From NCBI GenBank assembly GCA_964626415.1, contig CAZVFH010000003.1:1-55252 (forward strand): 55,252 nt of DNA, read 5' to 3'. This DNA is from an uncultured Candidatus Saccharibacteria bacterium (GTDB lineage Bacteria; Patescibacteriota; UBA1384; XYA2-FULL-43-10; CAINNR01). The notes below the pieces were generated by a model. The model did not search any database. It had not been told where the DNA came from and worked only from the letters and a program-made list of their open reading frames with translations. The position numbers and the translations under genes are program-made. Within the stretch, counting starts at the first letter, position 1, and every line of letters starts with the position of its first letter. This document shows, piece after piece, positions 1 to 55,252 of the stretch.

Positions 1-106
1 AAGCCGCCCGCAGAATTGGTAAAGATATCAATTTTGGCGATTTGTCTGTCGTTTTTTTGTTGCAATTATTCTTTATAATCATTCCACAAAGTGCTAATAT
101 CAAAGT

Positions 107-1183
107 ATGGAAAAACTTGTTCTTATTGATGGCAATGCGATAATTCATCGGGCATATCACTCGATGCCAAAGGGACTTGCAACTCGGTCGGGTGAACTTA
201 CGAATGCTGTCTATGGTTTTGCCGTTACTTTGATAAAGGTCTTAGAAGATTTGAAGCCGGATTATATCTGCGCTTCGTTTGATTTGGCTGGTCCAACTTT
301 TCGCCACGAAGTTTTTAAAGAGTATAAAGCAACTCGGGTAAAAGCTGATCAAGAACTTTACGACCAAATTCCCCGCGTCAAGAAACTTGTCGAGACAATG
401 GGAATTCCGATTTATGAAAAATCTGGCTTTGAAGCAGATGACACAATCGGGACGATTGTGCGTAAGATACAAGAAACAAGAAACAAGAAACAAACAAATT
501 CCAAATCCGAAAAGCTTACAGCTTACAGCTTACCACTTACAACTTACATTGTTTCCGGTGATAAGGATATTTTTCAATTAGTTGATGACAATGTTAAAGT
601 TTATAATTTGAAAAAGGGTTTGACGCAAACTCAAATAGTCGACGCAGAAATAATTCAAAAAGAATATAATCTCCAGCCGTCGGATTTTATTGATTTAAAA
701 GCCCTTGCCGGCGACCCTTCAGACAATATTCCGGGAGTGCCGGGAATTGGCCAAAAAACTGCGACAGAGTTGTTGCAAAAGTTTGACACTTTGGAGAAGC
801 TTTATGAAGCAATTGATAAATCCGAAATCCGAAATCCGAAATCCGAAACAAATTCGAATGACGAAAATTCAAAATTCAAAACAATCAAACCACGGATTTT
901 GGAATTATTAAAAAAACATAAAGAGCAAGCATTTTTAAGTCAGCATTTGGCGACGATTCACACCGATGTTCCGATTGATTTTGATCTTGAAAAATGTCGT
1001 TTTGGGGATTATGATAAGGAAAAGTTACGAGCATTGTTCGAGGAACTGGGATTTGCATCACTCTTGAGAAGATTTGATTCAACTGATGAAAAATCCCACT
1101 CCGCTCGACTTCGCTCTGGCGAGCTTCGTCAGGCTTCGCGGGACGAGCAGAGCACGAAGGACCAGCAATTGAAATTATTATGA
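107..1183 (+). CDS. 5'-3' exonuclease / flap endonuclease (stand-alone Pol I N-terminal-type domain)
   Basis: Motifs LIDGNAIIHRAYH, FEADDTIGT, SGDKDIFQLV and the HhH motif GVPGIGQKTA are typical of Pol I-type 5' nucleases. The TGA stop overlaps the next ATG (ATGA). Carries two low-complexity in-frame inserts and a GC-rich 3' tail. Confidence 0.9.
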   Translation: MEKLVLIDGNAIIHRAYHSMPKGLATRSGELTNAVYGFAVTLIKVLEDLKPDYICASFDLAGPTFRHEVFKEYKATRVKADQELYDQIPRVKKLVETMGIPIYEKSGFEADDTIGTIVRKIQETRNKKQTNSKSEKLTAYSLPLTTYIVSGDKDIFQLVDDNVKVYNLKKGLTQTQIVDAEIIQKEYNLQPSDFIDLKALAGDPSDNIPGVPGIGQKTATELLQKFDTLEKLYEAIDKSEIRNPKSETNSNDENSKFKTIKPRILELLKKHKEQAFLSQHLATIHTDVPIDFDLEKCRFGDYDKEKLRALFEELGFASLLRRFDSTDEKSHSARLRSGELRQASRDEQSTKDQQLKLL

Positions 1184-1458
1184 TAAAAAATTTACTTGTT
1201 TTAATCGCAATCATATTCGCAAGTTATTCCATCGGCAGAATTAGCCATATTCTTGGTGGACATTTGAAAACGCCGCATCACTGGATTTATGGCGCAATTG
1301 CTTTAATCATTGGCATAATTTTCCATCGCCAAAAATGGGGGCAGTATTTGATTGCTTTTGGAATTGGCTTTATCATTAGCGATTTTAAAGATATGATTGA
1401 TTTGAAATTTTACGGTGTCGATGATGTAGTAATTAAAAAGTTTTGGGGAGTCGACTGA
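1180..1458 (+). CDS. small 3-TM membrane protein, unknown function, wedged between the two Pol I halves
   Basis: 92-aa ORF with three hydrophobic segments (LLVLIAIIFASYSI, WIYGAIALIIGIIF, YLIAFGIGFIISDF). Start and stop both overlap the neighbouring genes (ATGA at 1180, TGATG at 1456-1460). Confidence 0.6.
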   Translation: MIKNLLVLIAIIFASYSIGRISHILGGHLKTPHHWIYGAIALIIGIIFHRQKWGQYLIAFGIGFIISDFKDMIDLKFYGVDDVVIKKFWGVD

Positions 1459-2795
1459 TGAAAGAAATTTTAAAAAAAGCCGAAAAGTTGGGATGTGTTA
1501 TTCCCCACAAAAAGTGGGATGAGATTGATCGTGGAGTTATGCCGGTTTTGCGGGCGATGGAGGAGGTGGGGGTAAAAGTTGATGTCAACTTGCTTCGCAA
1601 GTTAAGTAAAAAGCTAAAAGTTAAAAGTGAAAAGCTACAAAAAGAAATTTTTAAGCAAGCCGGCGAGGAATTTAACTTATCATCCCCTTTGCAATTGTCC
1701 GACATCTTATTCAAGAAATTAAAACTACCAACTGGTGACATTCGTAAAATTAAAAGCGGAATTTCAACTTCGGCTTCGGAATTATCAAAATTGAAAGACA
1801 AGTCGCCGATAATTGGTAAGATTTTGGAGTATCGCGAACTTTCAAAATTAATTTCGACTTATCTCGCGCCACTTCCAAAAATGGTTGATGAAAATTCTCG
1901 GCTTCATAGCCATTTCGGTCAAGACACGCGAACTTCGCGACTTACATCGTCTGACCCAAATTTGCAAAATATTCCAATTAAAGGTGACTTTGGTCCACAA
2001 ATTCGTGCCGCATTCATTGCCGAAAAAGGAAATGTTTTGGTCTCTGCCGATTATTCACAAATCGAACTTCGAGTTGTTGCTTGCCTTTCTGGGGATGAAA
2101 AGATGCTCGAGGCGTTTTCAGAGGGAGTTGATATTCACGCTCGAACTGCCTCCGAACTTTTTAGAGTGCCAGTTGAAAAGGTAAATCACGACCAACGTCG
2201 ATTAGCAAAGACGGTTAATTTTGGTGTCCTTTACGGTATTTCGCCATTCGGACTTTCGCAAGCGCTGGGAATTGGACAGGATACGGCAGCCGAATATATT
2301 CGTCGTTACTTCGAAACTCATATTGGCGTAAAAAGATACTGCGACGATCAAGTTGCTTTTGCCAGAAAAAATGGCTACATTGAAACACTTTTTGGCTTTA
2401 AAAGAGAGCTTAAAAATATAAACTCGAATATTCGCTCTCTTGCCGAATCAGAGGAACGAATGGCGATAAATACGCCAGTGCAAGGAACAGCGGCAGAGAT
2501 TTTAAAACTTTCAATGATTGAACTTCATCGCAAATTAAATCAAAAATCCAAAATCCAAAATCCAAAATCTAAATATCAGAACAATTTAGCAATACAACCA
2601 TTTAACAATAAAGCTGTGCTTTTGCTTACTGTTCATGATGAACTTTTGGTCGAGACGCCGAAAAAAGAAGCAAAAAATGTCGCCAAGTTGATGAAAGAGA
2701 TTATGGAAAGCACGGTCAAACTTTGCGTGCCAGTGGAAGTAGAAGTTGGCATTGGCAGAAATTGGAACGAAGCAAAGAATAACACAAATCTTTGA
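1458..2795 (+). CDS. polA: DNA polymerase I, polymerase domain only (family A; no 3'-5' exonuclease domain)
   Basis: Family A motifs SSDPNLQNIP, DYSQIELRV, RRLAKTVNFGVLYG and TVHDELLVE. The protein starts about 30 aa before the thumb/palm region. ATG at 1458 is preferred over the upstream TTG at 1443. Confidence 0.9.
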   Translation: MKEILKKAEKLGCVIPHKKWDEIDRGVMPVLRAMEEVGVKVDVNLLRKLSKKLKVKSEKLQKEIFKQAGEEFNLSSPLQLSDILFKKLKLPTGDIRKIKSGISTSASELSKLKDKSPIIGKILEYRELSKLISTYLAPLPKMVDENSRLHSHFGQDTRTSRLTSSDPNLQNIPIKGDFGPQIRAAFIAEKGNVLVSADYSQIELRVVACLSGDEKMLEAFSEGVDIHARTASELFRVPVEKVNHDQRRLAKTVNFGVLYGISPFGLSQALGIGQDTAAEYIRRYFETHIGVKRYCDDQVAFARKNGYIETLFGFKRELKNINSNIRSLAESEERMAINTPVQGTAAEILKLSMIELHRKLNQKSKIQNPKSKYQNNLAIQPFNNKAVLLLTVHDELLVETPKKEAKNVAKLMKEIMESTVKLCVPVEVEVGIGRNWNEAKNNTNL

Positions 2796-2832
2796 CACAA
2801 ATAAACACAAATATGGGATTTACTCGCTTCGG

Positions 2833-2908
2833 GTCATCCCCGTGAAAACGGGGATCCACAAAAAGTAAAATTTAACTATTAGTGGATTTCCGCCTTCGCG
2901 GGAATGAC
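2833..2908. repeat. REP-like inverted pair element, copy R1 (GTCATCCCCG..CGGGGATCCAC - AT spacer - GTGGATTTCCGCC..GCGGGAATGAC)
   Basis: Two hairpin-forming ~27-nt units in inverted orientation. The same architecture recurs at 6571-6647 and 47481-47603. Confidence 0.8.
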
Positions 2909-2950
2909 AATCATATTTAGCGGGACGACAATAACGTGTCAGGATTTTTC

Positions 2951-2979
2951 TTGACATTTTTTTTAAAAAAGCGTATGCT
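2951..2979 (+). promoter_or_regulatory. sigma-70-like promoter candidate (TTGACA-17-TATGCT)
   Basis: Perfect -35 hexamer at 2951-2956, a 17-nt spacer and a weak -10, lying upstream of the 67-aa ORF. Confidence 0.4.
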
Positions 2980-3008
2980 ATAAATACAAATCGAAAGGGG
3001 GATTCAGG

Positions 3009-3212
3009 ATGTCCGAAACACACGCTCAACATTTTCCCCACATAATTGTTGGCAATTCAGATTCATTGGATACTTTGACTAAGCGAGCCAAACACATTTT
3101 GAATGAACCCTCAAGAACTATTCTAAATGAATGCGGTGCTGTTGTTGTGAGAGTGTTGGTGACCTCCGCACAAGAAAAAGTAGTTGAAGAATGTGGTTTT
3201 CAGGTCATGTGA
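3009..3212 (+). CDS. hypothetical small protein (67 aa)
   Basis: Strong SD (AAAGGGGGA) 5-6 nt before the ATG. A hairpin with a T7 run follows the stop. No recognisable motif. Confidence 0.55.
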   Translation: MSETHAQHFPHIIVGNSDSLDTLTKRAKHILNEPSRTILNECGAVVVRVLVTSAQEKVVEECGFQVM

Positions 3213-3238
3213 TAATACATCTTTATTAATTTCCTAAA

Positions 3239-3261
3239 GCTTCCTCTCCGGAAGTTTTTTT
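3239..3261 (+). terminator. Rho-independent terminator candidate
   Basis: CTTCC-tctcc-GGAAG stem-loop followed by TTTTTTT. Confidence 0.5.
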
Positions 3262-3296
3262 CTTGCAAAAAAATGTCGTTGTGCTTTAATCAAAGT

Positions 3297-4250
3297 ATGA
3301 TTAGATTATTTTACGGTGAAGATCAGTTTTCGCTTCAGGAAGAACTAAAAAATATTGAGCGGGAGTTTTATAACTCTAATTTTGGCGATATTAATATCTC
3401 GAAGTTTGATGGCGAAAATTTAACTTATGATCAGCTTCTACGAAATGCGGCGGCTATTCCGTTTCTTGCTGATCGTCGATTGATTATCGTCAAAAACTTA
3501 ATTCGAGTTGGCAGTGATAAACTAAAAGAGTATTTGGCGGAAAATTTGCAAAAATTTCCCGATTGCGCCGAGATTATTTTTGCTGAAGATGGCGAAGTTA
3601 AAAAAAATTTGATTATCTACAAAAAAATCCAGAAAATTGGTGAAGTGAAAGCGTTTCCAGTTCGCAAGGGTTATGAACTGGAAAAGTGGCTTATGGATTT
3701 TTGTCAAAAAGAAAATATTCCAATCAAATTTCCAGCAGTAAAAAAATTGATTTTGTTGGTTGGTGGTGAGTCATTTCGCTTACAAAATGAGCTTTCGAAG
3801 CTTGATCTTTTCCGCAAAGCGCAAGGGAAGGAGTTTATAGACGAGACGGATATCGAAATGATGGTCGCCGGTGAGAACGATCCGAACATTTTTGATTTTA
3901 TCGACGCTCTGGGAGCGAGAAATTCAAAGTCGGCTTTTGCCCATCTGTTTTCCCTTTTTGAGAGCGGAAAAAATGAAAATTATATTTTGACGATGATTGT
4001 CTATCAATTCCGCAATATGTTAATCGTTGCCGATCTGATTTCTCGCGGGGTTAGCAAACAAAATATCGCCAGCGAAGCCGGAATTCATCCATTTGTCGCC
4101 GGAAAAACCGTTAATTTGGTCTCAAATTACGAGTTGCCATTATTGAAAAGAATTTATCAGCGCCTTTTGCGATCTGATCTTGACATCAAAACCGGAGCAG
4201 TTGAGCCGCGACTGGCTCTCGAAAAACTTTTAGCCGATCTGACTTTGTAG
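3297..4250 (+). CDS. holA: DNA polymerase III delta subunit
   Basis: Length and the N-terminus MIRLFYGEDQFSL..., together with the overall helical three-domain pattern, are typical of HolA. ATG at 3297 is preferred to the ORF-track start at 3273. Confidence 0.7.
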   Translation: MIRLFYGEDQFSLQEELKNIEREFYNSNFGDINISKFDGENLTYDQLLRNAAAIPFLADRRLIIVKNLIRVGSDKLKEYLAENLQKFPDCAEIIFAEDGEVKKNLIIYKKIQKIGEVKAFPVRKGYELEKWLMDFCQKENIPIKFPAVKKLILLVGGESFRLQNELSKLDLFRKAQGKEFIDETDIEMMVAGENDPNIFDFIDALGARNSKSAFAHLFSLFESGKNENYILTMIVYQFRNMLIVADLISRGVSKQNIASEAGIHPFVAGKTVNLVSNYELPLLKRIYQRLLRSDLDIKTGAVEPRLALEKLLADLTL

Positions 4251-4260
4251 TATAATATAG

Positions 4261-4370
4261 ATAATTTAAAATTTAAAATTTAAAGTTCAAAATTTTGGTA
4301 TCCGCCTTTGGCGGATGAGCTATAATAGTTATTCCATAATTTTGATTTTTGATTTTTGCATTTTGAATTA
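4261..4370 (+). repeat. AT-rich hairpin element H1 with a central GC mini-hairpin and a CTATAATAG core
   Basis: The A-rich periodic left arm (AATTTAAAATTTAAAATTTAAAG) pairs with the U/G-rich right arm (AATTTTGATTTTTGATTTTTGCATTTTGAA) using U:G wobbles. The centre is ATCCGCCtttGGCGGAT followed by CTATAATAGTTATTCCATAATTTTG. Paralogous copies lie at 5871-5977 and 19801-19906. Confidence 0.8.
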
Positions 4371-4385
4371 TTTTTGGGAGGGGTT

Positions 4386-5870
4386 TTGGAGAAAAAGTAT
4401 CAAAAACCACCAATCATCGGGCTTAATTGGCGAAAGCTGATATTTTTCAGCTGTCTTTTTGTTGCTTTTTTCTCTGCTTGGAAGATCGTGGAATACAATC
4501 AGTTTCTTGCCGACGAAGCAACAGACGCCGAATCAAATTATCTTTTTACCTCTGTGGTAAATCTTGAGGTTACAAAAGATGGCAAAATTTTCAGTAATGG
4601 CAAAAAAATTGCTGGTAGCGTTAAACCTCAAAAGGAATTTGACGAATTGCGTCTTGTTGTTTATGACCAAAATGGAACATATCTTGATAATTTGCAAATT
4701 CAGCTTTCTTTGCCATCGGCAGTTGCGGGCAAAACAAAATCAGAAATTCTGGCAATCCACGGTGTTGATTCATCAACTTCATCGGTTTATGGCGACAATG
4801 TCTTGCTCTATGAAGCCAGTGGCGTCAGCGCCGTCGCAACGATTACCATAGTGGCAAAATTGCCAAAAGGCGAAATTAATTTCTCCTTTATTGATCAACT
4901 AGTTTATTATTTTTCGACTTTCTCCGGCACAATTTGGCTTTCATTGGCGGTATTTTTGCCGTTGGTTGTCTTTGTCTATTTAATTATTCTTATCTTGCTT
5001 CAAAGAAAGGCCCAAACAATTCCTAGTGTTGAGCGCCAATTCGTTTCTCCGCCATCGGCTCTGCCACCGGCTGTCGTTGGAGTTCTTACCCATCAAGATA
5101 TTGGGGCAAGAGAGATTGCGGCAACTTTGGTTGATTTATCTCTTCGAAAATTGATTTTTATAATTGATAAAGATCGAGGATTTGCTTTTGGCAAAAGGGA
5201 CTTTACTCAACAAATTTTACCTTTTGAGAAAATTTTACTCTCAAAGATATTTAGGAATGAGATTGTTTCAAGAGAAGAGATGATAAAGGAGAGATTTTAT
5301 GACCATCTTTACAGCAAAAAGATGTCGCTCTTTACAGGAGAGACATATTCAATTGCGACGCGATTTGGATATTTTAAAGTTAACCCCAAATCGATGCGTC
5401 GCAAATATCAATTTTTTGGGACGATTTTCTTTTTCTTTGCTCTCTTGTGTTTCTTTCTAAGTTTGAAATATTTTCCAACTTTGCATTATGCTTCTTTTCT
5501 TTGGGTTGGAATGATGGTTTCATCGGCTGTCATTATTATTGTTGGTTCAAAAATTCCGATTAGAACTCCACTTGGTCGCCAAGCACTTGGTAACTGGCTG
5601 GCATTTCGAGCTTATCTTTCCGACCATCGACCTTTGCCACTGGACCAACAGAACTACGATAAATTTGTGGAATATCTTCCTTATGCAATTGTTTTTAATT
5701 GTGAAGCGTTGTGGGTGAGGCGTTTTTCGTTTCAGAAATTTGCTATTCCGGAGTGGTTTCTGACCGACAAAGAGGGAATTGGGCTTGATGATTTTTGTTT
5801 AGCGCTTTTCCCAATAATCGGTTATGTCGGCCAAAATTTAGCAACGATCAGAGAACCGGGATATAAATAG
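4386..5870 (+). CDS. polytopic membrane protein, DUF2207-like
   Basis: N-terminal TM segment, a large extracytoplasmic region, then several TM segments and a PPAVVGVL..D.GAREIAATLVDL segment reminiscent of DUF2207. The likely start is TTG 4386, preceded by GGGAGGGG. Confidence 0.5.
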   Translation: MEKKYQKPPIIGLNWRKLIFFSCLFVAFFSAWKIVEYNQFLADEATDAESNYLFTSVVNLEVTKDGKIFSNGKKIAGSVKPQKEFDELRLVVYDQNGTYLDNLQIQLSLPSAVAGKTKSEILAIHGVDSSTSSVYGDNVLLYEASGVSAVATITIVAKLPKGEINFSFIDQLVYYFSTFSGTIWLSLAVFLPLVVFVYLIILILLQRKAQTIPSVERQFVSPPSALPPAVVGVLTHQDIGAREIAATLVDLSLRKLIFIIDKDRGFAFGKRDFTQQILPFEKILLSKIFRNEIVSREEMIKERFYDHLYSKKMSLFTGETYSIATRFGYFKVNPKSMRRKYQFFGTIFFFFALLCFFLSLKYFPTLHYASFLWVGMMVSSAVIIIVGSKIPIRTPLGRQALGNWLAFRAYLSDHRPLPLDQQNYDKFVEYLPYAIVFNCEALWVRRFSFQKFAIPEWFLTDKEGIGLDDFCLALFPIIGYVGQNLATIREPGYK

Positions 5871-5977
5871 GAAATTTAAAATTTAAAATTTAAAAATCAA
5901 AATTATTGTGTCCCGACAAGTCGGGACGGACTATTATAGTAATTCCATAATTTTGAACTTTGAATTTTGCATTTTAA
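5871..5977 (+). repeat. AT-rich hairpin element H2 (same family as H1)
   Basis: Arms are AAATTTAAAATTTAAAATTTAAAAATCAAAATT and AATTTTGAACTTTGAATTTTGCATTTT. The centre is GTCCCGACaaGTCGGGAC followed by ACTATTATAGTAATTCCATAATTTTG. Confidence 0.8.
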
Positions 5978-5985
5978 GCTTTGCT

Positions 5986-6549
5986 ATGTTTAATCATGAA
6001 AAGATTGTTGGAAAAATAATCTACGGTGGTGGTTTTGTTTTTGATTTCGCCAGATGGCTGGTTGTTTTTATACTACTTTTAGTTTTATGCAATTATTTTT
6101 TAATATCGATTTTTATCGTTGATGGCGCAAGTATGGATCCAATGCTTAAAACAGGTGAAATTGGCGTTCTGAATAAATATATTTATATAATTGATAACCC
6201 GAAGCGCGGAGACATCGTTGTTGTGAAATACCCGGGTGATCCGGAAAAACGCCGATATGTTAAAAGAGTGATTGGTTTGCCAGGTGAAAAAGTTAAGGTT
6301 TATAGCGGTTTGGTTTATGTAGACGGAAAAGTTTTGAAGGAAAATTATCTTGCCGAGTATGTCTGGAGTGATAAGGATGGCGAGTGGCAACTTGGTGAGC
6401 GTGATTATTTTTTGATGGGTGATAATCGACCGAATTCAAACGACTCCAGGTATTTTGGCCCAGTTGAACAGAGGTTTATTCTCGGTAAAACCGTTTGGAT
6501 TCTCTTGCCAAGATTTCAGAGCATTGTGACGCCAACCTATTTGTTTTAA
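5986..6549 (+). CDS. lepB: signal peptidase I
   Basis: Motifs GASMDPML (catalytic Ser), KRVIGLPGE (catalytic Lys) and GDNRPNSNDSRYFG. ATG at 5986 lies just after the H2 element. Confidence 0.9.
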   Translation: MFNHEKIVGKIIYGGGFVFDFARWLVVFILLLVLCNYFLISIFIVDGASMDPMLKTGEIGVLNKYIYIIDNPKRGDIVVVKYPGDPEKRRYVKRVIGLPGEKVKVYSGLVYVDGKVLKENYLAEYVWSDKDGEWQLGERDYFLMGDNRPNSNDSRYFGPVEQRFILGKTVWILLPRFQSIVTPTYLF

Positions 6550-6570
6550 ATCATCGGATATGTATAGTTC

Positions 6571-6647
6571 GTCATCTCCGATTTAGTCGGGGATCCGCTT
6601 ATAGTAAAATTCAACCATAAGTGGATTCCCGCTTTCGCGGGAATGAC
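6571..6647. repeat. REP-like inverted pair element, copy R2
   Basis: Sequence is GTCATCTCCGatttagTCGGGGATCCGC ... GTGGATTCCCGCtttcGCGGGAATGAC. It generates the spurious ORF starting MDSRFRGND. Confidence 0.8.
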
Positions 6648-6673
6648 CGGACACAAATAAAAAACCATCTGAT

Positions 6674-7036
6674 TTATTTGGCAGATGGTTTTTTCGAGGT
6701 CTTTTTTGTTGTAGTTTTTTTGGCGGGAGTTTTTATTTCAGCCGAATCTTTTACCTTTTTCTTCTCGGACGGTGCTTTTTCAACTTTCGCCATTCTTTTT
6801 GCAAGGCGTGATTTTAGTCGTGACGCCTTATTTTTGTGAATGACATTTTTTTTGGCGGCGATATCTAGTTCGCGATATGCAAGTTTTATTTTTTCATCGG
6901 CACTTTTTTCGTTGGCTGAAATCGCTAAACGAGCCGCCTTGACGGCGGATTTGACTTTTTCTCGAGTTAGGTCGTTGATATTTTCCCTTCGATGTCCAAC
7001 TCGCAAGGCCTTTTTTGCTGATTTGATAATTGGCAT
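6674..7036 (-). CDS. rpsT: 30S ribosomal protein S20 with a Lys-rich C-terminal extension
   Basis: The N-terminus MPIIKSAKKALR... and HKNKASRLKSRL are typical of S20. About 35 extra Lys/Thr-rich residues extend the C-terminus. Confidence 0.9.
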   Translation of the reverse strand: MPIIKSAKKALRVGHRRENINDLTREKVKSAVKAARLAISANEKSADEKIKLAYRELDIAAKKNVIHKNKASRLKSRLAKRMAKVEKAPSEKKKVKDSAEIKTPAKKTTTKKTSKKPSAK

Positions 7037-7111
7037 AGTTCGCTTCGCTCAAATTTAAAATTTAAAGTTTAAAATTCAAAATTGTGGAATAATTTTCTTA
7101 ATACATCTGAA

Positions 7112-7140
7112 ATTGTAGCAAATCATTTTTCTTTTGTAAA
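7112..7140 (-). promoter_or_regulatory. sigma-70-like promoter for rpsT (TTTACA-17-TACAAT)
   Basis: Reverse complement of 7135-7140 is TTTACA and of 7112-7117 is TACAAT, with an exact 17-nt spacer. The leader then contains ATTCCACAATTTTGAATTTTAAAC, which resembles the right arm of the H1 family. Confidence 0.6.
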
Positions 7141-7145
7141 GGGAT

Positions 7146-7171
7146 AAAAAAACTGCTTCAGGGTGAAGCAG
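7146..7171 (-). terminator. Rho-independent terminator of the 76-aa gene
   Basis: CTGCTTCA-ggg-TGAAGCAG stem followed on the minus strand by T7. Confidence 0.7.
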
Positions 7172-7179
7172 ATAAAATA

Positions 7180-7410
7180 TTATTTGATGGCACTTTCACC
7201 ACCACTGGTAGTGGCAGCAACAGATTCTATTTCAGCTAGTTTAAGTAGGTATTTTTCTAGCGGATTGATGACAATAATCGCGAAGATCGAAACAAGTGCA
7301 ACAACGATCGAAATGATTTTGACTGAATCACTTGAATTTGGGGAAATTGAACATAGAATACTTATCCCAAGCAACAAAAACAAAACTACTCTGAAAACAA
7401 TTTTCCGCAT
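7180..7410 (-). CDS. small membrane protein (76 aa, 2 TM)
   Basis: GGGAGG SD lies 7 nt upstream of the ATG. Two hydrophobic helices. Has its own terminator. Confidence 0.6.
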   Translation of the reverse strand: MRKIVFRVVLFLLLGISILCSISPNSSDSVKIISIVVALVSIFAIIVINPLEKYLLKLAEIESVAATTSGGESAIK

Positions 7411-7519
7411 CTCGTGCCTCCCTGCGACAGGATAACTTTAGAATAGCACTTTCGGAGAAATTTGTCAATGACTTGCGGAAAAAAGATATATTCTGTATGA
7501 TACAAAGTTGAGTCAAAAA

Positions 7520-7624
7520 TTGAAGTAAAAACTACCACAGATCAACCGCCACAGATTATCACAGATAAAACCACTAGAAATCTGTGCCGATCAGTGTTAA
7601 TTAATCTGTGAGAGTTTATACTTC
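7520..7624 (+). repeat. CACWGAT-heptamer promoter/leader module, copy A
   Basis: Begins TTGAAGTAAAAACTACCACAGATC. Contains about 7 copies of CACAGAT / ATCTGTG / ATCAGTG and ends GAGAGTTTATACTTC. Paralogues lie at 20622, 49435 and 50667. Confidence 0.85.
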
Positions 7625-7637
7625 CTTAAATATTCAA

Positions 7638-8786
7638 ATGGAATTGTCTCCAAAACAACAAATTGTAGAGGCGATTAAAGCAAGCCAAAATATCTTGCTT
7701 CTTTCTCATCGTTCGCCCGATGGCGATGCCGTTGGCTCGCTGATTGCTTTTTATCTTGCGCTTTTGAAGTTGGAAAAAAATGTCAATATGGTTTGCGGCG
7801 ACGCTATTTCTCAGGTTTTTTCTTATTTACCGACTAACAAAATTTTTGCCGGCTTAAAAGGTCGCCGCGACTTCATCATCTCCCTTGACATCAGCCAGAC
7901 AAAAGCCGAAAAATTTCTCTACAAAGTTGAAGACAATAAAATAAATTTTATTATTACGCCGAAATCCGGCGAGTTTTTACCCGAAATGGTAACTTTTCCC
8001 GATGGAAAGTTTAAATTTGATCTAATTATCGCTCTTGATTGTCAAGATCTTGATCGGATTGGGGCTCCTTACGAAGAAAATGCCGATCTGTTTTACGAAG
8101 TACCGGTAATAAATATTGATCATCACTCTGGCAACGATCACTTTGGAAAAATCAATCTAGTTGATATGACGGCGACCTCAGCTTGTGAAATTTTGGTTTC
8201 GCTTTTCGAGGCACTTTCAAAAGATATGTCGCTACTTTCAGAGGATGTTGCCACAGCGTTGCTAACCGGCATAATCACCGACACTAATTCTTTTCAAAAT
8301 CAAAATACGACGCCAAAATCATTAACAGTTGCCGCCCAGCTTGTTGCCGCCAATGCTAATCGCGAGGAAATTATCAAACGAATTTATAAGACGAGAACAC
8401 TTTCAACCCTGCGGCTTTGGGGTAAAGTTCTCTCTAATATTCACGATGAAATAAATTACAATTTTCTTTGGTCGCAAATTACAAAAGATGATTTTTTGTC
8501 TTCTGACGCTTCAGTTACTGATGCCGATGGTGTGATTGATGAGCTTCTAAAAACCGCAACTGGCGTTGATTTTGTTCTGCTCTTGTCCGAGCAAAGCGAT
8601 GGGTTGCATGGGTCACTTCGGGCGGTAAAAAAGGGAGTTGATGTTTTAAAAATTGCCGAACTTTTCGCTGGCGGTGGCCACGCGTTGGCTGCTGGCTTCG
8701 TCGTCGGCTTGGATTCTGAACTTTCGACCGACTCCATCATCCAAAAAATTCGCGATTGGCAAAAGCAGATGAACGGAAATTCCTGA
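7638..8786 (+). CDS. DHH/DHHA1 phosphoesterase (NrnA-like oligoribonuclease/pAp phosphatase)
   Basis: Motifs HRSPDGDAVGS, NIDHH and GGGHALAAG. ATG at 7638 is preferred, because the upstream ORF-track portion is translated from repeat copy A. Confidence 0.8.
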   Translation: MELSPKQQIVEAIKASQNILLLSHRSPDGDAVGSLIAFYLALLKLEKNVNMVCGDAISQVFSYLPTNKIFAGLKGRRDFIISLDISQTKAEKFLYKVEDNKINFIITPKSGEFLPEMVTFPDGKFKFDLIIALDCQDLDRIGAPYEENADLFYEVPVINIDHHSGNDHFGKINLVDMTATSACEILVSLFEALSKDMSLLSEDVATALLTGIITDTNSFQNQNTTPKSLTVAAQLVAANANREEIIKRIYKTRTLSTLRLWGKVLSNIHDEINYNFLWSQITKDDFLSSDASVTDADGVIDELLKTATGVDFVLLLSEQSDGLHGSLRAVKKGVDVLKIAELFAGGGHALAAGFVVGLDSELSTDSIIQKIRDWQKQMNGNS

Positions 8787-9014
8787 TTTTTTTGAATCAC
8801 GAAATTATTGTTCGCTCTCACCAAATTTCTTGGCGCTTTTGTCCCGATCGCTGTCGGAACAGCGCTTGTCCGCCTCAGGCGGATCGAAATTTGGCAAGAG
8901 CTCACTAATTTTGTAATTCAAGATGAGGTAATTATTGTCGTCATTCTGAGCAGAGCGAAGAATCTCGAATCGGGATTTTTCACTCGGCTCGGAACATCAC
9001 GGAGGTGAATCGAA

Positions 9015-9290
9015 GTGGCCAAAACTGGTGAAGGATTAGTTCGGCCAAGAGAATTACTGGAAAAAATTTGGCAAAGATGTTTGATTTCTGGTTTTGTTGG
9101 TCGCTGTTATTCAAAACACAAAGGACATAACTCTCCGATACCCGGGAGTAATATCACTTTATTTGATGGTGAGGAATTGGTTGTGATTTGGCAAGAAAAT
9201 TGCACTGGCCCAATTTTGACTGCCAGATTTGTCCGAACCGAAATCGTTGGCAAATTCGAGCAAGAAATTCGTGAAGTATTGGAATTATAG
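9015..9290 (+). CDS. hypothetical protein (91 aa)
   Basis: GGAGGTGA SD 6 nt before the GTG start. A strong terminator follows directly. Confidence 0.55.
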   Translation: MAKTGEGLVRPRELLEKIWQRCLISGFVGRCYSKHKGHNSPIPGSNITLFDGEELVVIWQENCTGPILTARFVRTEIVGKFEQEIREVLEL

Positions 9291-9302
9291 TTTAATATTT
9301 TA

Positions 9303-9330
9303 GGTAACCGAATTGGTTACCTTTTTTTTT
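9303..9330 (+). terminator. Rho-independent terminator
   Basis: GGTAACC-gaatt-GGTTACC stem followed by T9. Confidence 0.8.
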
Positions 9331-9371
9331 GATAAATTTTTTTGTTTCTGATACTATAAATTCAAAGGAGC

Positions 9372-9560
9372 GTGATCATAGTGGCAAAAAAACCGGAACC
9401 TGTTTATATTTCCCCAGAAGATTTAGAATGTTATCCCGAAACAAAAGAAGCAAGAAAAATTAAAGATGCAGTACAAAGAGCAAGAAAAGAAGCATCGATC
9501 TACGAAGGAACATATATTTCACTACAACCGCCTCGCCAACTGGTTCGGTTGCCCATATAG
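9372..9560 (+). CDS. small basic protein, tandem paralogue 1 (likely GTG start at 9381)
   Basis: AAGGAG SD. The promoter-like sequence TTGATA-17-TACTAT and the 5' leader are almost identical to those of the second copy. Has its own terminator. Confidence 0.5.
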   Translation: MIIVAKKPEPVYISPEDLECYPETKEARKIKDAVQRARKEASIYEGTYISLQPPRQLVRLPI

Positions 9561-9602
9561 TTGCGAATTATTTTTAAACGATTTACTTGCGATTATCATT
9601 TT

Positions 9603-9632
9603 GATCATCCACTCGGATGGTCTTGTTTTTTT
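9603..9632 (+). terminator. Rho-independent terminator (unit 1 of the tandem cassette)
   Basis: GATCATCC-actc-GGATGGTC stem followed by TTGTTTTTTT. Confidence 0.65.
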
Positions 9633-9711
9633 GAAAAACAGAAAAGTGGTGCAATAATCTGAATTTTTCTAGACATCTTTTTTTGTTTCTGATACTATAA
9701 GTAAAAGGAGC

Positions 9712-9897
9712 GTGATCGCAGTGGCGAAACGCAAACCGAAGGAGATAATTATTTCTCGAAGGTCTTTGAACAGATGGCCCGAAGAGAGGGCGGCTCGGCA
9801 ATGGAAAGAGAAAGCAATTAAAGAATCACAGAGACAGCAAGCATTAGCGTTGGGGCGACTATTTTATCCCCGCAGGCATTTTCCAAGAGTACGCTGA
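9712..9897 (+). CDS. small basic protein, tandem paralogue 2 (likely GTG start at 9721)
   Basis: Same leader (TTTTTTTGTTTCTGATACTATAAGTAAAAGGAGCGTGATCGCAGTGGCGAAA) and the same terminator type as copy 1. The coding part has diverged but is alignable (VAKKPEP.YIS vs VAKRKPKEIIIS). Confidence 0.5.
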   Translation: MIAVAKRKPKEIIISRRSLNRWPEERAARQWKEKAIKESQRQQALALGRLFYPRRHFPRVR

Positions 9898-9947
9898 TCA
9901 TCTGATTGTGTTCTTTCTTCTGTGTTTTATTTCAAAAACTTATTTTT

Positions 9948-9977
9948 GACCATCCAATCGGATGGTCTTGTTTTTTT
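9948..9977 (+). terminator. Rho-independent terminator (unit 2 of the tandem cassette)
   Basis: GACCATCC-aatc-GGATGGTC stem followed by TTGTTTTTTT. Confidence 0.75.
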
Positions 9978-9996
9978 AAAAATTATTTGTTACAAT
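9968..9996 (+). promoter_or_regulatory. promoter candidate for rpsO (TTGTTT-17-TACAAT)
   Basis: The hexamers are spaced 17 nt apart and overlap the terminator T-run. The leader contains three GTGAAAAG repeats. Confidence 0.4.
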
Positions 9997-10060
9997 CGAG
10001 ACAGGTAGTGAAAAGTGAAAAGTTGAGAGTGAAAAGCTAAAGGTAAATAAAATAATAATT

Positions 10061-10417
10061 ATGGTAGAAGTAAAAGAAAAGATGCAGTTAAAAGCTGAAA
10101 GTAAAAAGCTAAAAGTCGAAGGAAAATCGACAGAAAAGCCAAAAAAAGCTGTCAATAAATCAGAAAAAGCTGGTGATCTTTTGAGTAAATATCAAACTCA
10201 CAAAGAAGATACTGGTTCAACCGAAGTCCAAGTCGTCATCCTGACAAAAAAAATTACCGAGCTGACAAAACATTTAAAAGAGCATCGCCACGATTTTGAT
10301 TCTCGTGTCGGGCTTTTGAAGATGGTTGGCAAACGCCGTCGACTTTTAAATTACTTTAAAAAAACCGACGAAGTGCGATACGCGGGATTGATTGCCGATC
10401 TTAAGTTGAGAAAGTAA
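10061..10417 (+). CDS. rpsO: 30S ribosomal protein S15 with a ~40-aa Lys-rich N-terminal extension
   Basis: The C-terminal 80 aa (TGSTEVQVVILTKKITELTKHLKEHRHDFDSRVGLLKMVGKRRRLLNY) are canonical S15. Confidence 0.9.
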   Translation: MVEVKEKMQLKAESKKLKVEGKSTEKPKKAVNKSEKAGDLLSKYQTHKEDTGSTEVQVVILTKKITELTKHLKEHRHDFDSRVGLLKMVGKRRRLLNYFKKTDEVRYAGLIADLKLRK

Positions 10418-10473
10418 CCAGGATAATCTTTGACGCCGAATTAACGCTGATATTTAATATTATTAAAGACGGT

Positions 10474-10578
10474 TGATAGTGGAAGGTAGAAGCTGGATTT
10501 TGAAGATGGAAGTTGGAAGATGGATTATCTAATTTCTAACTTCTATCGTCAAATTCTATTTTCAATTTTCTACTATCT
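10474..10578 (+). other. long imperfect RNA hairpin in the rpsO-pnp intergenic region
   Basis: The purine-rich left arm (GATAGTGGAAGGTAGAAGCTGGATTTTGAAGATGGAAGTTGGAAGATGGA) pairs with the pyrimidine-rich right arm (TAATTTCTAACTTCTATCGTCAAATTCTATTTTCAATTTTCTACTATC). About 10 of the pairs are G:U, so pairing works only in the + strand RNA. Confidence 0.7.
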
Positions 10579-10604
10579 AATGTCTAATTCCAAAGGGATT
10601 TTTT

Positions 10605-12752
10605 ATGATAACGAAATTAGAACTGGCTGAAAAAAGCTACAAAGTTGATTTTGGCGGGCGTGAGTTACTCCTAGAAACAGGGAAGTTAGCTTTACTTGCT
10701 CCCGGATCGGTTAAAGCGACTTGTGGCGGGACTGTTGTGCTTGCGACTTGCGTAATTTCTGATGAGCCGCGCGAGGGAATTGATTTCTTTCCACTTTTGG
10801 TCGATTATGAAGAGCGATTTTACGCTGCCGGCAAAATCTCTGGCAGTCGGTTTATTAAACGCGAGGGTCGACCGTCTGATGCGGCGGTTTTGGCTTGTCG
10901 AATGATCGACAGGCCGCTTCGACCGCTTTTTCCGAAAAATTACCGTAATGATGTTCAAGTCATTATTACCGTTCTCTCTTATGACGGCGAAAACGATCCT
11001 GATATTATTTCGATGATTGCCGCTTCGACAGCGATTATGCAGACCAAAGCGCCGTTTTCTGGTCCAATTGGAGCGATCAAAGTTGGTCTTTTTGAAGATG
11101 GCTTCAAAATTAACCCGACGCTTTCAGAACTTGAAAATTCAAAGTTAGATTTAACCATCGCCGCGACATCCGACAAAGTGATGATGATTGAAGCCGAAGC
11201 AAACGAGGTAGCGGAGGAAAAAATTATTGAGGCAATAGAGCTTGCAAAAAAGGTGATATCACCACAATTAGAAATCCAGAAAAAGATTGCCAAAGAGCAT
11301 CAAGAGACACCGTCAGAGGTCGAATTGATTGCGGACGAGACAATTCACGGAGAAGTTTCAAAAATTGTCGGTGATAAATTAAAGACGGCTGTTCGTGAAC
11401 TTGATAAAATCCAGCGGGAGGAAAAACTAAAAGAGTTTGAAGCCGAGGTTTTGGCAACTCTTGAAGGTAACTACAAACAAATCGAACTTAAGGCGTCATT
11501 TACAAAGTTAGTTGAAAAAGAGATTTGCGAAGCAATTCTAAAAGATGATTTGCGCCCTGATGGCAGAGCGATCGAAGAGATTCGGCCGATTGCGATCGAA
11601 GTAGGGCTACTCCCAAGAACTCACGGTTCTGGACTTTTTACTCGCGGACAAACACAGGCGTTAACTGTTGCTACTTTGGCGTCACCGGGAATGGAACAAT
11701 TTATTGACACAATGGAAGCCGACACAACGAAAAAATTTATGCATCACTATAACTTCCCGCCATTTTCCACTGGCGAGGTTTCACCAGTTCGTGGTGCTTC
11801 GCGTCGTGAGATCGGTCATGGTTATTTGGCAGAAAAAGCATTGCGTCCGATGATTCCCGACACTGAAAGTTTTCCCTATACTATTCGCTTGGTTACCGAA
11901 ATCTTAACCTCCAACGGCTCCTCCTCAATGGCGGCAACTTGCGGCGCAACTTTGGCCTTGATGGATGCTGGCGTTCCGATAAAAAAGCCGGTTGCCGGAA
12001 TTGCTATGGGGCTTGTCGTTGATAAAACCGATGAGAGTAAATTCAAAGTTCTTACCGATTTACAAGGTCTTGAAGATTTTGCCGGTGACATGGATTTTAA
12101 AATTGCCGGGACCTGCGATGGCATAACAGCAATCCAGATGGACACCAAAATTAACGGGCTCTCGAATGTAATTGTTGTTCAGACATTCAAACAGGCAAAA
12201 ACTGCCCGCCTCGAAATTCTTGAAGAGATTGCCAAAGTTATACCTCAGCCGCGAAAAGAATTATCAAAATTTGCGCCGCGAATAAAAGCAATCAAAATTA
12301 ATCCGGAGAAAATTGGCGATATTATCGGCCCGGGTGGCAAAAATATTCGCAAGATTATTGAAGAGTGCGGTGGCAAAGAAGTTACCTCGATTGATATTGA
12401 TGACGACGGCACAGTGATGATTGCTTCAACTGACGCCGAGATGGGCGAAAAAGCAATTTCAATTGTCACTTCAATGACCAGAGAAATTGAAATTGGCGAA
12501 ATTATCGAAGGCGAAGTTGTCGATATCAAGTGTGACAGAATGACCGGCAAGCAAGTTGGCGCCATCGTCCAAATTACGCCCCGTCAAGATGGAATGATTC
12601 ATATTTCGCAAATCGCCAAAGAAAGAGTCGAAGATATCGGAAAATATCTAAAAATTGGTCAAATCGTCAAAGCCAAAGTTGTTGATGTTGATCGAGAAAA
12701 AGGGAGAGTGTCACTCTCGACCAAAGATAACAACACTGATCTTTTACGCTGA
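10605..12752 (+). CDS. pnp: polynucleotide phosphorylase
   Basis: 715 aa. Two RNase PH-like domains (FAGDMDFKIAGT) followed by KH (GPGGKNIRKI) and S1 domains. Confidence 0.95.
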   Translation: MITKLELAEKSYKVDFGGRELLLETGKLALLAPGSVKATCGGTVVLATCVISDEPREGIDFFPLLVDYEERFYAAGKISGSRFIKREGRPSDAAVLACRMIDRPLRPLFPKNYRNDVQVIITVLSYDGENDPDIISMIAASTAIMQTKAPFSGPIGAIKVGLFEDGFKINPTLSELENSKLDLTIAATSDKVMMIEAEANEVAEEKIIEAIELAKKVISPQLEIQKKIAKEHQETPSEVELIADETIHGEVSKIVGDKLKTAVRELDKIQREEKLKEFEAEVLATLEGNYKQIELKASFTKLVEKEICEAILKDDLRPDGRAIEEIRPIAIEVGLLPRTHGSGLFTRGQTQALTVATLASPGMEQFIDTMEADTTKKFMHHYNFPPFSTGEVSPVRGASRREIGHGYLAEKALRPMIPDTESFPYTIRLVTEILTSNGSSSMAATCGATLALMDAGVPIKKPVAGIAMGLVVDKTDESKFKVLTDLQGLEDFAGDMDFKIAGTCDGITAIQMDTKINGLSNVIVVQTFKQAKTARLEILEEIAKVIPQPRKELSKFAPRIKAIKINPEKIGDIIGPGGKNIRKIIEECGGKEVTSIDIDDDGTVMIASTDAEMGEKAISIVTSMTREIEIGEIIEGEVVDIKCDRMTGKQVGAIVQITPRQDGMIHISQIAKERVEDIGKYLKIGQIVKAKVVDVDREKGRVSLSTKDNNTDLLR

Positions 12753-12799
12753 TTGAACGCTGATAGAAAAACCGCTTGTGCCGTCAATCGGTTTTTTTC

Positions 12800-12827
12800 T
12801 TGACAAATAGTGAAAAATCTGTATAAT
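12800..12827 (+). promoter_or_regulatory. strong sigma-70-like promoter (TTGACA-16-TATAAT)
   Basis: Consensus hexamers at 12800-12805 and 12822-12827, lying 38 nt upstream of the ATG at 12866. Confidence 0.7.
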
Positions 12828-12865
12828 TAAGTTTATCCTCGGTAAATCGAATAGGAGGAGTGGCA

Positions 12866-13627
12866 ATGACCAAAAAGCTCCTTTTTTTATTTTCGATTGG
12901 TGCAATGTCTTTAGTTTTTTTTACTGGTTGCATTCCCGACAAACAAAGCAAAGATAAAGGATTAGATGAAGCGATAAATCGAATTGTCACAGATAACAGT
13001 TTTCAGGAGAATTTGACTTATCCTGAAAATTCACCTTCCACGGATATTTCCGATGAAGCGAGAGAGTTTGGATTACAAGTGATTCAGCCGATTTTAGATC
13101 GGGCAAAAAATGATCCAATACCAGGAATTCGAAGCACAATTAAACAACTCTTCAAATTGTTGGAAAGCGGTAAAGCCGGGATTGCTGTCGCACCAGTAGC
13201 GAACGGTGCTGTTATTGCATTTACACATTTCGACAGGCAGTGCAACACACAAGAAATTGTTTTTGCCGGTCCAGTGATTCAAGAGTTTTATGAGACACTT
13301 TCTACTGACGATTTCCGCGACAAAATCATTGAAGTTGCTTGTCATGAAACACTTCATCTGGTTTATACACCTTCTGGAAAAAATAATCCCAAGATTGATT
13401 CAAAAGTTGGGCAAAAGAAATATCAGCACGACGAAAAGTTGGTTTGGGAGAAACAGATTGCACTTATCACCCGACCAATGTTGAAAGTTGGTAGGAGTGT
13501 TGATCCTCTTGCAAAATCTGCCAGTGATGTTTACAAACAATTTGGTGACAATCATTCATCGAAGGGCTGGAAGAAATGGGTCAATAAACATCTTTGTATT
13601 TCGCCGGAAAAGATGAAAAATAATTAA
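12866..13627 (+). CDS. lipoprotein with an HExxH motif (putative zinc metallopeptidase)
   Basis: Signal peptide with lipobox (LVFFTGC). HETLH motif in VACHETLHLV. AGGAGGAG SD upstream. Confidence 0.55.
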   Translation: MTKKLLFLFSIGAMSLVFFTGCIPDKQSKDKGLDEAINRIVTDNSFQENLTYPENSPSTDISDEAREFGLQVIQPILDRAKNDPIPGIRSTIKQLFKLLESGKAGIAVAPVANGAVIAFTHFDRQCNTQEIVFAGPVIQEFYETLSTDDFRDKIIEVACHETLHLVYTPSGKNNPKIDSKVGQKKYQHDEKLVWEKQIALITRPMLKVGRSVDPLAKSASDVYKQFGDNHSSKGWKKWVNKHLCISPEKMKNN

Positions 13628-13697
13628 TGCTTCGGCTTTCTGCTGGAGCTTTTTTGAATTTCTGGATTTAAGTTGGGAATTCTGTTAAGTTAAATGT

Positions 13698-13871
13698 GTG
13701 AAACAAGTTGATAAAATTTCTATTTCAGAGTTAAAAAAGATGTCAGTAAAAATGTTTGGCGGTTTAGTCAAGGCGGTAGTTGATGTTGAAAAGGAAATTT
13801 TTAACACTGACCTCCGCCAACTGGCGGGTTACACTGACTTAACACTGATAAATGTTTTTGTAATTTTGTAA
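13698..13871 (+). pseudogene. truncated small gene whose 3' end is replaced by repeat sequence
   Basis: The GTG-initiated 57-codon frame reads VKQVDKISISELKKMSVKMFGGLVKAVVDVEKEIF. It then runs into CACTGAC/CACTGAT repeat units and a CCGCCaactGGCGG hairpin. The N-terminal part resembles, from memory, a small conserved family (DUF5674-like) that is normally about twice this length. Confidence 0.4.
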
Positions 13872-13893
13872 TTTTGTTAGTAACACTATAAAA

Positions 13894-14226
13894 ATGAAAC
13901 TTATCCATCATAAAACATTAACCAAAAAGAAGTGGTTTGCCTATTCGCTTGCCGAACAGATGGCAAATGTCGGCAGTGAGGTTGAGCGAACGATAATTTG
14001 GCGAGAGAAAAATCCCGAATATTCTCGTTTGGCATTTGAACGGGCGCTAGAACTTTTGGACTTGACAAAATTAGACCCAAAAAATAAAAATCACCGTTTG
14101 AAAGAACTTTGCCGAACTCGAGAGATGCTGGTTGATTGGTTTTTGGATAACGAATATCACTCAACCGACAAGATATGGCAGAATTATTTTATGGCTTTTA
14201 ACTATTTGGCGAGAATTGATAAATAA
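13894..14226 (+). CDS. hypothetical protein (110 aa, helical)
   Basis: Clean ORF with no recognisable catalytic motif. Confidence 0.5.
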   Translation: MKLIHHKTLTKKKWFAYSLAEQMANVGSEVERTIIWREKNPEYSRLAFERALELLDLTKLDPKNKNHRLKELCRTREMLVDWFLDNEYHSTDKIWQNYFMAFNYLARIDK

Positions 14227-14233
14227 TTTTTGC

Positions 14234-14262
14234 TTGACAAAGTAATTTTTATTTGCTATACT
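14234..14262 (+). promoter_or_regulatory. sigma-70-like promoter (TTGACA-17-TATACT)
   Basis: Consensus -35 at 14234-14239 and -10 at 14257-14262, upstream of the UDG gene. Confidence 0.6.
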
Positions 14263-14346
14263 TAAAACATAAGGTATTGGAATTGATCTCACAACTTTCA
14301 AGTTTTCCGTGGCGTAACATTCTCGTCCTCGTTTTAATTTTTTTTA

Positions 14347-14985
14347 ATGAATAGAGAAGAAAAAATCAAGAAACTTGATGAGCTTCAAAAGGAAGTTTCC
14401 GGTTGCGGAAAATGTTCACTCTCCAAAACCCGAACGCAAACGGTTTTTGGTGAAGGCGATCCGGATTCAGAGATTTTCTTTGTCGGCGAAGCACCGGGTT
14501 ACAACGAAGATCAGCAGGGAATTCCATTTTGTGGAGCCGCAGGAAAATTTTTGGATCAACTTCTTGCGTCAATTGAACTTGATCGTAACAAGGTCTACAT
14601 TGCCAATACTTTAAAATGCCGGCCGCCGGATAATCGCGATCCCGAACCGGAGGAGAAAACCGCTTGCCGTGATTATCTAACCCAGCAAGTTGAAATAATA
14701 AGTCCGAAAATTATTATTACCATGGGCCGCCACTCAACCGAGACATATTTGCCGGGAATCGGTGGAATTACCAAAACCCGGGCAAAATTGTTTCGCCGTC
14801 CGAACGGTCGCTTCTATTTCCCGCTTTATCATCCAGCAGCCGCGCTTCACAATGGTTCCTTGCGTCGGACATTGGAGGATGACTTTAAAAAAATTCCCGA
14901 AGCGATAAAAAAAGTCAAAGCGGAATTAGAGAAAGTTGTAGAAAAAGTGGAAGAAAAGAAAGTTAAGAATTTGAAACTATTCTAA
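14347..14985 (+). CDS. uracil-DNA glycosylase, family 4
   Basis: Motifs GEGDPDSEIFFVGEAPGYNEDQQGIPFCGAAG and the Cys cluster CGKC, typical of family-4 (Fe-S) UDGs. Confidence 0.85.
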   Translation: MNREEKIKKLDELQKEVSGCGKCSLSKTRTQTVFGEGDPDSEIFFVGEAPGYNEDQQGIPFCGAAGKFLDQLLASIELDRNKVYIANTLKCRPPDNRDPEPEEKTACRDYLTQQVEIISPKIIITMGRHSTETYLPGIGGITKTRAKLFRRPNGRFYFPLYHPAAALHNGSLRRTLEDDFKKIPEAIKKVKAELEKVVEKVEEKKVKNLKLF

Positions 14986-14989
14986 GAAA

Positions 14990-15105
14990 TTTTCAATTTT
15001 ATAATTTCCAATGAATTTTCAATGTATTAATTTCCAAACTTTCAATCATTGAAAATTGAATTATTGATTGTAAATTGAAAATTGCAAAATTAAAAATTAA
15101 TTATT
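14990..15105 (+). other. imperfect low-complexity hairpin (TTTCAAT / ATTGAAA units), ung-rnj intergenic region
   Basis: Centre is TTTCAATcATTGAAA at about 15047. Both arms are built from the same 7-10-nt units in opposite orientation, with roughly 70% pairing. Confidence 0.55.
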
Positions 15106-15135
15106 GTACTCTTAATACAGAAAGGAGATTTTATT

Positions 15136-16935
15136 ATGATTACCAGTGAAAGAAAACCGGCACGTCGCCTTGCTCCGAGAAGTATGAATCGGAGTTTGTC
15201 CGGCAGCGGGCCGAATTTAGTTAAGACATTATCTTTCAGAAATGGCTCTGAAGGATTAGGGAAAAAACCGGCTTTGCGCTTCATCCCGCTTGGCGGGCTG
15301 GAAGAGGTCGGGAAAAATATGTCAATTATTGAATATGGCAATGACATTATTGTCATTGACATGGGTTTTATGTTCCCAAACGAGGATATGCCGGGGATTG
15401 ATTATGTTGTCCCCGATGTCAGTTATTTGGCGGAAAACAAGGATAGAATCCGCGGCGTAATAATTACCCACGGACATTTGGATCACACCGGTTCAATTCC
15501 CTATCTTTATGACCGAATTGGCGCACCGCAAATTTATTCGGCGCCGATGACAATTGGCTTGATTAAAAAGCGTCTTGAGGAGTTTGGTATGGAAAATCGG
15601 GTAAAACTGGCAACAATTATTCCGGGCGAAGAGATTTTACAGCTTGGAGTTTTTAAGATTGAAACATTTCGTCTAAATCATAATATCCCCGACAGTTTTG
15701 GTCTTTCAATCACGACGCCGGAAGGAATTTTGGTCTATGCGACCGATTGGAAATTCGATCATACGCCAGCTGATGGTCGGCCGACTGATTTTTCAAAACT
15801 GGCACAACTTGGCGGGCAGGGGGTTTTGGCGCTATTTTCTGACTCGACAAACGCTGAAAAACCCGGACATACGATTTCAGAAAAAGAAGTCGAGGATTCA
15901 TTATTTAAATTAGTTGAAAATGCCCGCGGCCGTCTGATTATCGCCACCTTTGCTTCGCTTATCTCTCGTATTCAGCAGATTTTAAATGTTTCGAAAAAAT
16001 TAAATCGCAAAGTTGCCTTTTCCGGTCGCTCAATGATCGCCAATGTCGAAGTCGCATCGGCACTAAAGGCCTTAGTTCTTCCCGAAGACACGATGATTGA
16101 TGCCGCCGATATCGGAAAATATCCTGACAACCGCGTTGTCATCGTTTGCACCGGTTCACAAGGTGAGGAACGTTCGGCGCTTACTCGAATTTCTGCCGGC
16201 GAACATCGGCAGATAAAAATCAAAAAAGGCGATACGGTAATTTTGTCTTCTTCGCCGATTCCCGGTAACGAGCGCTCGGTCTCGGAAGTTATGGATAATC
16301 TCTTTCGCGAAGGTGCCCGAGTTATTTACCAAAAAATGTTTGATGTCCACACTTCCGGACATGCTTATCAAGAGGACTTAAAGTTGATGATCGGTTTAAT
16401 CAAACCGAAGTTTTTTGTTCCGATTCATGGCGAGCGCCATAAGTTGATGATTCACGCCCAAATTGCCGCCGATCTTGGAATTCCGGAGGAGAATATTATG
16501 GTTTCTGATAATGGTCAAATAATTGAATTTGTCGCTGGTCGTGCTTCTGTCACCAACAAACGCGTTCCAGCTTCCTATGTTATGGTTGACGGGCTTGGTG
16601 TTGGTGATGTCGGCAATATCGTACTTCGCGACCGTAAAGCAATGGCTGCTGATGGCATATTTGTCGTCATCGTCACTGTTAATCACGAAAACGGTCAAAT
16701 TGTCACTTCGCCGGATATTATTTCTCGCGGTTTTATCTATATGCGCGAAAACGAAAATCTTGTTCATAAGGCCCGGGCGGAAATCAAGCGATTATTTTCC
16801 AAACATGTTGGCGATTCAAAACCTCGTGGTGATTGGGCGCTAATTAAAACCAAAATTCGCGAAGAGCTAGGCGATTTCTTGTACAAAGAAACCGAGCGCC
16901 GACCGATGGTTATTCCCGTTGTGATTGAGGTCTAA
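15136..16935 (+). CDS. rnj: ribonuclease J
   Basis: Metallo-beta-lactamase motif HGHLDHTG, beta-CASP and C-terminal domains, with an RNase J-typical length. Has a ~45-aa basic N-terminal extension. Confidence 0.9.
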   Translation: MITSERKPARRLAPRSMNRSLSGSGPNLVKTLSFRNGSEGLGKKPALRFIPLGGLEEVGKNMSIIEYGNDIIVIDMGFMFPNEDMPGIDYVVPDVSYLAENKDRIRGVIITHGHLDHTGSIPYLYDRIGAPQIYSAPMTIGLIKKRLEEFGMENRVKLATIIPGEEILQLGVFKIETFRLNHNIPDSFGLSITTPEGILVYATDWKFDHTPADGRPTDFSKLAQLGGQGVLALFSDSTNAEKPGHTISEKEVEDSLFKLVENARGRLIIATFASLISRIQQILNVSKKLNRKVAFSGRSMIANVEVASALKALVLPEDTMIDAADIGKYPDNRVVIVCTGSQGEERSALTRISAGEHRQIKIKKGDTVILSSSPIPGNERSVSEVMDNLFREGARVIYQKMFDVHTSGHAYQEDLKLMIGLIKPKFFVPIHGERHKLMIHAQIAADLGIPEENIMVSDNGQIIEFVAGRASVTNKRVPASYVMVDGLGVGDVGNIVLRDRKAMAADGIFVVIVTVNHENGQIVTSPDIISRGFIYMRENENLVHKARAEIKRLFSKHVGDSKPRGDWALIKTKIREELGDFLYKETERRPMVIPVVIEV

Positions 16936-16981
16936 AAAGTTGTAAGTTGTGAGCTGGTAAGTCGTAAGCAAAAAAAGAAAC

Positions 16982-17014
16982 AAAAAAACCGCCCTGAGCG
17001 GAGTCGAAGGGCGG
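16982..17014. terminator. hairpin between convergent genes (good terminator for the minus-strand gene)
   Basis: CCGCCC-N14-GGGCGG stem, with A7 on the + strand upstream (equal to T7 after the stem on the - strand). Confidence 0.6.
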
Positions 17015-17017
17015 AGG

Positions 17018-17425
17018 TTAATATTTCAAGTTGCGTTTTCTTAATTTGGCGATCTCTTGTTCACACCTTTTTTCAACTCGCGCAAGTCGCGCTAATGTTA
17101 TTTCACGATTCAAAGAATTGAGAAGCGTTTCAAATTCTCGTTTGCATTTTGGACATTCGTAGCCAACAACATAACGAACGGTGCGTCGACTTCTGCCTCT
17201 GCCTTTGATAATTTCCTCTTCAAAAATCTCCAGATATTCGTCAGTTCCGCACTCCGGATTGGCGCAAAGATAATCTTCCAAAATTATCTCTTTTTTTCTG
17301 CCTGCAAATTTTTCCTCTATTAGCTGAATGTCGTGCCGCTGGCGTTCAGCTTTGGCTTGATTTTTCAACTCAATTCGACGGGCTTCTTTTTCTTCTAGCA
17401 TCCGCTTCTCGTCAGTCGGCTTCAC
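17018..17425 (-). CDS. coiled-coil protein with a CxxC...CxxC zinc ribbon
   Basis: AGGAGGTGA SD and GTG start. Cys motifs CANPEC ... CPKC. Confidence 0.6.
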   Translation of the reverse strand: MKPTDEKRMLEEKEARRIELKNQAKAERQRHDIQLIEEKFAGRKKEIILEDYLCANPECGTDEYLEIFEEEIIKGRGRSRRTVRYVVGYECPKCKREFETLLNSLNREITLARLARVEKRCEQEIAKLRKRNLKY

Positions 17426-17473
17426 TCTTTTTCACCTCCTGTCAGGCGTTTGACTCACGATAGCAGAAATTGC

Positions 17474-17504
17474 TTTACAACACAAGAGAGTATTGTGGTA
17501 TAAT
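17474..17504 (+). promoter_or_regulatory. extended -10 promoter candidate (TTTACA-19-TGgTATAAT)
   Basis: TGGTATAAT at 17496-17504, upstream of ftsK. Confidence 0.5.
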
Positions 17505-17546
17505 TAATTGTAGGAAGAAGTTACAGTAATAAGTTCAAAATCATAA

Positions 17547-19799
17547 TTGAGGGGACTTTTCGGAGGTAATGTGGGGCGAAAACGAAAATATCCAAAACAC
17601 AAGCAAAGAAGTCCAAAGTGGTTCCAGCGTGAAAACGAATGGGGTGATTATGTTTTTGACTGGACACTTGGGCTTGGTCCGGACACATGGCGAGAGATTT
17701 TTGGCATAATTTTTATGGTTGTCGCCGTTGTTCTCTTTCTTGGAATTTTCGGTTCTGCTGGTCGACTTGGTGAAAAGTTGCGACTTTTGGACTATAAATT
17801 TTTAGGTATGGTTGCCGGCTATATTTTGCCATTGGCGATTTTTTGGCTCGGAGCGATAATTTTATTTCCGCCAAAAGGCGGCGTTAGAGTAATTAAATTT
17901 TTCGGTATAGCTTTATTTTTTCTTTTTGTACCGGCAATGTTTCATCTTTTTATTCCGGAAGTTGACGCCAAGGGCGCCAGCGAAAACGGTGATGGCGGCG
18001 GAGTTGTTGGCTATTTGGTCTCGAACGCTTTTCGTCAAGCGATCGGGACATTTCCATCATTTTTAGTCACTTTTGTTTTGTCTTTTGTTTCAATAATGAT
18101 GGTTTTTGATCTTTCAATATCCAGTATTCTTGGTCGAAAGCCAATTAAAGATTTAGAAAAAATTGACGACGGCAAAGTCAAAATTCATCGCGGGGGCAGA
18201 GAAGAAGAACTTCCCGAAAGACCAAAAGGTGGGTTTTTTGCTGGGATTAGGAATCGCCTTAATTTTTTTCCGTTCAAACCAAGAATTACCGAGGACTTGC
18301 GAGCGCCAGTAATTGAAACGACTCCACTTCCTTCAACAAAAATTTCCTCTGGCCGGGTTTGGCAATTTCCAACACTTGATCTTTTGGTTGAATCAAATGA
18401 TGTTGCCAAGTCGGGCGATATTGGAAAGAATGTTGAAACGATAAAAAAATGTTTTTCTACCTTTGGAATCGAAGTAAAGATGCAAGATGTTAATGTCGGG
18501 CCGACGGTTACCCAGTACACATTGCGGCCAAACGAAGGAGTCAAGCTAAATCAAATTACCGCCCGTAATACTGATATTGCCTTGGCACTGGCGGCAAAAA
18601 GTTTGCGAATCGAGGCGCCGATCCCGGGGAAAAGTGCCGTTGGTATTGAAGTGCCAAATGTTGTCGCGGCAAAAGTGACATTAAAAGAGGTGATGATTTC
18701 CTCTCAATTTAAGACCCAAAAAAGCAAATTAGCAATTGCCTTAGGTCGTGATGTCGCCGGCACAGCAGTTGCGATTGACCTTGAATCAATGCCGCATTTG
18801 ATGGTGGCCGGTGCCACTGGTTCAGGAAAAAGCGTTTGTATCAACTCAATAATTTCGGCTTTTCTTTTTAACAATTCTCCGGAAGACATGCGCCTTCTTT
18901 TAATCGATCCAAAAAGAGTCGAGTTGACAAATTATAATGGCATCCCGCACTTGCTTTCTCCTGTTGTAATTGATGTTGATAAAACCATCTCAACATTAAA
19001 GTGGACGGTCTATGAGATGGAGAGGCGCTACAAAATTTTCTCTGATTCAGGAAAAAGAAATATTGCATCTTACAATGAGTTACCGGGACCCGAAGGTAAA
19101 TTGCCGTATATCGTTGTGATTATTGATGAGCTTGCTGATCTGATGGCGGTTTCGGCAAATGAAGTAGAGGCATCAATTGTTCGAATCGCTCAAATGGCCA
19201 GGGCAACCGGAATTCATTTAATTGTCGCAACACAACGTCCTTCGGTTGATGTCCTTACCGGTTTAATCAAAGCAAACATTACTTCGCGAATTGCCTTTGC
19301 AACTGCTTCAAATGTTGATTCGCGAACAATTCTTGATATGTCGGGAGCCGAGAAACTTTTAGGAAATGGTGATATGTTGTTTATCGGCAACGGGCTTTCG
19401 AAACCGAGGCGTATTCAGGGCTGTTTTGTTTCTGATAAAGAAATCAATTCTTTGGTTGGCTTTTTGAAAAATCAGGGAGAGGCGGAGTATGACGAGTCAA
19501 TTCTCTCCTTTCGTCCGGCAAAATTAGCCGGCAGCCATGGCGGAGGGTCAGTTGATGATGATTTATACGATGAAGCAATTCAAGTCGTTATGAACTCCGG
19601 ACAGGCATCGGCGTCGCTACTGCAGCGCCGGCTCCGCGTCGGCTACGCCCGAGCGGCCCGTCTTTTGGATATAATGGAAGAGGCCGGCGTAATTGGTCCA
19701 TCAAACGGCGCCAAACCGAGAGATATTTTGATGAATACTGATCAGCAGTTTGGCTCTGATAATGAAAACCAACATTTTTCAAAGGATGACAGGCATTAA
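17547..19799 (+). CDS. ftsK: DNA translocase FtsK/SpoIIIE
   Basis: N-terminal TM segments. Walker A motif GATGSGKS. C-terminal winged-helix gamma domain (ASASLLQRRLRVGYARAARLLD). The start is uncertain (TTG 17547 or GTG 17571). Confidence 0.9.
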   Translation: MRGLFGGNVGRKRKYPKHKQRSPKWFQRENEWGDYVFDWTLGLGPDTWREIFGIIFMVVAVVLFLGIFGSAGRLGEKLRLLDYKFLGMVAGYILPLAIFWLGAIILFPPKGGVRVIKFFGIALFFLFVPAMFHLFIPEVDAKGASENGDGGGVVGYLVSNAFRQAIGTFPSFLVTFVLSFVSIMMVFDLSISSILGRKPIKDLEKIDDGKVKIHRGGREEELPERPKGGFFAGIRNRLNFFPFKPRITEDLRAPVIETTPLPSTKISSGRVWQFPTLDLLVESNDVAKSGDIGKNVETIKKCFSTFGIEVKMQDVNVGPTVTQYTLRPNEGVKLNQITARNTDIALALAAKSLRIEAPIPGKSAVGIEVPNVVAAKVTLKEVMISSQFKTQKSKLAIALGRDVAGTAVAIDLESMPHLMVAGATGSGKSVCINSIISAFLFNNSPEDMRLLLIDPKRVELTNYNGIPHLLSPVVIDVDKTISTLKWTVYEMERRYKIFSDSGKRNIASYNELPGPEGKLPYIVVIIDELADLMAVSANEVEASIVRIAQMARATGIHLIVATQRPSVDVLTGLIKANITSRIAFATASNVDSRTILDMSGAEKLLGNGDMLFIGNGLSKPRRIQGCFVSDKEINSLVGFLKNQGEAEYDESILSFRPAKLAGSHGGGSVDDDLYDEAIQVVMNSGQASASLLQRRLRVGYARAARLLDIMEEAGVIGPSNGAKPRDILMNTDQQFGSDNENQHFSKDDRH

Positions 19800-19800
19800 T

Positions 19801-19906
19801 AATTAAGAGTTCAGAATTAAGATCTCAAAATTATGGTATCCCGACTAGTCGGGAGTAACTATAATAGTCATTCCATAATTTTGCATTTTGATTTTTGCAT
19901 TTTAAA
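19801..19906 (+). repeat. AT-rich hairpin element H5 (same family as H1/H2)
   Basis: CAAAATTATGG ... CCATAATTTTG is a perfect 11-bp inner stem. The centre is TCCCGACtaGTCGGGA followed by ACTATAATAGTCATTCCATAATTTTG. Confidence 0.8.
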
Positions 19907-19914
19907 TTTTTTAT

Positions 19915-20610
19915 ATGGTTGCTGCGGGATTTAAGCTACATAAAATTAGGGCATCAAGGCCTTTCGGTGAACGGCTAAGACGAGCCAGAAAACGGCTTGG
20001 GGTTGATTTAATAGAGGCGGAACTTGCGACCAAGATTAGAGCAAAATATTTAGAAGCGCTTGAGAATGAAGATTTTGAAGTACTACCAAATGATATTTAT
20101 GTTAAGGGTTTTGTCATCACTTACGCGAAATACTTGAAGCTTGATCCCGAGAAATTTTTTAATCTTTTTTTAAAGCAAAGATCAGCAGTTGCATATAGTC
20201 AACCAGCCAATTTTTTAGTCAAAAAAACAAAAACGGCAAAGAGTTTTATCTTATCTCCAAAAATATTGACTATCTTTTTTGTCGCCGTTTTATCAATTCT
20301 GGCCATCTCTTATGTGACTATCGGTGTTTATAATTTTACCTCTGTCCCACAACTTGAGATTTTTACTCCAGTGAACAATTCAGCAACAGCAGATGAAATT
20401 GTAAATATCACTGGCAAAACTGAGGAGAGTTCCCGTCTTTTTATCAACAAACAGTCGGTATCGATTGGTGAAAGCGGCAACTTTCAGCTTGAGCTTTCAC
20501 TTCAAAATGGGATTAACACTATCGTAGTTACATCGGAGGGAAGAAATAATCGAATTTCAAGCAAGATAATCATTGTTGAGAGAAAGATGAAAACGGCGAG
20601 TGGACAGTAA
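19915..20610 (+). CDS. RodZ-like HTH membrane protein
   Basis: N-terminal HTH (FGERLRRARKRLGVDL...YLEALENEDFE.LP...YVKGF), one TM segment and an extracytoplasmic C-terminal domain. Confidence 0.7.
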   Translation: MVAAGFKLHKIRASRPFGERLRRARKRLGVDLIEAELATKIRAKYLEALENEDFEVLPNDIYVKGFVITYAKYLKLDPEKFFNLFLKQRSAVAYSQPANFLVKKTKTAKSFILSPKILTIFFVAVLSILAISYVTIGVYNFTSVPQLEIFTPVNNSATADEIVNITGKTEESSRLFINKQSVSIGESGNFQLELSLQNGINTIVVTSEGRNNRISSKIIIVERKMKTASGQ

Positions 20611-20621
20611 ACTGACAAATA

Positions 20622-20764
20622 TGGAAGTAAAAACTACCACAGATCTATTGTCACTAATAAACACTGATAATTCTATCAGAGACAATCCGTGACGATAGAT
20701 CAGTGAGAGTTTATAATTCACTGTTCGATTCGTAATTTCGTTTTAATTAGTAATTTCGTAGGGG
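20622..20764 (+). repeat. CACWGAT-heptamer promoter/leader module, copy B (upstream of recA)
   Basis: Begins TGGAAGTAAAAACTACCACAGATC and runs through GATCAGTGAGAGTTTATAATTC, followed by the shared leader TTCGTAATTTCG...TTCGTAGGGG. Confidence 0.85.
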
Positions 20765-20780
20765 AACTGGGAGGAGTTTT

Positions 20781-21815
20781 ATGGTAAAAAAAGATGCCGG
20801 AAAAGAAAACACAAACAAAAATGACTCTATTAAAAAAGCTAAGTCCGAGGCGCTTGATGTTGCGCTGGCTTCGATAGAAAAGCAGTTTGGCAAGGGTTCG
20901 ATTATGAAATATGGTGCCGACACAAAATTAGATGTGGCGGTTATTCCAACCGGTTCGTTTGCGCTTGATTTAGCGCTTGGCGTCGGCGGTTTGCCACGCG
21001 GCAGAGTTGTTGAAATATATGGACCGGAATCATCAGGCAAAACAACTTTGGCAATTTCGGTTGCGGCGCAGGCGCAAAAACTTGGAGGTATTGCGGCTTT
21101 TATTGATGCCGAGCATGCTTTTGATCCGGAATATGCCAAAAAAATCGGCATAAATCTTGATGATCTATTGATGTCCCAGCCGGATACCGGTGAGCAGGCA
21201 TTGGAAATTTGCGAAACACTGGTCCGCTCAAATGCTGTTGATGTCGTTATTATTGATTCAGTTGCCGCTCTTGTTCCTCGGGCTGAAATTGAGGGTGAAA
21301 TGGGTGACTCAATGATGGGAGTCCAGGCGCGACTAATGTCGCAGGCGCTTCGAAAACTAACCGCTGTTATTTCCAAATCAAAAACAATGGTGATCTTTAT
21401 CAACCAGATTCGAATGAAAATTGGCGTAATGTTTGGAAATCCGGAAACGACAACCGGCGGTAACGCTTTGAAATTTTATGCTTCAGTCCGTTTGGAAATC
21501 CGTCGCAAAGCAACATTAAAACGCGGCGAGGAAAATGTTGGTAATCATGTCGGGGTTAAAGTTGTTAAAAATAAAGTTGCGTCGCCGTTTAAGACCGCCG
21601 AATTTGATATTATGTTTGGGATTGGAATTGATGCCGAAGGTGAAATTATTGATCTCGGCGTCGCGCAGGAAGTAATCGAAAAAGCTGGCGCTTGGCTTTC
21701 GTACAACGCTGAAAAAATCGGCCAGGGCAAAGAAGGTGCAAGAGCATTTCTAAAAGAAAATCCCAAAATCGCCGAAGAGATTAAGGCAAAAATTGTTGAG
21801 AAAATGAAAGAATAA
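20781..21815 (+). CDS. recA: recombinase RecA
   Basis: Walker A motif GPESSGKTT. Canonical RecA sequence throughout. GGGAGGAG SD upstream. Confidence 0.97.
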
Positions 21816-21838
21816 TAATTAACAAAGAAAGGAGAATT

Positions 21839-22309
21839 ATGAGCGTGGAAAGTGGAAAAAGTATTGGTGAAGAATATGCCGATTGGAAAGCAGAAGGTCC
21901 AAAAGCAGAAAGTCCAAAAGAGGAAGATGTGTGGGCAGATGAAGCGCCCAAAGACGACCCCGAAACAATGCCAAAACCGACAAAGCCAGAATTTGTTGGA
22001 CGGCGATATGGCGAAGAGATAAACGATCGTACAAGAAACGAAAAATTAGAAAATTTTGCCAGAGAAATAGCGGTTTTCTTGGCAGACAATTTTATTTCAG
22101 GGCAACGTGATTTAACCCCGAAGGAACAAAATGAACTTTCTATTTTACGCTCTCACATCGCTGAAGCTCACAAAGGTAATCCAACTATGAATTTTGGCGA
22201 AGCATTTGAAGAAGCTGCAAGATATATGGAAAGGATGGACCCAGAAGGTGGTAAAAAATTTCGCCAAGAACACTACAACGAAATGGAAAAAGCTAGAGGC
22301 ATATATTGA
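21839..22309 (+). CDS. hypothetical acidic protein (156 aa)
   Basis: GGAG SD. Follows recA after 23 nt. No recognisable motif. Confidence 0.5.
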   Translation: MSVESGKSIGEEYADWKAEGPKAESPKEEDVWADEAPKDDPETMPKPTKPEFVGRRYGEEINDRTRNEKLENFAREIAVFLADNFISGQRDLTPKEQNELSILRSHIAEAHKGNPTMNFGEAFEEAARYMERMDPEGGKKFRQEHYNEMEKARGIY

Positions 22310-22440
22310 ATATGAATAACATTTAGAATAATTTGATCAACGATTTGCAAAATTGAAAGAAAAGGTACAAACAAGATTTTGAGCTACTATTCAAAGCAAA
22401 AATCAGTGAAAAAATAAAAGCGGAATAGTTATTATTGCAT

Positions 22441-23412
22441 ATGGCTGAAAGTGGTTTTTTTTTAAGCAAAGAACAATTGGAAGCTACCAAAGCTGATTTT
22501 TTAGTTGATCAAGAAAGGCAAAAAAAAGAAGCTGATAATTACGAAGTTTTTAAACCTGAAAATGCGATACCATTCGGATCTTTTTATTATAATTTGGTTA
22601 CAGGAAAATCCGAAGCTGAATTTATTGAGGCAATCCCGGATGACAAATTAAAGGAAGGCGCTACTGAGATTGCTCGATGTATTGGTTCTTGGCGGGACAA
22701 ACAAACCAAAAGATTTGATTCAGAAAATTTTGATGTTGAAAAATTATTGGCACAGATTTTTCCTGAGGTTGAAGTTAGTGATATTTTGAAATTTGACAAG
22801 CGTTATCATCTCGCGTCTTACAGTAGGGGGATATTTGTAATTCACATCAGCGAAGAATTGCTAAATAAAATTAAAAAGGTTACTGGCGATGAGTTAACTC
22901 AAGCTATGGCGGCTACTCACAAAGACATTGTCCAGTTTTTAATGATTCCGGATTATGGTGAGGAAGAAACAAACCGATTAGAGGAACCGCCACTATTAGC
23001 TCATGAAGCTTGCCATCTTATAACTAGAGAAATTATGTGGCAGGGACAAATAACTACTGATTATGATGATCCTGTGTGGCAGACAGCATTTTTGACATTC
23101 AGAGAAGAGCTGACTTGTAGAATTGTCGGCAGTCAATCTTTGGTTGGATATATTCACATTAGAAATATTACGCCAGAAGAAATTGAAAAGATTGGCGCTG
23201 AAAAAGTTGAGGAAGTCAAAAATCAAACCGGCGACACCAACACTTTACTTGGTGAGATTAATCGTCTGACAAGAAAAAAATGGAAAAATAACCAAGATTT
23301 AATTTTATCGGTTTTTCAATCACTAAATTTTAATGATTTGAGACGCAGATTGTGGGGCTATAAATTATATCTGGATACTTTGCCGATCTCCAAGAAAAAC
23401 GAAAATTATTAA
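22441..23412 (+). CDS. hypothetical protein with an HExxH motif (putative metallopeptidase)
   Basis: HEACH motif in PPLLAHEACHLITRE. No signal peptide. ATG at 22441 preferred. A T9 tract lies at 22455-22463, five codons into the gene. Confidence 0.5.
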   Translation: MAESGFFLSKEQLEATKADFLVDQERQKKEADNYEVFKPENAIPFGSFYYNLVTGKSEAEFIEAIPDDKLKEGATEIARCIGSWRDKQTKRFDSENFDVEKLLAQIFPEVEVSDILKFDKRYHLASYSRGIFVIHISEELLNKIKKVTGDELTQAMAATHKDIVQFLMIPDYGEEETNRLEEPPLLAHEACHLITREIMWQGQITTDYDDPVWQTAFLTFREELTCRIVGSQSLVGYIHIRNITPEEIEKIGAEKVEEVKNQTGDTNTLLGEINRLTRKKWKNNQDLILSVFQSLNFNDLRRRLWGYKLYLDTLPISKKNENY

Positions 23413-23421
23413 AACACAAAA

Positions 23422-23988
23422 ATGTATGTTCCAAGGAATCCGCTAGGATATAAAAAACTTTTGACATGGCCCGCCTGCATCAGCTGTGCTGAAAGCATTG
23501 CGGGCAGGAGACAGGCGAATAAGATTTTCGTGTTAACGGAGGAGTTTGTGAAATCGTTATCAAAATTTCATCCGCAGACGCGCCAAAGAACGATGGATAC
23601 TGCTGATCATATGTTGCGGTCGACGCAGTCGGTTGTTCGGAATATTGAAGAAGGTTTTTCACGAGCGACGACCAAGGAATATGTAACTTTTTTGGGATTT
23701 TCCAAAGGATCTTTGGAAGAATTATTAAATGATTTTGAATACTGCCGGCGGAGTAATCTCGGCGATGAGAAGATTTCCGATCAAGCGATTTTTCTCTGCA
23801 AAGGCGAGGGGAAGATGCTTCACAACCAGATAGAATCACTCGAACGAAAGCGATTTTCTGATGGTACAACTTCAGTAAATGAGAAAATAGCAAATCATTG
23901 GCAGAAAGAATCACAAAGAAAAAAAGAATTCGATAAGTATTTAAGAGAGTTTATGGGAGATAAGGGGAAGAAGGAAGAAGAAAATTAA
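23422..23988 (+). CDS. four-helix-bundle protein (23S rRNA IVS / Avd-like family)
   Basis: Family-typical SVVRNIEEGFSR...YVTFLGFSKGSLEELLNDF. Carries an in-frame GC-rich hairpin insert near the N-terminus. Confidence 0.7.
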   Translation: MYVPRNPLGYKKLLTWPACISCAESIAGRRQANKIFVLTEEFVKSLSKFHPQTRQRTMDTADHMLRSTQSVVRNIEEGFSRATTKEYVTFLGFSKGSLEELLNDFEYCRRSNLGDEKISDQAIFLCKGEGKMLHNQIESLERKRFSDGTTSVNEKIANHWQKESQRKKEFDKYLREFMGDKGKKEEEN

Positions 23989-23989
23989 T

Positions 23990-24105
23990 GGAGGGATTTT
24001 AGGGGAGGTAAAGGGGAAGGATAAGGACAAGGGAAAAGGGGAAATTAGGGGAGCTTAAGGGGATCGTTCTAACTCTGAAACCCTTAACATCCCCTAAATT
24101 CCCTT
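23990..24105 (+). other. G-tract-rich purine run ending in an imperfect 25-bp hairpin, directly upstream of recX
   Basis: At least 6 GGGG/GGG tracts between 23990 and 24063. AAGGGGAAATTAGGGGAGCTTAAGGGG pairs with CCCTTAACATCCCCTAAATTCCCTT. Confidence 0.6.
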
Positions 24106-24113
24106 AAACAAAA

Positions 24114-24560
24114 ATGAAAAAATTAAAACCGCTTGAATATGCGCTTTGGCTTTTGGGGAAGCAAGATCGAAGTATTGGTGAAATGGAGGAGAAGCTTCGT
24201 CGAAGGGAGTGTTCAAAAGAAGAAATTTCCAAAACGCTTGATTTTCTAATTTCCAACAAATTTTTAGATGATCAGAAGTTTGCCGAAAATTTTGTCCGTT
24301 TCAAAAAATCACTAAAGCCAGTCGGAAAATATTATCTTCGGAGTAAATTATTAGCAAAAAGAGTTCCAAATGAAATTATCGAGAAAGTCCTTTTAGAAAA
24401 TTCTGATGAACTTTCAGAGATTTCCAAAGCTGCTAATCATTTTTTTGCCGAAAACAAAAAAATCCCGAAGGAAAAAATCTACCAAAAACTCGTTCGCCAC
24501 CTTCTCTCGCGTGGTTTTGAATGGGAAAAAGTCAGGGAGGTTGTTTCGGGGAAAATGTGA
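24114..24560 (+). CDS. recX: RecA regulator RecX
   Basis: 148 aa with a three-repeat helical pattern (ALWLLGKQDRSIGEMEEKL..., LDDQKFAENFVR...) typical of RecX. Confidence 0.75.
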   Translation: MKKLKPLEYALWLLGKQDRSIGEMEEKLRRRECSKEEISKTLDFLISNKFLDDQKFAENFVRFKKSLKPVGKYYLRSKLLAKRVPNEIIEKVLLENSDELSEISKAANHFFAENKKIPKEKIYQKLVRHLLSRGFEWEKVREVVSGKM

Positions 24561-24690
24561 TACAATAAAGATAAATCAAAAATCAAAATTCAAAAATCAA
24601 AATGATTGTAAAATTCAAAATTCCAAACCATTTTTCATTTTGAATTGTAATTTTGATCTTTGCAATTTGCATTTTGAATTTTCTAGGAGG
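24561..24690 (+). other. imperfect low-complexity hairpin (AAATCAAAA / TTTTGAATT units), recX-ppsA intergenic region
   Basis: The A-rich left arm (AAATCAAAAATCAAAATTCAAAAATCAAAATG) faces the U/G-rich right arm (CATTTTGAATTGTAATTTTGATCTTTGCAATTTGCATTTTGAATTTT). Confidence 0.55.
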
Positions 24691-24694
24691 GGTT

Positions 24695-27025
24695 ATGTTA
24701 AAGAAAAAAACGCCAAAGTTTATTCTCTGGTTTAAAGATGTTGGCAAAGATGATATTGCGTGTGTTGGTGGCAAGGGTGCTAATCTTGGCGAACTTGTCA
24801 GGGCTGGTTTTCCAGTTCCAAACGGCTTCATTGTTACTGCCGACGCTTATTTTTATTTTCTTTTAAAAAGCGGCATCGGTCCGGCGATTTCAAAAGTCCT
24901 GAAAAATTTTGATCCTGAGGATTCAAAAAAGCTAAATTCGTTATCAAAAATTATCAAAAAACAAATTCTTGCGGCAAAAATTCCGAAAGAAATCGAGGAT
25001 CAAGTTCTTGCGAGCTATAAAGAACTCGGCGATGTTCTTGTTGCCGTTCGTTCTTCTGCTACTGCCGAAGATCTGCCGGAGGCGTCATTTGCCGGTCAAC
25101 AGGCGACATATCTAAATATTTCTGGTGGCAAAGAAGTCGTCGAAGCATTAAAGAAATGTTACGCCTCGCTTTTTGAAGCGCGAGCAATTTATTATCGAGC
25201 GACAAATAAATATGATCAGATGAAAGTCGGGCTTGCGGTCCCAATTCAGATGATGGTCCAATCGGAGAAATCCGGCGTAATGTTCACTGTTGATCCGGTC
25301 TCTGGTGATACCGAGAAGTTAATAATTGATGCCGGTTATGGTCTTGGCGAAGCAGTTGTTTCCGGTTCAATTACGCCAGATCGCTACATAATTGAAAAAT
25401 CATCTTTGAAAATTGTCGCAAAAGAGATAAATGAGCAGGAGTGGAAGATTGTCAAAAGCAACTCCGGCGGCGACCGCCATGTTTCAGTTCCGCAAGCGGA
25501 CAGAAAAGACCAAAAACTTTCCGACGCTGAAATTATTGATCTGGCAAAGATTGGCACAAAAATTGAACAACATTATAACTCACCGCAAGATATTGAGTTT
25601 GCGATTGAAAAGGGGAAAATTTATATCGTTCAGTCGAGACCGATCACAACTTTAAAAAATCAAAAATCAAAAATCAAAAATCAAAATGAAGGAACCGAAA
25701 CTATTGAAGAAGACAAGGCAGAAGTTTTGTTACGTGGGGCGGCGGCTTCGATGGGAATGGCAAGGGGACCAGTGAAAGTGATTCATTCTTATGAACAAAT
25801 TGATGAGGTCAAAGATGGTGATGTGCTTGTAACTGAAATGACAACGCCGGATTTTGTTCCGGCGATGAAAAGAGCGGTGGCGATTGTCACTGATACTGGC
25901 GGGAGAACTTGTCATGCAGCGATCGTCAGTCGAGAAATGGGAATTGCTTGCGTCGTTGGCACCGGCACGGCGACATCAAAATTAAAAACTGGTCAAGTTG
26001 TTACCGTTGACGGAGTGAAAGGTCTTGTTTATAAAGGGGCAATAAAAATAGATGGTGGGGGGTCGAAAGTGGGTGTTGGAGTAGAAAGGTCAGTCGGGGC
26101 AGTATTATCAGAGGAGATTCCGATTACCGGCACCAAGGTTTATTTAAATCTTGCTGAACCGGATTCTGCGGAAGAAGCGGCAAAACTCCCAGTCGACGGT
26201 GTCGGATTGCTTCGTGCCGAATTTATTATCGCCGAAATTGGCGAGCATCCAAGAGCGATGATTGCCGATGGCCGTGGCGCCGAGTTTACGGAAAAATTAT
26301 CACAAGGAATCGGCAAAATCGCCGGCGCCTTTTCGCCACGACCGGTAATTTACCGAGCAACCGATTTTAAAACCAACGAATACAAAAACTTAAAAGGCGG
26401 AGAAAAATACGAGGGTGAAGAAGGAAATCCAATGATTGGAATGCGCGGTGCACTGCGCTACATCACCGATCCTGAGGTTTTTAATCTTGAGCTTGAAGCG
26501 ATAAAGGTTGTCCGCAATAAAATGGATTTAACCAATTTACATTTGATGATTCCATTTATTCGCACAGTAGACGAAATGCGTAAAGTTATCGAGCTGGTTT
26601 CTGCTGCCGGATTAAGTCGTGGTCCAGATTTTAAGATTTGGATGATGGTTGAAGTGCCGTCTAATGTTATCCTTCTAGAGAAATTTCTTGATCTTGGGAT
26701 TGATGGTGTTTCGCTTGGAACAAACGATCTAACACAATTAACTTTGGGCGTTGATCGCGACAATCAAAATTTGGCCAAGGTTTTCGACGAGCGTGATGAA
26801 GCAGTCGAGCTCTCGGTTTCCTATGTCGTCAAAACCTGTAGAAAGCGGGGAGTCACCTCATCTGTTTGCGGTCAAGCTCCAAGCATTTTTCCTGAGTTTA
26901 CCGAACTAATGGTAAAAAACGGTGCGACTTCCGTTTCCGTTACCCCCGATGTTGCGATAAAAACAAGAAAAATTATCGCATCAGTTGAAAAACGGCTTCT
27001 TTTGCAGAACATTGTTAACCGATAA
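24695..27025 (+). CDS. ppsA: phosphoenolpyruvate synthase (pyruvate, water dikinase)
   Basis: Motif VGGKGANLGEL and the phosphohistidine motif GGRTCHAAIVSREMGI, with a C-terminal PEP-utilising TIM barrel. GGAGGGG SD before the ATG at 24695. Confidence 0.9.
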   Translation: MLKKKTPKFILWFKDVGKDDIACVGGKGANLGELVRAGFPVPNGFIVTADAYFYFLLKSGIGPAISKVLKNFDPEDSKKLNSLSKIIKKQILAAKIPKEIEDQVLASYKELGDVLVAVRSSATAEDLPEASFAGQQATYLNISGGKEVVEALKKCYASLFEARAIYYRATNKYDQMKVGLAVPIQMMVQSEKSGVMFTVDPVSGDTEKLIIDAGYGLGEAVVSGSITPDRYIIEKSSLKIVAKEINEQEWKIVKSNSGGDRHVSVPQADRKDQKLSDAEIIDLAKIGTKIEQHYNSPQDIEFAIEKGKIYIVQSRPITTLKNQKSKIKNQNEGTETIEEDKAEVLLRGAAASMGMARGPVKVIHSYEQIDEVKDGDVLVTEMTTPDFVPAMKRAVAIVTDTGGRTCHAAIVSREMGIACVVGTGTATSKLKTGQVVTVDGVKGLVYKGAIKIDGGGSKVGVGVERSVGAVLSEEIPITGTKVYLNLAEPDSAEEAAKLPVDGVGLLRAEFIIAEIGEHPRAMIADGRGAEFTEKLSQGIGKIAGAFSPRPVIYRATDFKTNEYKNLKGGEKYEGEEGNPMIGMRGALRYITDPEVFNLELEAIKVVRNKMDLTNLHLMIPFIRTVDEMRKVIELVSAAGLSRGPDFKIWMMVEVPSNVILLEKFLDLGIDGVSLGTNDLTQLTLGVDRDNQNLAKVFDERDEAVELSVSYVVKTCRKRGVTSSVCGQAPSIFPEFTELMVKNGATSVSVTPDVAIKTRKIIASVEKRLLLQNIVNR

Positions 27026-27074
27026 AAAATTAGATTTTTTTAATAAAAAGGATATAATTATTGTAAGTAAGTAG

Positions 27075-30000
27075 ATGAGGGGAATTATAAAATTTAGAAT
27101 CAAAAAGCCAAAATTGGCAGTTTTTGTGGTTGTATCTACAGCCGTAGTTTTGCTGTGGAGAAATATTTTTTCCTTTTTGAAGAGAAGATTTCGATTAGCT
27201 CTATTGTTAACAGAAAATAATAAGCAAGTAAGGGAAATAGTAAAAAGGATTAGACATTTATTTAGAAGATTCGCTCTAAAAGCGGCTGTTCTTTCGGCAC
27301 TAATAGGATTAATTTTTACTCTGACTATTCCACATATCAAGGCCGAATCATCGGCTTGGGATTTTGGCGTCTCTGGCGACTATACTTTTGACAGCAATCT
27401 GATCGAAGTTATATCAAATTCGGGGCGATTGAAAGATCAGCAATATGTGACCGATGCCAACACCGCCGGACTCTGGCATAACGATGAATCCTCTGGGCTT
27501 ACGGCAGACGATGCCTCGGCTAACGCTAATGACGCCACTCTTTGCGCTAACGGTTCGGTATTTTCAACGGGAAAGATCAACAACGCTCTCTCGCTTGACG
27601 GCAACGCTAGTTGCGCCAAAGTCAACGACTCGGCGTCTTTATCAATGTCAAGCGCTCTGACCCAAGAAGCGTTTGTCAAATTTAACAGCGCTTTTGACAA
27701 AACAAGCGGAAATCCTTTTACCGTCACTGACAAAGGGAATTACAAACTGTATTTTGACTCAACTGACGGCAAATTGAAATTTGAGCTTGATCCAAGCACG
27801 GCTAAAAGCTGGACAAAGCAGGGCGAAGGAGTCGGAAACAGCTGGCCGATTCAAAATCCGGGATCGGTTCGATCGCTTGTCGAGTACAGTTCGGCTCTTT
27901 ATGTTGGTTTGGAAGGAGCAGCCGGCGACGCCGAGATCTGGCGCTACAGCGGAAGCGGCACTAGTTGGACGAAAATCGGCGGCGACGGGCTTAACTCCAG
28001 TTGGGGCGATCAGATGTTTGAAAGCGTTACATCCTTGATCGTTAGGGGAACGAATATTCTCGCTGGTCTTGGAAGCACCACTAACGACGCCGAGGTTTGG
28101 AGCTGGAACGGCTCGGCCTGGACTAAAATCGGCGGCGATGGGCTCAACCAAAGCTGGAGTAGTAATGATCGGGTTTTTGCTTTTGCCAACATCGGTTCGA
28201 TCACTTATGCAGCGACCGGTTCAAATGGTGCCGGTGGCGCCAATGTTTATAGCTATGATGGTTCGATTTGGACATGGATCGGCGGCCAAGGGATTAATTC
28301 AAGTTGGGCTGCCACTACCTATGAACAGGCCTACAGCATTACCGCTTCGGCTACGACTTTGTATGTTGGGTTGGGCTTCAATACCGGAGAAGCCGAGGTT
28401 TGGAGCTGGAACGGTTCGTCTTGGACTAAAATTGCTGACGATGGTTTGGGCTTTTCCGCCGGCTACGAGATAGTCGCAAGTTTAGTGTATTCAGGAACTA
28501 CTCTTTATGCTGGGCTTAGCAACAACGCTGGTGATGCTGATGTTTATAGTTGGAATGGTACAACTTGGACACAAATTGGCGGCGACGCCCTTAATTCCAG
28601 CTGGACGGGAAGTTATGAGAGCGTCCAAGGACTAATTATGGTTAATTCGGTACTATACGCCGGTCTTGGAACCAACGCCGACGACGCCGAGGTTTGGAGC
28701 TGGAACGGCTCGGCCTGGACTAAAATCGGCGGCGACACCCTTAATTCCAGCTGGACTTACGGCAAGGAATCTGCTTGGCTCGGGTCGCTCGGCAACGATC
28801 TGATTGTCGGGACGGGAATCGAGTACTATGACTCCGAGGTCTGGCGCTACAGCGGAGGCGCTTGGAGCTGGATCGGTGGCAAGGACTATAATTCATGGGC
28901 GCCGTCTGTTTTAAGCTCGGTTTATTCACTGGCGATTAATGACGGCAAACTCTATGTTGGCTTTGGAGGAACAAATAAACAAGCAGTCGTTTGGCAGTAT
29001 GACGGCGCAAATTGGAGCCATGTCGGTGGCAATGTCAATTCCAGCTGGGATGAGTCAATAGAATATGTCTACTCACTGGCTTCGTACAATGGTAAGGTTT
29101 ATGCCGGACTGGGGAATGGCACCGGAGACGCCGATCTTTGGGAATTTAACGGCACAAATTCTTGGACCAAGGTCGGCGGCGACGCCGTCAATTCTAGCTG
29201 GGCGGCCTCAACTTTTGAAGATGTTCGCACTCTCCTCATTTATAAAGGCGAGATTTATGCCGGGCTGGGTTATAGCTCTAACGACGCCGAGGTTTGGAAA
29301 TATAATGGTTCAAGCTGGACCAAAGTTGGTGGCGATGGCGCTAATTCGAGCTGGAGCAACAATAGCGTCGAGGTAAATTCAATGACTTCCGACGGGCGTT
29401 ATATTTATGCCGGTGTTTCTGGGGATGGCACAAATAATGCCTCGGAAATCTGGCGTTGGGACAACTCAACTTGGACGCAGATCGGCGGCGATAGGATAAA
29501 CTCCAGCTGGGAACAGGGCAATGTGGCGCTGGTCAACTCATCGGCGACTTATGACGGCAACACCTATGTCGGTCTCGGTACATACGCCGGCATGGCAGAG
29601 GTTTGGAAATTTAATGGTTCGGCTTGGTCAATAGTCGGGGGCAACAATATAAACTCTTCTTGGGGGGTCAATACCTATGAAGGAGTTTACAGTTTGGCGG
29701 TCTACGGAACAAATCTCTATGCCGGTTTAGGTAGTGGCACTGATGACGCCGAGGTTTGGAGCTATAACGGTTCAACATGGACAAAAGTTGGTGGTGATGC
29801 CGTCAATTCCAGCTGGGCAGCATCAACTTATGAATATGTTTTTAGCATGGCGGTTTACGGCGCAAATCTTTACGCCGGATTAGGAGCTTCTACCAGCGAC
29901 GCCGAGGTCTGGAGCTGGAATGGCACGGCTTGGACAAAAGTTGGCGGGGATAGCGTCAATTCCAGTTGGGGAGCTGGTTATGAAATGGTTTACAGCTTAG

Positions 30001-33000
30001 CAGTTTTTGGCGCTAATTTATATGCCGGACTAGGGAATAGCACTGACGACGCCGAGGTCTGGAGCTTTAACGGCTCGGCTTGGACTAAAGTTGGTGGCGA
30101 CGGCGTTAATACGAGCTGGACAACCGGCTATGAAGCGGTTTATAGCCTGGCCGCCTCGGCTACTAATCTCTACGCCGGTCTTAGCAGCGACGCCGGCGAC
30201 GCCGAGGTCTGGAGCTTTAACGGCTCGGCTTGGACCAAAATCGGCGGCGACGGCTTAAATTCAAGCTGGGCCGATGCAACCTATGAAGAGGTTGATAGTT
30301 TAGCCGTTTCAGGATCAACTTTGTATGCTGGAATTGGACTCACTGCTGGTGACGGTGAGGTCTGGAGCTTTAACGGCTCGTCTTGGACTAAAATTGGCGG
30401 CGATAGCGTCAATTCGGGCTGGACAACCGGTTATGAATCCGCCAGAACACTGCTGGTTTCCGGCTCAACACTTTTTGCCGGACTGGGGAACACAATCCGT
30501 GACGCCGAGGTTTGGAGTTGGAACGGCTCGGCTTGGACCAAGGTCGGCGGGGATAATCTTAATTCAAGCTGGGGCGAGGCTCTTGAATATGTCTTTTCTT
30601 TGGCAATTTATCTTGGAGATCTCTACGCTGGATTCGGAAATAACGTCGGCGACGCCGAGGTTTGGAAATATAACGGCTCAAGCTGGAGCAAAATTGGCGG
30701 CGATGGTGTCAACTCTAGTTGGGGTGATCTGGAGTATGAGGCCGTTTACAGTTTAGTTGAATATAATGGTTTGCTCTACGCCGGATTGGGAGATTCCGCC
30801 GGCGATGGTGAGCTCTGGAGCTTTAACGGTACGAGCTGGACCCAAATTGGCGGGGATGGCATTAATTCAAGTTGGACAGGAACTTCCTATTACAGGGCTT
30901 ACTCGATGATTACTTATAATGGAAAACTTTATGCTGGTCTTGGTTCAACATCCGCTGGAACCGCCGCCGGAGAACTCTGGTCGTATGGCAATAACACGGT
31001 ACTTAGTTCAACTTCAACCAGCTGGTCTACCGGTTGGTATCATCTTGCCGCCACCTACGACGGCTCGACGGTTAAGCTTTATGTCAACGGGACTCTTGAC
31101 AATTCCGCATCAGCCACCTTAACCCTGTCTGATCTTTCTACCCCGCTTTATATCGGTACCGGTTTAGGGACGAATTCTACTTATTCCACAACCAATAACT
31201 TTATTGGTTTGGTAGACGAAGTGAGGGTATCGAACAGCGCAAGGACGACTTTTGTCACCAGTAAATACTCGACCTCCTCTCCAACTATTCGGCCGACTGC
31301 CACTCTGTCTTCAACCGGTGTTACACAGTGGAGCGGTTTTGCTTCAAATGAAACATTAAATGGTGGCACGATTAAATACCGTCTTTCAAACGACAACGCC
31401 GCCAGTTGGAAATATTGGAACGGCTCAAGCTGGGCAACCTCATCTTCTGTTTCAGAGTCAAACTTGACTGCCGATATTAACTCACAGATTACGACTTTTT
31501 CCGTAACGAGTAACGGTCTTCACTGGCAAGCCATTTTAATCAGCGATGGAGATCAGCTGGTCATTTTGAACAGCGTAACGATCTCTTTTACTATTGACAC
31601 TTCCGCTCCGGATTTACCCTCCACTTTGACAGCTAAAAATGAAACTGGTGGCTTAGTTGATTTAACCACTAATACTTGGTATAAATATCCGACCCCGGCT
31701 TTCTCATGGAATGTTCCCGATGATAATGCCGGACAAGGTGAACTTCCTTCGGGAATCGCCGGATATTATGTTTACTTCGGAACGGACGATACAGCCGACC
31801 CGTTGACCGCTGGAGCGTATCAAACCGGAACCTCATATTCTGCTTCAAATTTAATTACCGGTTCAACTTATTATCTCCTGATTAAAGTTAAGGACAACGC
31901 TTCAAATACAACAACAAATATCTGGTCGCCGTTTATTTACAAATATGATGGCACTGCTCCAACGGTTTCAGAGTTTATCAATGTTTCACCCGTTGGTTGT
32001 TCAATTTCCTCTACCTTCACTTTTACTTGGCTGGCAGGAGCGGACACCGGAGGATCTGGTCTCTCCGGCTATGAATATAAAGTCGGCTCAACAGGAACGG
32101 TCTTGGCAATTAACGATCTGACGGTTACTGTCGCGCCTTATCAGGAAGGAGATAATGTCTTTTACTTAAGAGCGAAAGATGTCGCCGGTAATACCTCTGG
32201 TTGGCAGACAAGCGTTTTCTGCTCAACAGGCGCGGCTCAAATAATTGACGGACCGACGGTTTCTTCCAATCCCTCGACAATTGTTGTAACTTGGATCTCG
32301 ACCAAGGAAACTACCTCCTTTGTCCAAGTTTACGAAGACAATACTTATATCTCTGAACAAGGGCACAATGAATACACCCTATCGCACTCCGTCAGAGTAG
32401 TCGGATTGCAGCCAGAGAGAAATTATCGCTATAAGTTGGTTTGGATTGATTCGACAAATAACATGGGGGAGAGTAATTGGTTCGAAACCAGTACTACCAA
32501 ATCACCCTCCTTCTCGAATGTGACAACCGAGCTTTTAAGTCCGCAGGATATCCTTGTCTCATGGGCAACAAGCAGATCGAGCCAATCAAAGATATTCTTT
32601 GGTGAAAATTCTCCGACTCAAGAAATTGCTATCGACGGTTATTCCACAACCTTCTCTAAAAAATTGACAAATCTAAAGGGCGGCACGACATATCTAATAA
32701 AATTAAAGGCAACAACTGAAGATAATTTTGAATTTCAATCAGATAACTACTCATTTTCTACTCCTCCTCTGCCGTTAATTTCCAGTGTAAGATTCGATGC
32801 GATTTCTGACCGAGCTGGAAGCGCGATGAGGATTACATGGACAACGAATATTGAGACAACTTCTTCCATTTATTTTGGACCTAAGGGAGAAAATAAAAAA
32901 GAAATTTCTTCAAGTGAGTTAAAAATTGAGCATGAAATGGAAATGGTTGACCTTGCTGATTCGACAATATACGAAGTTATTGTTAAGGGAACTGATAAAT

Positions 33001-33437
33001 TTGGGAATGTGACAACTTCCGACACTAATTCTTTTACCACCCCAATGGATACTCGCCCCCCGGTAATTTCAGGTATTATTATTGAAACTTCAAATGTCGG
33101 TCTCGACAAACAGGATAAAGCCCAGATCGTTGTAAGTTGGAAAACTGATGAACCGACTTCGAGTCAAATCGAATACGGAGAAGGTCTTTCTGAGGGAAAT
33201 TATACTCAAAAAACAGTTGAAGATAAAACAATGACTAATTCTCATCTAATAATTATCTCCGAATTAATTCCGGGTAAGCCATATCATTTTAGAGTCATTT
33301 CGTCTGATGGGGCCGGCAATGTAACCTTTTCAGAGGATCATGCTGTGATTCCTGGCGAAGTACCAAGCAGTGCTTTGCAGTTGATTTTAAATATCTTTCA
33401 GAAATTATTTGGTTGGATTGGACTAGGGAAAAACTAA
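27075..33437 (+). CDS. giant (2120 aa) N-terminally anchored surface protein: split LamG-like domain enclosing ~21 Kelch-like blades, then a conserved ~80-aa domain and ~6 FN3-like domains
   Basis: Two N-terminal hydrophobic segments. LamG-type signatures appear before the repeats (NALSLDGNASCAKV...FVKFNS) and after them (WYHLAATYDGSTVKLYVNG...FIGLVDEVRVSN). Repeat consensus is LYAGLG...DAEVWSWNGSAWTKIGGDGLNSSW. FN3-like segments carry W..S/T and Y.Y.V patterns. Confidence 0.85.
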   Translation: MRGIIKFRIKKPKLAVFVVVSTAVVLLWRNIFSFLKRRFRLALLLTENNKQVREIVKRIRHLFRRFALKAAVLSALIGLIFTLTIPHIKAESSAWDFGVSGDYTFDSNLIEVISNSGRLKDQQYVTDANTAGLWHNDESSGLTADDASANANDATLCANGSVFSTGKINNALSLDGNASCAKVNDSASLSMSSALTQEAFVKFNSAFDKTSGNPFTVTDKGNYKLYFDSTDGKLKFELDPSTAKSWTKQGEGVGNSWPIQNPGSVRSLVEYSSALYVGLEGAAGDAEIWRYSGSGTSWTKIGGDGLNSSWGDQMFESVTSLIVRGTNILAGLGSTTNDAEVWSWNGSAWTKIGGDGLNQSWSSNDRVFAFANIGSITYAATGSNGAGGANVYSYDGSIWTWIGGQGINSSWAATTYEQAYSITASATTLYVGLGFNTGEAEVWSWNGSSWTKIADDGLGFSAGYEIVASLVYSGTTLYAGLSNNAGDADVYSWNGTTWTQIGGDALNSSWTGSYESVQGLIMVNSVLYAGLGTNADDAEVWSWNGSAWTKIGGDTLNSSWTYGKESAWLGSLGNDLIVGTGIEYYDSEVWRYSGGAWSWIGGKDYNSWAPSVLSSVYSLAINDGKLYVGFGGTNKQAVVWQYDGANWSHVGGNVNSSWDESIEYVYSLASYNGKVYAGLGNGTGDADLWEFNGTNSWTKVGGDAVNSSWAASTFEDVRTLLIYKGEIYAGLGYSSNDAEVWKYNGSSWTKVGGDGANSSWSNNSVEVNSMTSDGRYIYAGVSGDGTNNASEIWRWDNSTWTQIGGDRINSSWEQGNVALVNSSATYDGNTYVGLGTYAGMAEVWKFNGSAWSIVGGNNINSSWGVNTYEGVYSLAVYGTNLYAGLGSGTDDAEVWSYNGSTWTKVGGDAVNSSWAASTYEYVFSMAVYGANLYAGLGASTSDAEVWSWNGTAWTKVGGDSVNSSWGAGYEMVYSLAVFGANLYAGLGNSTDDAEVWSFNGSAWTKVGGDGVNTSWTTGYEAVYSLAASATNLYAGLSSDAGDAEVWSFNGSAWTKIGGDGLNSSWADATYEEVDSLAVSGSTLYAGIGLTAGDGEVWSFNGSSWTKIGGDSVNSGWTTGYESARTLLVSGSTLFAGLGNTIRDAEVWSWNGSAWTKVGGDNLNSSWGEALEYVFSLAIYLGDLYAGFGNNVGDAEVWKYNGSSWSKIGGDGVNSSWGDLEYEAVYSLVEYNGLLYAGLGDSAGDGELWSFNGTSWTQIGGDGINSSWTGTSYYRAYSMITYNGKLYAGLGSTSAGTAAGELWSYGNNTVLSSTSTSWSTGWYHLAATYDGSTVKLYVNGTLDNSASATLTLSDLSTPLYIGTGLGTNSTYSTTNNFIGLVDEVRVSNSARTTFVTSKYSTSSPTIRPTATLSSTGVTQWSGFASNETLNGGTIKYRLSNDNAASWKYWNGSSWATSSSVSESNLTADINSQITTFSVTSNGLHWQAILISDGDQLVILNSVTISFTIDTSAPDLPSTLTAKNETGGLVDLTTNTWYKYPTPAFSWNVPDDNAGQGELPSGIAGYYVYFGTDDTADPLTAGAYQTGTSYSASNLITGSTYYLLIKVKDNASNTTTNIWSPFIYKYDGTAPTVSEFINVSPVGCSISSTFTFTWLAGADTGGSGLSGYEYKVGSTGTVLAINDLTVTVAPYQEGDNVFYLRAKDVAGNTSGWQTSVFCSTGAAQIIDGPTVSSNPSTIVVTWISTKETTSFVQVYEDNTYISEQGHNEYTLSHSVRVVGLQPERNYRYKLVWIDSTNNMGESNWFETSTTKSPSFSNVTTELLSPQDILVSWATSRSSQSKIFFGENSPTQEIAIDGYSTTFSKKLTNLKGGTTYLIKLKATTEDNFEFQSDNYSFSTPPLPLISSVRFDAISDRAGSAMRITWTTNIETTSSIYFGPKGENKKEISSSELKIEHEMEMVDLADSTIYEVIVKGTDKFGNVTTSDTNSFTTPMDTRPPVISGIIIETSNVGLDKQDKAQIVVSWKTDEPTSSQIEYGEGLSEGNYTQKTVEDKTMTNSHLIIISELIPGKPYHFRVISSDGAGNVTFSEDHAVIPGEVPSSALQLILNIFQKLFGWIGLGKN
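27830..30980 (+). repeat. tandem ~150-nt coding repeats (Kelch-like blades) inside the giant gene
   Basis: Near-identical strings such as GACGCCGAGGTTTGGAGCTGGAACGGCTCGGCCTGGACTAAAATCGGCGGCGA recur (for example near 28085 and 28685). About 21 units are present, and they are GGC-rich relative to the flanks. Confidence 0.85.
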
Positions 33438-33486
33438 CAACAATAATTTAATCCGTATTATTATATTATTTAGGCAGAATATGTGA

Positions 33487-34230
33487 ATGAAAATGGAACA
33501 AATGAGGGAAAACAAAGATGCTGAATTTGTTAAACCAGCACATGAAAGGATAATTAATGTCTCGGGTTTAAAAAAAGTATTTACAGTCGGAGATAATCTT
33601 GTTCATGGTTTAAGAGGCATTGATCTGGAGATCGACTCCACTGATTTTTTGGTCATTTTCGGTCCTTCCGGTTGCGGAAAATCAACCTTGCTAAACATCA
33701 TCTCCGGTAATGATACTCCGAGCGAAGGCAAGGTTGAAATTAGGGGAATGGATATTTTTAAACTAAATGAGGATGAAAGAGGCGTTTTCCGCTCTAAAAA
33801 GATGGGGTTAATCCATCAGTTGCCATACTGGATTAAGTCGCTATCTGTTTTGGAGAATGTGGCTTTGCCACTGATAATTGAAGGAGAAAAACCAAAATTT
33901 GCAAAGGAAAAAGCAATAAAAGTAATGGCTGAAATTAATATTACCAAGTTAGCAGTACAGCGGCCAACACAACTTTCTGGTGGGCAACAACAGAAAGTTG
34001 GTTTAGCCAGAGCATTGGTCTCTAATCCGTGGATACTGTTAGCCGATGAACCGACAGGAAATCTTGACAGCACATCCTCGGATGAAATGATGTCTTTGTT
34101 CGATATGCTAAACCGTAAGTATAAACGAACAATAATTATGGTCACTCACAACCAGGCATATTGGGAACTTGGTACCCGCTGTATTGAGATGTCTGACGGT
34201 TTAATCACAAAAGAAAATAAACATGGATAA
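33487..34230 (+). CDS. ABC transporter ATP-binding protein (MacB/LolD/FtsE-like)
   Basis: Walker A GPSGCGKST, signature LSGGQQQ and Walker B ILLADEPTGNLD. Confidence 0.9.
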   Translation: MKMEQMRENKDAEFVKPAHERIINVSGLKKVFTVGDNLVHGLRGIDLEIDSTDFLVIFGPSGCGKSTLLNIISGNDTPSEGKVEIRGMDIFKLNEDERGVFRSKKMGLIHQLPYWIKSLSVLENVALPLIIEGEKPKFAKEKAIKVMAEINITKLAVQRPTQLSGGQQQKVGLARALVSNPWILLADEPTGNLDSTSSDEMMSLFDMLNRKYKRTIIMVTHNQAYWELGTRCIEMSDGLITKENKHG

Positions 34231-35419
34231 AGGTTTTATTGTAGAATTTGCCTTTAAGAATTTAATTAATCACCGTTTGCGAACTATCTTAACGTTGGTT
34301 GGTGTTATAATTGGAATCTCTGCTGTTGTTTTTCTCTTGGCTTTTGCTTTTGGAGTTGAGAGATTAGTAACGCTAGAAGTAACTGGTGGCGACGCTTTTA
34401 AGTTAATTGATATCGGGACTGGAAATTCGCAAATAGTCAAGTTAAACAACACAGCAGTAAATGAAATAGGAGCTCTTAATAATGTGCGGTTGATAAAAAC
34501 CACCACCAATGTGGCAGCCAAGGTAAAAGAAGGCAACAATACAATGGATGTGGCTTTTTTTGCTTCTTCTCCGGAATATTTTGAATGGTCGGGCATCCGT
34601 CCAAAGTGGGGCAAAAACATTTCGGAGGGCAAAAACAATGAGATTATGATAAACAGTAATTGTATTTCTTTCTTAAAGACAACACATCCGGAAGATGTGA
34701 TTGGTAAAACTTTGACTCTTGATTTAATTTTACCTAAGGAGTTGTTGGAAAATGGGAACAATAAGGTAGTGGCGAATCAAAAATTTTCTATTGTTGGAGT
34801 AATTCAAAACAATGCCACTCCAAGCATCTACGGCTTAAATCAAGTGCTTGCCGATAATAATGTAGTAAATTATTCACAAGCAAAGGTTGAAATTAACAAT
34901 AATAATAAGGTTCTTGAGCTGCGCAAACAGATTGAAAGTATGGGATTTAAAACCCAATATGTTGGCGATACTATTTCTCAGATTCAGCAGATATTCAATA
35001 TCTTTAAGTTAATTTTAGGCAGTTTTGGCTTGATTGCCTTGATCGTTGCCTCAATTGGCATGTTTAATACTTTAACCATTTCCCTTCTGGAACGTATGAG
35101 AGAAGTGGCACTGCTTAAAATTCTCGGTGCTCGCCGACGTGATATCAGTCGACTTTTTCTAACTGAAGCGCTAATATTTGGAGCAATTGGCGGGGTTTTA
35201 GGGACAGGTATGGGGATTTTGATAGGAAAAATTACTAACTTCGTTCTTAATATTTACGCCACACGCGGGGGCGGTGATGCAGTTAGTGTTTTTTACTTTC
35301 CTATTTGGTTAATTGTAACCAGCGTCATTTTTTCTATTCTAATTGGTTTATTAACTGGAATTTATCCTTCTCGTAGGGCAGCCAGAATCGCCCCGCTAGA
35401 TATTATTAGATATGAGTAG
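34223..35419 (+). CDS. ABC transporter permease, FtsX/MacB type
   Basis: TM1, a ~230-aa extracytoplasmic domain, then three TM segments with the FtsX-domain pattern (LTISLLERMREVALLKILGARRRDI). The start overlaps the ATPase stop (ATGGATAA). Confidence 0.85.
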   Translation: MDKGFIVEFAFKNLINHRLRTILTLVGVIIGISAVVFLLAFAFGVERLVTLEVTGGDAFKLIDIGTGNSQIVKLNNTAVNEIGALNNVRLIKTTTNVAAKVKEGNNTMDVAFFASSPEYFEWSGIRPKWGKNISEGKNNEIMINSNCISFLKTTHPEDVIGKTLTLDLILPKELLENGNNKVVANQKFSIVGVIQNNATPSIYGLNQVLADNNVVNYSQAKVEINNNNKVLELRKQIESMGFKTQYVGDTISQIQQIFNIFKLILGSFGLIALIVASIGMFNTLTISLLERMREVALLKILGARRRDISRLFLTEALIFGAIGGVLGTGMGILIGKITNFVLNIYATRGGGDAVSVFYFPIWLIVTSVIFSILIGLLTGIYPSRRAARIAPLDIIRYE

Positions 35420-35520
35420 ACATACAAATTCTTAATTTGTAAATAATTTTTCCAGCGACACGACCCTCCAATGAAAATAAAAATTTGTGGTATAGTGTAA
35501 ATATATCAAGAAAGGGCATA

Positions 35521-36312
35521 ATGTCTTACTGGGTTGTCGCTTTGGCGGCAGTTGGAATCGGATATATAGCTTTTGGATTCTATGTACTTGTAAAAAAGAA
35601 AGCTGATGCTATCAGTCGTGTTTTTATGTTTTTCGCCTTGAGCGTGGCCGCCTGGAATTTGTCTTTGATGGCGCTCGTTGGACGATTGGTCCAGTCAAAA
35701 ACCGCGATTATAGTGTTTGATCGGATCGCTTACGCCGCAGCTCCCTTTATTATTATGAGTATTGTTTTCTATTTAGTGAAACTTCGTGGCTTAAGCATTT
35801 GGCAAGAGATTAAAAAGAATAAGTTTTTACTATTCTTAATAGTTCTGGCAATGGTAAACCTGATTTTAGTTCCGACAAATTTAATAAGCAACAATCAAGG
35901 CGACAGCCATATGGTTGTCGGCTCATTGATGCCTTTGTTCGGATTTTTTGTTTTGGTTGCGTTAATTTACGCCGTTTACTTGTGCTACGACGGCTGGAAA
36001 ACAGGGCACGAGGATTCAAGAAGAAAATTTTGGTTTGTTCTTCTTGGCTTGATTTTGACCTCGGTTTGCAGTTTGATATTCGATGTGGTGCTTCCGATTC
36101 TCGGATATCAGTCCCTGCCAATGGTCGGAGCGCTCTCGACAATCTTTGTGGTTTGGTTTTTAGGACTTGGGGCGGTTGGCGTATATATCGCCGGCGGAGC
36201 CCTAGGGATAATCAGCAGTATCTTGATAGCAATCATTCTGTCCTCGATTCTTATCGGCATAGCGGTATTTATAATGTTTATTTTACTGGCGGGAATACTT
36301 GGCTCTGTGTAG
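35521..36312 (+). CDS. 7-TM membrane protein resembling the N-terminal 7TM sensor module of histidine kinases, without a kinase domain
   Basis: Seven hydrophobic helices and no soluble domain. An extended -10 (TGGTATAGT) lies at about 35497-35505. Confidence 0.45.
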   Translation: MSYWVVALAAVGIGYIAFGFYVLVKKKADAISRVFMFFALSVAAWNLSLMALVGRLVQSKTAIIVFDRIAYAAAPFIIMSIVFYLVKLRGLSIWQEIKKNKFLLFLIVLAMVNLILVPTNLISNNQGDSHMVVGSLMPLFGFFVLVALIYAVYLCYDGWKTGHEDSRRKFWFVLLGLILTSVCSLIFDVVLPILGYQSLPMVGALSTIFVVWFLGLGAVGVYIAGGALGIISSILIAIILSSILIGIAVFIMFILLAGILGSV

Positions 36313-36409
36313 TCATATCCATTCTATCCCTTGCAAAATCTAGAAATATTTGGAATAAATAAAATTTTTCTTCAATCCAACTAGCTCTGCTATTTTTTTA
36401 ATAAAATCG

Positions 36410-37083
36410 ATGGAAACAATTGATAGAAATAAGAAACAATTCAAAGTAAAACTAATCACTATATTTATTGTTGCGAGTTTTTTGCTGTCGTTGGCTTTGC
36501 CGTTTATTTTAGGGCACAAGGAAACAGAGGCAACTGATGGCTGGTGGGACGCGAACTATTTAAAAAGAGCAAGAATTGCGGTTACAGCCAACTATAACGC
36601 CCTGCTTCAAGGCGCGCCGGTTTTCAAATTTCAAATAACGGAACCGATTGGTATTGGTGGAACGGTTTGTCTTGGACTTCAACCACAGGCAATGACTACA
36701 ACGATGCTTCAACAATTAACTCAAACATCTCCTCATTTGCAACTCAAGTCGGAAGCGGCACTTTTTACTTTAAAACATTTATGCTAACCGACGGCACAGA
36801 GCAGGTCGATTTGGCCTCGGTTACCCTTGTTCATGATTTGCAGCTGACTGGCCTACCGAAGACCGGAAGTGACCATTTGGGTTTATTCGACCAAGAGTTT
36901 TCTCCGATTGCTACTGGCACATTGCTTGGTCTCGGAACTCTTTTTTGGGGGGGGGAAGATGGTTGTTTCTATTTGCCAAAAAGCGAAAAGGGATTAGCTA
37001 GAACTAATAGTCGAATTATCAGGAACTCAAAAGTTCTAAACCAAAAAGTAGAGGATCAATCAAGTCTCACATTTTTATACTGA
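36410..37083 (+). pseudogene. frameshifted remnant of a small LPKTG-anchored surface protein (paralogue of the C-terminal part of the 681-aa protein)
   Basis: Signal peptide followed by WWDANYLKRARIAV in frame 1. A frame change near 36600-36615 leads into GFQISNNGTDWYWWNGLSWTSTTGNDYNDASTINSNISSF..., then LPKTG. A G9 tract at 36947-36955 breaks the C-terminal TM/basic tail, and a G8 tract would read LFWGGKMVVSICQKAKRD-stop. Confidence 0.7.
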
Positions 37084-37128
37084 TCAACACAATTCAATTT
37101 TCTAGTTCCGTTTGATATAATAAAAACA

Positions 37129-39966
37129 ATGAAAGCAAAAAGCTGTTTTGGGGCGTCTTTGTTAACACTGTTTTTTCGGTGCTTATTTTTGGGTGTAATT
37201 ATCACACTTGTTGTTTTATTCGTACTAAAAGCTCAAAAAACTAAAGCCGCTAACTGCGGTGGAGCGGTTGTCTGTGCATGTGGGGATACAGTTACCTCAA
37301 GCTATACTTTAACCGGCAACCTGACTTGCACTGGCAATGGGCTGAGAGTCGGCGCCGCCGGTATTACTATTGATGGCGGGGGATTTACGATAACAGGAGA
37401 CGGGGGTGCTGATGACTATGGCATTTACAACCTCAGCGGCTACAGCGGAGTGACTATTCGCGATTTTGATAATATTACAAACTTCAACTATGGAATATAT
37501 ATAACTGGGGGAATAAATAATAATATACAAAATGTTACGGCCAATGCCAATAATTTCGTGGGAATTATTCTTAATTCGGGTTCAGGGCATACGGTAAATC
37601 AGAGCACAGCAAACAATAATAACTCGTATGGAATCCTTGTGAATTGCAATTCCAATTTTATTACAAATAATACCGCAAATTCGAATCTAGGAGATTTGGT
37701 AAATGGTAATCCAAATGCTGGAATATATTTAAATATAAATACTAATTCAAACACTTTAACTGGCAATACAACAGACAATAATTCGCAACATGGCATAGGG
37801 TTATTTCTTTCAAACAACAATACCTTAACGTCCAATTCCGCTTCAGGAAATCGCGTCGGCAATATTTCCAATATATCGCTATTGAGCACGGGTAATGCTA
37901 TCGATACCACCAATCTCGTTGAAGGAAAACCGGTATATTATCTGTCGAATATTTCAGACGTAATTTATGACGGCGTAAATGCTGGGATGTTCAACTGTTT
38001 TAGCTGCACCAATGTAACAATAAAAAACACAACGCTTGCAACGAATAATAATTATGCAATTGCCTTTAAAAACTCAACGGGTTCCGTCGTTCAAAATAAT
38101 ATAATCGCCAACAGTTATTGTGGCATATTTATGAGCGGCTCCGTAGCAACAATTTCAGGAAATTCCGTTAGCGGTTCGGACGTCGGACTGACTGTCTCAA
38201 ACGGAAGCGTGGTTTCTGGCAATACGATATTTTCAAATAAACTTGGACTCTCCGGTTCGGGATTAAGTGGCACAACCACTATAAGCAATAACCAGTTTTT
38301 AAAGAATGGAGTCGGCTATACCAACAGCGCCACGGCAGTTTTTCAAAATAATCATTTTTTTCACGACCTAAACATGGACAACTCATCATCTTCGAACAGG
38401 ATTAATATGTTGAGATACAGCGATACTGAAAGAACTTATAATCCAGGTGAAACAATTAATTTTTCGTTCTCGACACTTACCGCCAATGGCGTAGCCTGTG
38501 ACGCTGGAACTTGCAGTTATTCCGTTGCGATTAGCCCAACAAATAATTCTCTCTCAAGCAGTTTGGCTGGCGATACTGTCAGTGGCAGTTTTGTGCCTAA
38601 TAGGAGCGGTATTTTCTCTTTGTTGATTACTGTAACGGACGGAAACGGTAATGAAACAAAGAGAAATGTTGTATTTCTGATTGGTTCCACTTTCTCCTCA
38701 ACCACAAGATATTATTTCCGTTCTCAAAAGCCAACGCATAGCCAACCGAGGGGAAATGGGCTTGATACCAGCGTATTGAAACTTACCGCTCCCAGTTCGG
38801 ATGAGTTCAACTGGTGTTCTGGCTGGGTTCAATACTCCCCTGACGATATTCCCGAGTATCCGTTTTCAAGCATCTATAGCGTCGAATCACCGTTTTATTA
38901 TAAGCTCGCGCTTGATTCCTTTTTTGGAGTTCAAAGATATGTCGCCTATAATTCGACCTCTGATTCGTCCGTTTCGGTTTCATCCTCCCCAAACTACTTA
39001 TTAACAACAAAAACAATCAGCAATTTAAACTTTATGATGGATTATTTACAAAGCTGGTACAGCCTAAAATTATCACTGGGAGGTAACACCAGTTCTTTAC
39101 ATCCCCAGTTAAGATCAACCGCCTTGCTTCCGTCTTACACTGATATCACTTACTCCTACACCACTGCACCTACCATAAAAACATCCTCAAATAACGATAT
39201 TTTGATACTATCCGCTACAGCAACAGACGCAGGCAATACTGATCCAAACATTGTTTTGAATAATCCAACTTTATCTTCGGCCTCGACAACATTAACCTTA
39301 GATAGTATTACTCGGCCGTTCATTAATGGTACGACAGCAATAAATTCTAGCGGCAGCGCTACGGTAAGCGCTACTTTGGCAGCCGGGGCTACGACTACTT
39401 TGAATACGGCCAATATGGTTCTTGCTCCTTCTTCCGGCAGTGTTACGGTTGATATTGCAACATGGAACACTTCGGGAACTTACAGCAAGGAATGGACCGA
39501 AAATGGTTCGGCCGCTGGTATTACAACGGGGCATACAGTTGGAAATATGAATCCGAATACCAGTTACACTTTGTCTATTGATGGCATACTTGGCAACTAC
39601 TATGTTTCAAATGGATCGGGGGAGATCGCTTTCAACTACACTGGCGGGTACTCTGCCCATACTTTTGCCTTGGCGGAGGAAGTATTGCCGACATCAGATA
39701 TTGTGTCATCGTTAATCGGATCAACAAATGGCTCTGCATCGACTCCTTTAACTGCCAGCAATAATGACACACAAATTCCTGAGAAAACTGAAGAAAACGA
39801 TTCAGGAACGATTGCAACTACTCCAGCCGAAAATAAAACCATTGCCAAAAACATCGGTAAAAACTTAATGATCTATTCCAGAATAATTATCGGTCTCGGA
39901 GCTCTTTTTGTTGGGGGGAGATGGCTAGTTTTGTTTGCAAAAAGACGAAGAAGCAGAATGGCTTGA
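37129..39966 (+). CDS. surface protein with right-handed parallel beta-helix (PbH1/NosD-like) repeats and a C-terminal TM anchor
   Basis: Signal/TM segment. Repeated ~22-aa units (GIYITGGINNNIQNVTANANNFVGIIL, NSYGILVNCNSNFITNNTAN ...). C-terminal sequence NIGKNLMIYSRIIIGLGALFVGGRWLVLFAKRRRSRMA. Confidence 0.8.
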   Translation: MKAKSCFGASLLTLFFRCLFLGVIITLVVLFVLKAQKTKAANCGGAVVCACGDTVTSSYTLTGNLTCTGNGLRVGAAGITIDGGGFTITGDGGADDYGIYNLSGYSGVTIRDFDNITNFNYGIYITGGINNNIQNVTANANNFVGIILNSGSGHTVNQSTANNNNSYGILVNCNSNFITNNTANSNLGDLVNGNPNAGIYLNINTNSNTLTGNTTDNNSQHGIGLFLSNNNTLTSNSASGNRVGNISNISLLSTGNAIDTTNLVEGKPVYYLSNISDVIYDGVNAGMFNCFSCTNVTIKNTTLATNNNYAIAFKNSTGSVVQNNIIANSYCGIFMSGSVATISGNSVSGSDVGLTVSNGSVVSGNTIFSNKLGLSGSGLSGTTTISNNQFLKNGVGYTNSATAVFQNNHFFHDLNMDNSSSSNRINMLRYSDTERTYNPGETINFSFSTLTANGVACDAGTCSYSVAISPTNNSLSSSLAGDTVSGSFVPNRSGIFSLLITVTDGNGNETKRNVVFLIGSTFSSTTRYYFRSQKPTHSQPRGNGLDTSVLKLTAPSSDEFNWCSGWVQYSPDDIPEYPFSSIYSVESPFYYKLALDSFFGVQRYVAYNSTSDSSVSVSSSPNYLLTTKTISNLNFMMDYLQSWYSLKLSLGGNTSSLHPQLRSTALLPSYTDITYSYTTAPTIKTSSNNDILILSATATDAGNTDPNIVLNNPTLSSASTTLTLDSITRPFINGTTAINSSGSATVSATLAAGATTTLNTANMVLAPSSGSVTVDIATWNTSGTYSKEWTENGSAAGITTGHTVGNMNPNTSYTLSIDGILGNYYVSNGSGEIAFNYTGGYSAHTFALAEEVLPTSDIVSSLIGSTNGSASTPLTASNNDTQIPEKTEENDSGTIATTPAENKTIAKNIGKNLMIYSRIIIGLGALFVGGRWLVLFAKRRRSRMA

Positions 39967-40004
39967 TAATCTTTATTTTTCGATTTTACCAGTTTTTTAG
40001 TACA

Positions 40005-42050
40005 ATGAAATTGATGGGAAAAAGAATAGTAGTTATTTTTTGTTTAGTTTTTTTATCACTTTTTTTTTGTTTTGACAAAAAAACAACAGTGGCCGATAAT
40101 GGTACAACCCATTCTTGGCAATTCTCCTCTGCCTCTGATTTTACAATTTCTGACAGCTCAAAACTAAAATTTTCAAATAATTCTGTCAAAATAATACCGA
40201 CCGGTGCGGTATCGGACGGATATCAAGCACTCTATGACAGCGAATGGGGAGAAACAGCGTCAATTTGGGCCAATGCCGTTACTACTGATAGCAACGGTAA
40301 TATTTATTTTGCTGGTAATGTCAATCAGGATGCTGTAACTAATCCCTACGATTATTATGCATTCATTGAAAAAATGGACTCTGATTTCAATGTTCTTTGG
40401 AATAAAAAATATTTTCTTGCACCCGGATATAGTACTGCCCTTAAGGGCGGTTTCAATGATATCGAACTTTCCCAAGACGGATATTTATACGGTCTGACAG
40501 TTGGCACAACAGTTGTTGCCGGCGTTGCAACCTCAGCGACTGCGAGTTTAGTAAAAATCAATCCTTCTAACGGCGACATTGTCTGGCAAAAAGATCGGCC
40601 CAAGCCAGTGTGGGCTGGCAAGACCCCTTGGGCGGATACATGGGATGAGGGGAGCGGCCCGAGAATTGACAGTGAAGGAAACATTTATATTAGCTACAGT
40701 GTTGGTTGTGGCCGGAATAAAAATAACGGTCAGCAAATAGTTCCCGGTCCAATCACCATTGTCAAATATGATCCTGATGGCAACGAACTTTGGTCGGTGG
40801 TGGATGATTTAATCGAAGGTCGGACATTGTGCTTTACTTTTCCGACATATGAGGATTCGTGGGAGATGGTAGTTGACAGCGAAAATAGCGTTTATGTTGA
40901 TTCATCCTATTGGATCACGAGTGCGATCAACAATATGGGTTATGCCACCACTAAATATAACAAAGATGGCAATTTTCAGTGGCGGGACATCAAGGACTAC
41001 ACTGGTGACTGGGATTCACCCAGATCTCTTTCCATTGATAATGACGATTACATCTATGTTAATGGCAATCCCCCAATAAGCCAAGGGCTGTCGTGTAATT
41101 TAAGAAAACTGGGCAAAGATGGCAGTGTTTTAATTGAAGGACAGAACTTAAATCCCACCGGAACGGCAGCCGATTTTTCTTATTGTTGGGGTGCGGTAGT
41201 GGACAAATTTGACCGTTGGGTTTCGGTTGGAAACAATGTTGGCAAATTATCTATGGCATATTACAGAAAATCCGGGGAATCGACTATGGTTTTAGAATCG
41301 TTAATTAATTACGATTTGACAATGATGACCGGTACACAAGGATTACATAAGACAAGTATAGATAAATTCGGCAATGTTTATTCCGTAATGCCACGATTTA
41401 TTAACGGGAGTAGCCGCGAACAAACAGCAATTCTCAAATCCAAAAACACCTACCCCAACACTATGCCAGCTACCGGAACGCCGGTAACTTTAATCAATAA
41501 CACCGGTTTTGCTTATGAGACCCTGACGGCCTTTTCCATAGCCTACGGTGAAGCTGACCAAAATGACGCCGGCTTTCAGATTTCAAACAACGGAACCGAT
41601 TGGTATTGGTGGAATGGATCGGCTTGGGTTGAAACTACTGGTAATGATTATAACAACGCCTCAACCATCAACTCAAATATCTCCTCATTTTCAACCCAAG
41701 TCGGTAGCGGAACTTTTTACTTTAAGGCATTTATGCTGACCGATGGGACAAAACAGGTTGATTTAGCATCAGTAACATTAACTGCAGCATCAGCTACTAC
41801 TGCACCTGTAACTACTGTTTTATCAATCAAAAAAAAGACATCATATCTTTCGCCTCTAGCTATCATAGAGGAGTCAAAAATCGATACCGGAGCCATTGAA
41901 AACACTCCAATTAAAACAAAAACTTCCGAAAAATCTAATAACTTTGGTAAAAACCTACTGGTCTATTCTGGTGTAATTCTCGGTCTGGGGGCTCTTTTTG
42001 TTGGAGGGAGATGGCTATTTTTGCTCATCAAGAAGCGAAGAAGTAACTAA
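40005..42050 (+). CDS. surface protein with SBBP-like beta-propeller repeats, a shared ~75-aa domain and a C-terminal TM anchor
   Basis: Signal peptide after the ATG at 40005. Repeated D..GN.Y motifs (DSNGNIYFAGN, DSEGNIYISYS, DKFGNVYSV). NNGTDWYWWNGSAWVETTGNDYNNASTINSNISSF domain. Tail is NFGKNLLVYSGVILGLGALFVGGRWLFLLIKKRRSN. Confidence 0.8.
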   Translation: MKLMGKRIVVIFCLVFLSLFFCFDKKTTVADNGTTHSWQFSSASDFTISDSSKLKFSNNSVKIIPTGAVSDGYQALYDSEWGETASIWANAVTTDSNGNIYFAGNVNQDAVTNPYDYYAFIEKMDSDFNVLWNKKYFLAPGYSTALKGGFNDIELSQDGYLYGLTVGTTVVAGVATSATASLVKINPSNGDIVWQKDRPKPVWAGKTPWADTWDEGSGPRIDSEGNIYISYSVGCGRNKNNGQQIVPGPITIVKYDPDGNELWSVVDDLIEGRTLCFTFPTYEDSWEMVVDSENSVYVDSSYWITSAINNMGYATTKYNKDGNFQWRDIKDYTGDWDSPRSLSIDNDDYIYVNGNPPISQGLSCNLRKLGKDGSVLIEGQNLNPTGTAADFSYCWGAVVDKFDRWVSVGNNVGKLSMAYYRKSGESTMVLESLINYDLTMMTGTQGLHKTSIDKFGNVYSVMPRFINGSSREQTAILKSKNTYPNTMPATGTPVTLINNTGFAYETLTAFSIAYGEADQNDAGFQISNNGTDWYWWNGSAWVETTGNDYNNASTINSNISSFSTQVGSGTFYFKAFMLTDGTKQVDLASVTLTAASATTAPVTTVLSIKKKTSYLSPLAIIEESKIDTGAIENTPIKTKTSEKSNNFGKNLLVYSGVILGLGALFVGGRWLFLLIKKRRSN

Positions 42051-42073
42051 AAAAAATTAATAATCAAGACATT

Positions 42074-43486
42074 TTATAATTTCTCGACAAAAATTGGTGT
42101 GTCGGAAAGTTTAATACTGCCGGCGTCCATTTCTTGATTATCGCCGTAAATATCGCTGATTTTTACTTTTCCGGAGATTTCGGTCGGCAACTCCGCGTTT
42201 CCCCAAAGGATGTAAATCGCCTTGTTCCCGTTTATAAATTTATACTGGCCGATCTCTGAAGTCGTGCCACTGTTATCATCTTTTCCTTCGGTAAATTTTT
42301 CCTGAATGGTCTCTATCTTATCAAAAGAGTTAATTTTACTGACTAAATTCAAATAAACTTTATGAGTTGAATTGTTCGAGAGATCCATTTTTGTCTTTGG
42401 CTCCTTCTTATCTTTTTCACCTTCTTCCGGTGGCTTAAAGGCGTCGGGATCATCCCAAGTTGTCCAATTTTCAATGTAGAACAGTTTATCAGCGCCTTGG
42501 GCTAAGGCGAAAACAGATGATTTGGCCAGTATTTTGTCGAATTTTTCAATATCCTTCGGCTTATTCATTAGCTCCCCGAACTGAACCTCCGTCACCCAGA
42601 CCGGTTTGTTCTTGATCCCGAATTTCTCCAAATATTTCTTAAACTTCATAACATACATATCTTCTCTTTTCTCATCGGTATTGATGGTATGGATATTAGC
42701 GATGTCAAAGTAATCACCTCCATCGCCGGCAAATATTGGATTCCAAAAATCCTGAAAATTCTGTTGCATTCCCGCCATGCCGGCATGGGCAACCTTTGCC
42801 TCCGGATCAGCTTTTTTAATCGCTCCGTGCGATGCTTTTAATATCTCTAAATACTCCGCTGACGTTCCGACAAAGAATTTTAACTCTTCGCCGGCTCCGC
42901 CGATGCCACCGCCCTGCATCTCCGGTTCATTCATTATCTCCCAATATTTTATCGGGGTCTTGAGACCGGGAGCGTCATTTGCTCCGTCGCCATCATATCT
43001 TTCGACGACTTTCTCGACAAAGTCGGCATAGGATTTCATATCGCATGGCGCGCCGATTTTCAGATCTTCATTTCCGGTTTTTAAATGCCCGGTCGCTTTA
43101 TATTTATCTCCCTCACGACAAGTGTTTTGATCCCAATTGGCATACGGCCAGATCATGGCAATATGATAAACATCTTCCGAAAAATAGTCATTTTTGCCTT
43201 GAAGCCCCTTATCGATAGATGTCCAGTCATATTTTCCCTTTTTCCCCTCTATTTCATTCCAAATGATCGGGTATCCGCGCATCCAATAGGCGCCTTTCTC
43301 GCCAGCGACTTTCGAAAGATGGGTGGCTTCTTTTTCGGTATTTAATTTGAGCACTTGAGATTCCGTTCCAGGCCAAGTTATAGTTTTTTTGACAAGGTAA
43401 TTATTGTAAACAAAATACCCTCCAGCGGCAAAACCTAAAAGAATCAGTACCGCCGCAATGATGATTATTGCTTTTTTCTTTATCAT
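42074..43486 (-). CDS. membrane-anchored glycoside hydrolase, clan GH-A (TIM barrel), family uncertain
   Basis: N-terminal TM segment. YWEIMNEPE (acid/base NEP) and VWVTEVQFG (nucleophile Glu) lie about 130 aa apart. Confidence 0.6.
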   Translation of the reverse strand: MIKKKAIIIIAAVLILLGFAAGGYFVYNNYLVKKTITWPGTESQVLKLNTEKEATHLSKVAGEKGAYWMRGYPIIWNEIEGKKGKYDWTSIDKGLQGKNDYFSEDVYHIAMIWPYANWDQNTCREGDKYKATGHLKTGNEDLKIGAPCDMKSYADFVEKVVERYDGDGANDAPGLKTPIKYWEIMNEPEMQGGGIGGAGEELKFFVGTSAEYLEILKASHGAIKKADPEAKVAHAGMAGMQQNFQDFWNPIFAGDGGDYFDIANIHTINTDEKREDMYVMKFKKYLEKFGIKNKPVWVTEVQFGELMNKPKDIEKFDKILAKSSVFALAQGADKLFYIENWTTWDDPDAFKPPEEGEKDKKEPKTKMDLSNNSTHKVYLNLVSKINSFDKIETIQEKFTEGKDDNSGTTSEIGQYKFINGNKAIYILWGNAELPTEISGKVKISDIYGDNQEMDAGSIKLSDTPIFVEKL

Positions 43487-43557
43487 TTCCCTCCAATTTT
43501 ATTTTTTACGATTATATCTGCTGTTCCCTAATTTTTTCCCTTTGGAAATGATGGCTT

Positions 43558-45072
43558 CTATTTTGGCCTTCCTTCGCGAGGATATTTAAGAAGTTCGGGA
43601 AAAGCTTCGGCCAAGACAAAGAAATCGTCCTGATAAACAATCGGCGCTCCGGGCGGAATTACAACTTCAGGGAAAGATGGGCCGCCAGGGCCAAATGGTC
43701 CGAAACCCTTTTGCCCGGAATTTTGCCTTAAATAATAAATATGATCGTACTCTTTGAAAGTGTCTTCGGTTATCGCTGGTTTTTGAGTGACATCGGTCTC
43801 TAAAACCCAAGCTGACCACCATTCCAGCCCGTGCCGGGTGACAATTAGCGTCCTCTCCGGATCGTCAATTAGAGTTTTTATCTTTACAAGACGATCGTAG
43901 GCCTCAACGCTAATTGACGGGGTACTTCTGACTTTTATCATCATCGGCGCTGGACCGACCATTACTAGCAGCGCCAAAACGGCTAACAGAGTTCTCAGCC
44001 ACTTTCGATAAATATATTTTAAAAGAAAAATAAAAACAACGCTGGCGGGAATATAGGCCATTAAATAAAAACGGTTTGCCCACTCCGATCCCAGGAAGGG
44101 GGAGGTCAAGAAAAATGTGACGGCCAGAGAAGTCGAGAACAATATCTTTTCCTCGAGGGGGATCTCTCTTCTTTTGGTCCAGAGAAGAGCTAGGCCGATA
44201 ATTGCTATTGGGTTGTCTATGAAGGCATTGAAAAAATCCGGAGAAAAAATTGGAATTTTGCCCTTGAGCATTCCGGCGATTATCGGCTCCTTGAACAATT
44301 CAAGCGGTAAGAGTAGGACGCCGACCAGCCGCTCAAATCTGGCATGATCAAAGAAAAATAAAGAGAGAAAAATAGAAGCGATAGCGAGAAACATCAGAGC
44401 CGCCATTTTTAATAAATCAATTCTTTTTTCCCGCTTAAAAATAAAGGAAAAGAAAAGGAAACAAAGCGAAAAAGCCAGAGCAAACCCTAGGCAGCCCAGA
44501 TGAGTCAAGCCGGTCAGCAGAAAAAAGACGCCAACCAAAATATAATTGAGTGCTCGCCCCTCTTTTGCCGCTTTGTAAAGAAAGTAAATCAAAAAAGCCG
44601 ATAGCATCAAGCCAATTGAATTTTTCTGAAAATCGGCCATCATAATAAAGGCCGGAATTGAAAGAGTTGTCAGGGCCGAAATCAGAAGCGGAATCCATTT
44701 TTGACCTTCCCTGCCGATTATCGCTCTCGTCAGAAGGAAAAAGGGGATGGCAATTAAAGGATAAAGAGTGGCGTCGATAATTTTTGAGGAAAACATAATA
44801 CAGGATTTTAAATTACAGAGTCCAAGTAAGGCAAGAATTTTCGCCAAAAAGGCCTCGAGATAAAAAACCAGCGGCAAGTCGGAAAAAGCGAGGCGACCGT
44901 TTTCAAGTAGTGAACGGACTTGGACGGGATAATAAACCCCGTTGACGCCCGGCATCAGCGGGGTTTTGAAATCAATATAGAGTCGAAGCGCTACAGCGAG
45001 GAGAATTATCAATCCGAGAACTGTGTACGCCCAGCTTGTTTTCTCGCTTTGATTGTCTATTTGATAGTCCAT
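43558..45072 (-). CDS. polytopic (~11 TM) membrane protein, GT-C-like glycosyltransferase candidate
   Basis: Many TM helices with a first extracytoplasmic loop rich in acidic and aromatic residues, plus a ~110-aa C-terminal soluble domain. The architecture is like PMT/ArnT-type enzymes. No motif-level proof. Confidence 0.45.
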   Translation of the reverse strand: MDYQIDNQSEKTSWAYTVLGLIILLAVALRLYIDFKTPLMPGVNGVYYPVQVRSLLENGRLAFSDLPLVFYLEAFLAKILALLGLCNLKSCIMFSSKIIDATLYPLIAIPFFLLTRAIIGREGQKWIPLLISALTTLSIPAFIMMADFQKNSIGLMLSAFLIYFLYKAAKEGRALNYILVGVFFLLTGLTHLGCLGFALAFSLCFLFFSFIFKREKRIDLLKMAALMFLAIASIFLSLFFFDHARFERLVGVLLLPLELFKEPIIAGMLKGKIPIFSPDFFNAFIDNPIAIIGLALLWTKRREIPLEEKILFSTSLAVTFFLTSPFLGSEWANRFYLMAYIPASVVFIFLLKYIYRKWLRTLLAVLALLVMVGPAPMMIKVRSTPSISVEAYDRLVKIKTLIDDPERTLIVTRHGLEWWSAWVLETDVTQKPAITEDTFKEYDHIYYLRQNSGQKGFGPFGPGGPSFPEVVIPPGAPIVYQDDFFVLAEAFPELLKYPREGRPK

Positions 45073-45149
45073 TTTATATTTTTATTTTAAATTGTTTCAT
45101 CGCCACATATTTCGCAAAATTTCAAGCATGATTTGTTCCTTGTTAAAGT

Positions 45150-45620
45150 TTAATATTTTCGAAATTCTCGACGCTTTTTGGCTAAATTTTCACTGAAACC
45201 GCCTTTTTCAATAAAGATTTTTTCCAGCGATCGACGTTGCTGGTCGAGCAAATAATTTGTTCTGGTGGTTAGGTCAATCATATAGTTTAGAAAAGAAGGC
45301 AAAGACGGTGAAGAAGGCAAAGAGGAGAAAGGAGAGCGAACAATTTTAATGTTCCAGTCACCTGCTAAATCTTTGTAATCCTCAAGCAACTCCTCGCCGG
45401 AGGCGCGGCTAAAACTAATAAATTCAATGTAATCTTTTAGTCCGATTCTGGCCGCGCCTTCGGCAAGATTTTGTTTCATTGAACGAGCCGACGAATTCAT
45501 ATGGTCTTTGAGTCGGCTGTCTTTTATTGGGTGCAAATACTTGGCAGTAAATTCTTTGGTTAGTTGATAAATCTCTTTTGACTGAATGTAGGTAATTGTT
45601 TTTTTGTAATCTGTTTTCAT
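45150..45620 (-). CDS. four-helix-bundle protein (23S rRNA IVS / Avd-like family), second copy
   Basis: Family-typical SMKQNLAEGAAR...YIEFISFSRASGEELLEDY. Carries an in-frame Ser/Pro-rich low-complexity insert (SPFSSLPSSPSLPS). Confidence 0.7.
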   Translation of the reverse strand: MKTDYKKTITYIQSKEIYQLTKEFTAKYLHPIKDSRLKDHMNSSARSMKQNLAEGAARIGLKDYIEFISFSRASGEELLEDYKDLAGDWNIKIVRSPFSSLPSSPSLPSFLNYMIDLTTRTNYLLDQQRRSLEKIFIEKGGFSENLAKKRREFRKY

Positions 45621-45694
45621 TTACTCCCCTTGTTCCTTTTTATTCCTCTTTACCCTCTTTTTCATCTTAACCTTTTTAATCATCTTTTTCTATC

Positions 45695-45785
45695 TGGCGG
45701 AGAGGAAGGGATTCGAACCCTTGAGAACCTTGCGGCTCTACACGCTTTCCAAGCGTGCGCACTAGACCAACTATGCGACCTCTCC
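45695..45785 (-). tRNA. tRNA-Ser (anticodon GGA), CCA encoded
   Basis: The reverse complement folds as: acceptor GGAGAGG/CCTCTCC, anticodon stem CACGC/GCGTG with loop TTGGAAA, a long variable arm AGAGCC-gcaa-GGTTCT, T arm AAGGG-TTCGAAT-CCCTT, and discriminator G followed by CCA. Confidence 0.9.
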
Positions 45786-45872
45786 GAATTTTTTACTCGA
45801 AACTTCCTTTATCCTAGCAAATTTGATAGAATATTTCTAGATGATTAATTTTTTAAGTGTTGTGGAGGTTTT

Positions 45873-46430
45873 ATGGAGACGGAAAAAAATTTACTTCGGG
45901 CAATTGCTGGCGAAAGTATGGCGCGAAATAAATACACCTACTTTGCTTCGGCAGCAAAAAAAGACGGTTTTGAGCAGATTGCGGCGATTTTTGAAGAGAC
46001 CGCCGACAATGAAAAAGAGCATGCAAAGCGCCTGATGAAATTGCTAAAAGGTGGCGAAAAGTCAACACTTACTGATTACGATTTTCCAAAAGTCGAGTCA
46101 ACTGTCGTAAATTTAGAACATGCTGCTACCGGCGAAAATTGGGAACATACAAAAATGTATCCGGGATTTGAAAAAATTGCCCGCGAAGAGGGCGAGGATG
46201 CAATCGCCGCGGTTTTTAAAGAAATTGCTGAAGTTGAAAAACAGCACGAAAAAAGATATTTAAAACTAAAAGCTAACATCGAGAATAGCGAAGTATTTAA
46301 AAAAGGGGAAGTAGTTTCATGGAAGTGTCGAAATTGCGGCTATATTCATAAAGGAGCGGAAGCGCCGGAAAAATGTCCGGCCTGCGACCATCCACAAGCA
46401 TTTTATGAACTTTTAGCGGAAAATTATTAA
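45873..46430 (+). CDS. rbr: rubrerythrin
   Basis: Ferritin-like diiron region (LRAIAGESMARNKY..., EKEHAKR, EHTKMYP) plus a C-terminal rubredoxin-like CRNCG...CPAC. Confidence 0.9.
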   Translation: METEKNLLRAIAGESMARNKYTYFASAAKKDGFEQIAAIFEETADNEKEHAKRLMKLLKGGEKSTLTDYDFPKVESTVVNLEHAATGENWEHTKMYPGFEKIAREEGEDAIAAVFKEIAEVEKQHEKRYLKLKANIENSEVFKKGEVVSWKCRNCGYIHKGAEAPEKCPACDHPQAFYELLAENY

Positions 46431-46439
46431 TATCCAAAT

Positions 46440-46847
46440 ATGTTGTCAGAATTTGAAAATCCAATTGGGGTTGAAATTTCTCCGGAAGATGAGAAGTTTA
46501 TTAGAGAACTTGCCGGAAGAATGTCGGCGGATATTGATTTGGAGTTGGAAAAATCCAAAAAAATTCATGCGGCCGATATACAAGCGTCTTTTAATTCTGG
46601 CAATGTCGTCGGTGGCGACATCCAGCTTCACAATGATAATGTTATTGTAAGACAGGAGGATTTAAGGAATACTTTTAAGCAAATCGCCGAAAATGAAATC
46701 CCTCTGGATCAAGGTGATCTGGCGATGATGGAAACTTATTTAGAGGTGCTCGCCAAGCGCAAGCCGGAATATGGAAGCGAATCGCAAAGAGTCACTCAAC
46801 TGCTAAAAAGTATTAAAACTTCCACTTCAATCGACGAGAGTCAATAA
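46440..46847 (+). CDS. hypothetical protein (135 aa)
   Basis: Clean ORF 9 nt after rbr, followed by a terminator. No recognisable motif. Confidence 0.5.
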   Translation: MLSEFENPIGVEISPEDEKFIRELAGRMSADIDLELEKSKKIHAADIQASFNSGNVVGGDIQLHNDNVIVRQEDLRNTFKQIAENEIPLDQGDLAMMETYLEVLAKRKPEYGSESQRVTQLLKSIKTSTSIDESQ

Positions 46848-46866
46848 AATATTCAATAAAAAAACC

Positions 46867-46886
46867 GCCCCGATGGGGCGTTTTTG
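46867..46886 (+). terminator. Rho-independent terminator
   Basis: CGCCCC-gat-GGGGCG stem followed by TTTTT. Confidence 0.75.
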
Positions 46887-46956
46887 GGTTTCACCTATTG
46901 AATATTTTTTGTTTTTTGCTATGATTATTTTACTAATACCGCAAGGGGGAGTGCAA

Positions 46957-47403
46957 ATGTCAAGAAACAGATGTCATAAATTTAAGCCGGCAGAAATTGT
47001 TGCTTATATGGCAGCAATCGAGGTGTTGCGAGCATTAGGAGAACCTTGGAATTTCAATGTGGTTGTTGATAATGGATTTTCCGGTGATCGCTGGAGTCGG
47101 CATTTTTACTTTGGCTGCGGTGGAGATTGTTGGCTTCCTGATTGCGGCGGAGAAATGCATGTGTGCACTCGTTGTATTCAAAGAGTTTGGATTGCAACTG
47201 CTGCTGACTATTCTTCGGAGAAAACCGGTTTTTGCTGTTTCCGCTTTCGTTGGCGGGCAGGAGAAATTATTGAAACGATCAAAGTTGAAGTTCAAGGGGA
47301 AATTTGGGAACAGGAGCGGCAAGAATGGGAACGAGACACTTATGTTTATAATTTTGATACCAGTGAATTACAAATTGAAAAAAATTCCGATCCCCCTAAA
47401 TAG
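46957..47403 (+). CDS. Cys-rich hypothetical protein (148 aa)
   Basis: AAGGGGGAG SD before the ATG at 46957. The ORF-track N-terminus overlaps the terminator. Cys pattern is CGGDC..PDCGG..HVCTRC. A CCCCC...GGGGG hairpin spans the stop codon. Confidence 0.55.
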   Translation: MSRNRCHKFKPAEIVAYMAAIEVLRALGEPWNFNVVVDNGFSGDRWSRHFYFGCGGDCWLPDCGGEMHVCTRCIQRVWIATAADYSSEKTGFCCFRFRWRAGEIIETIKVEVQGEIWEQERQEWERDTYVYNFDTSELQIEKNSDPPK

Positions 47404-47480
47404 ATTTTTGGGGGTTATTTTTGACCAGAAGGCAATTTTAAGGTAGGGTGGAGGTAGAATAATTTAATCAATTAAGTTCT

Positions 47481-47603
47481 GTCATCCCCGATTTAGTCGG
47501 GGATCCACAAAAAGCAAATTTCAACTATTAGTGGATTCCCGCGACTCGACTGAGCTCGCCGATGTCCGGAGTTTACCCCGATAAGTATCGGGGTGGGAAT
47601 GAC
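47481..47603. repeat. REP-like inverted pair element, copy R3, with a nested GC-rich insertion
   Basis: The left unit and spacer are as in R1. The right unit is interrupted after GTGGATTCCCGCG by about 50 nt (ACTCGACTGAGCTCGCCGATGTCCGGAGTTTACCCCGATAAGTATCGGGGT) before GGGAATGAC. Confidence 0.75.
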
Positions 47604-47652
47604 ATTTCGCAAACAATTATTGCCAACTATTTTTTTGTGCTATATTTGAGTT

Positions 47653-49443
47653 ATGAATGAAGTTGAGGAAGTGAAAAATAAAATTGATATCGTCGAACTG
47701 ATCGGCGGATATTTGTCGTTAAAAAAAGCCGGTGTTAATTACAAAGCGCTTTGTCCCTTTCACACGGAAAAAACGCCGTCGTTTATGGTTTCGCCTGAAA
47801 GGCAAAGTTTTCGCTGTTTTGGTTGCAATAAGGGTGGCGATATTTATACTTTTATTGAAGAAATCGAGGGAATGGAATTTTTTGATGCTTTGAAATTGCT
47901 TGCCGGAAAAGCCGGAGTTGAACTGAAAAAAAGACAAAATTTTTCCTACGGCGAAAAAGAAATTAAGCCGACAGAGAAAACCCGACTTTTTGAAATAAAT
48001 GATCTGGCGGCAAAATTGTATCATAAAATTTTACTTGATCATCCGAAAGCCGAAGGCGCGAGAAATTATTTAAAAAAACGGGGAGTCAAAAAAGAAACAA
48101 TAATAAACTGGAATCTCGGCTATGCGCCGAAAATGTGGGATTTACTTTCTAAATTTCTTGGCAAAAAGGGTTATTCGGAAAAAGAAATTTTCAAAGCCGG
48201 GCTTTTGGTTTTGGGTGAGTCGGGCAAATACTGGGATCGTTTTCGCGGCCGGATTATGTTTCCAATTTGCAATATTTCCGGTCAAGTTATTGCTTTTACT
48301 GGTAGGGTTTTGGACGATTCCGACCTGCCTGCCGGCAGGCAGGTCCAAAAAGCGGCGAAGTATGTCAATTCATCAGAATCGCCGATTTACACCAAAGGAA
48401 AAACGATTTATGGCCTCGATCGGGCGCGTTTGGATATTCGAGCGCAAAATCGTTCGGTTTTAGTCGAGGGTAATATAGATGTCATTGCTTGCCACACGGC
48501 CGGTTTTAAAAATGTTGTCGCTGTTTCTGGCACGGCTTTAACTTCGGAGCAATTAAAAATTCTCGCCCGCTATTCACCGGAGGTGATTTTGATTTTTGAT
48601 TCTGATAATGCCGGCATCGTGGCGATGAAACGAGCAATATCTTTGGCTTTGCAAAACGATTTATCTCCAAAGGTGACGACATTTCTTGGCTTTAAAGATC
48701 CAGATGAAGCAATAAAAGCCGATCCGAAAAATTTCGAGCGAGCGATCAAAGATGCAAAGCCAGCGCTAACTTACTGGATCGATTCTTTGATCTTGGAAAA
48801 TGATATTCTTGCGCCAGATGGGCGAAAAAAAATTTCAAGGGAGATTCTGCCGGTTTTAAAGATTATTTCCGATGAAATCGAAAAGGACTATTATATAAAA
48901 TATCTGGCAAAAAAATTGTCGGTTTCCGAGTCGGTTGTTAAAGAACAGATTAAAAAAACGAAGTCGCAAATTGGCGATCAAAATTATGCGTCAAATTCGG
49001 AAGTGAAGAAAAGTCAGAATCAAATAGAAAATTCAAGCGAAAGAATCTTTCAAAAAATTGCCGGGATTGTTTGGCAGTCGCCAGAGCTTGTGAGTATTTT
49101 GCCAAAAGAGATATTTTCTGAAAATTTTTCCGATAAAATGTTAAGTGATTTTTTTGCTTACATTAAAGAAAAAAAAGAAAAGAACTTACTTTCATCTGAA
49201 CTTCGGGCAAAGCTGGACAGTTGGTCGCTCCTGGCAACTGCTGATCTTGAACAAAGTGAAGAACAGATTTTAAAAAAAGAACTTCAGTCACTTGTAAAAA
49301 CATATTTGGAGGGGAAGAAAGAAGCAATAAAATCAGAATATGCCCAAAAAATTGCTGAAGCTGAATCAAGCGGTGATCGGGAAAAATTAAAATCATTGTT
49401 AAAAGAGTTTCAGAATGCTATCATTAATAATGAATTGAAGTAA
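47653..49443 (+). CDS. dnaG: DNA primase
   Basis: Zinc-binding motif CPFHTEKTPSFMV...CFGCNKGGD. TOPRIM motifs (EGNIDVIA, DSDNAG). Contains an in-frame 24-nt perfect palindrome. The last codons and the stop lie inside repeat copy C. Confidence 0.92.
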   Translation: MNEVEEVKNKIDIVELIGGYLSLKKAGVNYKALCPFHTEKTPSFMVSPERQSFRCFGCNKGGDIYTFIEEIEGMEFFDALKLLAGKAGVELKKRQNFSYGEKEIKPTEKTRLFEINDLAAKLYHKILLDHPKAEGARNYLKKRGVKKETIINWNLGYAPKMWDLLSKFLGKKGYSEKEIFKAGLLVLGESGKYWDRFRGRIMFPICNISGQVIAFTGRVLDDSDLPAGRQVQKAAKYVNSSESPIYTKGKTIYGLDRARLDIRAQNRSVLVEGNIDVIACHTAGFKNVVAVSGTALTSEQLKILARYSPEVILIFDSDNAGIVAMKRAISLALQNDLSPKVTTFLGFKDPDEAIKADPKNFERAIKDAKPALTYWIDSLILENDILAPDGRKKISREILPVLKIISDEIEKDYYIKYLAKKLSVSESVVKEQIKKTKSQIGDQNYASNSEVKKSQNQIENSSERIFQKIAGIVWQSPELVSILPKEIFSENFSDKMLSDFFAYIKEKKEKNLLSSELRAKLDSWSLLATADLEQSEEQILKKELQSLVKTYLEGKKEAIKSEYAQKIAEAESSGDREKLKSLLKEFQNAIINNELK

Positions 49444-49558
49444 AAACTATCACAGATCTATTTTCACTGATAAACACAGATGATTCTATCAGTGATGATC
49501 TGTGACGACAGATCAGTGAGAGTTTATAATTCCTTTTTTATTTTTTATTTCGTAGGAG
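49435..49558 (+). repeat. CACWGAT-heptamer promoter/leader module, copy C (upstream of rpoD)
   Basis: Runs from TTGAAGTAAAAACTATCACAGATC to GATCAGTGAGAGTTTATAATTC, followed by TTTCGTAGGAG immediately before the rpoD ATG. Confidence 0.85.
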
Positions 49559-50665
49559 ATGGCCAAAAAGGTTCAAAAATTAATTATCGAAGATCCACTT
49601 CCATTTTCAATGGAGATTAACGCTCTAATCGTAAAAGGCAAAGCCCACGGATATGTTTCAATCCGTGAACTTTTGCAAATTTTCCCGACTGCTGAAGATG
49701 ATACAGCAACGCTTGACGAGGTTTTTGATTATTTAATTTCACACGGTATTGATGTTGCCGAAAACGAAGAGCAAACATCAATTCTTGGCGGAATTATCTC
49801 GGAAAATCGCGGAGATTTGCTTCTTGGTGTCGAATCGGTTTCCGACGATTCGGTTCGAATGTATCTCCAAGAAATCGGTCGCATTCCGCTGCTTTCGACA
49901 GAGGAAGAAATTCGTTTGGCAAAGAGAATTGAAAAGGGTGATCAGCTTGCCAAACGTCGTTTGGCGGAGGCAAATCTTCGCCTTGTTGTTTCGATTGCCA
50001 AAAAATACATTGGTCGAGGACTCTCATTACTTGACGCAATTCAGGAGGGAAATACTGGACTAATGCGTGCAGTCGAGAAATTTGATTACAAAAAGGGCTA
50101 TAAATTTTCAACTTACGCCACTTGGTGGATTCGCCAAGCGATAACTCGAGCGATTGCCGATCAGGCAAGAACTATCCGAATTCCGGTTCATATGATTGAA
50201 ACAATAAATAAATTAATTCGAACTCAGCGCCAACTCGTCCAAGATCTTGGCAGGGAACCGAATCCGGAAGAAATTGCTCGCGAAATGGGAATCGAGCTGG
50301 ATAAAGTTGAACATATAATGAAAATTTCACAAGAGACAATTTCTCTGGAGTCGCCAGTTGGCGAAGAGTCCGACTCAAAACTTGGTGATTTTATCGAAGA
50401 TGACAAGAATCTTTCTCCTGAAGAATCAGCAATCTATCAACTTTTGAAAGGTGATGTTGGGAAATTTCTTGAATTTCTCGCTCCGCGCGAACAAAAAGTT
50501 TTGAAAATGCGCTTCGGTCTTGAGACCGGAAGAACTCATACTCTTGAAGAAGTCGGCAAAGAGTTCGGAGTTACGCGCGAGCGAATTCGGCAAATTGAAG
50601 CCAAGGCGTTGCAAAAACTAAAAAAATCCGAACAGTCGGAGAATTTGCACAATTATTTAAAATAA
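49559..50665 (+). CDS. rpoD: RNA polymerase sigma factor RpoD (sigma-70)
   Basis: Region 2 ([14 protein letters not shown]), region 3 and region 4.2 ([20 protein letters not shown]). Confidence 0.95.
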
Positions 50666-50666
50666 A

Positions 50667-50812
50667 TTGAAGTAAAAACTACCACAGATTTATTATCACT
50701 GATTGACACAGATAGAATCATCAGTGAAAATCTGCCCGCCCGCCGTAGTCCGCATACTGCGGGCGAAGGAGGGTGACGATAGATCAGTGAGAGTTTTTAA
50801 TTCGTAATCCGC
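50667..50812 (+). repeat. CACWGAT-heptamer promoter/leader module, copy D, with a nested GC-rich hairpin
   Basis: Same ends as copies A-C, but with the -10 degraded to TTTTAA. The insert CGCCCGCcgtagtccgcatactGCGGGCG lies at about 50733-50775. The shared leader TTCGTAATCCGCAGGGG follows. Confidence 0.8.
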
Positions 50813-50821
50813 AGGGGTAAG

Positions 50822-51307
50822 GTGAAAAAGGTTTTAACCAGTTTTATCATCGTTGTCATTCTCTTTTTTGTATTTCTTGGATTTTTGTTGATTCCAATTC
50901 GGTCGTATAACTTCTCTGGCTCAAAAGGGGAGAAAATTTTCAAAATAAAAATTCCACTTCTTTATTTTACTTCCACAAGCCAAAGTAAAAATCTACTACA
51001 GATTGGAGTTGAGAAGGCCGATGGCAACAATGTTCTAAATTTTGTCTATGACTCTGGGGAAAATGTTTCTGATTGTAATTCGCTTTTTAAGTTGCGTTTT
51101 GGCGATATCTCCGGAAGTGAAACAGGTTTTTCGGAAAAAAAAGTCGGCGCGCAGTCGCTTTGCGTCTTTAATTTAGAAAAAGATTTATACAAAAAAAGCA
51201 CTTTTGGTTACTTAATTTTGCCACAAGGCAAAGGAGTCGTCTCGGTTCTTTATCCCAACAACAAAAAATCCCTAGCGGAGATAATGTTAAAAACGATTGA
51301 GTTCTAA
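50822..51307 (+). CDS. N-terminally anchored hypothetical protein (161 aa)
   Basis: GTG start after an AGGGGTAAGG SD. One N-terminal TM segment. Confidence 0.55.
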   Translation: MKKVLTSFIIVVILFFVFLGFLLIPIRSYNFSGSKGEKIFKIKIPLLYFTSTSQSKNLLQIGVEKADGNNVLNFVYDSGENVSDCNSLFKLRFGDISGSETGFSEKKVGAQSLCVFNLEKDLYKKSTFGYLILPQGKGVVSVLYPNNKKSLAEIMLKTIEF

Positions 51308-51348
51308 TTTAATTTTTGATAAAAAAAGAATTAGCCCGAGCTAACTCT

Positions 51349-51699
51349 TCAATTCTCTCCCTCTAAAATCTTAAAGCGGATGCTAGAAATAATCTCTTGA
51401 TCGATGCCCGCAATTGTCCACGAAAGATTGCAGGAAACGACTTTATTGATTTTTTGTTCTCTCGCTTTTTTTACCACTATTTCTAATACTGTGGGTTGTA
51501 ATTCTGCATTGTACGGTTTGGAAACTTTTGTCGATCCGTCGGACATTGTATCGGTAAAAATAACAGAGGAATCCTTGCGGTTTGCACAAGCAGCCAAATC
51601 TTCAGGTTTATCTGCCCATAAATGTCTTGTCCCTGACAAAGCAACATGACGGCAAGAAATAACTCGCTTAACGACAAAAACTCTTTCTTCCCTTGCCAT
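51349..51699 (-). CDS. hypothetical protein (116 aa)
   Basis: AAGGAGG SD 7 nt before the ATG. No recognisable motif. Confidence 0.55.
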   Translation of the reverse strand: MAREERVFVVKRVISCRHVALSGTRHLWADKPEDLAACANRKDSSVIFTDTMSDGSTKVSKPYNAELQPTVLEIVVKKAREQKINKVVSCNLSWTIAGIDQEIISSIRFKILEGEN

Positions 51700-51787
51700 T
51701 TTCCGTTGCCTCCTTGGGGTTGTCTATTTAGAATATATCAATCAGCGAAAAAAATGTCAACAAATCGTGATTTTTGAGAATCTTAAA

Positions 51788-53347
51788 TCAAACAAATTTA
51801 GTTCTTACTTCTTTTTTCTTTAGAACTATTAGATAAATTATCGCCGTCAGCAGCACTCCGCCGAGAATTAAGAGTATCCACCAGTAATTGATAATTATAT
51901 TTCGCAACAAATTAGCCGTGACCTCATTCGAGAATTCGGAGAGATTGCTACTTTTGTCATAGGCGCGGGCGGCGAAATAATAGTTACCGCCAGGAAGTAA
52001 ATTTTTCACCCGTATAGTGTTTGCCGTGCCGTTGTCAATTGCATAATAATAGTCACCACTTTTTTCGCCGTAGTAAATTAAATAGCCGGCTAAATCTTCA
52101 TCGGTCACTTTATCCCATTGCAAATCAACATAGGTCTGGGTTAGTCCGGTGAGCCAAAGTTTGATGATATTTAAATTAAATGGCTTTTTCGGCGGAGTCG
52201 TATCTTTAACCACTGACGTCGCTGTTGCCGCTTTCGGTTTGGCTTTCGGCTGGCCGTCGGTTGTTGTGCCGGTTCCGGGATCAGTAATTCCGCCGCCATC
52301 ATCAGTAGTCACGGAATAATACTCTTTAAAATGAAAATCAAGGTCATTTTCGGGGAAGCCGGCGACTATAGCGTGGCCGCGGGGATAACCATTGCTTATC
52401 CCGGTTTCACCGGCTCGCCATTTTGGCCCGGCGGCGCCAAGAATATTGATCTGAATTTTGTACTCGGCTTCCGGCGTAACCGAAATCGTCGAATCGAGAG
52501 TAAAACTGTTCCAGCCCTCAGAAATTGCTTGGGTTTTCTGTGCCAAGAGAGAACCACTGCCGGTATAGATCCAAAGTGTTGCTTCCTCTGGATTGACATT
52601 TTCTAAATCAACATCAACTCGACAGATTGTATCTTTCGCCGGCATAAATGTCTGACCGGTGTCATTAGTAGTTCTTAACGGCTCCGAAGTAATTTTTGTC
52701 GCCGGCGCGTATTGTTGATCAATGTCATTGCAAGTTGTTGCGGCCTGAGCTTTTTCTGTCCCGAAAAATGCTGCTTCTTGATTTGTAATAAATTTAAAAC
52801 CATCAAGAATTTTATCATAAGTCGCTTTTGATTCTTCGTAGGCGGTGACGGTTGAAGGCGAAAAATCAATTCGATAAATTTTGCCGTCAAAAAGAGTAAG
52901 AGTTGAAATTACTGTTTTGCTGACATTTTCTAAATTAGTCAAACGAACTGCCGGAGTGTCAGAGAGCGTTGCACTTTTGGTCGAATAATTTTGACCTTCC
53001 AGCTCTTTTACCGCAGCGCAATCTTTTATTGCCTTGCAATCTTTATCTTCTGAAACGATGAGATCAAAAATTGTGTTGTTTGCCGGTTTTGTCTCCGGCT
53101 TTTCAAAATTCGCCAAACGCAGTTTTGCCGGCAAAGTTGAGCCGTCTTCGCCAAAAAGAAGATAAAGATTTTTGGGATAACTCAATTTATACTTGTAAAT
53201 CTGGCTGGCGAAAACTTTCTCTCCTTGCCCAATCGCCGCCTTTTTCTCACTGGCGCGATTTTGCCACCAGAAGTAACCTAAAACAATAGCAGCCAGAACA
53301 AATAAAGTTGCCAAAATCGAAATCAGCACAAGCAAAAACTTTTTCAC
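51788..53347 (-). CDS. bitopic envelope protein with an FN3 domain and a C-terminal TM anchor
   Basis: The preferred start is GTG at 53347 (AAAGGAG SD, 4-nt spacer), just after the upstream stop. N-terminal TM segment. FN3-like region VDLQWDKVTDEDLAGYLIYYG...YYFAARAYDKSSNLSEFS. C-terminal TM segment followed by KKKEVR. Confidence 0.65.
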   Translation of the reverse strand: MKKFLLVLISILATLFVLAAIVLGYFWWQNRASEKKAAIGQGEKVFASQIYKYKLSYPKNLYLLFGEDGSTLPAKLRLANFEKPETKPANNTIFDLIVSEDKDCKAIKDCAAVKELEGQNYSTKSATLSDTPAVRLTNLENVSKTVISTLTLFDGKIYRIDFSPSTVTAYEESKATYDKILDGFKFITNQEAAFFGTEKAQAATTCNDIDQQYAPATKITSEPLRTTNDTGQTFMPAKDTICRVDVDLENVNPEEATLWIYTGSGSLLAQKTQAISEGWNSFTLDSTISVTPEAEYKIQINILGAAGPKWRAGETGISNGYPRGHAIVAGFPENDLDFHFKEYYSVTTDDGGGITDPGTGTTTDGQPKAKPKAATATSVVKDTTPPKKPFNLNIIKLWLTGLTQTYVDLQWDKVTDEDLAGYLIYYGEKSGDYYYAIDNGTANTIRVKNLLPGGNYYFAARAYDKSSNLSEFSNEVTANLLRNIIINYWWILLILGGVLLTAIIYLIVLKKKEVRTKFV

Positions 53348-53357
53348 TTTACTCCTT

Positions 53358-53957
53358 TCATTTAGTTTTTTGAAATGAGCGGACAAACTCTTTGAAGATT
53401 TCTTTTATGCCGGAGGCGGTCGGAAAATCGCTGACAATTCGGTAGTTGCTGTCCTTGCCGTTTTTATCGGGAGCCGTTAGATCAACTTGTCCGCAGGTTT
53501 GCCCGACATCTAAATAATTGAAAAAATCAATATATATTTCTGATTCGGCGTAAAGCGGGTCTCTGGTTTTGGAGACATCGGGGATTTCCATGCAGAATTT
53601 TTGCCGCATATTAATGTAAATAGTGGCGTCGCCGGCATTATTTTTCAAGACAATCGTTGGTGTGGTGGCTTTTTCTCCAGCCGCCGTTTCGTAGTAATAA
53701 TTTTCCGTTATCTTCCAATCTGGAGGATATTGAAAAGAAAAACTGGAGTCAGGATCGTTATATTTTTGAATTGAAGTCGAGGCATCAGAAGTGGTATCAG
53801 TTGGTTGGTCAGTTGATTGGCTTGAATCAGAGTCCTTGTCTTTGCCGTGGAATAGTCGAGACAGGGGCTTGCGATAAACATAGCCCAAAATCGCCATTAA
53901 GAAAAGAAGAAAAGCAACTAACAAAATAATTAAAATGCCGGTCATTCCTTTTTTCAT
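53358..53957 (-). CDS. N-terminally anchored hypothetical protein (199 aa)
   Basis: N-terminal TM segment, a Ser/Asp/Thr-rich linker, then a globular domain. Confidence 0.55.
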   Translation of the reverse strand: MKKGMTGILIILLVAFLLFLMAILGYVYRKPLSRLFHGKDKDSDSSQSTDQPTDTTSDASTSIQKYNDPDSSFSFQYPPDWKITENYYYETAAGEKATTPTIVLKNNAGDATIYINMRQKFCMEIPDVSKTRDPLYAESEIYIDFFNYLDVGQTCGQVDLTAPDKNGKDSNYRIVSDFPTASGIKEIFKEFVRSFQKTK

Positions 53958-53966
53958 TTTTTCTTT

Positions 53967-54449
53967 CTATTGGTTACCTTTTTCCAACTCTGGTAATTTA
54001 AGACAATCAGTTTTTTCCTTGGTTGTTTCCGAATAGTCGCTACAGCAACTAACATCTTCACGCGTTCCTTCGCCCGGACGGCACCAAGGCCGGCTGGAAG
54101 GACAGGCCAAAGTCAGATTTCCTGATGATTTTTCAACAATTTGCTGCGGCCAGACATAATTGCAGTCATACTTTGCATCCGAGCTTTGACTTTCCCCACT
54201 TGATTCTGATTTTGTCGAATTTGCCGCTTTTTGTTTGATTTCAAAAGTCGGATCATACTTTGTGATTTCGGTGCACTTTGCTTTGCAAACGGGAATACTG
54301 CTTTCAAGAAGCATCAATTCCTCGCAGGTATTGGCGCATCTGGCATACTTTTGTTTTTTAGTAATGCCCCAAAATTTCCAGTAAATTAAAAATCCCAACA
54401 ACAAAAACACCCCCAGTATTACCAAGAGAACAATCAGCCATTTTGGCAT
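53967..54449 (-). CDS. N-terminally anchored Cys-rich hypothetical protein (160 aa)
   Basis: N-terminal TM segment and 12 Cys residues in the ectodomain. Confidence 0.55.
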   Translation of the reverse strand: MPKWLIVLLVILGVFLLLGFLIYWKFWGITKKQKYARCANTCEELMLLESSIPVCKAKCTEITKYDPTFEIKQKAANSTKSESSGESQSSDAKYDCNYVWPQQIVEKSSGNLTLACPSSRPWCRPGEGTREDVSCCSDYSETTKEKTDCLKLPELEKGNQ

Positions 54450-54461
54450 AATCCCTCCTTA

Positions 54462-55007
54462 TTATTTTAGTGCGTTTTGGATTCCCGAAACGATCTCTTT
54501 CCAAACCCTCATTACTCGAGTGTCTGGATCAATTCCGGTTTCATACCATGCCCAGTTAATTGTCGAAACAAAAGAAATGTCACCGGTGGCTTCAGCTTTG
54601 CTTTTTCCTGTTTGAAATTCAGCATCAGTCCAGCCGGTAAATCCGTTGTGTGTTTCGATTACTGTATTTAAAAATTTGAAAAATTCATTATAGGCAAGTG
54701 CTTTTGCTTTGCCGGCTTTTAGGGCGGCATTTTCCGCCGTCAGTGAACTTTTATCCTTTGTTAATTGGGCATTTTCAGCAGAAAGAGCTGCCTTGTCTTT
54801 AGAGGTTTGTGAACCGGTTTCTTCGAGCAATTTTGCCTGTTTTGACAAATCATCCGTCAATTGGGCAATTTTTTCATCTTTACTGGCAATAATTTTTTCT
54901 TTCCAGCCATTAATGGTAAAAAAATAGTAACTACCGATGGCAATTACTAACATCAAAACGGAAAAAATAACCCAAAATACAATCCGGAATTTTTTAACCG
55001 GGTCCAT
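54462..55007 (-). CDS. N-terminally anchored coiled-coil protein
   Basis: ATG at 55007 is preceded by AAGGAGG with a 4-nt spacer. N-terminal TM segment, then heptad-like KDKAALSAENAQLTKDKSSLTAENAALKAGKAKA. Confidence 0.6.
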   Translation of the reverse strand: MDPVKKFRIVFWVIFSVLMLVIAIGSYYFFTINGWKEKIIASKDEKIAQLTDDLSKQAKLLEETGSQTSKDKAALSAENAQLTKDKSSLTAENAALKAGKAKALAYNEFFKFLNTVIETHNGFTGWTDAEFQTGKSKAEATGDISFVSTINWAWYETGIDPDTRVMRVWKEIVSGIQNALK

Positions 55008-55040
55008 AAAACCTCCTTTTTTATATATAGTTGACAAGAA

Positions 55041-55242
55041 AATAATATTATTTACCTTAGAAACTGTTTAATAACTACATCTGATAGCTAGAAACGATTC
55101 ATTTTGGCTGCAAAATGAAAATTTCTCGTCAAAGTAACACAAGTTACTTTTCCTCAAAAGTTTTCATTTTTCGCTCAAAATGCTCTCGTTTCTATCTTCA
55201 AGAGCAGTTATTAAACAGTTTCTTAGTTATTAATATTATAAC
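55041..55242. repeat. ~200-nt imperfect palindrome (arms ~98 nt, loop ACAA)
   Basis: The outer 20 nt are near perfect (CTTAGAAACTGTTTAATAACT / AGTTATTAAACAGTTTCTTAG), the inner 8 nt are perfect (AAAGTAAC / GTTACTTT), and the interior pairs at roughly 75%. It lies at the window edge, upstream of the minus-strand operon. Confidence 0.7.
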
Positions 55243-55252
55243 ACAAAGTAAA

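Follow-up and report, generated by a model that had tools for sequence, protein, structure and literature searches.

Copies of a dispersed palindromic repeat at gene junctions, in protein genes and in the 23S rRNA gene of a Berkelbacteria genome

Three gene junctions and a genome-wide repeat family

The window (here, the whole stretch of 55,252 nt that was analyzed) is contig C3 of an assembly (G000) of 0.86 Mb in 67 contigs, with a G+C content of 38.6%, which protein homologues place, by the names of their source organisms, in Berkelbacteria. It contains three spacers between co-directional genes that consist of the same parts in the same order, with each copy occupying the entire spacer: between holA and a DUF2207 gene (copy 1), between the DUF2207 gene and lepB (copy 2), and between ftsK and a rodZ-like gene (copy 3; Table 1). 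Each copy starts with an A-rich arm of ~7-nt units, followed by a short GC hairpin, a core, and finally a U/G-rich arm that is complementary to the first. The GC hairpin differs in sequence among the three copies, with its pairing always kept, and a 26-nt core string is common to all of them. The core reads (A/G)CTAT(A/T)ATAGT-N-ATTCCATAATTTTG, with TATAAT inside.

This shared architecture had been described in the original prediction, which was made from the window alone, and it is present in all three spacers, as is the TATAAT hexamer within the core. The core itself had been given as ACTATWATAGT, but copy 1 starts with a G in place of the A. Copies 1 and 3 are followed by runs of U4 to U6. 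The starts called by the ORF caller at 4356 and 5908 fall within the element and are artefacts; the real starts were placed by alignment with homologues (Table 1). Upstream of copy 1, TAGTATAAT at 4248-4256 overlaps the holA stop and is conserved in G000, G001, G002 and G009 (as TGATACAAT in G010). This sequence may serve the DUF2207 gene as a conserved −10 box, in which case copy 1 would lie wholly in the 5′ UTR.

Table 1. Coordinates of the three full copies with their parts and flanks, and of related features elsewhere in the window (E, covariance-model E-value)
Feature	Position	Strand	Remarks
Copy 1, full	4259-4374	+	holA to DUF2207-gene spacer; E = 1.2e-22
Copy 1, A-rich arm	4261-4301
Copy 1, GC hairpin	4300-4316		aTCCGCCtttGGCGGAt
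Copy 1, core	4319-4329		gCTATAATAGt
Copy 1, TATAAT	4321-4326
Copy 1, U/G arm	4331-4371
SD downstream of copy 1	4376-4383		GGGAGGGG
Real start downstream of copy 1	4386		TTG; homologue alignment
Stop at copy 2	5868-5870		TAG
Copy 2, full	5869-5985	+	DUF2207-gene to lepB spacer; E = 5e-21
Copy 2, first arm	5871-5906
Copy 2, GC hairpin	5910-5927		GTCCCGACaaGTCGGGAC
Copy 2, core	5930-5940		ACTATTATAGT
Copy 2, second arm	5942-5977
Real lepB start	5986		ATG, no SD; homologue alignment
Stop at copy 3	19797-19799		TAA
Copy 3, full	19797-19913	+	ftsK to rodZ-like spacer; E = 2.6e-20
Copy 3, GC hairpin	19839-19854		TCCCGACtaGTCGGGA
Copy 3, core	19858-19868		ACTATAATAGT
Copy 3, arm after the core	19870-19910
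Start downstream of copy 3	19915		ATG
TATAAT-C-ATTCCACAA upstream of 5′-nuclease gene	74-89	+	right-arm inner end without heptad array
Solo right-arm (leader-type) copy, rpsT 5′ region	7051-7094	-	downstream of TTTACA-17-TACAAT promoter-like site
Related hairpin with the same heptad words	24568-24684	+	recX to PEP synthase spacer; no GC hairpin or core; E = 2e-5 to 3e-4
A-rich heptad array in PEP synthase gene	25656-25690	+	in frame; encodes LKNQKSKIKNQNEGTE, interdomain linker

A genome-wide census, which the original prediction had proposed, was carried out with a covariance model (CM) built from ten copies from the genome itself. The model returns the three spacer copies at E = 1e-20 to 1e-22 and finds ~27 loci in the genome at E < 1e-3, 11 of which have the core. 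The other loci include a second subfamily, with the centre ...AATGACAAT...ACATTGTCATT... and without GC hairpin or TATAAT. Elements measure 105-130 bp, and their arms change in length by whole heptads. Conservation peaks in the palindromic centre, (G)AACTATAATAGTT, with ATGGTAT and ATTCCAT on either side; for a transposon, such a pattern is unusual. Termini of the form ATAATTYAAAA...TTTTGAATTAT recur in many copies and are absent from copies 2 and 3. At the gathering score, Rfam models match a single tRNA in the window, and only rRNA and tRNA at the other element loci. All public species genomes were also scanned for ACTATWATAGT-N1-3-TCCANNNTTTT; with 69 single matches scattered over unrelated taxa, the outcome was set aside as being at chance level. 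The relatives use a 4-nt gap.

Arm-only HMMs (nhmmer) find 81 strand-specific instances of the T-rich arm in the genome, 27 of which lie directly against the start of a gene or tRNA in the same orientation. Among these 27 are ten solo right arms, which keep a distance of 3-17 nt to the start in spacers as long as 86-597 nt. The closeness to start codons is partly overstated, since the arms have stops in all frames and the ORF caller takes the first start after a stop. Another 20 abut the end of a gene on the opposite strand, corresponding to an A-rich left arm after the stop of that gene (seven are solo), and 17 lie within long ORFs. The A-rich arm precedes the T-rich arm in 22 close pairs, with no pair in reverse order. 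The earlier suggestion that the right arm recurs as a start-proximal leader is thus borne out by its position. Outside rRNA, 12 of 13 scorable core-bearing copies face the gene or tRNA that lies downstream of them, the sole exception being a copy before the 5S rRNA in G004. The string ATTCCAYAA, which had been reported after a TATAAT upstream of the 5′-nuclease gene and in the rpsT leader, is found in both places (ATTCCACAA at 74-89; ATTCCACAATTTTG at 7077-7090, minus strand). It was rejected as a general post-promoter motif, because nearly every intergenic occurrence is the inner end of the element's right arm.

The genome contains several other families of small palindromes. Palindromes of the form CCTGCC(TGCC)GGCAGG(CAGG) occur at ~12 loci (e.g. 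window 48324-48343), in some cases nested in A-rich arms and in one case within an ORF, and a repeat of ~60 nt or more (GTCATCCCGAAyTTrTTTCGGGATCTCAG...) has ~19 copies. Long hairpins at 10418-10604, 14986-15135 and 23989-24113 of the window have the design of the family in unique sequences with words of their own (GGAAG/CTTCT, TTTCAAT/ATTGAAA and GGGGA/TCCCC). At two loci of the genome (C14, ~3011-3037; C5, ~20866-20900), fragments of 25-35 nt that resemble the 5′ part of another tRNA (acceptor and D arm) lie between a right arm and the real tRNA-Arg gene, which suggests that the element was copied along with a piece of a neighboring tRNA gene.

Copies in 23S rRNA, in proteins and in related genomes

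The assembly has only one 23S rRNA gene (contig C39, minus strand), which contains two full copies, one in each orientation (Rfam). The sense copy (C39:2775-2886) lies between positions 583 and 584 of the LSU model, atop an extra GC-rich stem, as placed by the Rfam LSU alignment. From the flanking ACAAGAAGUC...GGCGUGCCUUUUGUA, we take this insertion point to be the tip of helix 25, which is the classical site of 23S intervening sequences (IVSs) excised by RNase III. The antisense copy (C39:852-965) forms part of a 170-nt insertion in domain IV, close to model position 1892. For rRNA genes of the CPR, a survey found many short, ORF-less insertions at known IVS sites of 23S genes and suggested that these are intervening sequences (PMC11270868). 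Among relatives of the same taxonomic family, the helix-25 tip is short or empty in three genomes (G007, G008 and G009) and a little longer in G003, while G005 and G010 have other AT-word hairpins of ~150 nt there. In the G010 insert, the same centre is present without a GC hairpin, as GGAATAACTATAATAGTTAATACC. The 23S gene on C39:1-3543 matches the Rfam model only to position 2044 and aligns poorly around model positions 700-940. It has at least three AT-rich hairpin insertions (including C39:2479-2572), and its 3′ third is either absent from the assembly or located beyond a large insertion.

Copies in coding regions mostly consist of the A-rich arm array only, which is translated into K/N/Q/S-rich peptides. 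At least 10 ORFs of 327-911 aa contain such an array in frame (with peptides such as KNQKSKIKNQNDNSK), and one near-complete palindrome lies in an ORF on C19.

Orthologues of the DUF2207 gene (~60% identity) are present in 11 of 11 other genomes of the taxonomic family, and none of these 11 has the element at either of the two junctions of this gene. In G001, a member of genus g2, the junctions measure 22 nt (lepB spacer) and ~45 nt, with normal SDs and without hairpins; no copy of the element family was found in this genus. The lepB gene downstream of copy 2 has no SD, whereas its G001 orthologue has a GGAG SD in the 22-nt spacer, and the right arm is therefore the predicted translation-initiation region of lepB. 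Other relatives have different hairpins in place of the element: long AT-rich ones made of other words at the junctions of G002, G009 and G010 (such as CTAAAT/TTTAGA, AATGACGAA/TTCGTCATT and AAATCCAAA/TTTGGATTT), and a different one at the first junction in genus g3.

Closer relatives are available as metagenome contigs. In an 89%-identical sibling (Logan contig), the first junction has a TTAGAAAT-type hairpin, then a GC hairpin and an SD, as in G002; copy 1 is therefore seen as a derived replacement in the genome studied here. The second junction of this sibling has the beginning of its left arm in common with copy 2, and upstream of its rodZ a variant T-rich arm abuts the same ATG as copy 3. 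Contigs of the 89% sibling and of a 79% sibling end within repeats, leaving neither a clean empty site nor a target duplication to be read, and a metagenome scan with the DUF2207 protein returned only relatives at ~60% identity. Spacer content turns over between species of ~80-90% protein identity. Downstream of rodZ, for instance, the sibling has a hairpin of GTAAGT/ACTTAT words (L146:731-815); the genome itself has a CACWGAT repeat at 20611-20780, upstream of recA.

The element family as such was found in 8 of the 11 other genomes of the taxonomic family, with 3-65 matches on the two strands together. Among genera, copy number varies from 0 to >30; G004 has up to ~30 copies, and its most abundant subfamily is without the core. 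At non-orthologous loci in other genera, the same composite is found, including its GC-hairpin subtypes (TCCGCC, CCCGAC, GGCAC and GAGCA). These copies sit before an SD and start, before or between tRNAs, and before 5S rRNA. Other families of the order have the composite as well, and the spacer at C20:5937-6054, which is orthologous to a locus in G006, holds different subfamilies in the two genomes. Judged by this distribution, the repeat family is specific to one Berkelbacteria order and most abundant in the window's own taxonomic family.

These comparisons show that copies arrive by insertion or replacement, because orthologous sites are empty or differently filled. Moreover, the same composite is found at non-orthologous loci, and copy-and-paste therefore fits, while local growth does not. 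The comparison with related genomes, which had also been proposed at the outset, showed the same architecture across the order, at non-orthologous sites. A signal dedicated to these particular gene pairs is contradicted by copies in 23S rRNA (in both orientations) and in proteins, and by orthologous spacers that are empty or contain other hairpins.

Pairing, expression signals and mobility

An inverted-repeat search returns arms of 41 nt in copy 1 and 31 nt in copy 2, which are 78-84% complementary. As sense RNA, copies 1, 2 and 3 fold at -37.2, -32.2 and -27.7 kcal/mol (z = -7.5, -5.9 and -4.1 against dinucleotide shuffles), with 0 of 200 shuffles folding equally well; the antisense values are -20.8, -27.8 and -22.3 kcal/mol (z = -4.0, -5.2 and -3.5). 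A consensus structure from ten copies of the genome has 33 pairs, arranged in 5-bp blocks with 2-nt bulges between them, which corresponds to the heptad period. Across these ten copies, 93% of the consensus cells are paired, as compared with 33-57% when the partner is slid, and compensatory changes occur at three of the four GC-hairpin pairs. Arm cells include 26 G:U and 4 A:C combinations, in agreement with the earlier claim that the arms pair with the help of U:G pairs.

The original prediction further held that the fold is specific to the sense strand, and proposed folding of both strands as a check. In 18 loci for which the downstream gene defines the sense strand, the sense fold is on average 3.2 kcal/mol more stable than the antisense one, with 12 loci favoring sense and 6 the opposite strand (t-test p = 0.04, Wilcoxon p = 0.054; given the relatedness of the copies, these are not independent observations). 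At the same loci, sense exceeds antisense by 2.1 G:U pairs (p = 0.012). A mutational G-over-C bias was rejected as the cause of this excess: four-fold sites of the sense strand have C > G (skew -0.11), and mutation bias therefore does not explain the sense bias. The bias is real but modest, carried mainly by some loci and above all by copy 1. The sense strand thus folds better on average, as predicted, but the effect is strong only in copy 1 and is reversed at one-third of the loci.

A σ70 consensus scan of the window left copies 1 and 3 uncalled, with no −35 box at 16-18 nt from TATAAT, and copy 2 has only a weak CCGACA-16-TATAGT match (5913-5940). An intrinsic-terminator scan of the window likewise called none of the three copies. 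Canonical TTGACA-16/17-TATAAT promoters and terminators with a GC stem and T-run were called elsewhere in the window. The full copies were therefore rejected as σ70 promoters or intrinsic terminators. A coupling of termination to re-initiation, one of the roles first suggested, is without support, given that the full copies have neither a −35 nor a called terminator. The core is at best a predicted −10-only promoter, and promoter activity does not extend to the family as a whole, because the −35 is missing and the G004 subfamily has no core. In full copies, ~25 nt lie between the GC hairpin and the U-rich arm. After tRNA-Glu (C25:1222-1279), a left arm, GC hairpin and T-run form a canonical terminator. 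The genome encodes RNase III (C1:50322-50972, 233 bits); both RNase III processing of the elements and promoter or leader activity are plausible.

How the copies move was addressed from their flanks and from candidate transposases. In the flanks of ~12 copies, no target-site duplication is definable, as a possible TA per end is indistinguishable from the AT-rich arm, and at the empty sites the divergence (60% protein identity) is too great for the element boundaries to be placed. No left-arm/right-arm pair enclosing an ORF, as expected of an autonomous partner, was found in the genome itself. The possible terminal TA prompted consideration of an IS630/Tc1-type partner, which was rejected, since none of the 12 genomes has an IS630-type DDE_3 transposase above the cut-off. 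A sub-threshold DDE_3-like match (18 bits) in a 190-aa ORF at C5:22184-22471, ~1.3 kb from an element and tRNA cluster, may be a transposase remnant. The sole Y1_Tnp ORF (RAYT-like, with HUH motif; C33:6670-7272, minus strand) is flanked on both sides by CAAGCTAAAGCTTGGACTCC hairpin arrays, part of the flank being N. Together, these look like a REP/RAYT system in a CPR genome. RAYT was rejected as the mobilizer of the element, because the RAYT-like gene carries its own, different, short GC-rich REPs. With short, non-coding, dispersed copies, terminal inverted repeats, and presence or absence at orthologous sites, the element resembles MITEs. The strict MITE label cannot be applied, because neither a target duplication nor a cognate transposase (DDE_3 and Y1_Tnp were searched) was found.

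Explanations, significance and known systems

We lean slightly towards reading the three spacers as copies of a non-coding, dispersed, insertion-type palindromic repeat, with a hairpin that is possibly cut by RNase III and a centre and right arm that form a possible leader. A transcribed copy would fold into a bulged hairpin of ~40 bp, slightly better on the sense strand, which the resident RNase III would probably cut. Such a cut would release the 23S copy as an intervening sequence and, at gene junctions, divide polycistronic mRNAs into segments. The centre and right arm could in addition supply a −10 box and an SD-less, U-rich leader right before the start codon, and for this reason selection would retain gene-facing copies and keep right halves alone as leaders. 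The dedicated, strand-specific operon signal of the original prediction is only partly right.

The regular position of the arms could also point to a regulatory module built by the host, in which the left arm is the 3′ end of the upstream gene, and the core and right arm are a standard promoter and leader. The arms would then pair only in read-through RNA, insulating or punctuating operons, and the module would spread by recombination since it is useful, and not through mobility of its own. Solo arms fit this well, with right ones at gene starts and left ones after gene ends, as do the canonical terminator made of left arm, GC hairpin and T-run on C25, the orientation of 12 of 13 copies, the excess of G:U over A:C, and the conservation of the TATAAT-bearing centre across the families of the order. 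We nevertheless consider it fairly unlikely. Copies in 23S helices (in both orientations) and in coding regions need no promoter or leader, genus g2 has the same junctions without elements, the G004 subfamily has no core, no −35 is present, and copy number differs from 0 to >30 among genera. Hairpins might instead have grown in situ from a small hairpin (a terminator or an rRNA helix tip) by heptad slippage and templated arm correction, with likeness between loci arising by convergence or gene conversion. Many spacers and the helix-25 tip of G005 indeed have idiosyncratic hairpins of unique words, arms differ in length by entire heptads, GC hairpins of these types are also found alone, and sibling arms differ by heptad-level changes. 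However, this is distinctly improbable, as termini, inner arms, core and GC-hairpin subtypes recur at non-orthologous loci across genera and families.

Two simpler explanations fare worse. The constant polarity of A-rich arm, hairpin and U-rich arm (22 vs 0), the U4 to U6 after copies 1 and 3, and the canonical left-arm copy would be expected of unusual intrinsic, possibly bidirectional, terminators with extended A and U tracts. Such an identity is very improbable: the GC hairpin and the U-rich arm are ~25 nt of core apart, the long stem has only A-U pairs at its base, the three copies went uncalled while canonical terminators were called in the same window, and copies also lie in rRNA and before tRNAs within clusters. 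Chance resemblance between low-complexity spacers, for which the G+C content of 38.6% and the AT-rich spacers would provide the raw material, has a negligible probability in view of CM E-values of ~1e-20 or lower per copy, the absence of equally good folds among 200 shuffles, and the 26-nt core string that the copies have in common.

The insertion-type repeat can also be cast in a more ambitious form, which we regard as plainly unlikely: a self-spreading ‘insulated expression cassette’, consisting of a −10 box and SD-less leader with a left arm that acts as anti-leader. In read-through RNA, the leader would be sequestered and cut by RNase III, whereas RNA started internally would be translatable. 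Insertion would thereby turn a junction into an independently promoted gene, and the same family would be the source of the 23S IVSs of the lineage. If true, this would be a direct link from mobile intergenic palindromes to rRNA fragmentation.

CPR genomes are tiny and compact, and to our knowledge almost nothing is known of their promoters, leaders, mRNA processing and mobile DNA. Here, a single repeat family underlies operon junctions, gene and tRNA leaders, low-complexity protein inserts and two 23S insertions. If the hairpins are RNase III substrates, this one family would join operon segmentation and rRNA intervening sequences, and would suggest an origin for the short, ORF-less rRNA insertions across the CPR. 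On a practical level, the repeats break assemblies and create false upstream starts (such as 4356 and 5908), and they should be masked before regulatory motifs are inferred.

Several known systems resemble the dispersed repeat described here. Phage T7 early mRNA has intercistronic RNase III sites, which are unique, conserved and non-repeated. Like these, the hairpins here are bulged and lie exactly at polycistronic gene junctions (the ‘operon punctuation’ of the original prediction), but they are dispensable repeats. REP/BIME (REPIN)-RAYT and ERIC elements are also transcribed intergenic hairpins inside operons with a possible effect on mRNA stability, and one Y1/RAYT-like protein is encoded in the genome. 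The elements here, however, are three times longer, AT-rich and composite, and the RAYT-like gene is adjoined by another REP. Correia elements (CREE/NEMIS) of Neisseria are likewise dispersed palindromic repeats of ~100-150 bp, mostly located immediately upstream of genes. They carry σ70-like promoter sequences, and their co-transcribed inverted repeats form a hairpin that is cut by RNase III (PMC10969869), a likeness that on our side is predicted only. The two have no sequence relationship. Correia elements have fixed 26-bp terminal repeats, whereas the arms here are variable heptad arrays, the centre rather than the ends is best conserved, a TA duplication is not readable in the AT-rich ends, and further copies lie in rRNA or in frame in proteins. 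The latter is a feature of Rickettsia palindromic elements, which are palindromic repeats of a reduced genome that lie both between genes and in frame in unrelated protein genes (PMC10969869). Their sequence is unrelated, and here it is mostly one arm that is found in coding regions.

Finally, 23S IVSs (helix 25/45; Salmonella, Leptospira, Coxiella and CPR) share with the sense 23S copy a long stem-loop in place of the helix-25 tip and a sporadic distribution among relatives, and the genome here has a single rRNA operon, a reduced size and an RNase III gene. Unlike these IVSs, the insert belongs to a genome-wide repeat family that is otherwise found between protein genes, and a second copy lies antisense in domain IV. 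Unusual features of the element are arms made of heptad arrays, a nested and exchangeable GC hairpin, a conserved palindromic centre, and an rRNA IVS that belongs to an intergenic repeat family.

Follow-up and report, generated by a model that had tools for sequence, protein, structure and literature searches.

A heptamer, CACWGAT, is reiterated in front of four genes of the window (the whole stretch of 55,252 nucleotides analysed here), which raises the question of whether the sequences that carry it represent an operator, an RNA structure or a mobile repeat. A preliminary description had proposed a mobile or duplicated promoter-operator cassette with inverted ends, as in MITEs, that would define an unrecognised regulon. 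The element is a dispersed repeat and not single-copy regulatory DNA. With moderate confidence, the four copies are interpreted as non-autonomous MITE-like palindromic repeats of a Berkelbacteria sub-clade, spread by copying within the lineage and likely acting as a portable promoter. The window itself belongs to Candidatus Berkelbacteria, a CPR lineage. CPR bacteria are considered extremely streamlined, with little mobile DNA, and to our knowledge almost nothing is known of their promoters and operon organisation. A literature search did not bring up any description of such repeats in CPR bacteria, Berkelbacteria included.

Repeat copies in the window

The repeat is found in four copies, all on the + strand. 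An HMM built from them and searched against the 55-kb window with nhmmer matches exactly these four on the + strand (E 3.4e-30 to 3.6e-27), where they had originally been placed, and no further match below E 0.7 was found in the window. Since every copy is palindromic, the − strand also yields the same four (E 1e-11 to 2e-15). The limits of the element, set by the end of alignability in an 11-copy alignment, extend from the first G of GAAGTAAAAAC to the C of TTTATAnTnC.

Copy A (7522–7624, + strand) is a full element situated between the divergent rpsT (−) and an nrnA-like gene (+). It displays six exact heptamers, CACAGAT three times and then ATCTGTG, ATCAGTG and ATCTGTG. A native-looking promoter region, TTGTCA...TATATT, is present upstream at about 7467–7500. 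By sequence and alignment, the −10-like box of the copy is TATACT (7617–7622, +), and the ATG of the nrnA-like gene at 7638 is 15 nt past this box, without a Shine-Dalgarno (SD) sequence.

Copy B (20624–20719, +) is a full element between a rodZ-like gene (stop codon 20608–20610) and recA, with three exact heptamers and three degenerate ones (CACTAAT, ATCAGAG and ATCCGTG). A promoter-like GTGACG-17-TATAAT is found at 20689–20717 (+), with the −10 at 20712–20717 and 10/12 matches in the promoter scan. The tail or leader (20720–20780, +) fills the space between the end of the element and the recA ATG at 20781, and consists in order of TTCGTAAT (20729–20736), a second GTAATTTCGT, CGTAGGGG (20757–20764) and a native SD, GGAGGAG (20770–20776).

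Copy C (49437–49532, +) is a full element whose six heptamers are all exact (centres A T A / A T A). The stop codon of dnaG, TAA (49441–49443), falls within its GAAGTAAAAAC end. The promoter-like GTGACG-17-TATAAT is at 49502–49530 (+; −10 at 49525–49530, 10/12 matches in the scan) and is followed by a U-rich tail and by CGTAGGAG (49551–49558), directly against the rpoD ATG at 49559.

Copy D (50669–50803, +), also a full element, is located 3 nt past the rpoD stop codon (50663–50665). It has five heptamers and a 39-nt G+C-rich hairpin insert at 50733–50771. The −10 position (50796–50801) reads TTTAAT and is without the key A at position 2 (the −11 A is lost). The tail, TTCGTAATCCGCAGGGG (50801–50817), is followed by GTG 50822 of a 161-amino-acid open reading frame.

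In addition, the superfamily is represented at 2783–2812 (+) by a solitary left arm, a weak HMM match at 2769–2813, which has CACAAAT three times at the same spacing, overlaps the polA stop codon and is without a right arm.

The genes downstream of the four copies are those originally named: they encode a DHH/DHHA1 NrnA-like protein (true ATG 7638), RecA (20781), the sigma-70 RpoD (49559) and a 161-amino-acid protein of no assigned function (50822). Other details required revision. Six to seven heptamers per copy had been counted, which holds for A and C but not for B, where half are degenerate, or for D. The CGYAGGRG leader ascribed to copies B–D is full in B (TTCGTAAT...CGTAGGGG) and is present in D as TTCGTAATCCGCAGGGG, but C has CGTAGGAG alone; A has none.

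Palindromic structure

Each copy is a long imperfect palindrome, typically ~96 nt, with a TATAAT-like box at the gene-proximal end. Sizes range from 96 to 135 nt and there is no open reading frame, in keeping with the definition of prokaryotic MITEs as sequences of 50–800 bp without coding capacity (PMC11602168). The terminal inverted repeats, GAAGTAAAAACTAYCACAGAT and ATCWGTGAGAGTTTATAWTWC, are ~22 nt long and imperfect. When GAAGTAAAAACTACCACAGATC is compared with the reverse complement GAATTATAAACTCTCACTGATC, 17 of 22 positions match in B and C and 18 of 21 in A, where MITEs have inverted repeats of at least 10–15 bp. Each arm holds three CACWGAT heptamers, with start-to-start distances of 14 and 10 nt; three are direct and the next three inverted.

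Within the 11-copy alignment, no internal positions are more invariant than the heptamers. This would be consistent with a regulon in which the six heptamers bind one dimeric transcription factor that co-regulates recA, rpoD, nrnA and the other downstream genes. The inner pair, CACWGAT-N6-ATCWGTG, forms a 20-bp inverted repeat, a typical operator size; the 10-nt spacing of heptamer starts would put sites on one face of the helix, and the array would span −35 to about −100 from the putative start site. Nevertheless, such a regulon is quite unlikely. Copies share spacers and ends as well as heptamers, which indicates copying and not convergent evolution of sites; the right end ATCWGTGAGAGTTTATA, for example, played no part in ascertainment, yet it is retained by 9 of 11 copies (four genomes). 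Nor is the heptamer enriched as a stand-alone motif. CACWGAT occurs 31 times in the window compared with 8.3 ± 2.8 expected (none of 100 shuffles reaches 31), and 23 of these are inside the four copies; the 8 outside are at the chance level. A DNA uptake sequence is rejected for the same reason. No consistent match to DnaA, CRP or Fur boxes or to an IHF site was seen in a comparison by eye with consensus sequences.

On either strand the predicted fold is a rod (z-scores −3.1 to −7.6). The whole-element fold was correctly expected to mismatch at the heptamer centres: across 11 family members, Watson-Crick or wobble pairing is seen at just 6 of the 33 centre pairs, and A.A or T.T at 23. The folding could suggest a rod that is read through in polycistronic mRNA and has a role as a processing site, 3′ stabiliser, terminator or attenuator. 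A CACGGAT variant (locus L018) is downstream of a canonical TTGTCA-17-TATACT and copy A is below its promoter-like region, and with these sequences upstream both would be in 5′ UTRs. PNPase and RNase J are encoded in the genome, and RNA processing is known for Correia and ERIC elements (PMC2649163). However, an RNA role is improbable. Covariation is weak (pairing in 82.6% of cells vs 80.4% for shuffled data, and just 12 compensatory cells), mismatches are mostly transversions, and wobble-compatible mismatches number 6 on the sense strand vs 13 on the antisense. By comparison, the hairpin of the rpsO-pnp leader in the same window, likely a genuine RNA hairpin, has 10 sense and 0 antisense. A hybrid element (L007) breaks all three heptamer centre pairs. 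Neither the attenuator-like alternative pairing first envisaged nor the dimeric binding protein suggested with it is confirmed. An intrinsic terminator is rejected, as no G+C-rich stem is followed by a U-tract, and ordinary intrinsic terminators occur elsewhere in the genome. Rfam gave no match for the element, with the whole window searched at gathering thresholds and the copies at permissive E-values; the only matches, miRNA- or snoRNA-like, are by chance, and a known RNA family is rejected. Neither a curated family nor significant compensatory sense-strand covariation, either of which would mark a structured cis-regulatory RNA or sRNA, was thus found for the element.

Phylogenetic distribution

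Exact-word (21-mer) scans covered 596 Gb of genomes (GTDB species representatives) and JGI metagenomes. True copies were restricted to the MAG loci L004–L007, L010, L011, L014 and L016, which represent three or four related Berkelbacteria-like genomes; other matches are coding or by chance. Matches in Peribacteria, Gracilibacteria, Reichenbachiella and three metagenome contigs (L008, L009, L012, L013, L015, L017) were rejected, as none extends past the 21-mer; those at L009 and L012 are in long open reading frames that read E-V-K-T-I-T-D. A viral origin was also rejected: IMG/VR viral contigs contain no copy, and nine 17-mer matches there do not extend.

The census covers fragments of ~0.4 Mb, in which the left-end 21-mer led to most of the copies beyond the window. 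The window has four full copies and one solo arm in 55 kb, the JAPLVG01 MAG has at least four full main-family copies plus variants, and in the fragments examined the element is found about once per 5–14 kb. The superfamily comprises 21 members (16 full, 5 solo arms), which are dispersed, as MITEs are, and are intergenic in all 21 cases. The TATAAT end faces a co-oriented downstream gene in 21/21, in agreement with the placement in front of genes described originally. In 19 of the 21, however, the gene upstream has the same orientation and is a confounding factor, as the direction of replication may also be. The other two (copy A and L010) are in spacers between divergent genes, with no co-directional gene upstream.

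Downstream genes in other species are unrelated to one another (rpoA, rpmI, lemA, pilB/pilC-like, ftsK, rnj, rodZ and recA), and this absence of a common theme does not fit a regulon. It is true that recA bears the element in two species and that the L010 copy adjoins a dinB-like gene. A LexA/SOS box is rejected, however, since rpoA, rpmI, lemA and pilus genes carry the element and recA of sister species does not. No candidate regulator is encoded beside any copy. The variants CACWGAT, CACGGAT, CACAAAT and ACACAGA coexist in one genome (L022 and L004–L007), and L007 is a hybrid with a different right end; side-by-side variants are likewise not expected of sites for one regulator.

The SD-like CGYAGGRG tail of one subfamily recurs in other species, and the module TTCGTA...TAATTT(C/A)GTAGGAG after superfamily arms is also found in L007 (about 1025–1065) and L022 (about 480–545). 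Copies group by genome and subfamily, not by site. Copy B shares 88% identity with copy C but only 73% with L011, which occupies the corresponding position; identity is 84% between L011 and L004 and 81% between copy A and L014.

Gene junctions in related species

At the rodZ-recA junction, the element is present in the window and in L011, and an ACACAGA variant in L022. A GTAAG-type palindrome is found at this junction in L018 and in the closest relative, L023, whose RodZ shows 79% identity; gaps without the element measure 15 nt in L020 and 8 nt in L038. At dnaG-rpoD, only the window species has the element; there are 18-nt gaps in L024 and L028, and L025, L026 and L027 have three different unrelated palindromes. 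The junction downstream of rpoD is also occupied by the element only in the window species and is empty in L024 and L025. L038, which is syntenic with the window from 5.9 to 27 kb, has none of these elements and displays an ordinary TTGACA-17-TATATT promoter upstream of nrnA. The empty junctions of 8–18 nt (L020, L024, L028 and L038) opposite copies B, C and D represent the presence/absence variation seen with MITEs. Operator sites should be kept upstream of orthologues, but the sister rpoD, recA and nrnA junctions are empty or otherwise occupied. Together with the unrelated downstream genes and the lack of isolated heptamer sites, this leaves the recA/rpoD/nrnA regulon of the preliminary description unsupported.

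Different palindrome families recurrently occupy the same junctions, which simple random transposition does not predict.

A broader but very unlikely interpretation is that the CACWGAT element belongs to a wider class of palindromes in Berkelbacteria, with a different iterated motif in each member (CACWGAT, GTAAG, ACAAG, TCTAAA, AAAATT and others), and that these interchange at the same junctions in sister species. All members would abut or swallow the upstream stop codon. They might arise by structure-directed mobility or homing or be generated in situ by slippage and template switching, with a single-stranded DNA hairpin as the substrate, as in integron attC sites or REPs. The regular A.A and T.T centre mismatches of the CACWGAT rod would then mark the strand used, which would also explain the uniform orientation and the missing target duplications. 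The ungapped palindrome scan of relatives is too insensitive for a class-wide census.

Putative mobility of the element

With respect to the favoured reading, a MITE-like repeat, no consistent direct repeat that could represent a target-site duplication, 2–10 bp long in MITEs, was found in 10 copies with ends shifted by up to 3 nt. Old copies or a duplication-free mechanism could explain this. No transposase domain and no Y1/RAYT gene were found in the 55-kb window, nor was an autonomous partner found. The A+T-rich rod also differs from the G+C-rich hairpins with a conserved head that, with a RAYT gene (searched for in the window), characterise REP/REPIN sequences. The heptamers may most simply represent subterminal binding sites for a protein that moves the element.

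A putative portable promoter

The canonical promoters of the organism are of the form TTGACA-16/17-TATAAT (12800–12827 and 14234–14262). GTGACG-17-TATAAT, originally offered as a promoter common to the copies, is exact only in B and C among the window copies; A has GTGTTA-17-TATACT in its place and D has TTTAAT. A conserved −10-like box is nonetheless carried by the element at the level of sequence, as TAnnnT is kept in 9 of 10 copies that have the right end (TATAAT, TATACT, TATATT, TATCTT), D being the exception. The −35 is weak (GTGnnn only, a 3–4/6 match), and promoter-like matches are frequent by chance: 53 were found vs 29.5 expected in 14.5 kb of A+T-rich DNA, the 10/12-match calls in B and C being among the scan output. 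Three genes start without an SD shortly after the box, the nrnA-like gene of the window at 15 nt, rpmI (L014) at 11 nt and the L004 gene at 12 nt, which fits transcripts with very short leaders that begin in the element. The L010 locus has its own promoter, TTGGCA-17-TAAATT, downstream of the element. Sigma-70-like promoters are known in Correia, MITEAba12, BrickBuilt and QMITE1 (PMC10969869, PMC2649163, PMC4596501). The element thus probably supplies a portable promoter.

A minor possibility is that the repeat is inert and selfish, with TATAAT merely a part of the terminal inverted repeat and the orientation a result of strand-specific insertion or of hitch-hiking on gene-strand bias. The two ends are imperfect inverses of each other, TTTATAAT may be just a transposase-recognition end, and neighbouring genes are nearly all co-directional. 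Degenerate copies, internal insertions (D and L006) and solo arms suggest decay. On the other hand, the asymmetry of right and left ends (TTTATAAT vs TTTTTAC) is maintained across genomes, and the L010 element is co-oriented with its downstream minority-strand gene, against the locus majority. Starts without an SD at 11–15 nt past the box would be difficult to express unless a start site is present in the element, and insertions at essential-gene operon junctions (dnaG-rpoD, rodZ-recA) should be polar unless compensated.

In the working model for the putative promoter, the family would have been copied within lineages and have lodged in very short stop-to-start spacers, with the element sometimes itself providing the upstream stop codon. 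Copies would persist only when the asymmetric right end adjoins the downstream gene. This end would contribute a TATAAT-like −10, 17 nt after a weak GTGnnn −35, and in one subfamily the SD-like CGYAGGRG tail as well. Insertions that split an operon junction such as dnaG-rpoD or rodZ-recA would be tolerated because the downstream gene would be transcribed anew from the element, as happens with the Neisseria Correia elements.

In some Berkelbacteria, small repeats that interrupt these ancestral operon junctions are tolerated and may even be put to use. An active −10 box would mean that core-gene transcription units are rewired lineage by lineage, and the element would then offer a ready-made CPR promoter for reporter work. 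With respect to annotation, the repeats inflate intergenic regions, can mislead motif-based regulon prediction and create false open reading frame starts, e.g. GTG 7608 inside copy A.

Comparison with known repeat elements

Mu, Tn7 and IS21-type elements have several subterminal transposase-binding repeats at each inverted end. The present element is similar in that three similarly spaced motif repeats are found per end, inverted between ends, and in its superfamily repeat sequence and subfamily change together (CACWGAT, CACGGAT, CACAAAT, ACACAGA). The binding sites of Mu, Tn7 and IS21 are about 19–22 bp, with TG...CA termini and 5-bp duplications; the window element, by contrast, has 7 conserved nt per repeat, GAAG...CTTC termini and no duplication or cognate transposase found.

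REP/BIME sequences and RAYT-mobilised REPINs are also extragenic palindromes with conserved hairpin imperfections and without target-site duplications, located just past stop codons and forming concerted genome-specific families. However, REPs are G+C-rich hairpins of 20–40 nt with a conserved GTAG-type head and depend on a REP-flanked RAYT gene, whereas the window element is an A+T-rich single rod of ~96 nt with a −10 box, and the window has no RAYT or Y1-transposase gene.

The BrickBuilt MITE of Porphyromonas gingivalis is likewise intergenic and species-restricted, with an iterated short unit, a leader and tail with small inverted ends, and promoter elements (PMC4596501). It differs in having head-to-tail 23-nt units without spacers and bidirectional promoter activity; the window element has 7-nt units 10–14 nt apart, a whole-element palindrome and a −10 box at one end only.

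The element is a new MITE-like dispersed repeat that most resembles the Correia elements (CREE/NEMIS) of Neisseria. These are palindromic non-autonomous repeats of ~100–150 bp with terminal inverted repeats, many copies of which are immediately upstream of genes; sigma-70-like end promoters drive neighbouring genes, presence or absence varies among relatives, and co-transcription of the hairpin is possible (PMC2649163, PMC10969869). Correia elements differ in their TA target duplication, IHF site, occurrence in both orientations and promoters at either end. The window element has three-heptamer arms, is without a target duplication, is seen in one orientation, belongs to a CPR lineage and shares no sequence similarity with Correia elements.

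The CACWGAT element in the window

The four window stretches were read directly and then aligned. Copies A-D have in common (T)TGAAGTAAAAACTAYCACAGAT at the left end and ATCWGTGAGAGTTTATAnTTC at the right, together with three direct CACWGAT heptamers that start at intervals of 14 and 10 nt and three inverted ones (ATCWGTG) whose spacing mirrors the first set. Searched with an HMM built from them, the 55-kb window yields these four alone (E 3e-30 to 4e-27); each is also matched on the opposite strand (E 1e-11 to 2e-15) because every copy is a palindrome. The window contains 31 CACWGAT heptamers against 8.3 expected; 23 of these are within copies A-D and the remaining 8 are at chance level. Thus the four copies of the preliminary description, now read, aligned and recovered by HMM, are borne out with small corrections.

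With boundaries set where all similarity ends in an 11-copy alignment, the copies are at 7522-7624 (A), 20624-20719 (B), 49437-49532 (C) and 50669-50803 (D), all on the + strand. In copy D a G+C-rich hairpin of 39 nt is inserted (50733-50771). The genes 3' of copies A-D are as named before, encoding a DHH/DHHA1 NrnA-like protein, RecA, RpoD and, as the fourth, an unknown 161-aa protein. Those 5' are rpsT (divergent) and genes for a RodZ-like HTH_25 protein, DnaG and RpoD; in copy C, the stop codon of dnaG falls within the GAAGTAAAAAC end. The mechanically called nrnA-like open reading frame begins at a GTG inside copy A (7608), and the true start is almost certainly ATG 7638. Repeats of this kind can lead gene callers astray.

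Distribution and relatedness of copies

The RpoD protein of the window is also present on a GCA_007376605.1 contig and in two ENA assemblies, and homologues of neighbouring proteins carry the database labels Candidatus Berkelbacteria or Patescibacteria. The exact left-end 21-mer was scanned against one genome per GTDB species and the JGI metagenomes; every match was checked by HMM and by reading, and true full-length copies were retained. Berkelbacteria MAG JAPLVG01 has full copies before a 178-aa gene, lemA, a pilB-like ATPase gene and rpoA (loci L004-L007). MAG CAYHDN01, filed as Saccharibacteria, yet with a RecA 89% identical to that of the window, has one before recA (L011) and one before a small open reading frame adjoining a dinB-like gene (L010); L016, from Hainich groundwater, is identical in sequence to the copy-bearing locus of this MAG. 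One metagenome contig has a copy before rpmI (L014). In the other 21-mer matches similarity stops at the 21-mer. L009 and L012, within long open reading frames reading E-V-K-T-I-T-D, were rejected, and the rest are chance. A search of viral contigs for the element gave nothing. The invariance of the left end is partly an ascertainment artefact because the outside copies were found through it; the right end, unused in the search, is conserved in 9 of the 11 aligned copies.

Pattern scans of all fetched loci reveal further elements of this three-plus-three layout, in which the heptamer differs and the ends (GGAAGT...ACACGGATC) are related. Variants are CACGGAT upstream of ftsK (L018), CACAAAT upstream of RNase J (L022), ACACAGA upstream of both rodZ and recA (L022), and a GGAAGTAAGCCCACAGATC subfamily between pilT-like and pilC-like genes (L006). 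In the rpoA element of L007, a hybrid, the left arm is of the CACWGAT type and the right arm of the ATCCGTG type. Left arms also occur alone, five in all: at window 2783-2812, where the arm spans the stop codon of polA, at L007 993 and 6293, and at L022 440 and 874. The leader TTCGTA...TAATTTCGTAGGRG, noted at first in the window, trails some superfamily arms in two other genomes and is therefore part of the repeat and not of host genes; between 0 and 16 nt separate it from the start codon. The placement in front of genes described initially extends to the whole superfamily, in which 21/21 members are intergenic and co-oriented with the following gene.

Computed without the ascertained 21 nt, pairwise identity among copies B, C and D is 80-88%. 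Copy B is only 73% identical to the L011 copy at the same junction, whose nearest copy is that of L004 (84%); nearest to copy A is that of L014 (81%). Such clustering by genome is the pattern predicted by post-speciation amplification or conversion among copies, and not that predicted for vertically inherited regulatory DNA.

Orthologous junctions in related genomes

Junctions of relatives were fetched via homologues of the fast-evolving RodZ-like protein and of RpoD. At rodZ-recA the element is present in the window (copy B) and in L011 (RodZ 48% identical), and L022 has the ACACAGA variant. A GTAAG-type palindrome occupies the site in L018 and in the closest relative, L023 (RodZ 79% identical); L020 and L038 have gaps of 15 and 8 nt. 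At dnaG-rpoD, where the window has copy C, L024 and L028 have 18-nt gaps, and L025, L026 and L027 have three different A+T-rich palindromes of TCTAAA, AAAAC and ACAAG motifs. L024 and L025 have an empty junction downstream of rpoD. The gene order of window 5.9-27 kb (lepB, rpsT, nrnA, rpsO, pnp, UDG, rnj, ftsK, rodZ, recA, recX, ppdK) recurs in L038. None of the window's palindromic repeats is found in this L038 locus, syntenic to 5900-27000, and nrnA there is preceded by an ordinary TTGACA-17-TATATT promoter and an SD.

These junctions show that rpoD, recA and nrnA can do without the element, whose presence there is specific to the lineage; no basis is left for a conserved regulon. The unrecognised regulon of these three genes proposed in the preliminary description is not upheld, and a role as a regulon operator is improbable.

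Spacers in L038 and the window measure 8 versus 170 nt (rodZ-recA), 18 versus 115 (ftsK-rodZ) and 53 versus 1274 (nrnA-rpsO). The window genome is unusually rich in intergenic insertions for a CPR bacterium.

Promoter-like motifs

The genome has canonical promoters and terminators, exemplified in the window by TTGACA-16-TATAAT (12800-12827), TTGACA-17-TATACT (14234-14262) and, at 9302, 9603 and 9948, stems rich in G+C that have T-runs. In the alignment, a -10-like hexamer is at a fixed distance past the last heptamer; among the ten copies with this right end it is TATACT (4), TATAAT (2), TATATT (2), TATCTT (1) or TTTAAT (1). The GTGnnn situated 17 nt upstream is the end of heptamer 5. In a simple promoter scan copies B and C match 10/12, chance matches being common in window DNA. 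The inverse of the left end reads TTTTAC where the right end has the hexamer, and the ends are therefore asymmetric. Three downstream genes without an SD start 11-15 nt past the box: the nrnA-like gene (ATG 7638), rpmI (L014), whose start is fixed by the N-terminus MPKLKTHK, and the gene following the L004 copy. SD-less starts would be expected if transcription begins at the element, giving very short leaders.

The uniform orientation could also be that of an inert repeat, the bias arising from mechanism; this is considered unlikely.

Secondary structure and heptamer centres

A rod fold is predicted on both strands, with z-scores of -3.1 to -7.6. Covariation, proposed earlier as a check on RNA structure, gives weak support: among 15 aligned copies, 82.6% of rod cells are paired versus 80.4% in column shuffles, with 12 compensatory cells only. 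Arm-to-arm mismatches are mostly transversions, and G.U-compatible ones number 6 on the sense strand versus 13 antisense. The internal control for this wobble test was a 119-nt imperfect palindrome of GGAAG/TTCTA motifs between rpsO and pnp (10467-10585). It has 10 sense G.U-type versus 0 antisense (A.C-type) mismatches, and because of this a true RNA hairpin of the sense strand is probable; its likely identity is the pnp leader hairpin, L022 and L038 also having a long hairpin upstream of pnp. E. coli carries an RNase III-processed pnp leader at the corresponding place. Against this control the CACWGAT rod does not look like a hairpin under selection as RNA; that the element acts as a transcribed RNA rod is thus doubtful in spite of its fold.

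The mismatch at heptamer centres pointed out in the preliminary description is real: 6 of 33 centre pairs are Watson-Crick or wobble and 23 are A.A or T.T, in the patterns ATA|ATA, AAT|TAA and AAA|AAA. Shuffling of centre patterns gives P ~0.02 and ~0.01, which are not true probabilities because the copies are related. In the CACGGAT and ACACAGA variants the centres pair normally.

Other repeat elements and genes

Palindromes of different iterated motifs (TTTCAAT, GGGGA, GTAAG, ACAAG, TCTAAA) are numerous in the window (14986-15103, 23989-24108, 16936-16975) and in relatives (L018 10700-10770, L019 725-775, L023 733-800, L026 7781-7820, L027 9905-9985, L025 9860-9960), and usually begin at or within the upstream stop codon. 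L018 and L019 encode an identical RodZ protein but have 4 versus 6 GTAAG units and different downstream genes. The more intriguing point, as yet unproven, is that one and the same junction is occupied by different palindromes of this type from one sister species to another.

A second dispersed palindromic family (4251-4375, 5871-5985, 7050-7090 (half), 19800-19914, 24561-24690) has A+T-rich arms of iterated AAAATT/TCAAAAT motifs around a short G+C hairpin, followed by ACTATAATAGT with a TATAAT box. Every copy is directly after a stop codon (holA, DUF2207, ftsK, recX), and arm mismatches favour sense-strand G.U, 14 versus 5. A multi-hairpin element of about 80 nt is found three times (2826-2908, 6565-6650, 47475-47620) with the layout GTCATCCCCG...CGGGGATCCAC...GTGGATTYCCGC...GCGGGAATGAC and an internal insertion in the third copy. 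It has no Rfam match at the gathering score; it may be a small structured RNA or one more MITE. Positions 9291-9620 and 9630-9960 are tandem copies of one block, about 330 nt long, each with a promoter-like TTTCTGATACTATAA, an SD, a small open reading frame (start MAKK/MAKR) plus an intrinsic terminator (GATCATCCACTCGGATGGTC-T7 and GACCATCCAATCGGATGGTC-T7).

Genes of the 23S_rRNA_IVP family are at window 23422-23988 (+) and 45150-45620 (-), L018 13064-13534 and L001 5592-6062. Their position between recA and recX varies across species, which suggests mobile or variable cargo. In a 2120-aa open reading frame (27075-33437), a unit of about 150 nt (50 aa) is repeated in tandem at least 14 times, with 60-80% DNA identity. 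DNA polymerase I is split into a 5'-3' exonuclease frame (107-1183) and a Pol A domain frame (1443-2795) with a short overlapping frame between (1180-1458); no 3'-5' exonuclease domain was detected in these (107-2795).

Proposed mode of spread and similarity to known elements

The explanation proposed for the CACWGAT element is a non-autonomous repeat which, by insertion or copying, reaches the very small gaps between stop and start codons in compact operons, and which would persist only where its promoter-bearing end faces the downstream gene. A left end rich in stop codons (TGA, TAA) would permit overlap with the preceding gene's 3' end. The heptamer arrays would most simply be subterminal binding sites of a mobilising protein, a view supported by heptamer sequence shifting together with subfamily; the ends of Mu/Tn7/IS21-type elements are alike in this respect. 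No transposase was found in the window and no target duplication at the copies, and membership among MITEs is therefore incomplete.

A literature search returned no description of such repeats in CPR or Berkelbacteria, and the text of a MITE survey of 183,232 genomes does not mention Patescibacteria. The closest functional counterpart is found in Neisseria, where Correia elements, palindromic MITEs of about 100-150 bp, lie upstream of genes and have sigma-70 promoters at their ends (PMC2649163, PMC10969869). A second MITE made of iterated units and provided with promoters is BrickBuilt of P. gingivalis (PMC4596501). The CACWGAT family differs in its heptamer-built arms, systematic centre mismatches, single orientation, lack of target duplication and host, a CPR bacterium.

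Follow-up and report, generated by a model that had tools for sequence, protein, structure and literature searches.

A conserved gene cassette of an FN3-tailed surface protein and a MacB-type ABC pair in Patescibacteria

The gene for a giant surface protein and the ABC ATPase and permease genes that follow it form a conserved three-gene cassette. The original prediction had taken the giant protein and the ABC pair as one unit, and their linkage proved to be bidirectional, operon-like, and conserved across Patescibacteria. The conserved link is specific to the C-terminal FN3 stalk and terminal helix of the giant protein, a point absent from that prediction. The linkage of this tail with the ABC pair suggests a device, not described before, that would use ATP to anchor or release surface proteins; neither a curated family nor a paper on the cassette was found. 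The cassette belongs to an 18-kb block of nine genes in the window (the whole 55,252-nucleotide stretch analyzed here), with ppsA on one side and tRNA-Ser and rubrerythrin on the other, and all ORFs of the earlier inventory were recovered in place (Table 1). The host is an ultra-small Patescibacteria-type bacterium.

Table 1. Features of the block at positions 27075 to 45072
Feature	Position	Strand	Description	Basis
Giant surface protein	27075..33437	+	2120 aa	ORF, translation, Pfam, NCBIfam, AlphaFold2 (AF2)
Giant, N-terminal hydrophobic signal/anchor	27258..27344	+	Residues 62-90, ...AAVLSALIGLIFTLTIPHIKA/ES	Hydropathy
Giant, variable head	27822..30944	+	~20 repeats of ~50 aa, tandem beta-propellers, GC-rich	Repeat spacing, TRF, AF2, Foldseek
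Giant, two Ig-like domains (OmpL47-type/Big_13-like)	31596..32198	+	Residues 1653-1715 (barrel_OmpL47)	NCBIfam; weak Ig matches
Giant, conserved stalk	32199..33350	+	Four FN3 (Pur_ac_phosph_N-type), residues ~1709-2092	Pfam, AF2, Foldseek
Giant, C-terminal amphipathic helix	33372..33422	+	Residues 2100-2116, ALQLILNIFQKLFGWIG	Alignment of 33 tails; counts in 54 tails; AF2
ABC ATPase, MacB/LolD/FtsE type	33487..34230	+		Pfam ABC_tran 8e-31
Type VII (MacB-type) ABC permease	34223..35419	+	Start overlaps ATPase stop by 8 bp	Pfam, hydropathy
Stand-alone HisKA_7TM-type 7-TM protein	35521..36312	+	263 aa from ATG 35521	Pfam 31.7 bits vs GA 28.6
Frameshifted pseudogene	36410..37083	+	Paralogue of C-terminal domain and anchor of propeller protein	tblastn
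Beta-helix (NosD-like) type I membrane protein	37129..39966	+	C-terminal TM anchor	Pfam Beta_helix/NosD, hydropathy
Propeller (SBBP-repeat) protein	40005..42050	+	681 aa; ~90-aa shared domain; anchor as in beta-helix protein	Pfam
N-terminally anchored GH-A-like hydrolase	42074..43486	-	Convergent with plus-strand array	Partial Glyco_hydro_42
Multi-TM putative GT-C glycosyltransferase	43558..45072	-		Weak PMT_2 and LA_3751/3752-family matches

Linkage of the tail gene and the ABC pair

The window proteins were compared by tblastn and blastp with 52 genome and 80 metagenome loci, all of them retrieved through the permease and their ORFs called crudely. Residues ~1696-2115 of the giant protein, its last ~420, were matched beside the ABC pair in these relatives. 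Linkage was counted in 42 non-redundant permease loci flanked on each side by 2.5 kb or more. A tail gene lay within four genes of the permease in 32 of the 42, a sample biased towards one ABC subfamily because the loci were found via exact 8-residue words of one permease. Ten informative loci had no adjacent tail gene, and none of the 42 had one further out in flanks of up to 10 kb. No tail gene was present in L046, L048, or L052, the weakest three outgroup loci in the count (<28% identity), and outgroup loci from Bacteroidota and other groups (L044-L048, L050-L052, and L135) gave no match of any kind to the giant protein. The tail-ATPase-permease order was seen 27 times, one gene lay between in 10 cases, the tail gene came after the permease in 7, and it stood on the opposite strand in 2; the median gap was 22 bp.

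The linkage was also examined in reverse, and five of six tail homologues from a protein search lay directly 5' of ABC genes, the contig of the sixth ending too early. ABC_tran and MacB_PCD/FtsX genes directly followed the tail homologues in L054, L136/L137, L138, and L139, and in L053 the start of an ATPase gene lay directly 3' of the tail gene at the contig end. L053 is a positional orthologue, in which FtsK, an HTH protein, RecA, and a 390-aa gene precede a tail protein of only ~700 aa and then the ATPase. Two loci found through head homologues, L141 and L142, carried the whole giant architecture and then an ABC pair. Two tandem tail genes preceded a single ABC pair in L025/L063, thereby indicating that a single machine is able to handle two or more tail proteins. 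Two tandem tail genes were found in L055 too, on a contig that ended before any ABC gene. A single-pass TPR protein of ~216 aa accompanied many cassettes and is missing from the window, so cassette composition is not fixed.

These data bear on the explanation that no functional link exists, with FN3-repeat surface proteins and MacB-type pumps both being abundant and adjacent by chance or through common regulation only. Patescibacterial genomes are rich both in large surface proteins and in ABC transporters (PMC13059738, PMC11809585). However, the concentration of tail genes next to the permease, the positive reverse test, the conserved order with its short gap, and the specificity of the association for the tail-bearing FN3 subfamily already disfavor this explanation, which we regard as extremely improbable. 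The FN3-repeat proteins of Nitrospirota lacked the tail and had different ends.

Genes downstream of the cassette

The whole block had originally been read as one module. This was not borne out: the giant tail and the ABC pair occurred together in relatives, whereas the 7-TM gene did not join them, and none of the six downstream genes was co-conserved with the cassette. BLAST found no relatives of the 7-TM, beta-helix, propeller, GH, or GT-C proteins near ~140 related loci. Domain scans covered 24 multi-TM and 40 secreted neighbors of the genome and metagenome loci; they detected no HisKA_7TM among the multi-TM neighbors, no PMT_2, and Beta_helix neighbors in one other locus only (L042). Housekeeping genes followed the ABC pair in L098, the closest relative with downstream DNA (permease 49% identical).

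The reading in which all nine genes form one host-interaction apparatus, assembled and operated together, draws on several features of the block. Every product is membrane-bound or extracytoplasmic, the seven plus-strand genes run in the same direction with short gaps, and a ~90-residue domain is common to the propeller protein, the pseudogene, and the giant protein (residues 1435-1501). In addition, three Beta_helix/FG-GAP proteins adjoin the L042 cassette, and PMT_2-type GT-C genes stand beside the cassette of L141, the only locus where PMT_2 was seen. Against these features stand the searches and the L098 locus described above, together with the location of the GH and GT-C genes on the opposite strand, and we consider a single nine-gene apparatus very unlikely. 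In our reading, the genes for the 7-TM, beta-helix, propeller, GH, and GT-C proteins are lineage-specific envelope genes parked beside the cassette.

The individual assignments largely held. The 7-TM protein passed the HisKA_7TM threshold and had no output domain, as expected. Its 21 relatives among 1.84 billion representatives included five stand-alone proteins of 252-263 aa, and the remote ones (530-830 aa) carried the 7-TM region at the N terminus. What had been described as a decayed small paralogue is a pseudogene with 70% identity to the C-terminal part of the propeller protein, spread over three reading frames (frame 2 holding the 70%-identity match, frame 1 the anchor, and frame 3 a signal-anchor ORF). 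One SBBP repeat was matched in the propeller protein itself. This protein and the beta-helix protein share only a C-terminal anchor (54 residues, 61% identity) and no globular domain, although a shared domain had also been proposed. The membrane-anchored GH-A hydrolase was recovered with an N-terminal TM segment and a partial Glyco_hydro_42 match (27.8 bits). The GT-C-like protein matched PMT_2 weakly (17.6 bits, under the cut-off) and, at 36.5 bits, a family of putative glycosyltransferases in NCBIfam.

Architecture of the cassette proteins

The giant protein consists, in order, of a signal-anchor, a LamG-like domain, ~20 propeller blades, LamG, the ~90-aa shared domain, two Ig-like domains, four FN3 domains, and the helix. 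Its earlier Kelch/LamG/FN3 label stood for fn3 and, weakly, for LamG (Laminin_G_2) in Pfam searches. The Kelch part was not confirmed: no Kelch model matched the giant protein, and Kelch Pfam families appeared only in remote homologues. Hydropathy showed hydrophobic segments at residues 9-35 and 62-90; the first may lie upstream of the true start, and alignment with relatives begins only at residue ~49-61. Of 39 complete tail proteins, 32 had an N-terminal hydrophobic segment.

In the head, about twenty repeats of ~50 residues extend over residues ~250-1290; at the DNA level, part of them forms a tandem array with a 150-bp period at 29745-30422 (TRF). AlphaFold2 modelled the repeats as four-stranded blades (pLDDT 81.5), and Foldseek matched the model to tandem beta-propellers. 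Head homologues were found in Saccharibacteria, WWE3, and other groups. Because tail proteins range from ~440 to >3200 aa, the beta-propeller/LamG region is a variable add-on. Since this variable region is adhesin-like, a role in host interaction is plausible.

The conserved part begins at residue ~1508, from which the proteins of L053, L054, and L055 align. Pfam detected four Pur_ac_phosph_N/fn3 stretches in the last 431 residues, and the stalk model (pLDDT 91.6, pTM 0.68), which includes the C-terminal helix, retrieved FN3 tandems in Foldseek. The helix family has the consensus S-[LIV]-[LI]-Q-x-I-[VIL]-x-x-L-E-E-x-F-[GS]-W, or in short S-LLQ-I---LEE-F-W; F is invariant, W occurs in 47 of 54 tails, and E is usual at positions -3 and -2. 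Its hydrophobic moment is 0.37-0.50, and its model confidence is moderate (pLDDT ~64-84). Protein length varies from 440 to 3269 aa with stalk and helix constant, and the smallest proteins (~440-490 aa) contain little beyond them. Inspection of the translation revealed no LPXTG, PEP, or GlyGly motif and no TM-plus-basic-cluster in the giant tail, and no sortase, exosortase, or Por genes were seen.

The catalytic motifs of the ATPase (GPSGCGKST, LSGGQQQ, and ILLADEP) are intact. It scored under the equivalog cut-offs of the NCBIfam LolD, FtsE, and MacB models, LolD being the best match. Its stop overlaps the permease start, as originally noted. The permease matched FtsX and MacB_PCD in Pfam and has four TM segments and a ~200-aa extracytoplasmic MacB_PCD domain. 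Among solved structures, MacB 5LIL (2e-25), Spr0695 5XU1, YtrF 9O9X, and LolC are closest to it. It reached only about 35 bits against FtsX equivalog cut-offs of 225-255 and scored far under those of LolC/E. By these matches, the permease can be assigned to the MacB superfamily, members of which act on extracytoplasmic partners or substrates with no conduction through the membrane (review PMC5985334); FtsX-EnvC is such a complex (PMC7668044).

The minimal form, a signal peptide with four FN3 domains and the tail, always lies beside pump genes, and none of the cassettes examined yielded an HlyD-type adaptor. Some cassettes are also adjoined by two-component systems, as are Bce-type resistance modules. 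These features could suit an adaptor role, in which the FN3-tail protein would belong, as a structural subunit, to an efflux or resistance pump for small molecules or peptides; it would be a functional analogue of the membrane-fusion adaptor MacA/YknX and form a conduit through the wall, with the giant heads being secondary fusions unrelated to transport. We find this improbable: it is difficult to see why a pump adaptor should have been fused repeatedly and independently to adhesin-like heads of up to 3000 aa, the neighbor domain scans showed no conserved drug- or peptide-related genes near the cassettes, and FN3 rods are not known to serve as conduits.

Proposed mechanism and comparison with known systems

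We propose, at about an even chance, that the functional unit is the three-gene cassette and that it works as a type VII ABC mechanotransducer holding or acting on the tail helix. The surface protein would be exported by Sec, with its signal peptide probably cleaved. We infer that the helix end is membrane-proximal and in physical contact with the permease dimer, docking on its extracytoplasmic domain or stalk helices, so that the ABC complex would serve as the membrane anchor of the surface protein. Cytoplasmic ATP binding and hydrolysis would be transmitted mechanically to the stalk, as in FtsEX-EnvC/PcsB, in order to hold, move, or release it. The FN3 stalk would be a rigid rod of ~15 nm on which the variable head, at the N terminus, is carried across the wall and the S-layer zone; in the giant protein, this head is an adhesin-like array of about twenty beta-propeller blades and LamG domains. 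The hydrophobic segment at the N terminus could instead remain uncleaved as an anchor, and the proposed topology would then be reversed.

Alternatively, the FN3 stalk and helix may be a C-terminal sorting signal on a transient substrate. The helix would then sit in the outer leaflet of the membrane after Sec export and be extracted by the MacB-type ABC, the protein being released, handed to the wall or S-layer, or pushed outward. LolCDE extracts lipoproteins, MacB pushes periplasmic enterotoxin outward, and among permease relatives with solved structures LolC and MacB are the nearest. A conserved C-terminal module on unrelated passengers resembles a sorting domain, one ABC pair can be common to two tail proteins, and the helix is amphipathic, like the C-terminal helices that anchor periplasmic enzymes such as PBP5. 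However, lipid-binding helices less typically have acidic residues such as those it usually carries, ~420 residues would be exceptionally long for a sorting signal, and the minimal proteins barely exceed this signal and would therefore be cargo-less substrates. We consider this route unlikely, though a serious contender.

The proposed mechanotransducer was compared with known systems. Sections of two reports describe giant FN3/LamG/DUF2341 proteins as proposed host-adhesion factors in Patescibacterium danicum and Absconditicoccaceae, but draw no link there to a MacB-type ABC and define no FN3-plus-helix tail (PMC11809585, PMC13059738). The C-terminal sorting domains (T9SS CTD, LPXTG/sortase, and PEP-CTERM/exosortase) likewise combine a conserved C-terminal module, diverse passengers, and machinery encoded nearby, but the cassette tail lacks their motifs and membrane-spanning signature, and its partner machinery is an ABC pair. 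Type I secretion adhesin loci (LapA-LapBCE and SiiE-SiiCDF) share a giant repetitive adhesin-like protein, a conserved C-terminal element, and an ABC neighbor. They use six-helix ABC exporters, a membrane-fusion protein, and TolC, with substrates that have no N-terminal signal peptide, whereas the cassette ABC is of type VII and the giant protein has an N-terminal signal or anchor.

MacAB-TolC and the Gram-positive MacB-like pumps (Spr0693-0695 and YknXYZ) include the nearest solved permease relatives (5LIL and 5XU1) and share a Porter/Sabre-type extracytoplasmic domain and an operon with an extracytoplasmic partner. By comparison, the cassette has no HlyD-family membrane-fusion protein or outer-membrane duct, its ATPase and permease are separate polypeptides, and its partner is an unrelated FN3 protein. 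LolCDE likewise pairs a MacB-superfamily permease with a LolD-like ATPase, acts on the membrane-associated part of an already exported protein, and serves many substrates with a common terminal signal through one machine. Yet Lol operates in diderms on N-terminal lipid anchors with LolA/LolB carriers, whereas the host type is generally held to be monoderm, the cassette element is a C-terminal proteinaceous helix, and the permease falls far short of the LolC/E cut-offs.

The cell-division type VII mechanotransducers, FtsEX with EnvC, PcsB, CwlO, or RipC, resemble the cassette in having an ATPase and a four-TM FtsX-fold permease with an extracytoplasmic domain, and their partner is often encoded nearby. 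FtsEX acts on an extracytoplasmic partner bound via helical elements, with no solute transport (PMC7668044, PMC6355983). The cassette differs in the larger MacB-type periplasmic core domain of its permease and in the low FtsX score of that protein. The cassette partner combines an FN3 rod with one short helix at its end, with no coiled coil, peptidoglycan hydrolase, or LytM domain in the Pfam matches of the tail or the AF2 model, and, unlike the FtsEX partners, it can bear giant adhesin-like heads.

Linkage of the giant gene with a MacB-type ABC pair

We compared all window proteins with those of 52 loci from species-representative genomes and 80 loci from metagenomes (L numbers), which were collected with the permease as the probe and whose ORFs were called mechanically. 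Only three window proteins, the ATPase, the permease, and the giant, recurred in these loci, the giant by its last ~420 residues (the tail). For a nonredundant count, permeases were collapsed at 90% identity and loci with 2.5 kb or more of flank on each side were kept. An FN3-tail gene lay at most four genes away in 32 of the 42 remaining loci, a sample biased to one ABC subfamily by retrieval with exact 8-residue words of one permease. No tail gene was found further out in the flanks of these 42 loci, and Bacteroidota and other outgroup loci gave no matches to the giant. The commonest order was tail gene, ATPase, and permease (27 cases); one gene intervened in 10 cases, the tail gene came after the permease in 7, and it lay on the other strand in 2. 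A median of 22 bp separated the tail gene from the ATPase. In some loci a ~520-aa gene stood between the two, which was identified as a phosphoglycerate mutase and set aside as a housekeeping insertion.

The reverse test used six tail homologues from an independent protein search. Five of the six were directly followed by ABC_tran and MacB_PCD/FtsX genes, and the contig of the sixth ended inside a second tail gene. The forward and reverse synteny together support the original prediction that the giant gene and the MacB-type ABC pair are one unit. In L141 and L142 ('Saccharibacteria bacterium CPR2'), N-terminal propeller homologues had the full head, stalk, and tail, followed by the ABC pair. 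L053 was a positional orthologue with FtsK (57% identical), an HTH protein, RecA (75%), a 390-aa gene, the tail protein, and the ATPase (68%), and its tail protein was only ~700 aa long. The linkage of tail gene and ABC genes is strong and widespread, is apparently unnamed, and bears on how epibiotic ultra-small bacteria display giant surface proteins.

The ABC pair itself was as predicted, with the ATPase stop overlapping the permease start by 8 bp and with the expected motifs and topology. The ATPase matched Pfam ABC_tran (8.3e-31), and its translation contained GPSGCGKST, LSGGQQQ, ILLADEP, and VTHN, which supply the Walker A, signature, Walker B, and H-loop elements. The permease matched Pfam FtsX (1.5e-21) at residues 267-391 and had four hydrophobic segments (~18-54, 256-290, 308-335, and 351-383), with a large extracytoplasmic domain between TM1 and TM2 that matched Pfam MacB_PCD (1.5e-12, residues 21-215). 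It was aligned to MacB 5LIL across residues 12-395, and its nearest solved structures were MacB, Spr0695, YtrF, and LolC. The pair has all the defining features of the MacB/FtsX (type VII ABC) superfamily.

An apparent 'Rosetta stone' fusion of propeller and permease (protein P0172 in L140) was set aside as independent evidence of the link. In this locus, downstream of a giant-like N-terminus of 272 aa, a 760-aa ORF joins ~640 aa of the same propeller repeats, without a change of frame, to TM2-TM4 of an FtsX permease (junction LYAGLG/MFNTMSVSLLERTRE). The fusion was rejected because the giant-like N-terminus is separate and the junction coincides with a shared GLG/IGMFN stretch; it is probably an internal deletion of the giant-ATPase-permease cassette or an assembly collapse. 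In addition, the cassette was present in four loci (L007, L008, L031, and L042) whose MAGs carry the label Gammaproteobacteria or Coxiellaceae; GC was 0.50-0.52 in L007, L031, and L042. These labels are unverified, and we therefore make no claim that the cassette is confined to Patescibacteria; if they are correct, it occurs in diderm bacteria too.

Coordinates of features in the window and in related loci
Feature	Location	Strand	Size or detail
Giant surface-protein ORF	27075-33437	+	2120 aa
Propeller-repeat region of giant gene	27822-30944		GC 0.47-0.51
150-bp tandem DNA array within giant repeats	29745-30422		4.5 copies, 72% matches
ABC ATPase	33487-34230
MacB-type permease	34223-35419
7-TM protein	ATG at 35521
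Propeller-protein pseudogene	36410-37083
C-terminal anchor, pseudogene	36950-37000
C-terminal anchors, intact genes	39730-39966, 41810-42050
Pol I 5'-3' exonuclease ORF	107-1183
Pol I family A polymerase domain ORF	1443-2795
23S_rRNA_IVP-type gene, first	23422-23988	+
23S_rRNA_IVP-type gene, second	45150-45620	-
Other FN3 surface protein	51788-53386	-	532 aa
TPR protein (examples)	L035:2672-3388, L112:11276-11980
Two-component genes	L142:18157-21744
Extended ATPases	L136:9478-10917, L138:9470-10918, L139:1714-2979
Apparent propeller-permease fusion	L140:7235-10283
Beta_helix/NosD proteins	L042:271-8612		three proteins

Genes around the cassette

The original prediction treated the whole 18-kb block as one cell-surface module. 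However, none of the loci encoded a relative of the 7-TM, beta-helix, propeller, GH, or GT-C protein by BLAST, and jackhmmer searches with these five proteins against all locus proteins returned zero matches, even unfiltered. Because the jackhmmer searches were empty, neighbours were compared by Pfam scans. HisKA_7TM and PMT_2 were absent among 24 multi-TM and 40 secreted or large neighbours, and Beta_helix appeared in L042 only. Cassette neighbourhoods often contained envelope genes (for example, Wzy_C, MurJ, L,D-transpeptidases, and PBPs) with no fixed partner. PMT_2 and other glycosylation genes surrounded the cassette in L141, and enoyl reductase and aminoacyl-tRNA synthetases lay downstream in L098, whose permease is 49% identical. 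The five genes were thus not co-conserved, and the larger module was not upheld. Because these neighbours are not conserved, we read the block as composite: a conserved cassette of three genes, then surface-protein genes specific to the lineage, and then the GH and GT-C genes as a convergent pair. L042 was the only other locus resembling the beta-helix/propeller neighbours of the window, with three Beta_helix/NosD proteins directly upstream of its cassette, two of them with FG-GAP repeats.

Read from the ATG at 35521, the 7-TM protein matched HisKA_7TM at 31.7 bits (gathering threshold, 28.6) over profile positions 5-212 of 224, and its 263 aa contained neither a kinase output domain nor any further domain. 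It is a member of a tiny stand-alone subfamily and had 21 matches among 1.84 billion representatives. Its closest five relatives are of like length (252-263 aa), in agreement with the earlier description of a protein without an output domain. The decayed small paralogue proved to be a paralogue of the propeller protein broken over three frames. The beta-helix and propeller proteins had been described as sharing a domain and a C-terminal anchor, of which the anchor region (54 residues) was confirmed but was all that they shared. The anchor, GKNL-x-YS-x-I-x-GLGALFVGGRWL-x-L-x-K-RRS, is distinctive and common to both proteins and the pseudogene, and in the two intact genes it lacks any motif of the LPXTG type. 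It may be an anchoring signal peculiar to this lineage. The GH protein matched Glyco_hydro_42 at 27.8 bits (cut-off, 21), but over 135 of 376 profile positions, and Glyco_hydro_cc was below its cut-off. The GT-C protein has ~10-12 hydrophobic segments and scored 17.6 bits with PMT_2, below the cut-off of 26.1, and 36.5 against 200 with the NCBIfam LA_3751/3752 family. Both assignments are putative, given these weak or partial matches.

Other genes accompanied the cassette elsewhere. A ~216-residue single-pass TPR protein was present with it in 45 loci, mostly directly 3' of the permease, and was absent from the 55-kb window by tblastn and profile searches. Two-component genes stood beside a few cassettes, upstream of the ATPase in L039, L112, L123, and L124, and also in L142. 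These sets comprised a response regulator with an sCache/HAMP histidine kinase, or a PAS kinase with a stand-alone MASE3 membrane protein and two receivers, and may parallel the stand-alone HisKA_7TM protein of the window. In one subfamily, that of minimal ~490-aa tail proteins, the ATPase had a C-terminal extension of ~180-250 residues without a Pfam match.

All ORFs listed in the original prediction were found in the window. This bacterial window bears marks of Patescibacteria (CPR), namely, GC of ~0.39, RecA, RecX, DnaG, sigma-70, FtsK, a split Pol I, and two 23S_rRNA_IVP four-helix-bundle genes, and the close relatives of its proteins were all from Berkelbacteria, Saccharibacteria, Kerfeldbacteria, WWE3, or 'Patescibacteria group' MAGs. 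The 5'-3' exonuclease and family A polymerase domain of Pol I are encoded by separate ORFs, and the second 23S_rRNA_IVP-type gene lies between the GT-C gene and tRNA-Ser. A promoter/terminator scan of 26.5-46 kb gave no clear intergenic signals, and transcription units were not definable from it.

The giant protein and its tail motif

The giant begins with a hydrophobic signal or anchor and a LamG-like region. These are followed by about twenty repeats of ~50 residues, for which AlphaFold2 predicted four-stranded blades and Foldseek retrieved tandem beta-propellers, and by a second LamG domain. Its C-terminal part consists of two Ig-like domains, four FN3 domains (Pur_ac_phosph_N type), and a terminal helix, in that order. 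Between the second LamG domain and the Ig-like domains lies a ~90-residue domain that the giant has in common with the propeller protein and the pseudogene. The protein had been called a Kelch/LamG/FN3 giant; the LamG and FN3 parts of this description stand, but Kelch models gave zero matches on the giant in Pfam scans, even at E<=1. Kelch Pfam families were found on remote homologues only, and the giant itself has a predicted propeller fold. A sequence search against PDB chains returned zero matches, and Foldseek with both AlphaFold2 models (stalk and repeats) found generic FN3 tandems and tandem propellers only. The domains were confined to FN3, Ig, LamG, and propeller, with no LytM, CHAP, or NlpC/P60 domain, and the C-terminus (...ALQLILNIFQKLFGWIGLGKN) has neither LPXTG nor a TM-plus-basic cluster. 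The GC of the propeller-repeat region exceeds that elsewhere in the window (~0.39), and the region contains a tandem DNA array. In another assembly of this population, the sequence breaks off within the giant gene (P0131, 604 aa, on a 6.4-kb contig).

All tail proteins had a ~20-residue terminal helix after the last FN3 domain, with the consensus S-[LIV]-[LI]-Q-x-I-[VIL]-x-x-L-E-E-x-F-[GS]-W, in which every sequence has the F and 47 of 54 have the W. The helix is amphipathic and often acidic, and its short length and polarity rule out a membrane span. The stalk was modelled with high confidence (pLDDT, 91.6; pTM, 0.68) and resembled generic FN3 tandems only. Lengths of the 39 complete unique tail proteins were bimodal (440-730 aa and 1227-3269 aa), and 32 of them had an N-terminal hydrophobic segment. 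The bimodal lengths indicate that stalk and tail are the constant part and that the giant head is a variable add-on.

No NCBIfam model recognised the tail protein. Nitrospirota FN3-repeat proteins matched the FN3 part equally well, but they lack the tail helix and have a different C-terminal anchor. In three of them (P0044, P0048, and P0050), the C-terminus has a conserved 'GGCGMI-P-NG-P-GP--AADL' stretch ahead of a TM helix and basic residues, which is a different C-terminal sorting-type signal and apparently an unnamed one. The window encodes another FN3 surface protein, with an N-terminal anchor and a C-terminal TM helix, which lacks the tail motif; the tail family thus excludes some FN3 proteins of the genome.

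Possible mechanism and comparison with known systems

Type VII ABC systems (MacB, LolC, and FtsEX relatives) have no transmembrane channel; ATP hydrolysis drives movements of extracytoplasmic domains that act on partners or substrates outside the membrane (PMC5985334, PMC7668044, PMC6355983). The N-terminal signal indicates that the tail protein, as the partner, is exported. The terminal helix is its sole universally conserved non-FN3 element, one ABC pair can serve several tail proteins (L025/L063), and heads are freely exchanged. Together, these sequence features point to the ABC complex acting on the tail.

We favour, with evenly balanced confidence, stable docking of the tail on the ABC complex, which would provide anchoring and mechanotransmission in the manner of FtsEX-EnvC. 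The main rival, which we consider rather unlikely, is a Lol-like action, in which the complex would extract or release a helix that lies in the membrane surface. The amphipathic character of the helix and the LolC likeness of the permease are compatible with it. The ABC parts missed the cut-offs of the curated LolCDE equivalogs (lolCE, 57.7 against 362; LolD, 200 against 308). A third possibility, that the FN3 protein is a pump adaptor, seems improbable.

Among the known systems, MacB is one of the nearest structures, but its curated cut-offs were likewise missed by the ABC parts. MacAB-TolC uses an HlyD-family adaptor and a TolC-family outer-membrane duct, whereas no HlyD/biotin-lipoyl-like match was found in the block or the scanned cassette neighbours, and no such duct was seen within the 55-kb window.

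Stable docking could be extended to a speculative and, in our judgment, rather unlikely picture, in which many Patescibacteria would have in common a surface machine of a class not yet described. A type VII motor in the membrane would hold the FN3-stalk helix and, powered by ATP, would extend, tension, switch, or shed exchangeable adhesin heads. If true, epibiotic cells would possess an attachment organelle actuated by ATP, and a MacB/FtsX-type mechanotransducer would for the first time be seen coupled to adhesins instead of wall hydrolases, lipoproteins, or efflux. Patescibacteria account for much of bacterial diversity, and their cultivated members are attached to host cells. To our knowledge, the molecular basis of this attachment is largely unknown apart from type IV pili. 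The cassette is a testable candidate for anchoring, actuation, or release of hypervariable adhesin-like giants in a single-membrane cell, and it would add a new kind of partner to type VII ABC mechanotransducers. The idea is open to direct tests in Saccharibacteria, which carry the cassette and can now be manipulated genetically. The 20-residue tail motif also offers a sequence handle for collecting such surface proteins from metagenomes.

Two papers report candidate adhesins of Patescibacteria that are giant proteins of the LamG/DUF2341/FN3 kind (PMC11809585, PMC13059738). The literature and curated family libraries consulted, an incomplete library that leaves novelty unproven, yielded no description of the linkage between a giant and a MacB-type pair or of the tail motif. 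In Southlakia Tn-seq, the MacB-type pair SEML1_0053/0054 fell in the growth-defect class (PMC10633639). The pair was rejected as a counterpart of the cassette, having no FN3 neighbour and no established orthology to it. Giant adhesins of type I secretion depend on a six-helix ABC exporter and a membrane-fusion protein and have no N-terminal signal peptide, whereas here an FtsX-fold permease stands beside a giant that starts with a hydrophobic signal or anchor and lacks a T1SS-type C-terminus. Sortase substrates carry LPXTG, a hydrophobic helix, and a basic tail, unlike the C-terminus of the giant. The curated FtsEX equivalogs were also missed (FtsX models, 34-35 bits against 225-255; FtsE, 173.5 against 264.85). 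The partner of FtsEX is a coiled-coil peptidoglycan hydrolase or activator (EnvC, PcsB, CwlO, or RipC), whereas the partner here is an FN3/Ig/LamG/propeller protein. Altogether, we would place the cassette among the type VII ABC mechanotransducers, with a mechanism that we infer and a new class of partner.

Follow-up and report, generated by a model that had tools for sequence, protein, structure and literature searches.

A LamG-like domain interrupted by putative seven-bladed propellers in a giant, probably surface-exposed protein of Patescibacteria

What kind of domain has its two halves lying about a thousand residues apart in one polypeptide, and what might a protein of this design do for the cell that makes it? 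The question is raised by a gene in the window, which is the whole 55,252-nucleotide stretch of DNA that was analysed. The host is an uncultured groundwater Patescibacterium, and the gene, apparently present in a single copy, encodes a giant protein of 2,120 residues. Its parts follow one another in the order anchor, LamG domain split by a propeller insert, Ig/Fn3 stalk and conserved C-terminal tail (Table 1). A search for homologues gave 453 proteins, typically 1,900–2,100 residues in length, and all the named hosts among these matches are Patescibacteria. Judged from these sequences, the family is Patescibacteria-wide; it is widespread yet previously uncharacterised.

Table 1. Features of the giant gene and the adjacent transporter genes (nucleotide positions in the window).
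Feature	Position	Strand	Basis
Whole gene; 2,120-aa protein, predicted to be membrane-anchored and extracellular	27075..33437	+	Single ORF spanning the feature noted in the sequence-only reading
N-terminal hydrophobic segment, aa 66-88	27270..27338	+	Kyte-Doolittle scan
N-terminal extension and N-half of LamG/concanavalin-like sandwich, aa 93-239	27351..27791	+	Laminin_G_3, 4qvs_A alignment
Putative propeller insert, aa 240-1304, about 1,065 aa, 21 blades	27792..30986	+	Unit HMM, DSSP, Foldseek
Leading partial unit KSWTKQGEGVGNSW, aa 244-257, one strand	27804..27845	+	P0024 equivalent, model strand
20 full blades of ~50 aa, aa 265-1274	27867..30896	+	Regular expression, unit HMM
Trailing partial unit, aa 1275-1304, three strands	30897..30986	+	Sequence and model strands
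C-half of LamG sandwich, aa 1305-1393, NNTVLSS..WYHLAATYDGSTVKLYVNG..LVDEVRVSNSARTT	30987..31253	+	Laminin_G_3, Laminin_G_2
Stalk of Ig-like/Fn3-like domains, aa 1394-2095	31254..33359	+	Domain profile matches
Hydrophobic/amphipathic C-terminal tail, SSALQLILNIFQKLFGWIGLGKN	33363..33434	+	Family consensus
ABC transporter ATP-binding protein, LolD/MacB/FtsE group	33487..34230	+	ABC_tran, E 8e-31
MacB-type permease, MacB periplasmic core and FtsX C-terminal domain	34223..35419	+	Domain profile matches

The sequence-only reading had proposed a LamG jelly-roll split by a long insertion, and the removal of the insert bears this out. Each of the motifs on which the proposal drew lies where it had been placed, as follows. 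LWHNDESSGL is found at residue 133 (nt 27471), GKINNALSLDG at residue 166, QEAFVKFNS at residue 197 and YKLYFDSTDGKLKFELD at residue 223; beyond the insert, WYHLAATYDG is found at residue 1321 (nt 31035) and NFIGLVDEVRVSNSARTT at residue 1375. Scanned alone, the native N-terminal LamG part gives no Pfam match, and the C-terminal part alone matches positions 73–146 of the 151 in Laminin_G_3 with 51.9 bits. For the whole native protein, LamG appears only as a sub-threshold Laminin_G_2 match. When residues 240–1304 are excised in silico and the two parts are joined, the Laminin_G_3 match extends over positions 1–146 of 151 with a score of 78.2 bits (E 9.3e-22; the curated cut-off is 27.6 bits). 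The N-half supplies positions 1 to about 72 of the profile, and only when it is joined to the C-half. A family profile of excised sequences was also compared with 4qvs_A, a solved LamG-like chain of 227 residues. The alignment is continuous across the junction (E 3.2e-11), with profile positions 36–235 matching chain residues 2–213 in one stretch. The likeness to 4qvs_A and to other LamG domains of the Laminin_G_3 type is thus a full-profile match and a colinear alignment once the insert is excised, whereas the loop at the insertion site is about 6 residues long (SGYYGE) in 4qvs_A and about 1,065 in the window protein. Because of this interruption, automatic annotation detects the C-terminal half only.

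The profile, alignment and model evidence strongly supports a predicted single LamG/concanavalin-like β-sandwich that is interrupted in one hairpin loop, between the strand KLKFELD, with which the N-half ends, and the segment NNTVLSS..WYHLAATYDG. In the AlphaFold model of the window segment, the pLDDT is 84–94 in the N-half and 88–97 in the C-half, and in the model of a relative, P0024, in which the LamG is complete, both halves are mostly at 82–97. As judged from pLDDT and pTM values rather than from coordinates, the two halves probably pack into one sandwich in three dimensions.

The insert itself is a run of repeated units. The estimate of about 21 units in the sequence-only reading is correct, since a composite blade, made of a leading and a trailing piece, adds to 20 full ones, each blade being four-stranded and about 50 residues long. 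A regular expression finds the 20 full units from residue 265 to residue 1274, with the consensus V.SLA..G..LYAGLG...GDAEVWS.NGS.WTKIGGD..NSSW....YE, and an HMM built from these units gives 21 matches in the window protein. DSSP counts 1 + 20 × 4 + 3 = 84 strands in the window model and 1 + 13 × 4 + 3 strands in the model of P0024, a 14-blade relative. In the window model, the lone first strand (E51-56) lies ahead of the first full blade; the P0024 equivalent of this leading partial unit matches unit-HMM positions 30–45. At the other end of the insert, strands E1079-1086, E1089-1095 and E1105-1109 are followed by the LamG strand E1113-1116, and the trailing unit runs directly into the LamG segment NNTVLSS...WYHLAATYDG. 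Of all the blades, only the trailing one can be matched to a particular blade position (b14) in relatives. We infer that the leading strand may complete the 21st, closing blade as its fourth strand, forming a “velcro” closure with the three-strand trailing unit. Such a closure would place the two ends of the insert side by side and thereby allow the LamG halves to re-form one sandwich.

The AlphaFold models of the window segment and of its relative are all-β, and each unit comprises four strands. For the window model, the pLDDT is 79 and the pTM 0.75, with low confidence in blades 1–4 (pLDDT 35–68). The P0024 model has a pLDDT of 91.5 and a pTM of 0.90, which indicates a confident single assembly. 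In Foldseek searches, the top matches of the window model include the three-propeller proteins DDB1, SF3b130 and CPSF160, each of which has 21 blades arranged in three seven-bladed propellers. Among the top matches of the 14-blade model are the two-propeller proteins GH74 OXG-RCBH, Elp2, PorZ and EML1. The best of these is OXG-RCBH (2ebs_B; E 2e-17), with 13–15% identity, the highest listed, and TM-scores of 0.24–0.29; WD40 double propellers score nearly as high. For both models, global comparison with known multi-propeller structures gives low TM-scores (0.14–0.39). The window model resembles DDB1, SF3b130 and CPSF160 over about 1,200–1,350 aligned columns, but these are eukaryotic intracellular WD40-like scaffolds with 8–10% identity and TM-scores of about 0.15, and the resemblance is architectural only. 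The models suggest that the 21 blades are arranged as three propellers of seven blades each, as the sequence-only reading had supposed from the number of units, and that most relatives, with 14 blades, have two. The figure of seven blades per ring is drawn from scores, strand counts and fold matches rather than from coordinates.

As for the type of blade, the name Kelch-like given by the sequence-only reading does not hold. Four-stranded blades of about 50 residues are indeed seen by DSSP, but these are common to all propellers and not diagnostic of Kelch. Neither Kelch_1 to Kelch_6 nor any other Pfam repeat model matches the 1,046-residue insert at E ≤ 10; a 357-residue sub-segment likewise gives no Kelch match at that threshold, nor does the whole protein at E ≤ 1. 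On this ground, a Kelch identity of the blades was rejected. Searched against PDB sequences, the insert gives no match, the best being the EPTP propeller of LGI1 at E 5.4. What is present instead, between strands 3 and 4 of each unit, is an Asp-box of the short form, S-x-[DN]-x-x-x-W. The form S/T-x-D/N-x-x-x-W is complete in 12 of the 20 full units, and the D/N plus the W are present in 17; the insert as a whole has 22 motif matches, against 4.2 ± 2.0 in shuffled sequences. The short Asp-box has been described as S/t-x-D/n-x-x-x-W/f/y in a hairpin between blade strands 3 and 4 (PMC2716378). We suggest that the blades are probably of the short-Asp-box type, like those of GH74 and the sialidase superfamily; since the Pfam BNR/Asp-box models give no match to the insert at E ≤ 10, this assignment rests on the short motif and one structural top match.

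The tandem propellers of GH74 are built from an uninterrupted run of blades forming two seven-bladed rings with the Asp-box in the strand 3–4 hairpin (PMC2716378). The GH74 enzyme OXG-RCBH (1sqj/2ebs), the top match of the 14-blade relative, would share with our family the plan of tandem seven-bladed Asp-box propellers. It differs in several respects: the window insert has no detectable sequence homology to it, its motif is a short variant with Asn, its blades are far more regular, and the propellers of the window protein would number three and lie nested inside another domain. An Asp-box propeller combined with a concanavalin-like lectin through domain insertion is also found in the Vibrio cholerae sialidase, but there the lectin-like domain is inserted into the propeller (PMC2716378), whereas the order is reversed in the window protein, with propellers in the lectin domain.

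The putative surface location of the giant protein follows from a hydrophobic N-terminal segment together with Fn3/Ig domains. The segment at residues 66–88 comes after a long basic N-region and is a putative signal-anchor or signal peptide, which would hold the protein on the membrane; in relatives, a single comparable hydrophobic segment precedes the WDF motif. A second, weaker hydrophobic stretch was seen at residues 14–32 in the Kyte-Doolittle scan. The stalk contains an OmpL47-type β-barrel-like domain (residues 1653–1715) and four Fn3/Pur_ac_phosph_N-like stretches reaching residue 2088, and the C-terminal tail has the family consensus ..L...L...FGF.

Immediately downstream lie the genes of a MacB-type ABC transporter. 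The ATPase gene starts 49 nt after the giant gene, and the permease gene overlaps the ATPase gene by 8 nt. MacB-type transporter genes are found downstream of the giant gene in all seven loci inspected (the window and six homologous loci), which have no other conserved neighbours. In L002 and L008–L011, the giant gene is directly followed by both the ATPase and the permease genes; in L001, it is followed by the permease gene, and the ATPase gene is nearby on the other strand, not adjacent. Among NCBIfam families, the ATPase is most similar to LolD, with a score under the equivalog cut-off. As neither of the adjacent transporter genes reaches any NCBIfam equivalog cut-off, the transporter is not identified as a LolCDE, MacB or FtsEX orthologue. 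Transporters of the MacB/FtsEX/LolCDE (type VII) group transmit ATP hydrolysis to partners in the periplasm. The likeness to such type VII transporters lies in the adjacent ATPase and the permease with MacB periplasmic core and FtsX domains; the pairing with the giant protein is here proposed from conserved gene order.

From this anatomy and gene order, the most likely role is that of a membrane-anchored binding head on a Fn3/Ig stalk, cooperating with the transporter. The LamG-plus-propeller part would be the head; raised on the stalk, it would bind multivalently to a glycan or a protein, which might belong either to a neighbouring cell or to the envelope of the producing cell itself. The giant protein may work together with the transporter in one of two ways: the transporter's periplasmic domain could hold the giant protein and drive it mechanically, in the manner of FtsEX and its partners, or the transporter could help to deliver or release it. 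Taken as a whole, with its nested head, its three seven-bladed propellers, its binding role with the transporter and selection in sevens, we consider this explanation probable. The giant protein may then help tiny Patescibacteria to bind other cells.

Other explanations can be weighed against this one. According to the sequence-only reading, the insert is an array of Kelch-type blades so similar in DNA that it should be recombinationally unstable and variable in length between strains, as in a contingency or phase-variable adhesin. In agreement with this, the units are about 50 residues long and contain a GG doublet as well as conserved aromatics; units 13–17 form a cluster with 68–76% DNA identity, and exact tracts shared between units reach 55 nt, sufficient for occasional homologous recombination. 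The Kelch part is, however, largely refuted by the profile searches, and the units are less alike than was claimed: pairwise DNA identity ranges from 39 to 76% and is mostly 45–65%, and no more than 4.5 copies, with 72% matches, are recognised by Tandem Repeats Finder. Nor is a variable array supported. The unit HMM was applied to 121 family members: 100 have 14 units, another 17 have counts of 13–15, giving 117 that are taken as 14-unit proteins, and four have 21. Seven more distant representatives have 14 or 15 each. The four 21-unit proteins (the window protein and P0001–P0003) are only 44–49% identical to one another, and counts of 14 or 21 are kept across proteins diverged to 34–49% identity. 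P0257 has instead gained a module of seven repeats of another kind. Blade number is thus a multiple of seven that changes by sevens among relatives, and its constancy at 14 or 21 despite 44–49% identity points to selection for whole seven-blade propellers rather than to a contingency locus. No length variants were seen in population data from three metagenome runs, whose fragmented low-depth contigs are incapable of revealing them. The unstable Kelch array is the least probable of the explanations considered here.

It is unlikely, too, that the giant protein is a GH74-like glycoside hydrolase, harvesting host or environmental polysaccharide by means of tandem Asp-box propellers, with the substrate in the cleft between them, and of a LamG domain serving as a carbohydrate-binding module. 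LamG-like modules are common companions of such hydrolases, and the best Foldseek match of the 14-blade relative is one of them. That match has the low TM-scores given above, however, and searches of Pfam, NCBIfam and PDB sequences did not relate the giant protein to any GH family; nor did the analyses happen to bring up a conserved acidic pair outside the repeat motif. Most Asp-box propellers are glycosidases, but the catalytic ones are irregular (PMC2716378), whereas the blades of the window protein are unusually regular and alike. Very unlikely, in our estimate, is a structural envelope or S-layer-type protein, in which propellers and LamG would be lattice or spacer domains rather than a binding head. 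S-layers have been reported to be prevalent in Patescibacteria (bioRxiv 10.1101/2024.05.28.596244), and the solved LamG nearest in sequence, 4qvs_A, bears the annotation “S-layer domain-containing protein”. Further points in favour are the conservation of the giant protein, its very large size, its apparently single copy and the anchor segments at its two ends. Against this, domain scans of the giant protein reveal no SLH or other S-layer anchoring domain, and the operon link to the MacB-type transporter is strict; such a link is not known among S-layer genes.

A binding head nested in a β-sandwich has a likely parallel among giant bacterial adhesins, in which Graham and colleagues reportedly described, in 2024 (Proteins 92:933, as cited in PMC13059738), “split domains” whose ligand-binding domains project from an interrupted β-sandwich. 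The likeness would be that a β-sandwich of a long stalk protein is interrupted by the functional binding domain, which is in this way presented sideways or outwards. The adhesins in question are of the RTX kind and leave the cell through type 1 secretion, whereas the window protein has a LamG companion, an insert of putative propellers (two or three across the family) and a linked transporter of the MacB type.

One long ORF, which codes for a giant protein of 2,120 residues, encloses the whole of the split domain (see the table). The motifs quoted in the sequence-only reading were each located in this protein where that reading had placed them. Searched against Pfam as a whole, the protein gives a sub-threshold Laminin_G_2 match, to the C-terminal half only. 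Its N-terminal 262 residues by themselves have no LamG match, and the segment after the repeats matches Laminin_G_3 positions 73–146 of 151, at 51.9 bits. When aa 91–239 and aa 1305–1400 are fused, Laminin_G_3 is matched from position 1 to 146 of 151 in one stretch, at 78.2 bits (E 9.3e-22; cut-off 27.6 bits). The proposal that repeats split a LamG domain is thus borne out, as removal of the insert restores the match. A profile made from 16 family sequences with the insert excised aligns continuously, over positions 36–235, with residues 2–213 of 4qvs_A, a solved LamG-like domain of 227 residues (E 3.2e-11). The alignment crosses the excision point, which in 4qvs_A is a loop of six residues; it follows that the insert occupies a single hairpin loop and that the sandwich is complete apart from it. 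There is a lesson for annotation here: with over 1,000 residues between the halves of the sandwich, and no Pfam model for the blade, standard pipelines recognize only half of the LamG domain and miss the repeat family altogether.

Features of the giant gene, its product and its surroundings, with the long permeases of three homologous loci
Feature	Position	Strand	Remark
23S rRNA intervening-sequence protein family member	23422..23988	+	upstream
RecX	24114..24560	+	upstream
Phosphoenolpyruvate synthase	24653..27025	+	upstream; full-length, 971 bits
First ~35-nt shared stretch	27024..27059		directly 5' of the giant-gene start codon
Giant gene	27075..33437	+	2,120 aa
LWHNDESSGL	aa 133		LamG motif before the insert
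YKLYFDSTDGKLKFELD	aa 223		LamG motif before the insert
Leading partial unit KSWTKQGEGVGNSW	aa 244-257		last part of a unit; directly C-terminal to LamG strand KLKFELD
Exact repeat, units 2 and 6	28084..28138 / 28681..28735		55 nt, longest in the array
Trailing partial unit	ends at ELWSYGNN		followed immediately by LamG strand NTVLSS...WYHLAATYDG
WYHLAATYDG	aa 1321		LamG motif after the insert
NFIGLVDEVRVSNSARTT	aa 1375		LamG motif after the insert
ABC ATPase	33487..34230	+	starts 49 nt 3' of the giant-gene stop codon
Second ~35-nt shared stretch	33661..33694		inside the ABC ATPase gene, early part of the ABC_tran domain
Permease	34223..35419	+	MacB periplasmic core + FtsX domains; overlaps the ABC ATPase gene
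Two ORFs directly 3' of the permease	35485..36312, 36410..36787	+	no Pfam/NCBIfam match
Probable surface protein	37129..39966	+	945 aa; right-handed beta-helix/NosD repeats
Probable surface protein	39921..42050	+	709 aa; SBBP beta-propeller repeat match
Long permease, locus L001	13924-16065		
Long permease, locus L011	11840-13924		
Long permease, locus L010	11752-14053		two genes

Between the LamG motifs, a pattern search finds 20 full units of about 50 residues, and an HMM built from these 20 gives 21 matches in the giant protein, in agreement with the array described earlier. AlphaFold models are available for aa 196–1395 of the giant protein, modelled with 59 relatives (mean pLDDT 79.1, pTM 0.75), and for the relative P0024, 975 residues comprising a complete LamG and 14 blades (mean pLDDT 91.5, pTM 0.90). 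Both models are all-beta, with four strands per unit. In the window model the strands lying between the LamG strands number 1 + 20 x 4 + 3 = 84, which makes 21 predicted four-stranded blades and fits the claim of about 21 blade-like repeats; the P0024 model has 1 + 13 x 4 + 3 strands, or 14 blades. The LamG halves are among the most confident regions of both models (pLDDT 84–97 in the window model). The whole-assembly pTM of 0.90 is consistent with the predicted packing of the halves, with a putative "velcro" closure in which the first strand completes the last blade, and with the presumed number of blades in each ring. With Foldseek, both models match multi-propeller proteins of the PDB at probability 1.0. 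These are LRP2, DDB1, ROS1/Sevenless, Elp2, OXG-RCBH, SF3b130, and CPSF160 for the window model, and GH74 OXG-RCBH, Elp2, EML-type tandem propellers, PorZ, and UTP proteins for P0024. The global TM-scores of the matches are low, 0.14–0.39, as expected when inter-domain angles differ.

The blades had been described as Kelch-like. At E<=10 the insert has no match to any of the Pfam models, including Kelch_1-6, so this assignment is not upheld. Searched by sequence against solved structures, the repeat finds nothing significant; the LGI1 EPTP propeller comes closest, at E 5.4. The hairpin between strands three and four of the units reads S-[WFY]-N-G-[ST]-x-W, in keeping with S/t-x-D/n-x-x-x-W/f/y, the "short Asp-box" consensus given for that hairpin by Quistgaard and Thirup (PMC2716378). 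The short Asp-box motif is complete in 12 of the 20 units, while the D/N and W are present in 17; the insert holds 22 matches versus 4.2 +/- 2.0 in shuffled sequences. The blade motif, together with GH74 as the top structural match, points to the Asp-box superfamily rather than to Kelch, although membership is tentative, since no BNR model matches.

Units were counted by HMM in the window protein and the best 120 of 453 homologues. Among these 121 proteins, 100 have 14 units, 15 have 15, two have 13, and four have 21, the last being the window protein and its homologues P0001-P0003. In 71 of 79 relatives, 950–975 residues separate the WDF motif from the end of LamG, and each of seven more distant representatives has 14 or 15 units. 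An exhaustive profile search with the LamG N-half returned 31,209 matches, the top of which is dominated by unrelated multi-LamG proteins; the handful of family members extracted from it all have 14 or 15 units. Blade number therefore shifts by sevens and is otherwise constant, which argues for seven-bladed propellers and against an array that is recombinationally unstable, as the sequence-only reading had proposed from units "highly similar at the DNA level". That description was overstated: the identity of unit pairs at the DNA level is 39–76%, mostly 45–65%, with 68–76% reached by units 13–17 only, and Tandem Repeats Finder reports just 4.5 copies with 72% matches. No exact tract exceeds 55 nt. 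Recombination at this longest repeat would remove four blades, leaving a number not divisible by seven. Three groundwater metagenome runs contain the sequence in contigs of ~200–1,400 nt at ~2–6x depth; these show no joints, but are too fragmented to reveal blade-number variation.

The overall identity of the four 21-blade proteins is only 44–49%, yet their LamG N-halves are mutual closest relatives (55–56% versus 37–43% identity), which suggests that seven blades were gained once and have been kept ever since. Which seven are extra is not readable from the MAFFT alignment, which spreads the 350-residue gap arbitrarily. Similarly, 14 position-specific blade HMMs made from relatives and applied to the 21-blade proteins single out the closing blade alone, the rest differing by 1–3 bits, and the unit identity matrix has no offset-7 signal. 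The distant member P0257 has 14 family-type blades and, between blades 9 and 10 (aa ~725–1040), seven classical Asp-box repeats of ~42 residues (NRVMTSxDGxxWT...). In P0257, then, the LamG domain encloses a propeller that itself encloses another. There were apparently two routes to a third propeller: same-type blades in the 21-blade proteins and a different Asp-box module in P0257. For propeller evolution, the family is a clean example of blade number selected in sevens.

The giant protein has a basic N-terminus with two hydrophobic segments, aa 66–88 and the weaker aa 14–32. C-terminal to LamG are ~700 residues of Ig-like/Fn3-like domains, a stalk that includes an OmpL47-type domain and four Fn3/Pur_ac_phosph_N-like stretches, and then a hydrophobic tail that is conserved in the family. 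The family comprises 453 matches at E<=1e-5, and all source names given are patescibacterial (Saccharimonadales, Microgenomates, Woesebacteria, Pacebacteria, Nomurabacteria). Homologues carry generic names only, "fibronectin type III domain-containing" or "LamG-like jellyroll fold domain-containing"; being already in public databases, the protein itself is not new.

The giant gene forms a conserved operon with a MacB-type transporter. Gene order was read from individual loci, a genome-collection scan with the LamG N-half having given five loci only. The ABC ATPase/permease pair lies downstream of the giant gene in loci L002, L008, L009, L010, and L011, with gaps of -4 to +26 nt. Locus L001 has the permease immediately downstream and an ABC ATPase two genes upstream. 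The window and these six loci share no further conserved neighbour, and none of the window's three upstream genes lies beside the giant gene in relatives. The two ORFs 3' of the permease are likewise not conserved in the homologous loci inspected. In some relatives the permease is much longer, 574–713 residues versus 398 in the window, implying an enlarged periplasmic domain.

LamG domains, tandem Asp-box propellers, three-propeller proteins, and MacB-type transporters with extracytoplasmic partners are all known, as is domain insertion into the beta-sandwiches of giant adhesins. What is new is their combination: a LamG loop that houses two or three propellers, a blade family lacking a Pfam model, and, in the window and the inspected loci, a MacB-type transporter strictly linked to the family across Patescibacteria. 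In the Vibrio cholerae sialidase the nesting is the reverse of these propellers-in-LamG. No description of the family was found in the searchable Patescibacteria literature, the Southlakia Tn-seq paper included, where LamG, propeller, and MacB go unmentioned. A large part of bacterial diversity belongs to Patescibacteria, which apparently live attached to other cells; to our knowledge, the surface proteins behind this attachment are largely uncharacterized. The candidates of surveys are limited to [quoted passage not shown] (PMC13059738). The present family is a defined candidate: it is conserved in many patescibacterial lineages, its head is modelled with confidence, and its gene belongs to a fixed set of three with those of an ABC transporter. 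It thus offers a concrete target to structural work and to genetics in cultivable Saccharibacteria.

We suggest that the giant protein would be membrane-anchored and would display a compact head, LamG plus three seven-bladed propellers, on the Ig/Fn3 stalk. The head may bind a glycan or a protein, and its many near-identical blade loops (GGDxxNSSW) could make that binding multivalent. By analogy with FtsEX-type systems, which drive or hold extracytoplasmic partners mechanically, the transporter might mechanically drive or hold the giant protein, or else help to place it. Less likely readings are a GH74-like hydrolase, GH74 being the top structural match, and an S-layer or structural protein; the unstable Kelch array, the third, has the tandem units on its side and the Kelch searches and the blade counts against it. 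A bolder proposal, which we consider unlikely, is that protein and transporter are a Patescibacteria-specific machine in which ATP hydrolysis mechanically switches the LamG-plus-propeller head, for host attachment or the capture of host envelope material. If true, the machine would be a core, lineage-wide device of the episymbiotic lifestyle, and the nested architecture, that of P0257 included, would represent modular addition of binding surfaces, seven blades per step.

In all three metagenome runs, short contigs have in common with the window only two stretches of ~35 nt, with flanks diverging. The stretch ahead of the giant gene was rejected as a mobile-element boundary, being AT-rich low-complexity intergenic sequence; the shared stretches are probably chance or conserved k-mers common to other genomes. 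Two further large probable surface proteins are encoded 3.7 kb downstream, in frames that overlap by 46 nt.
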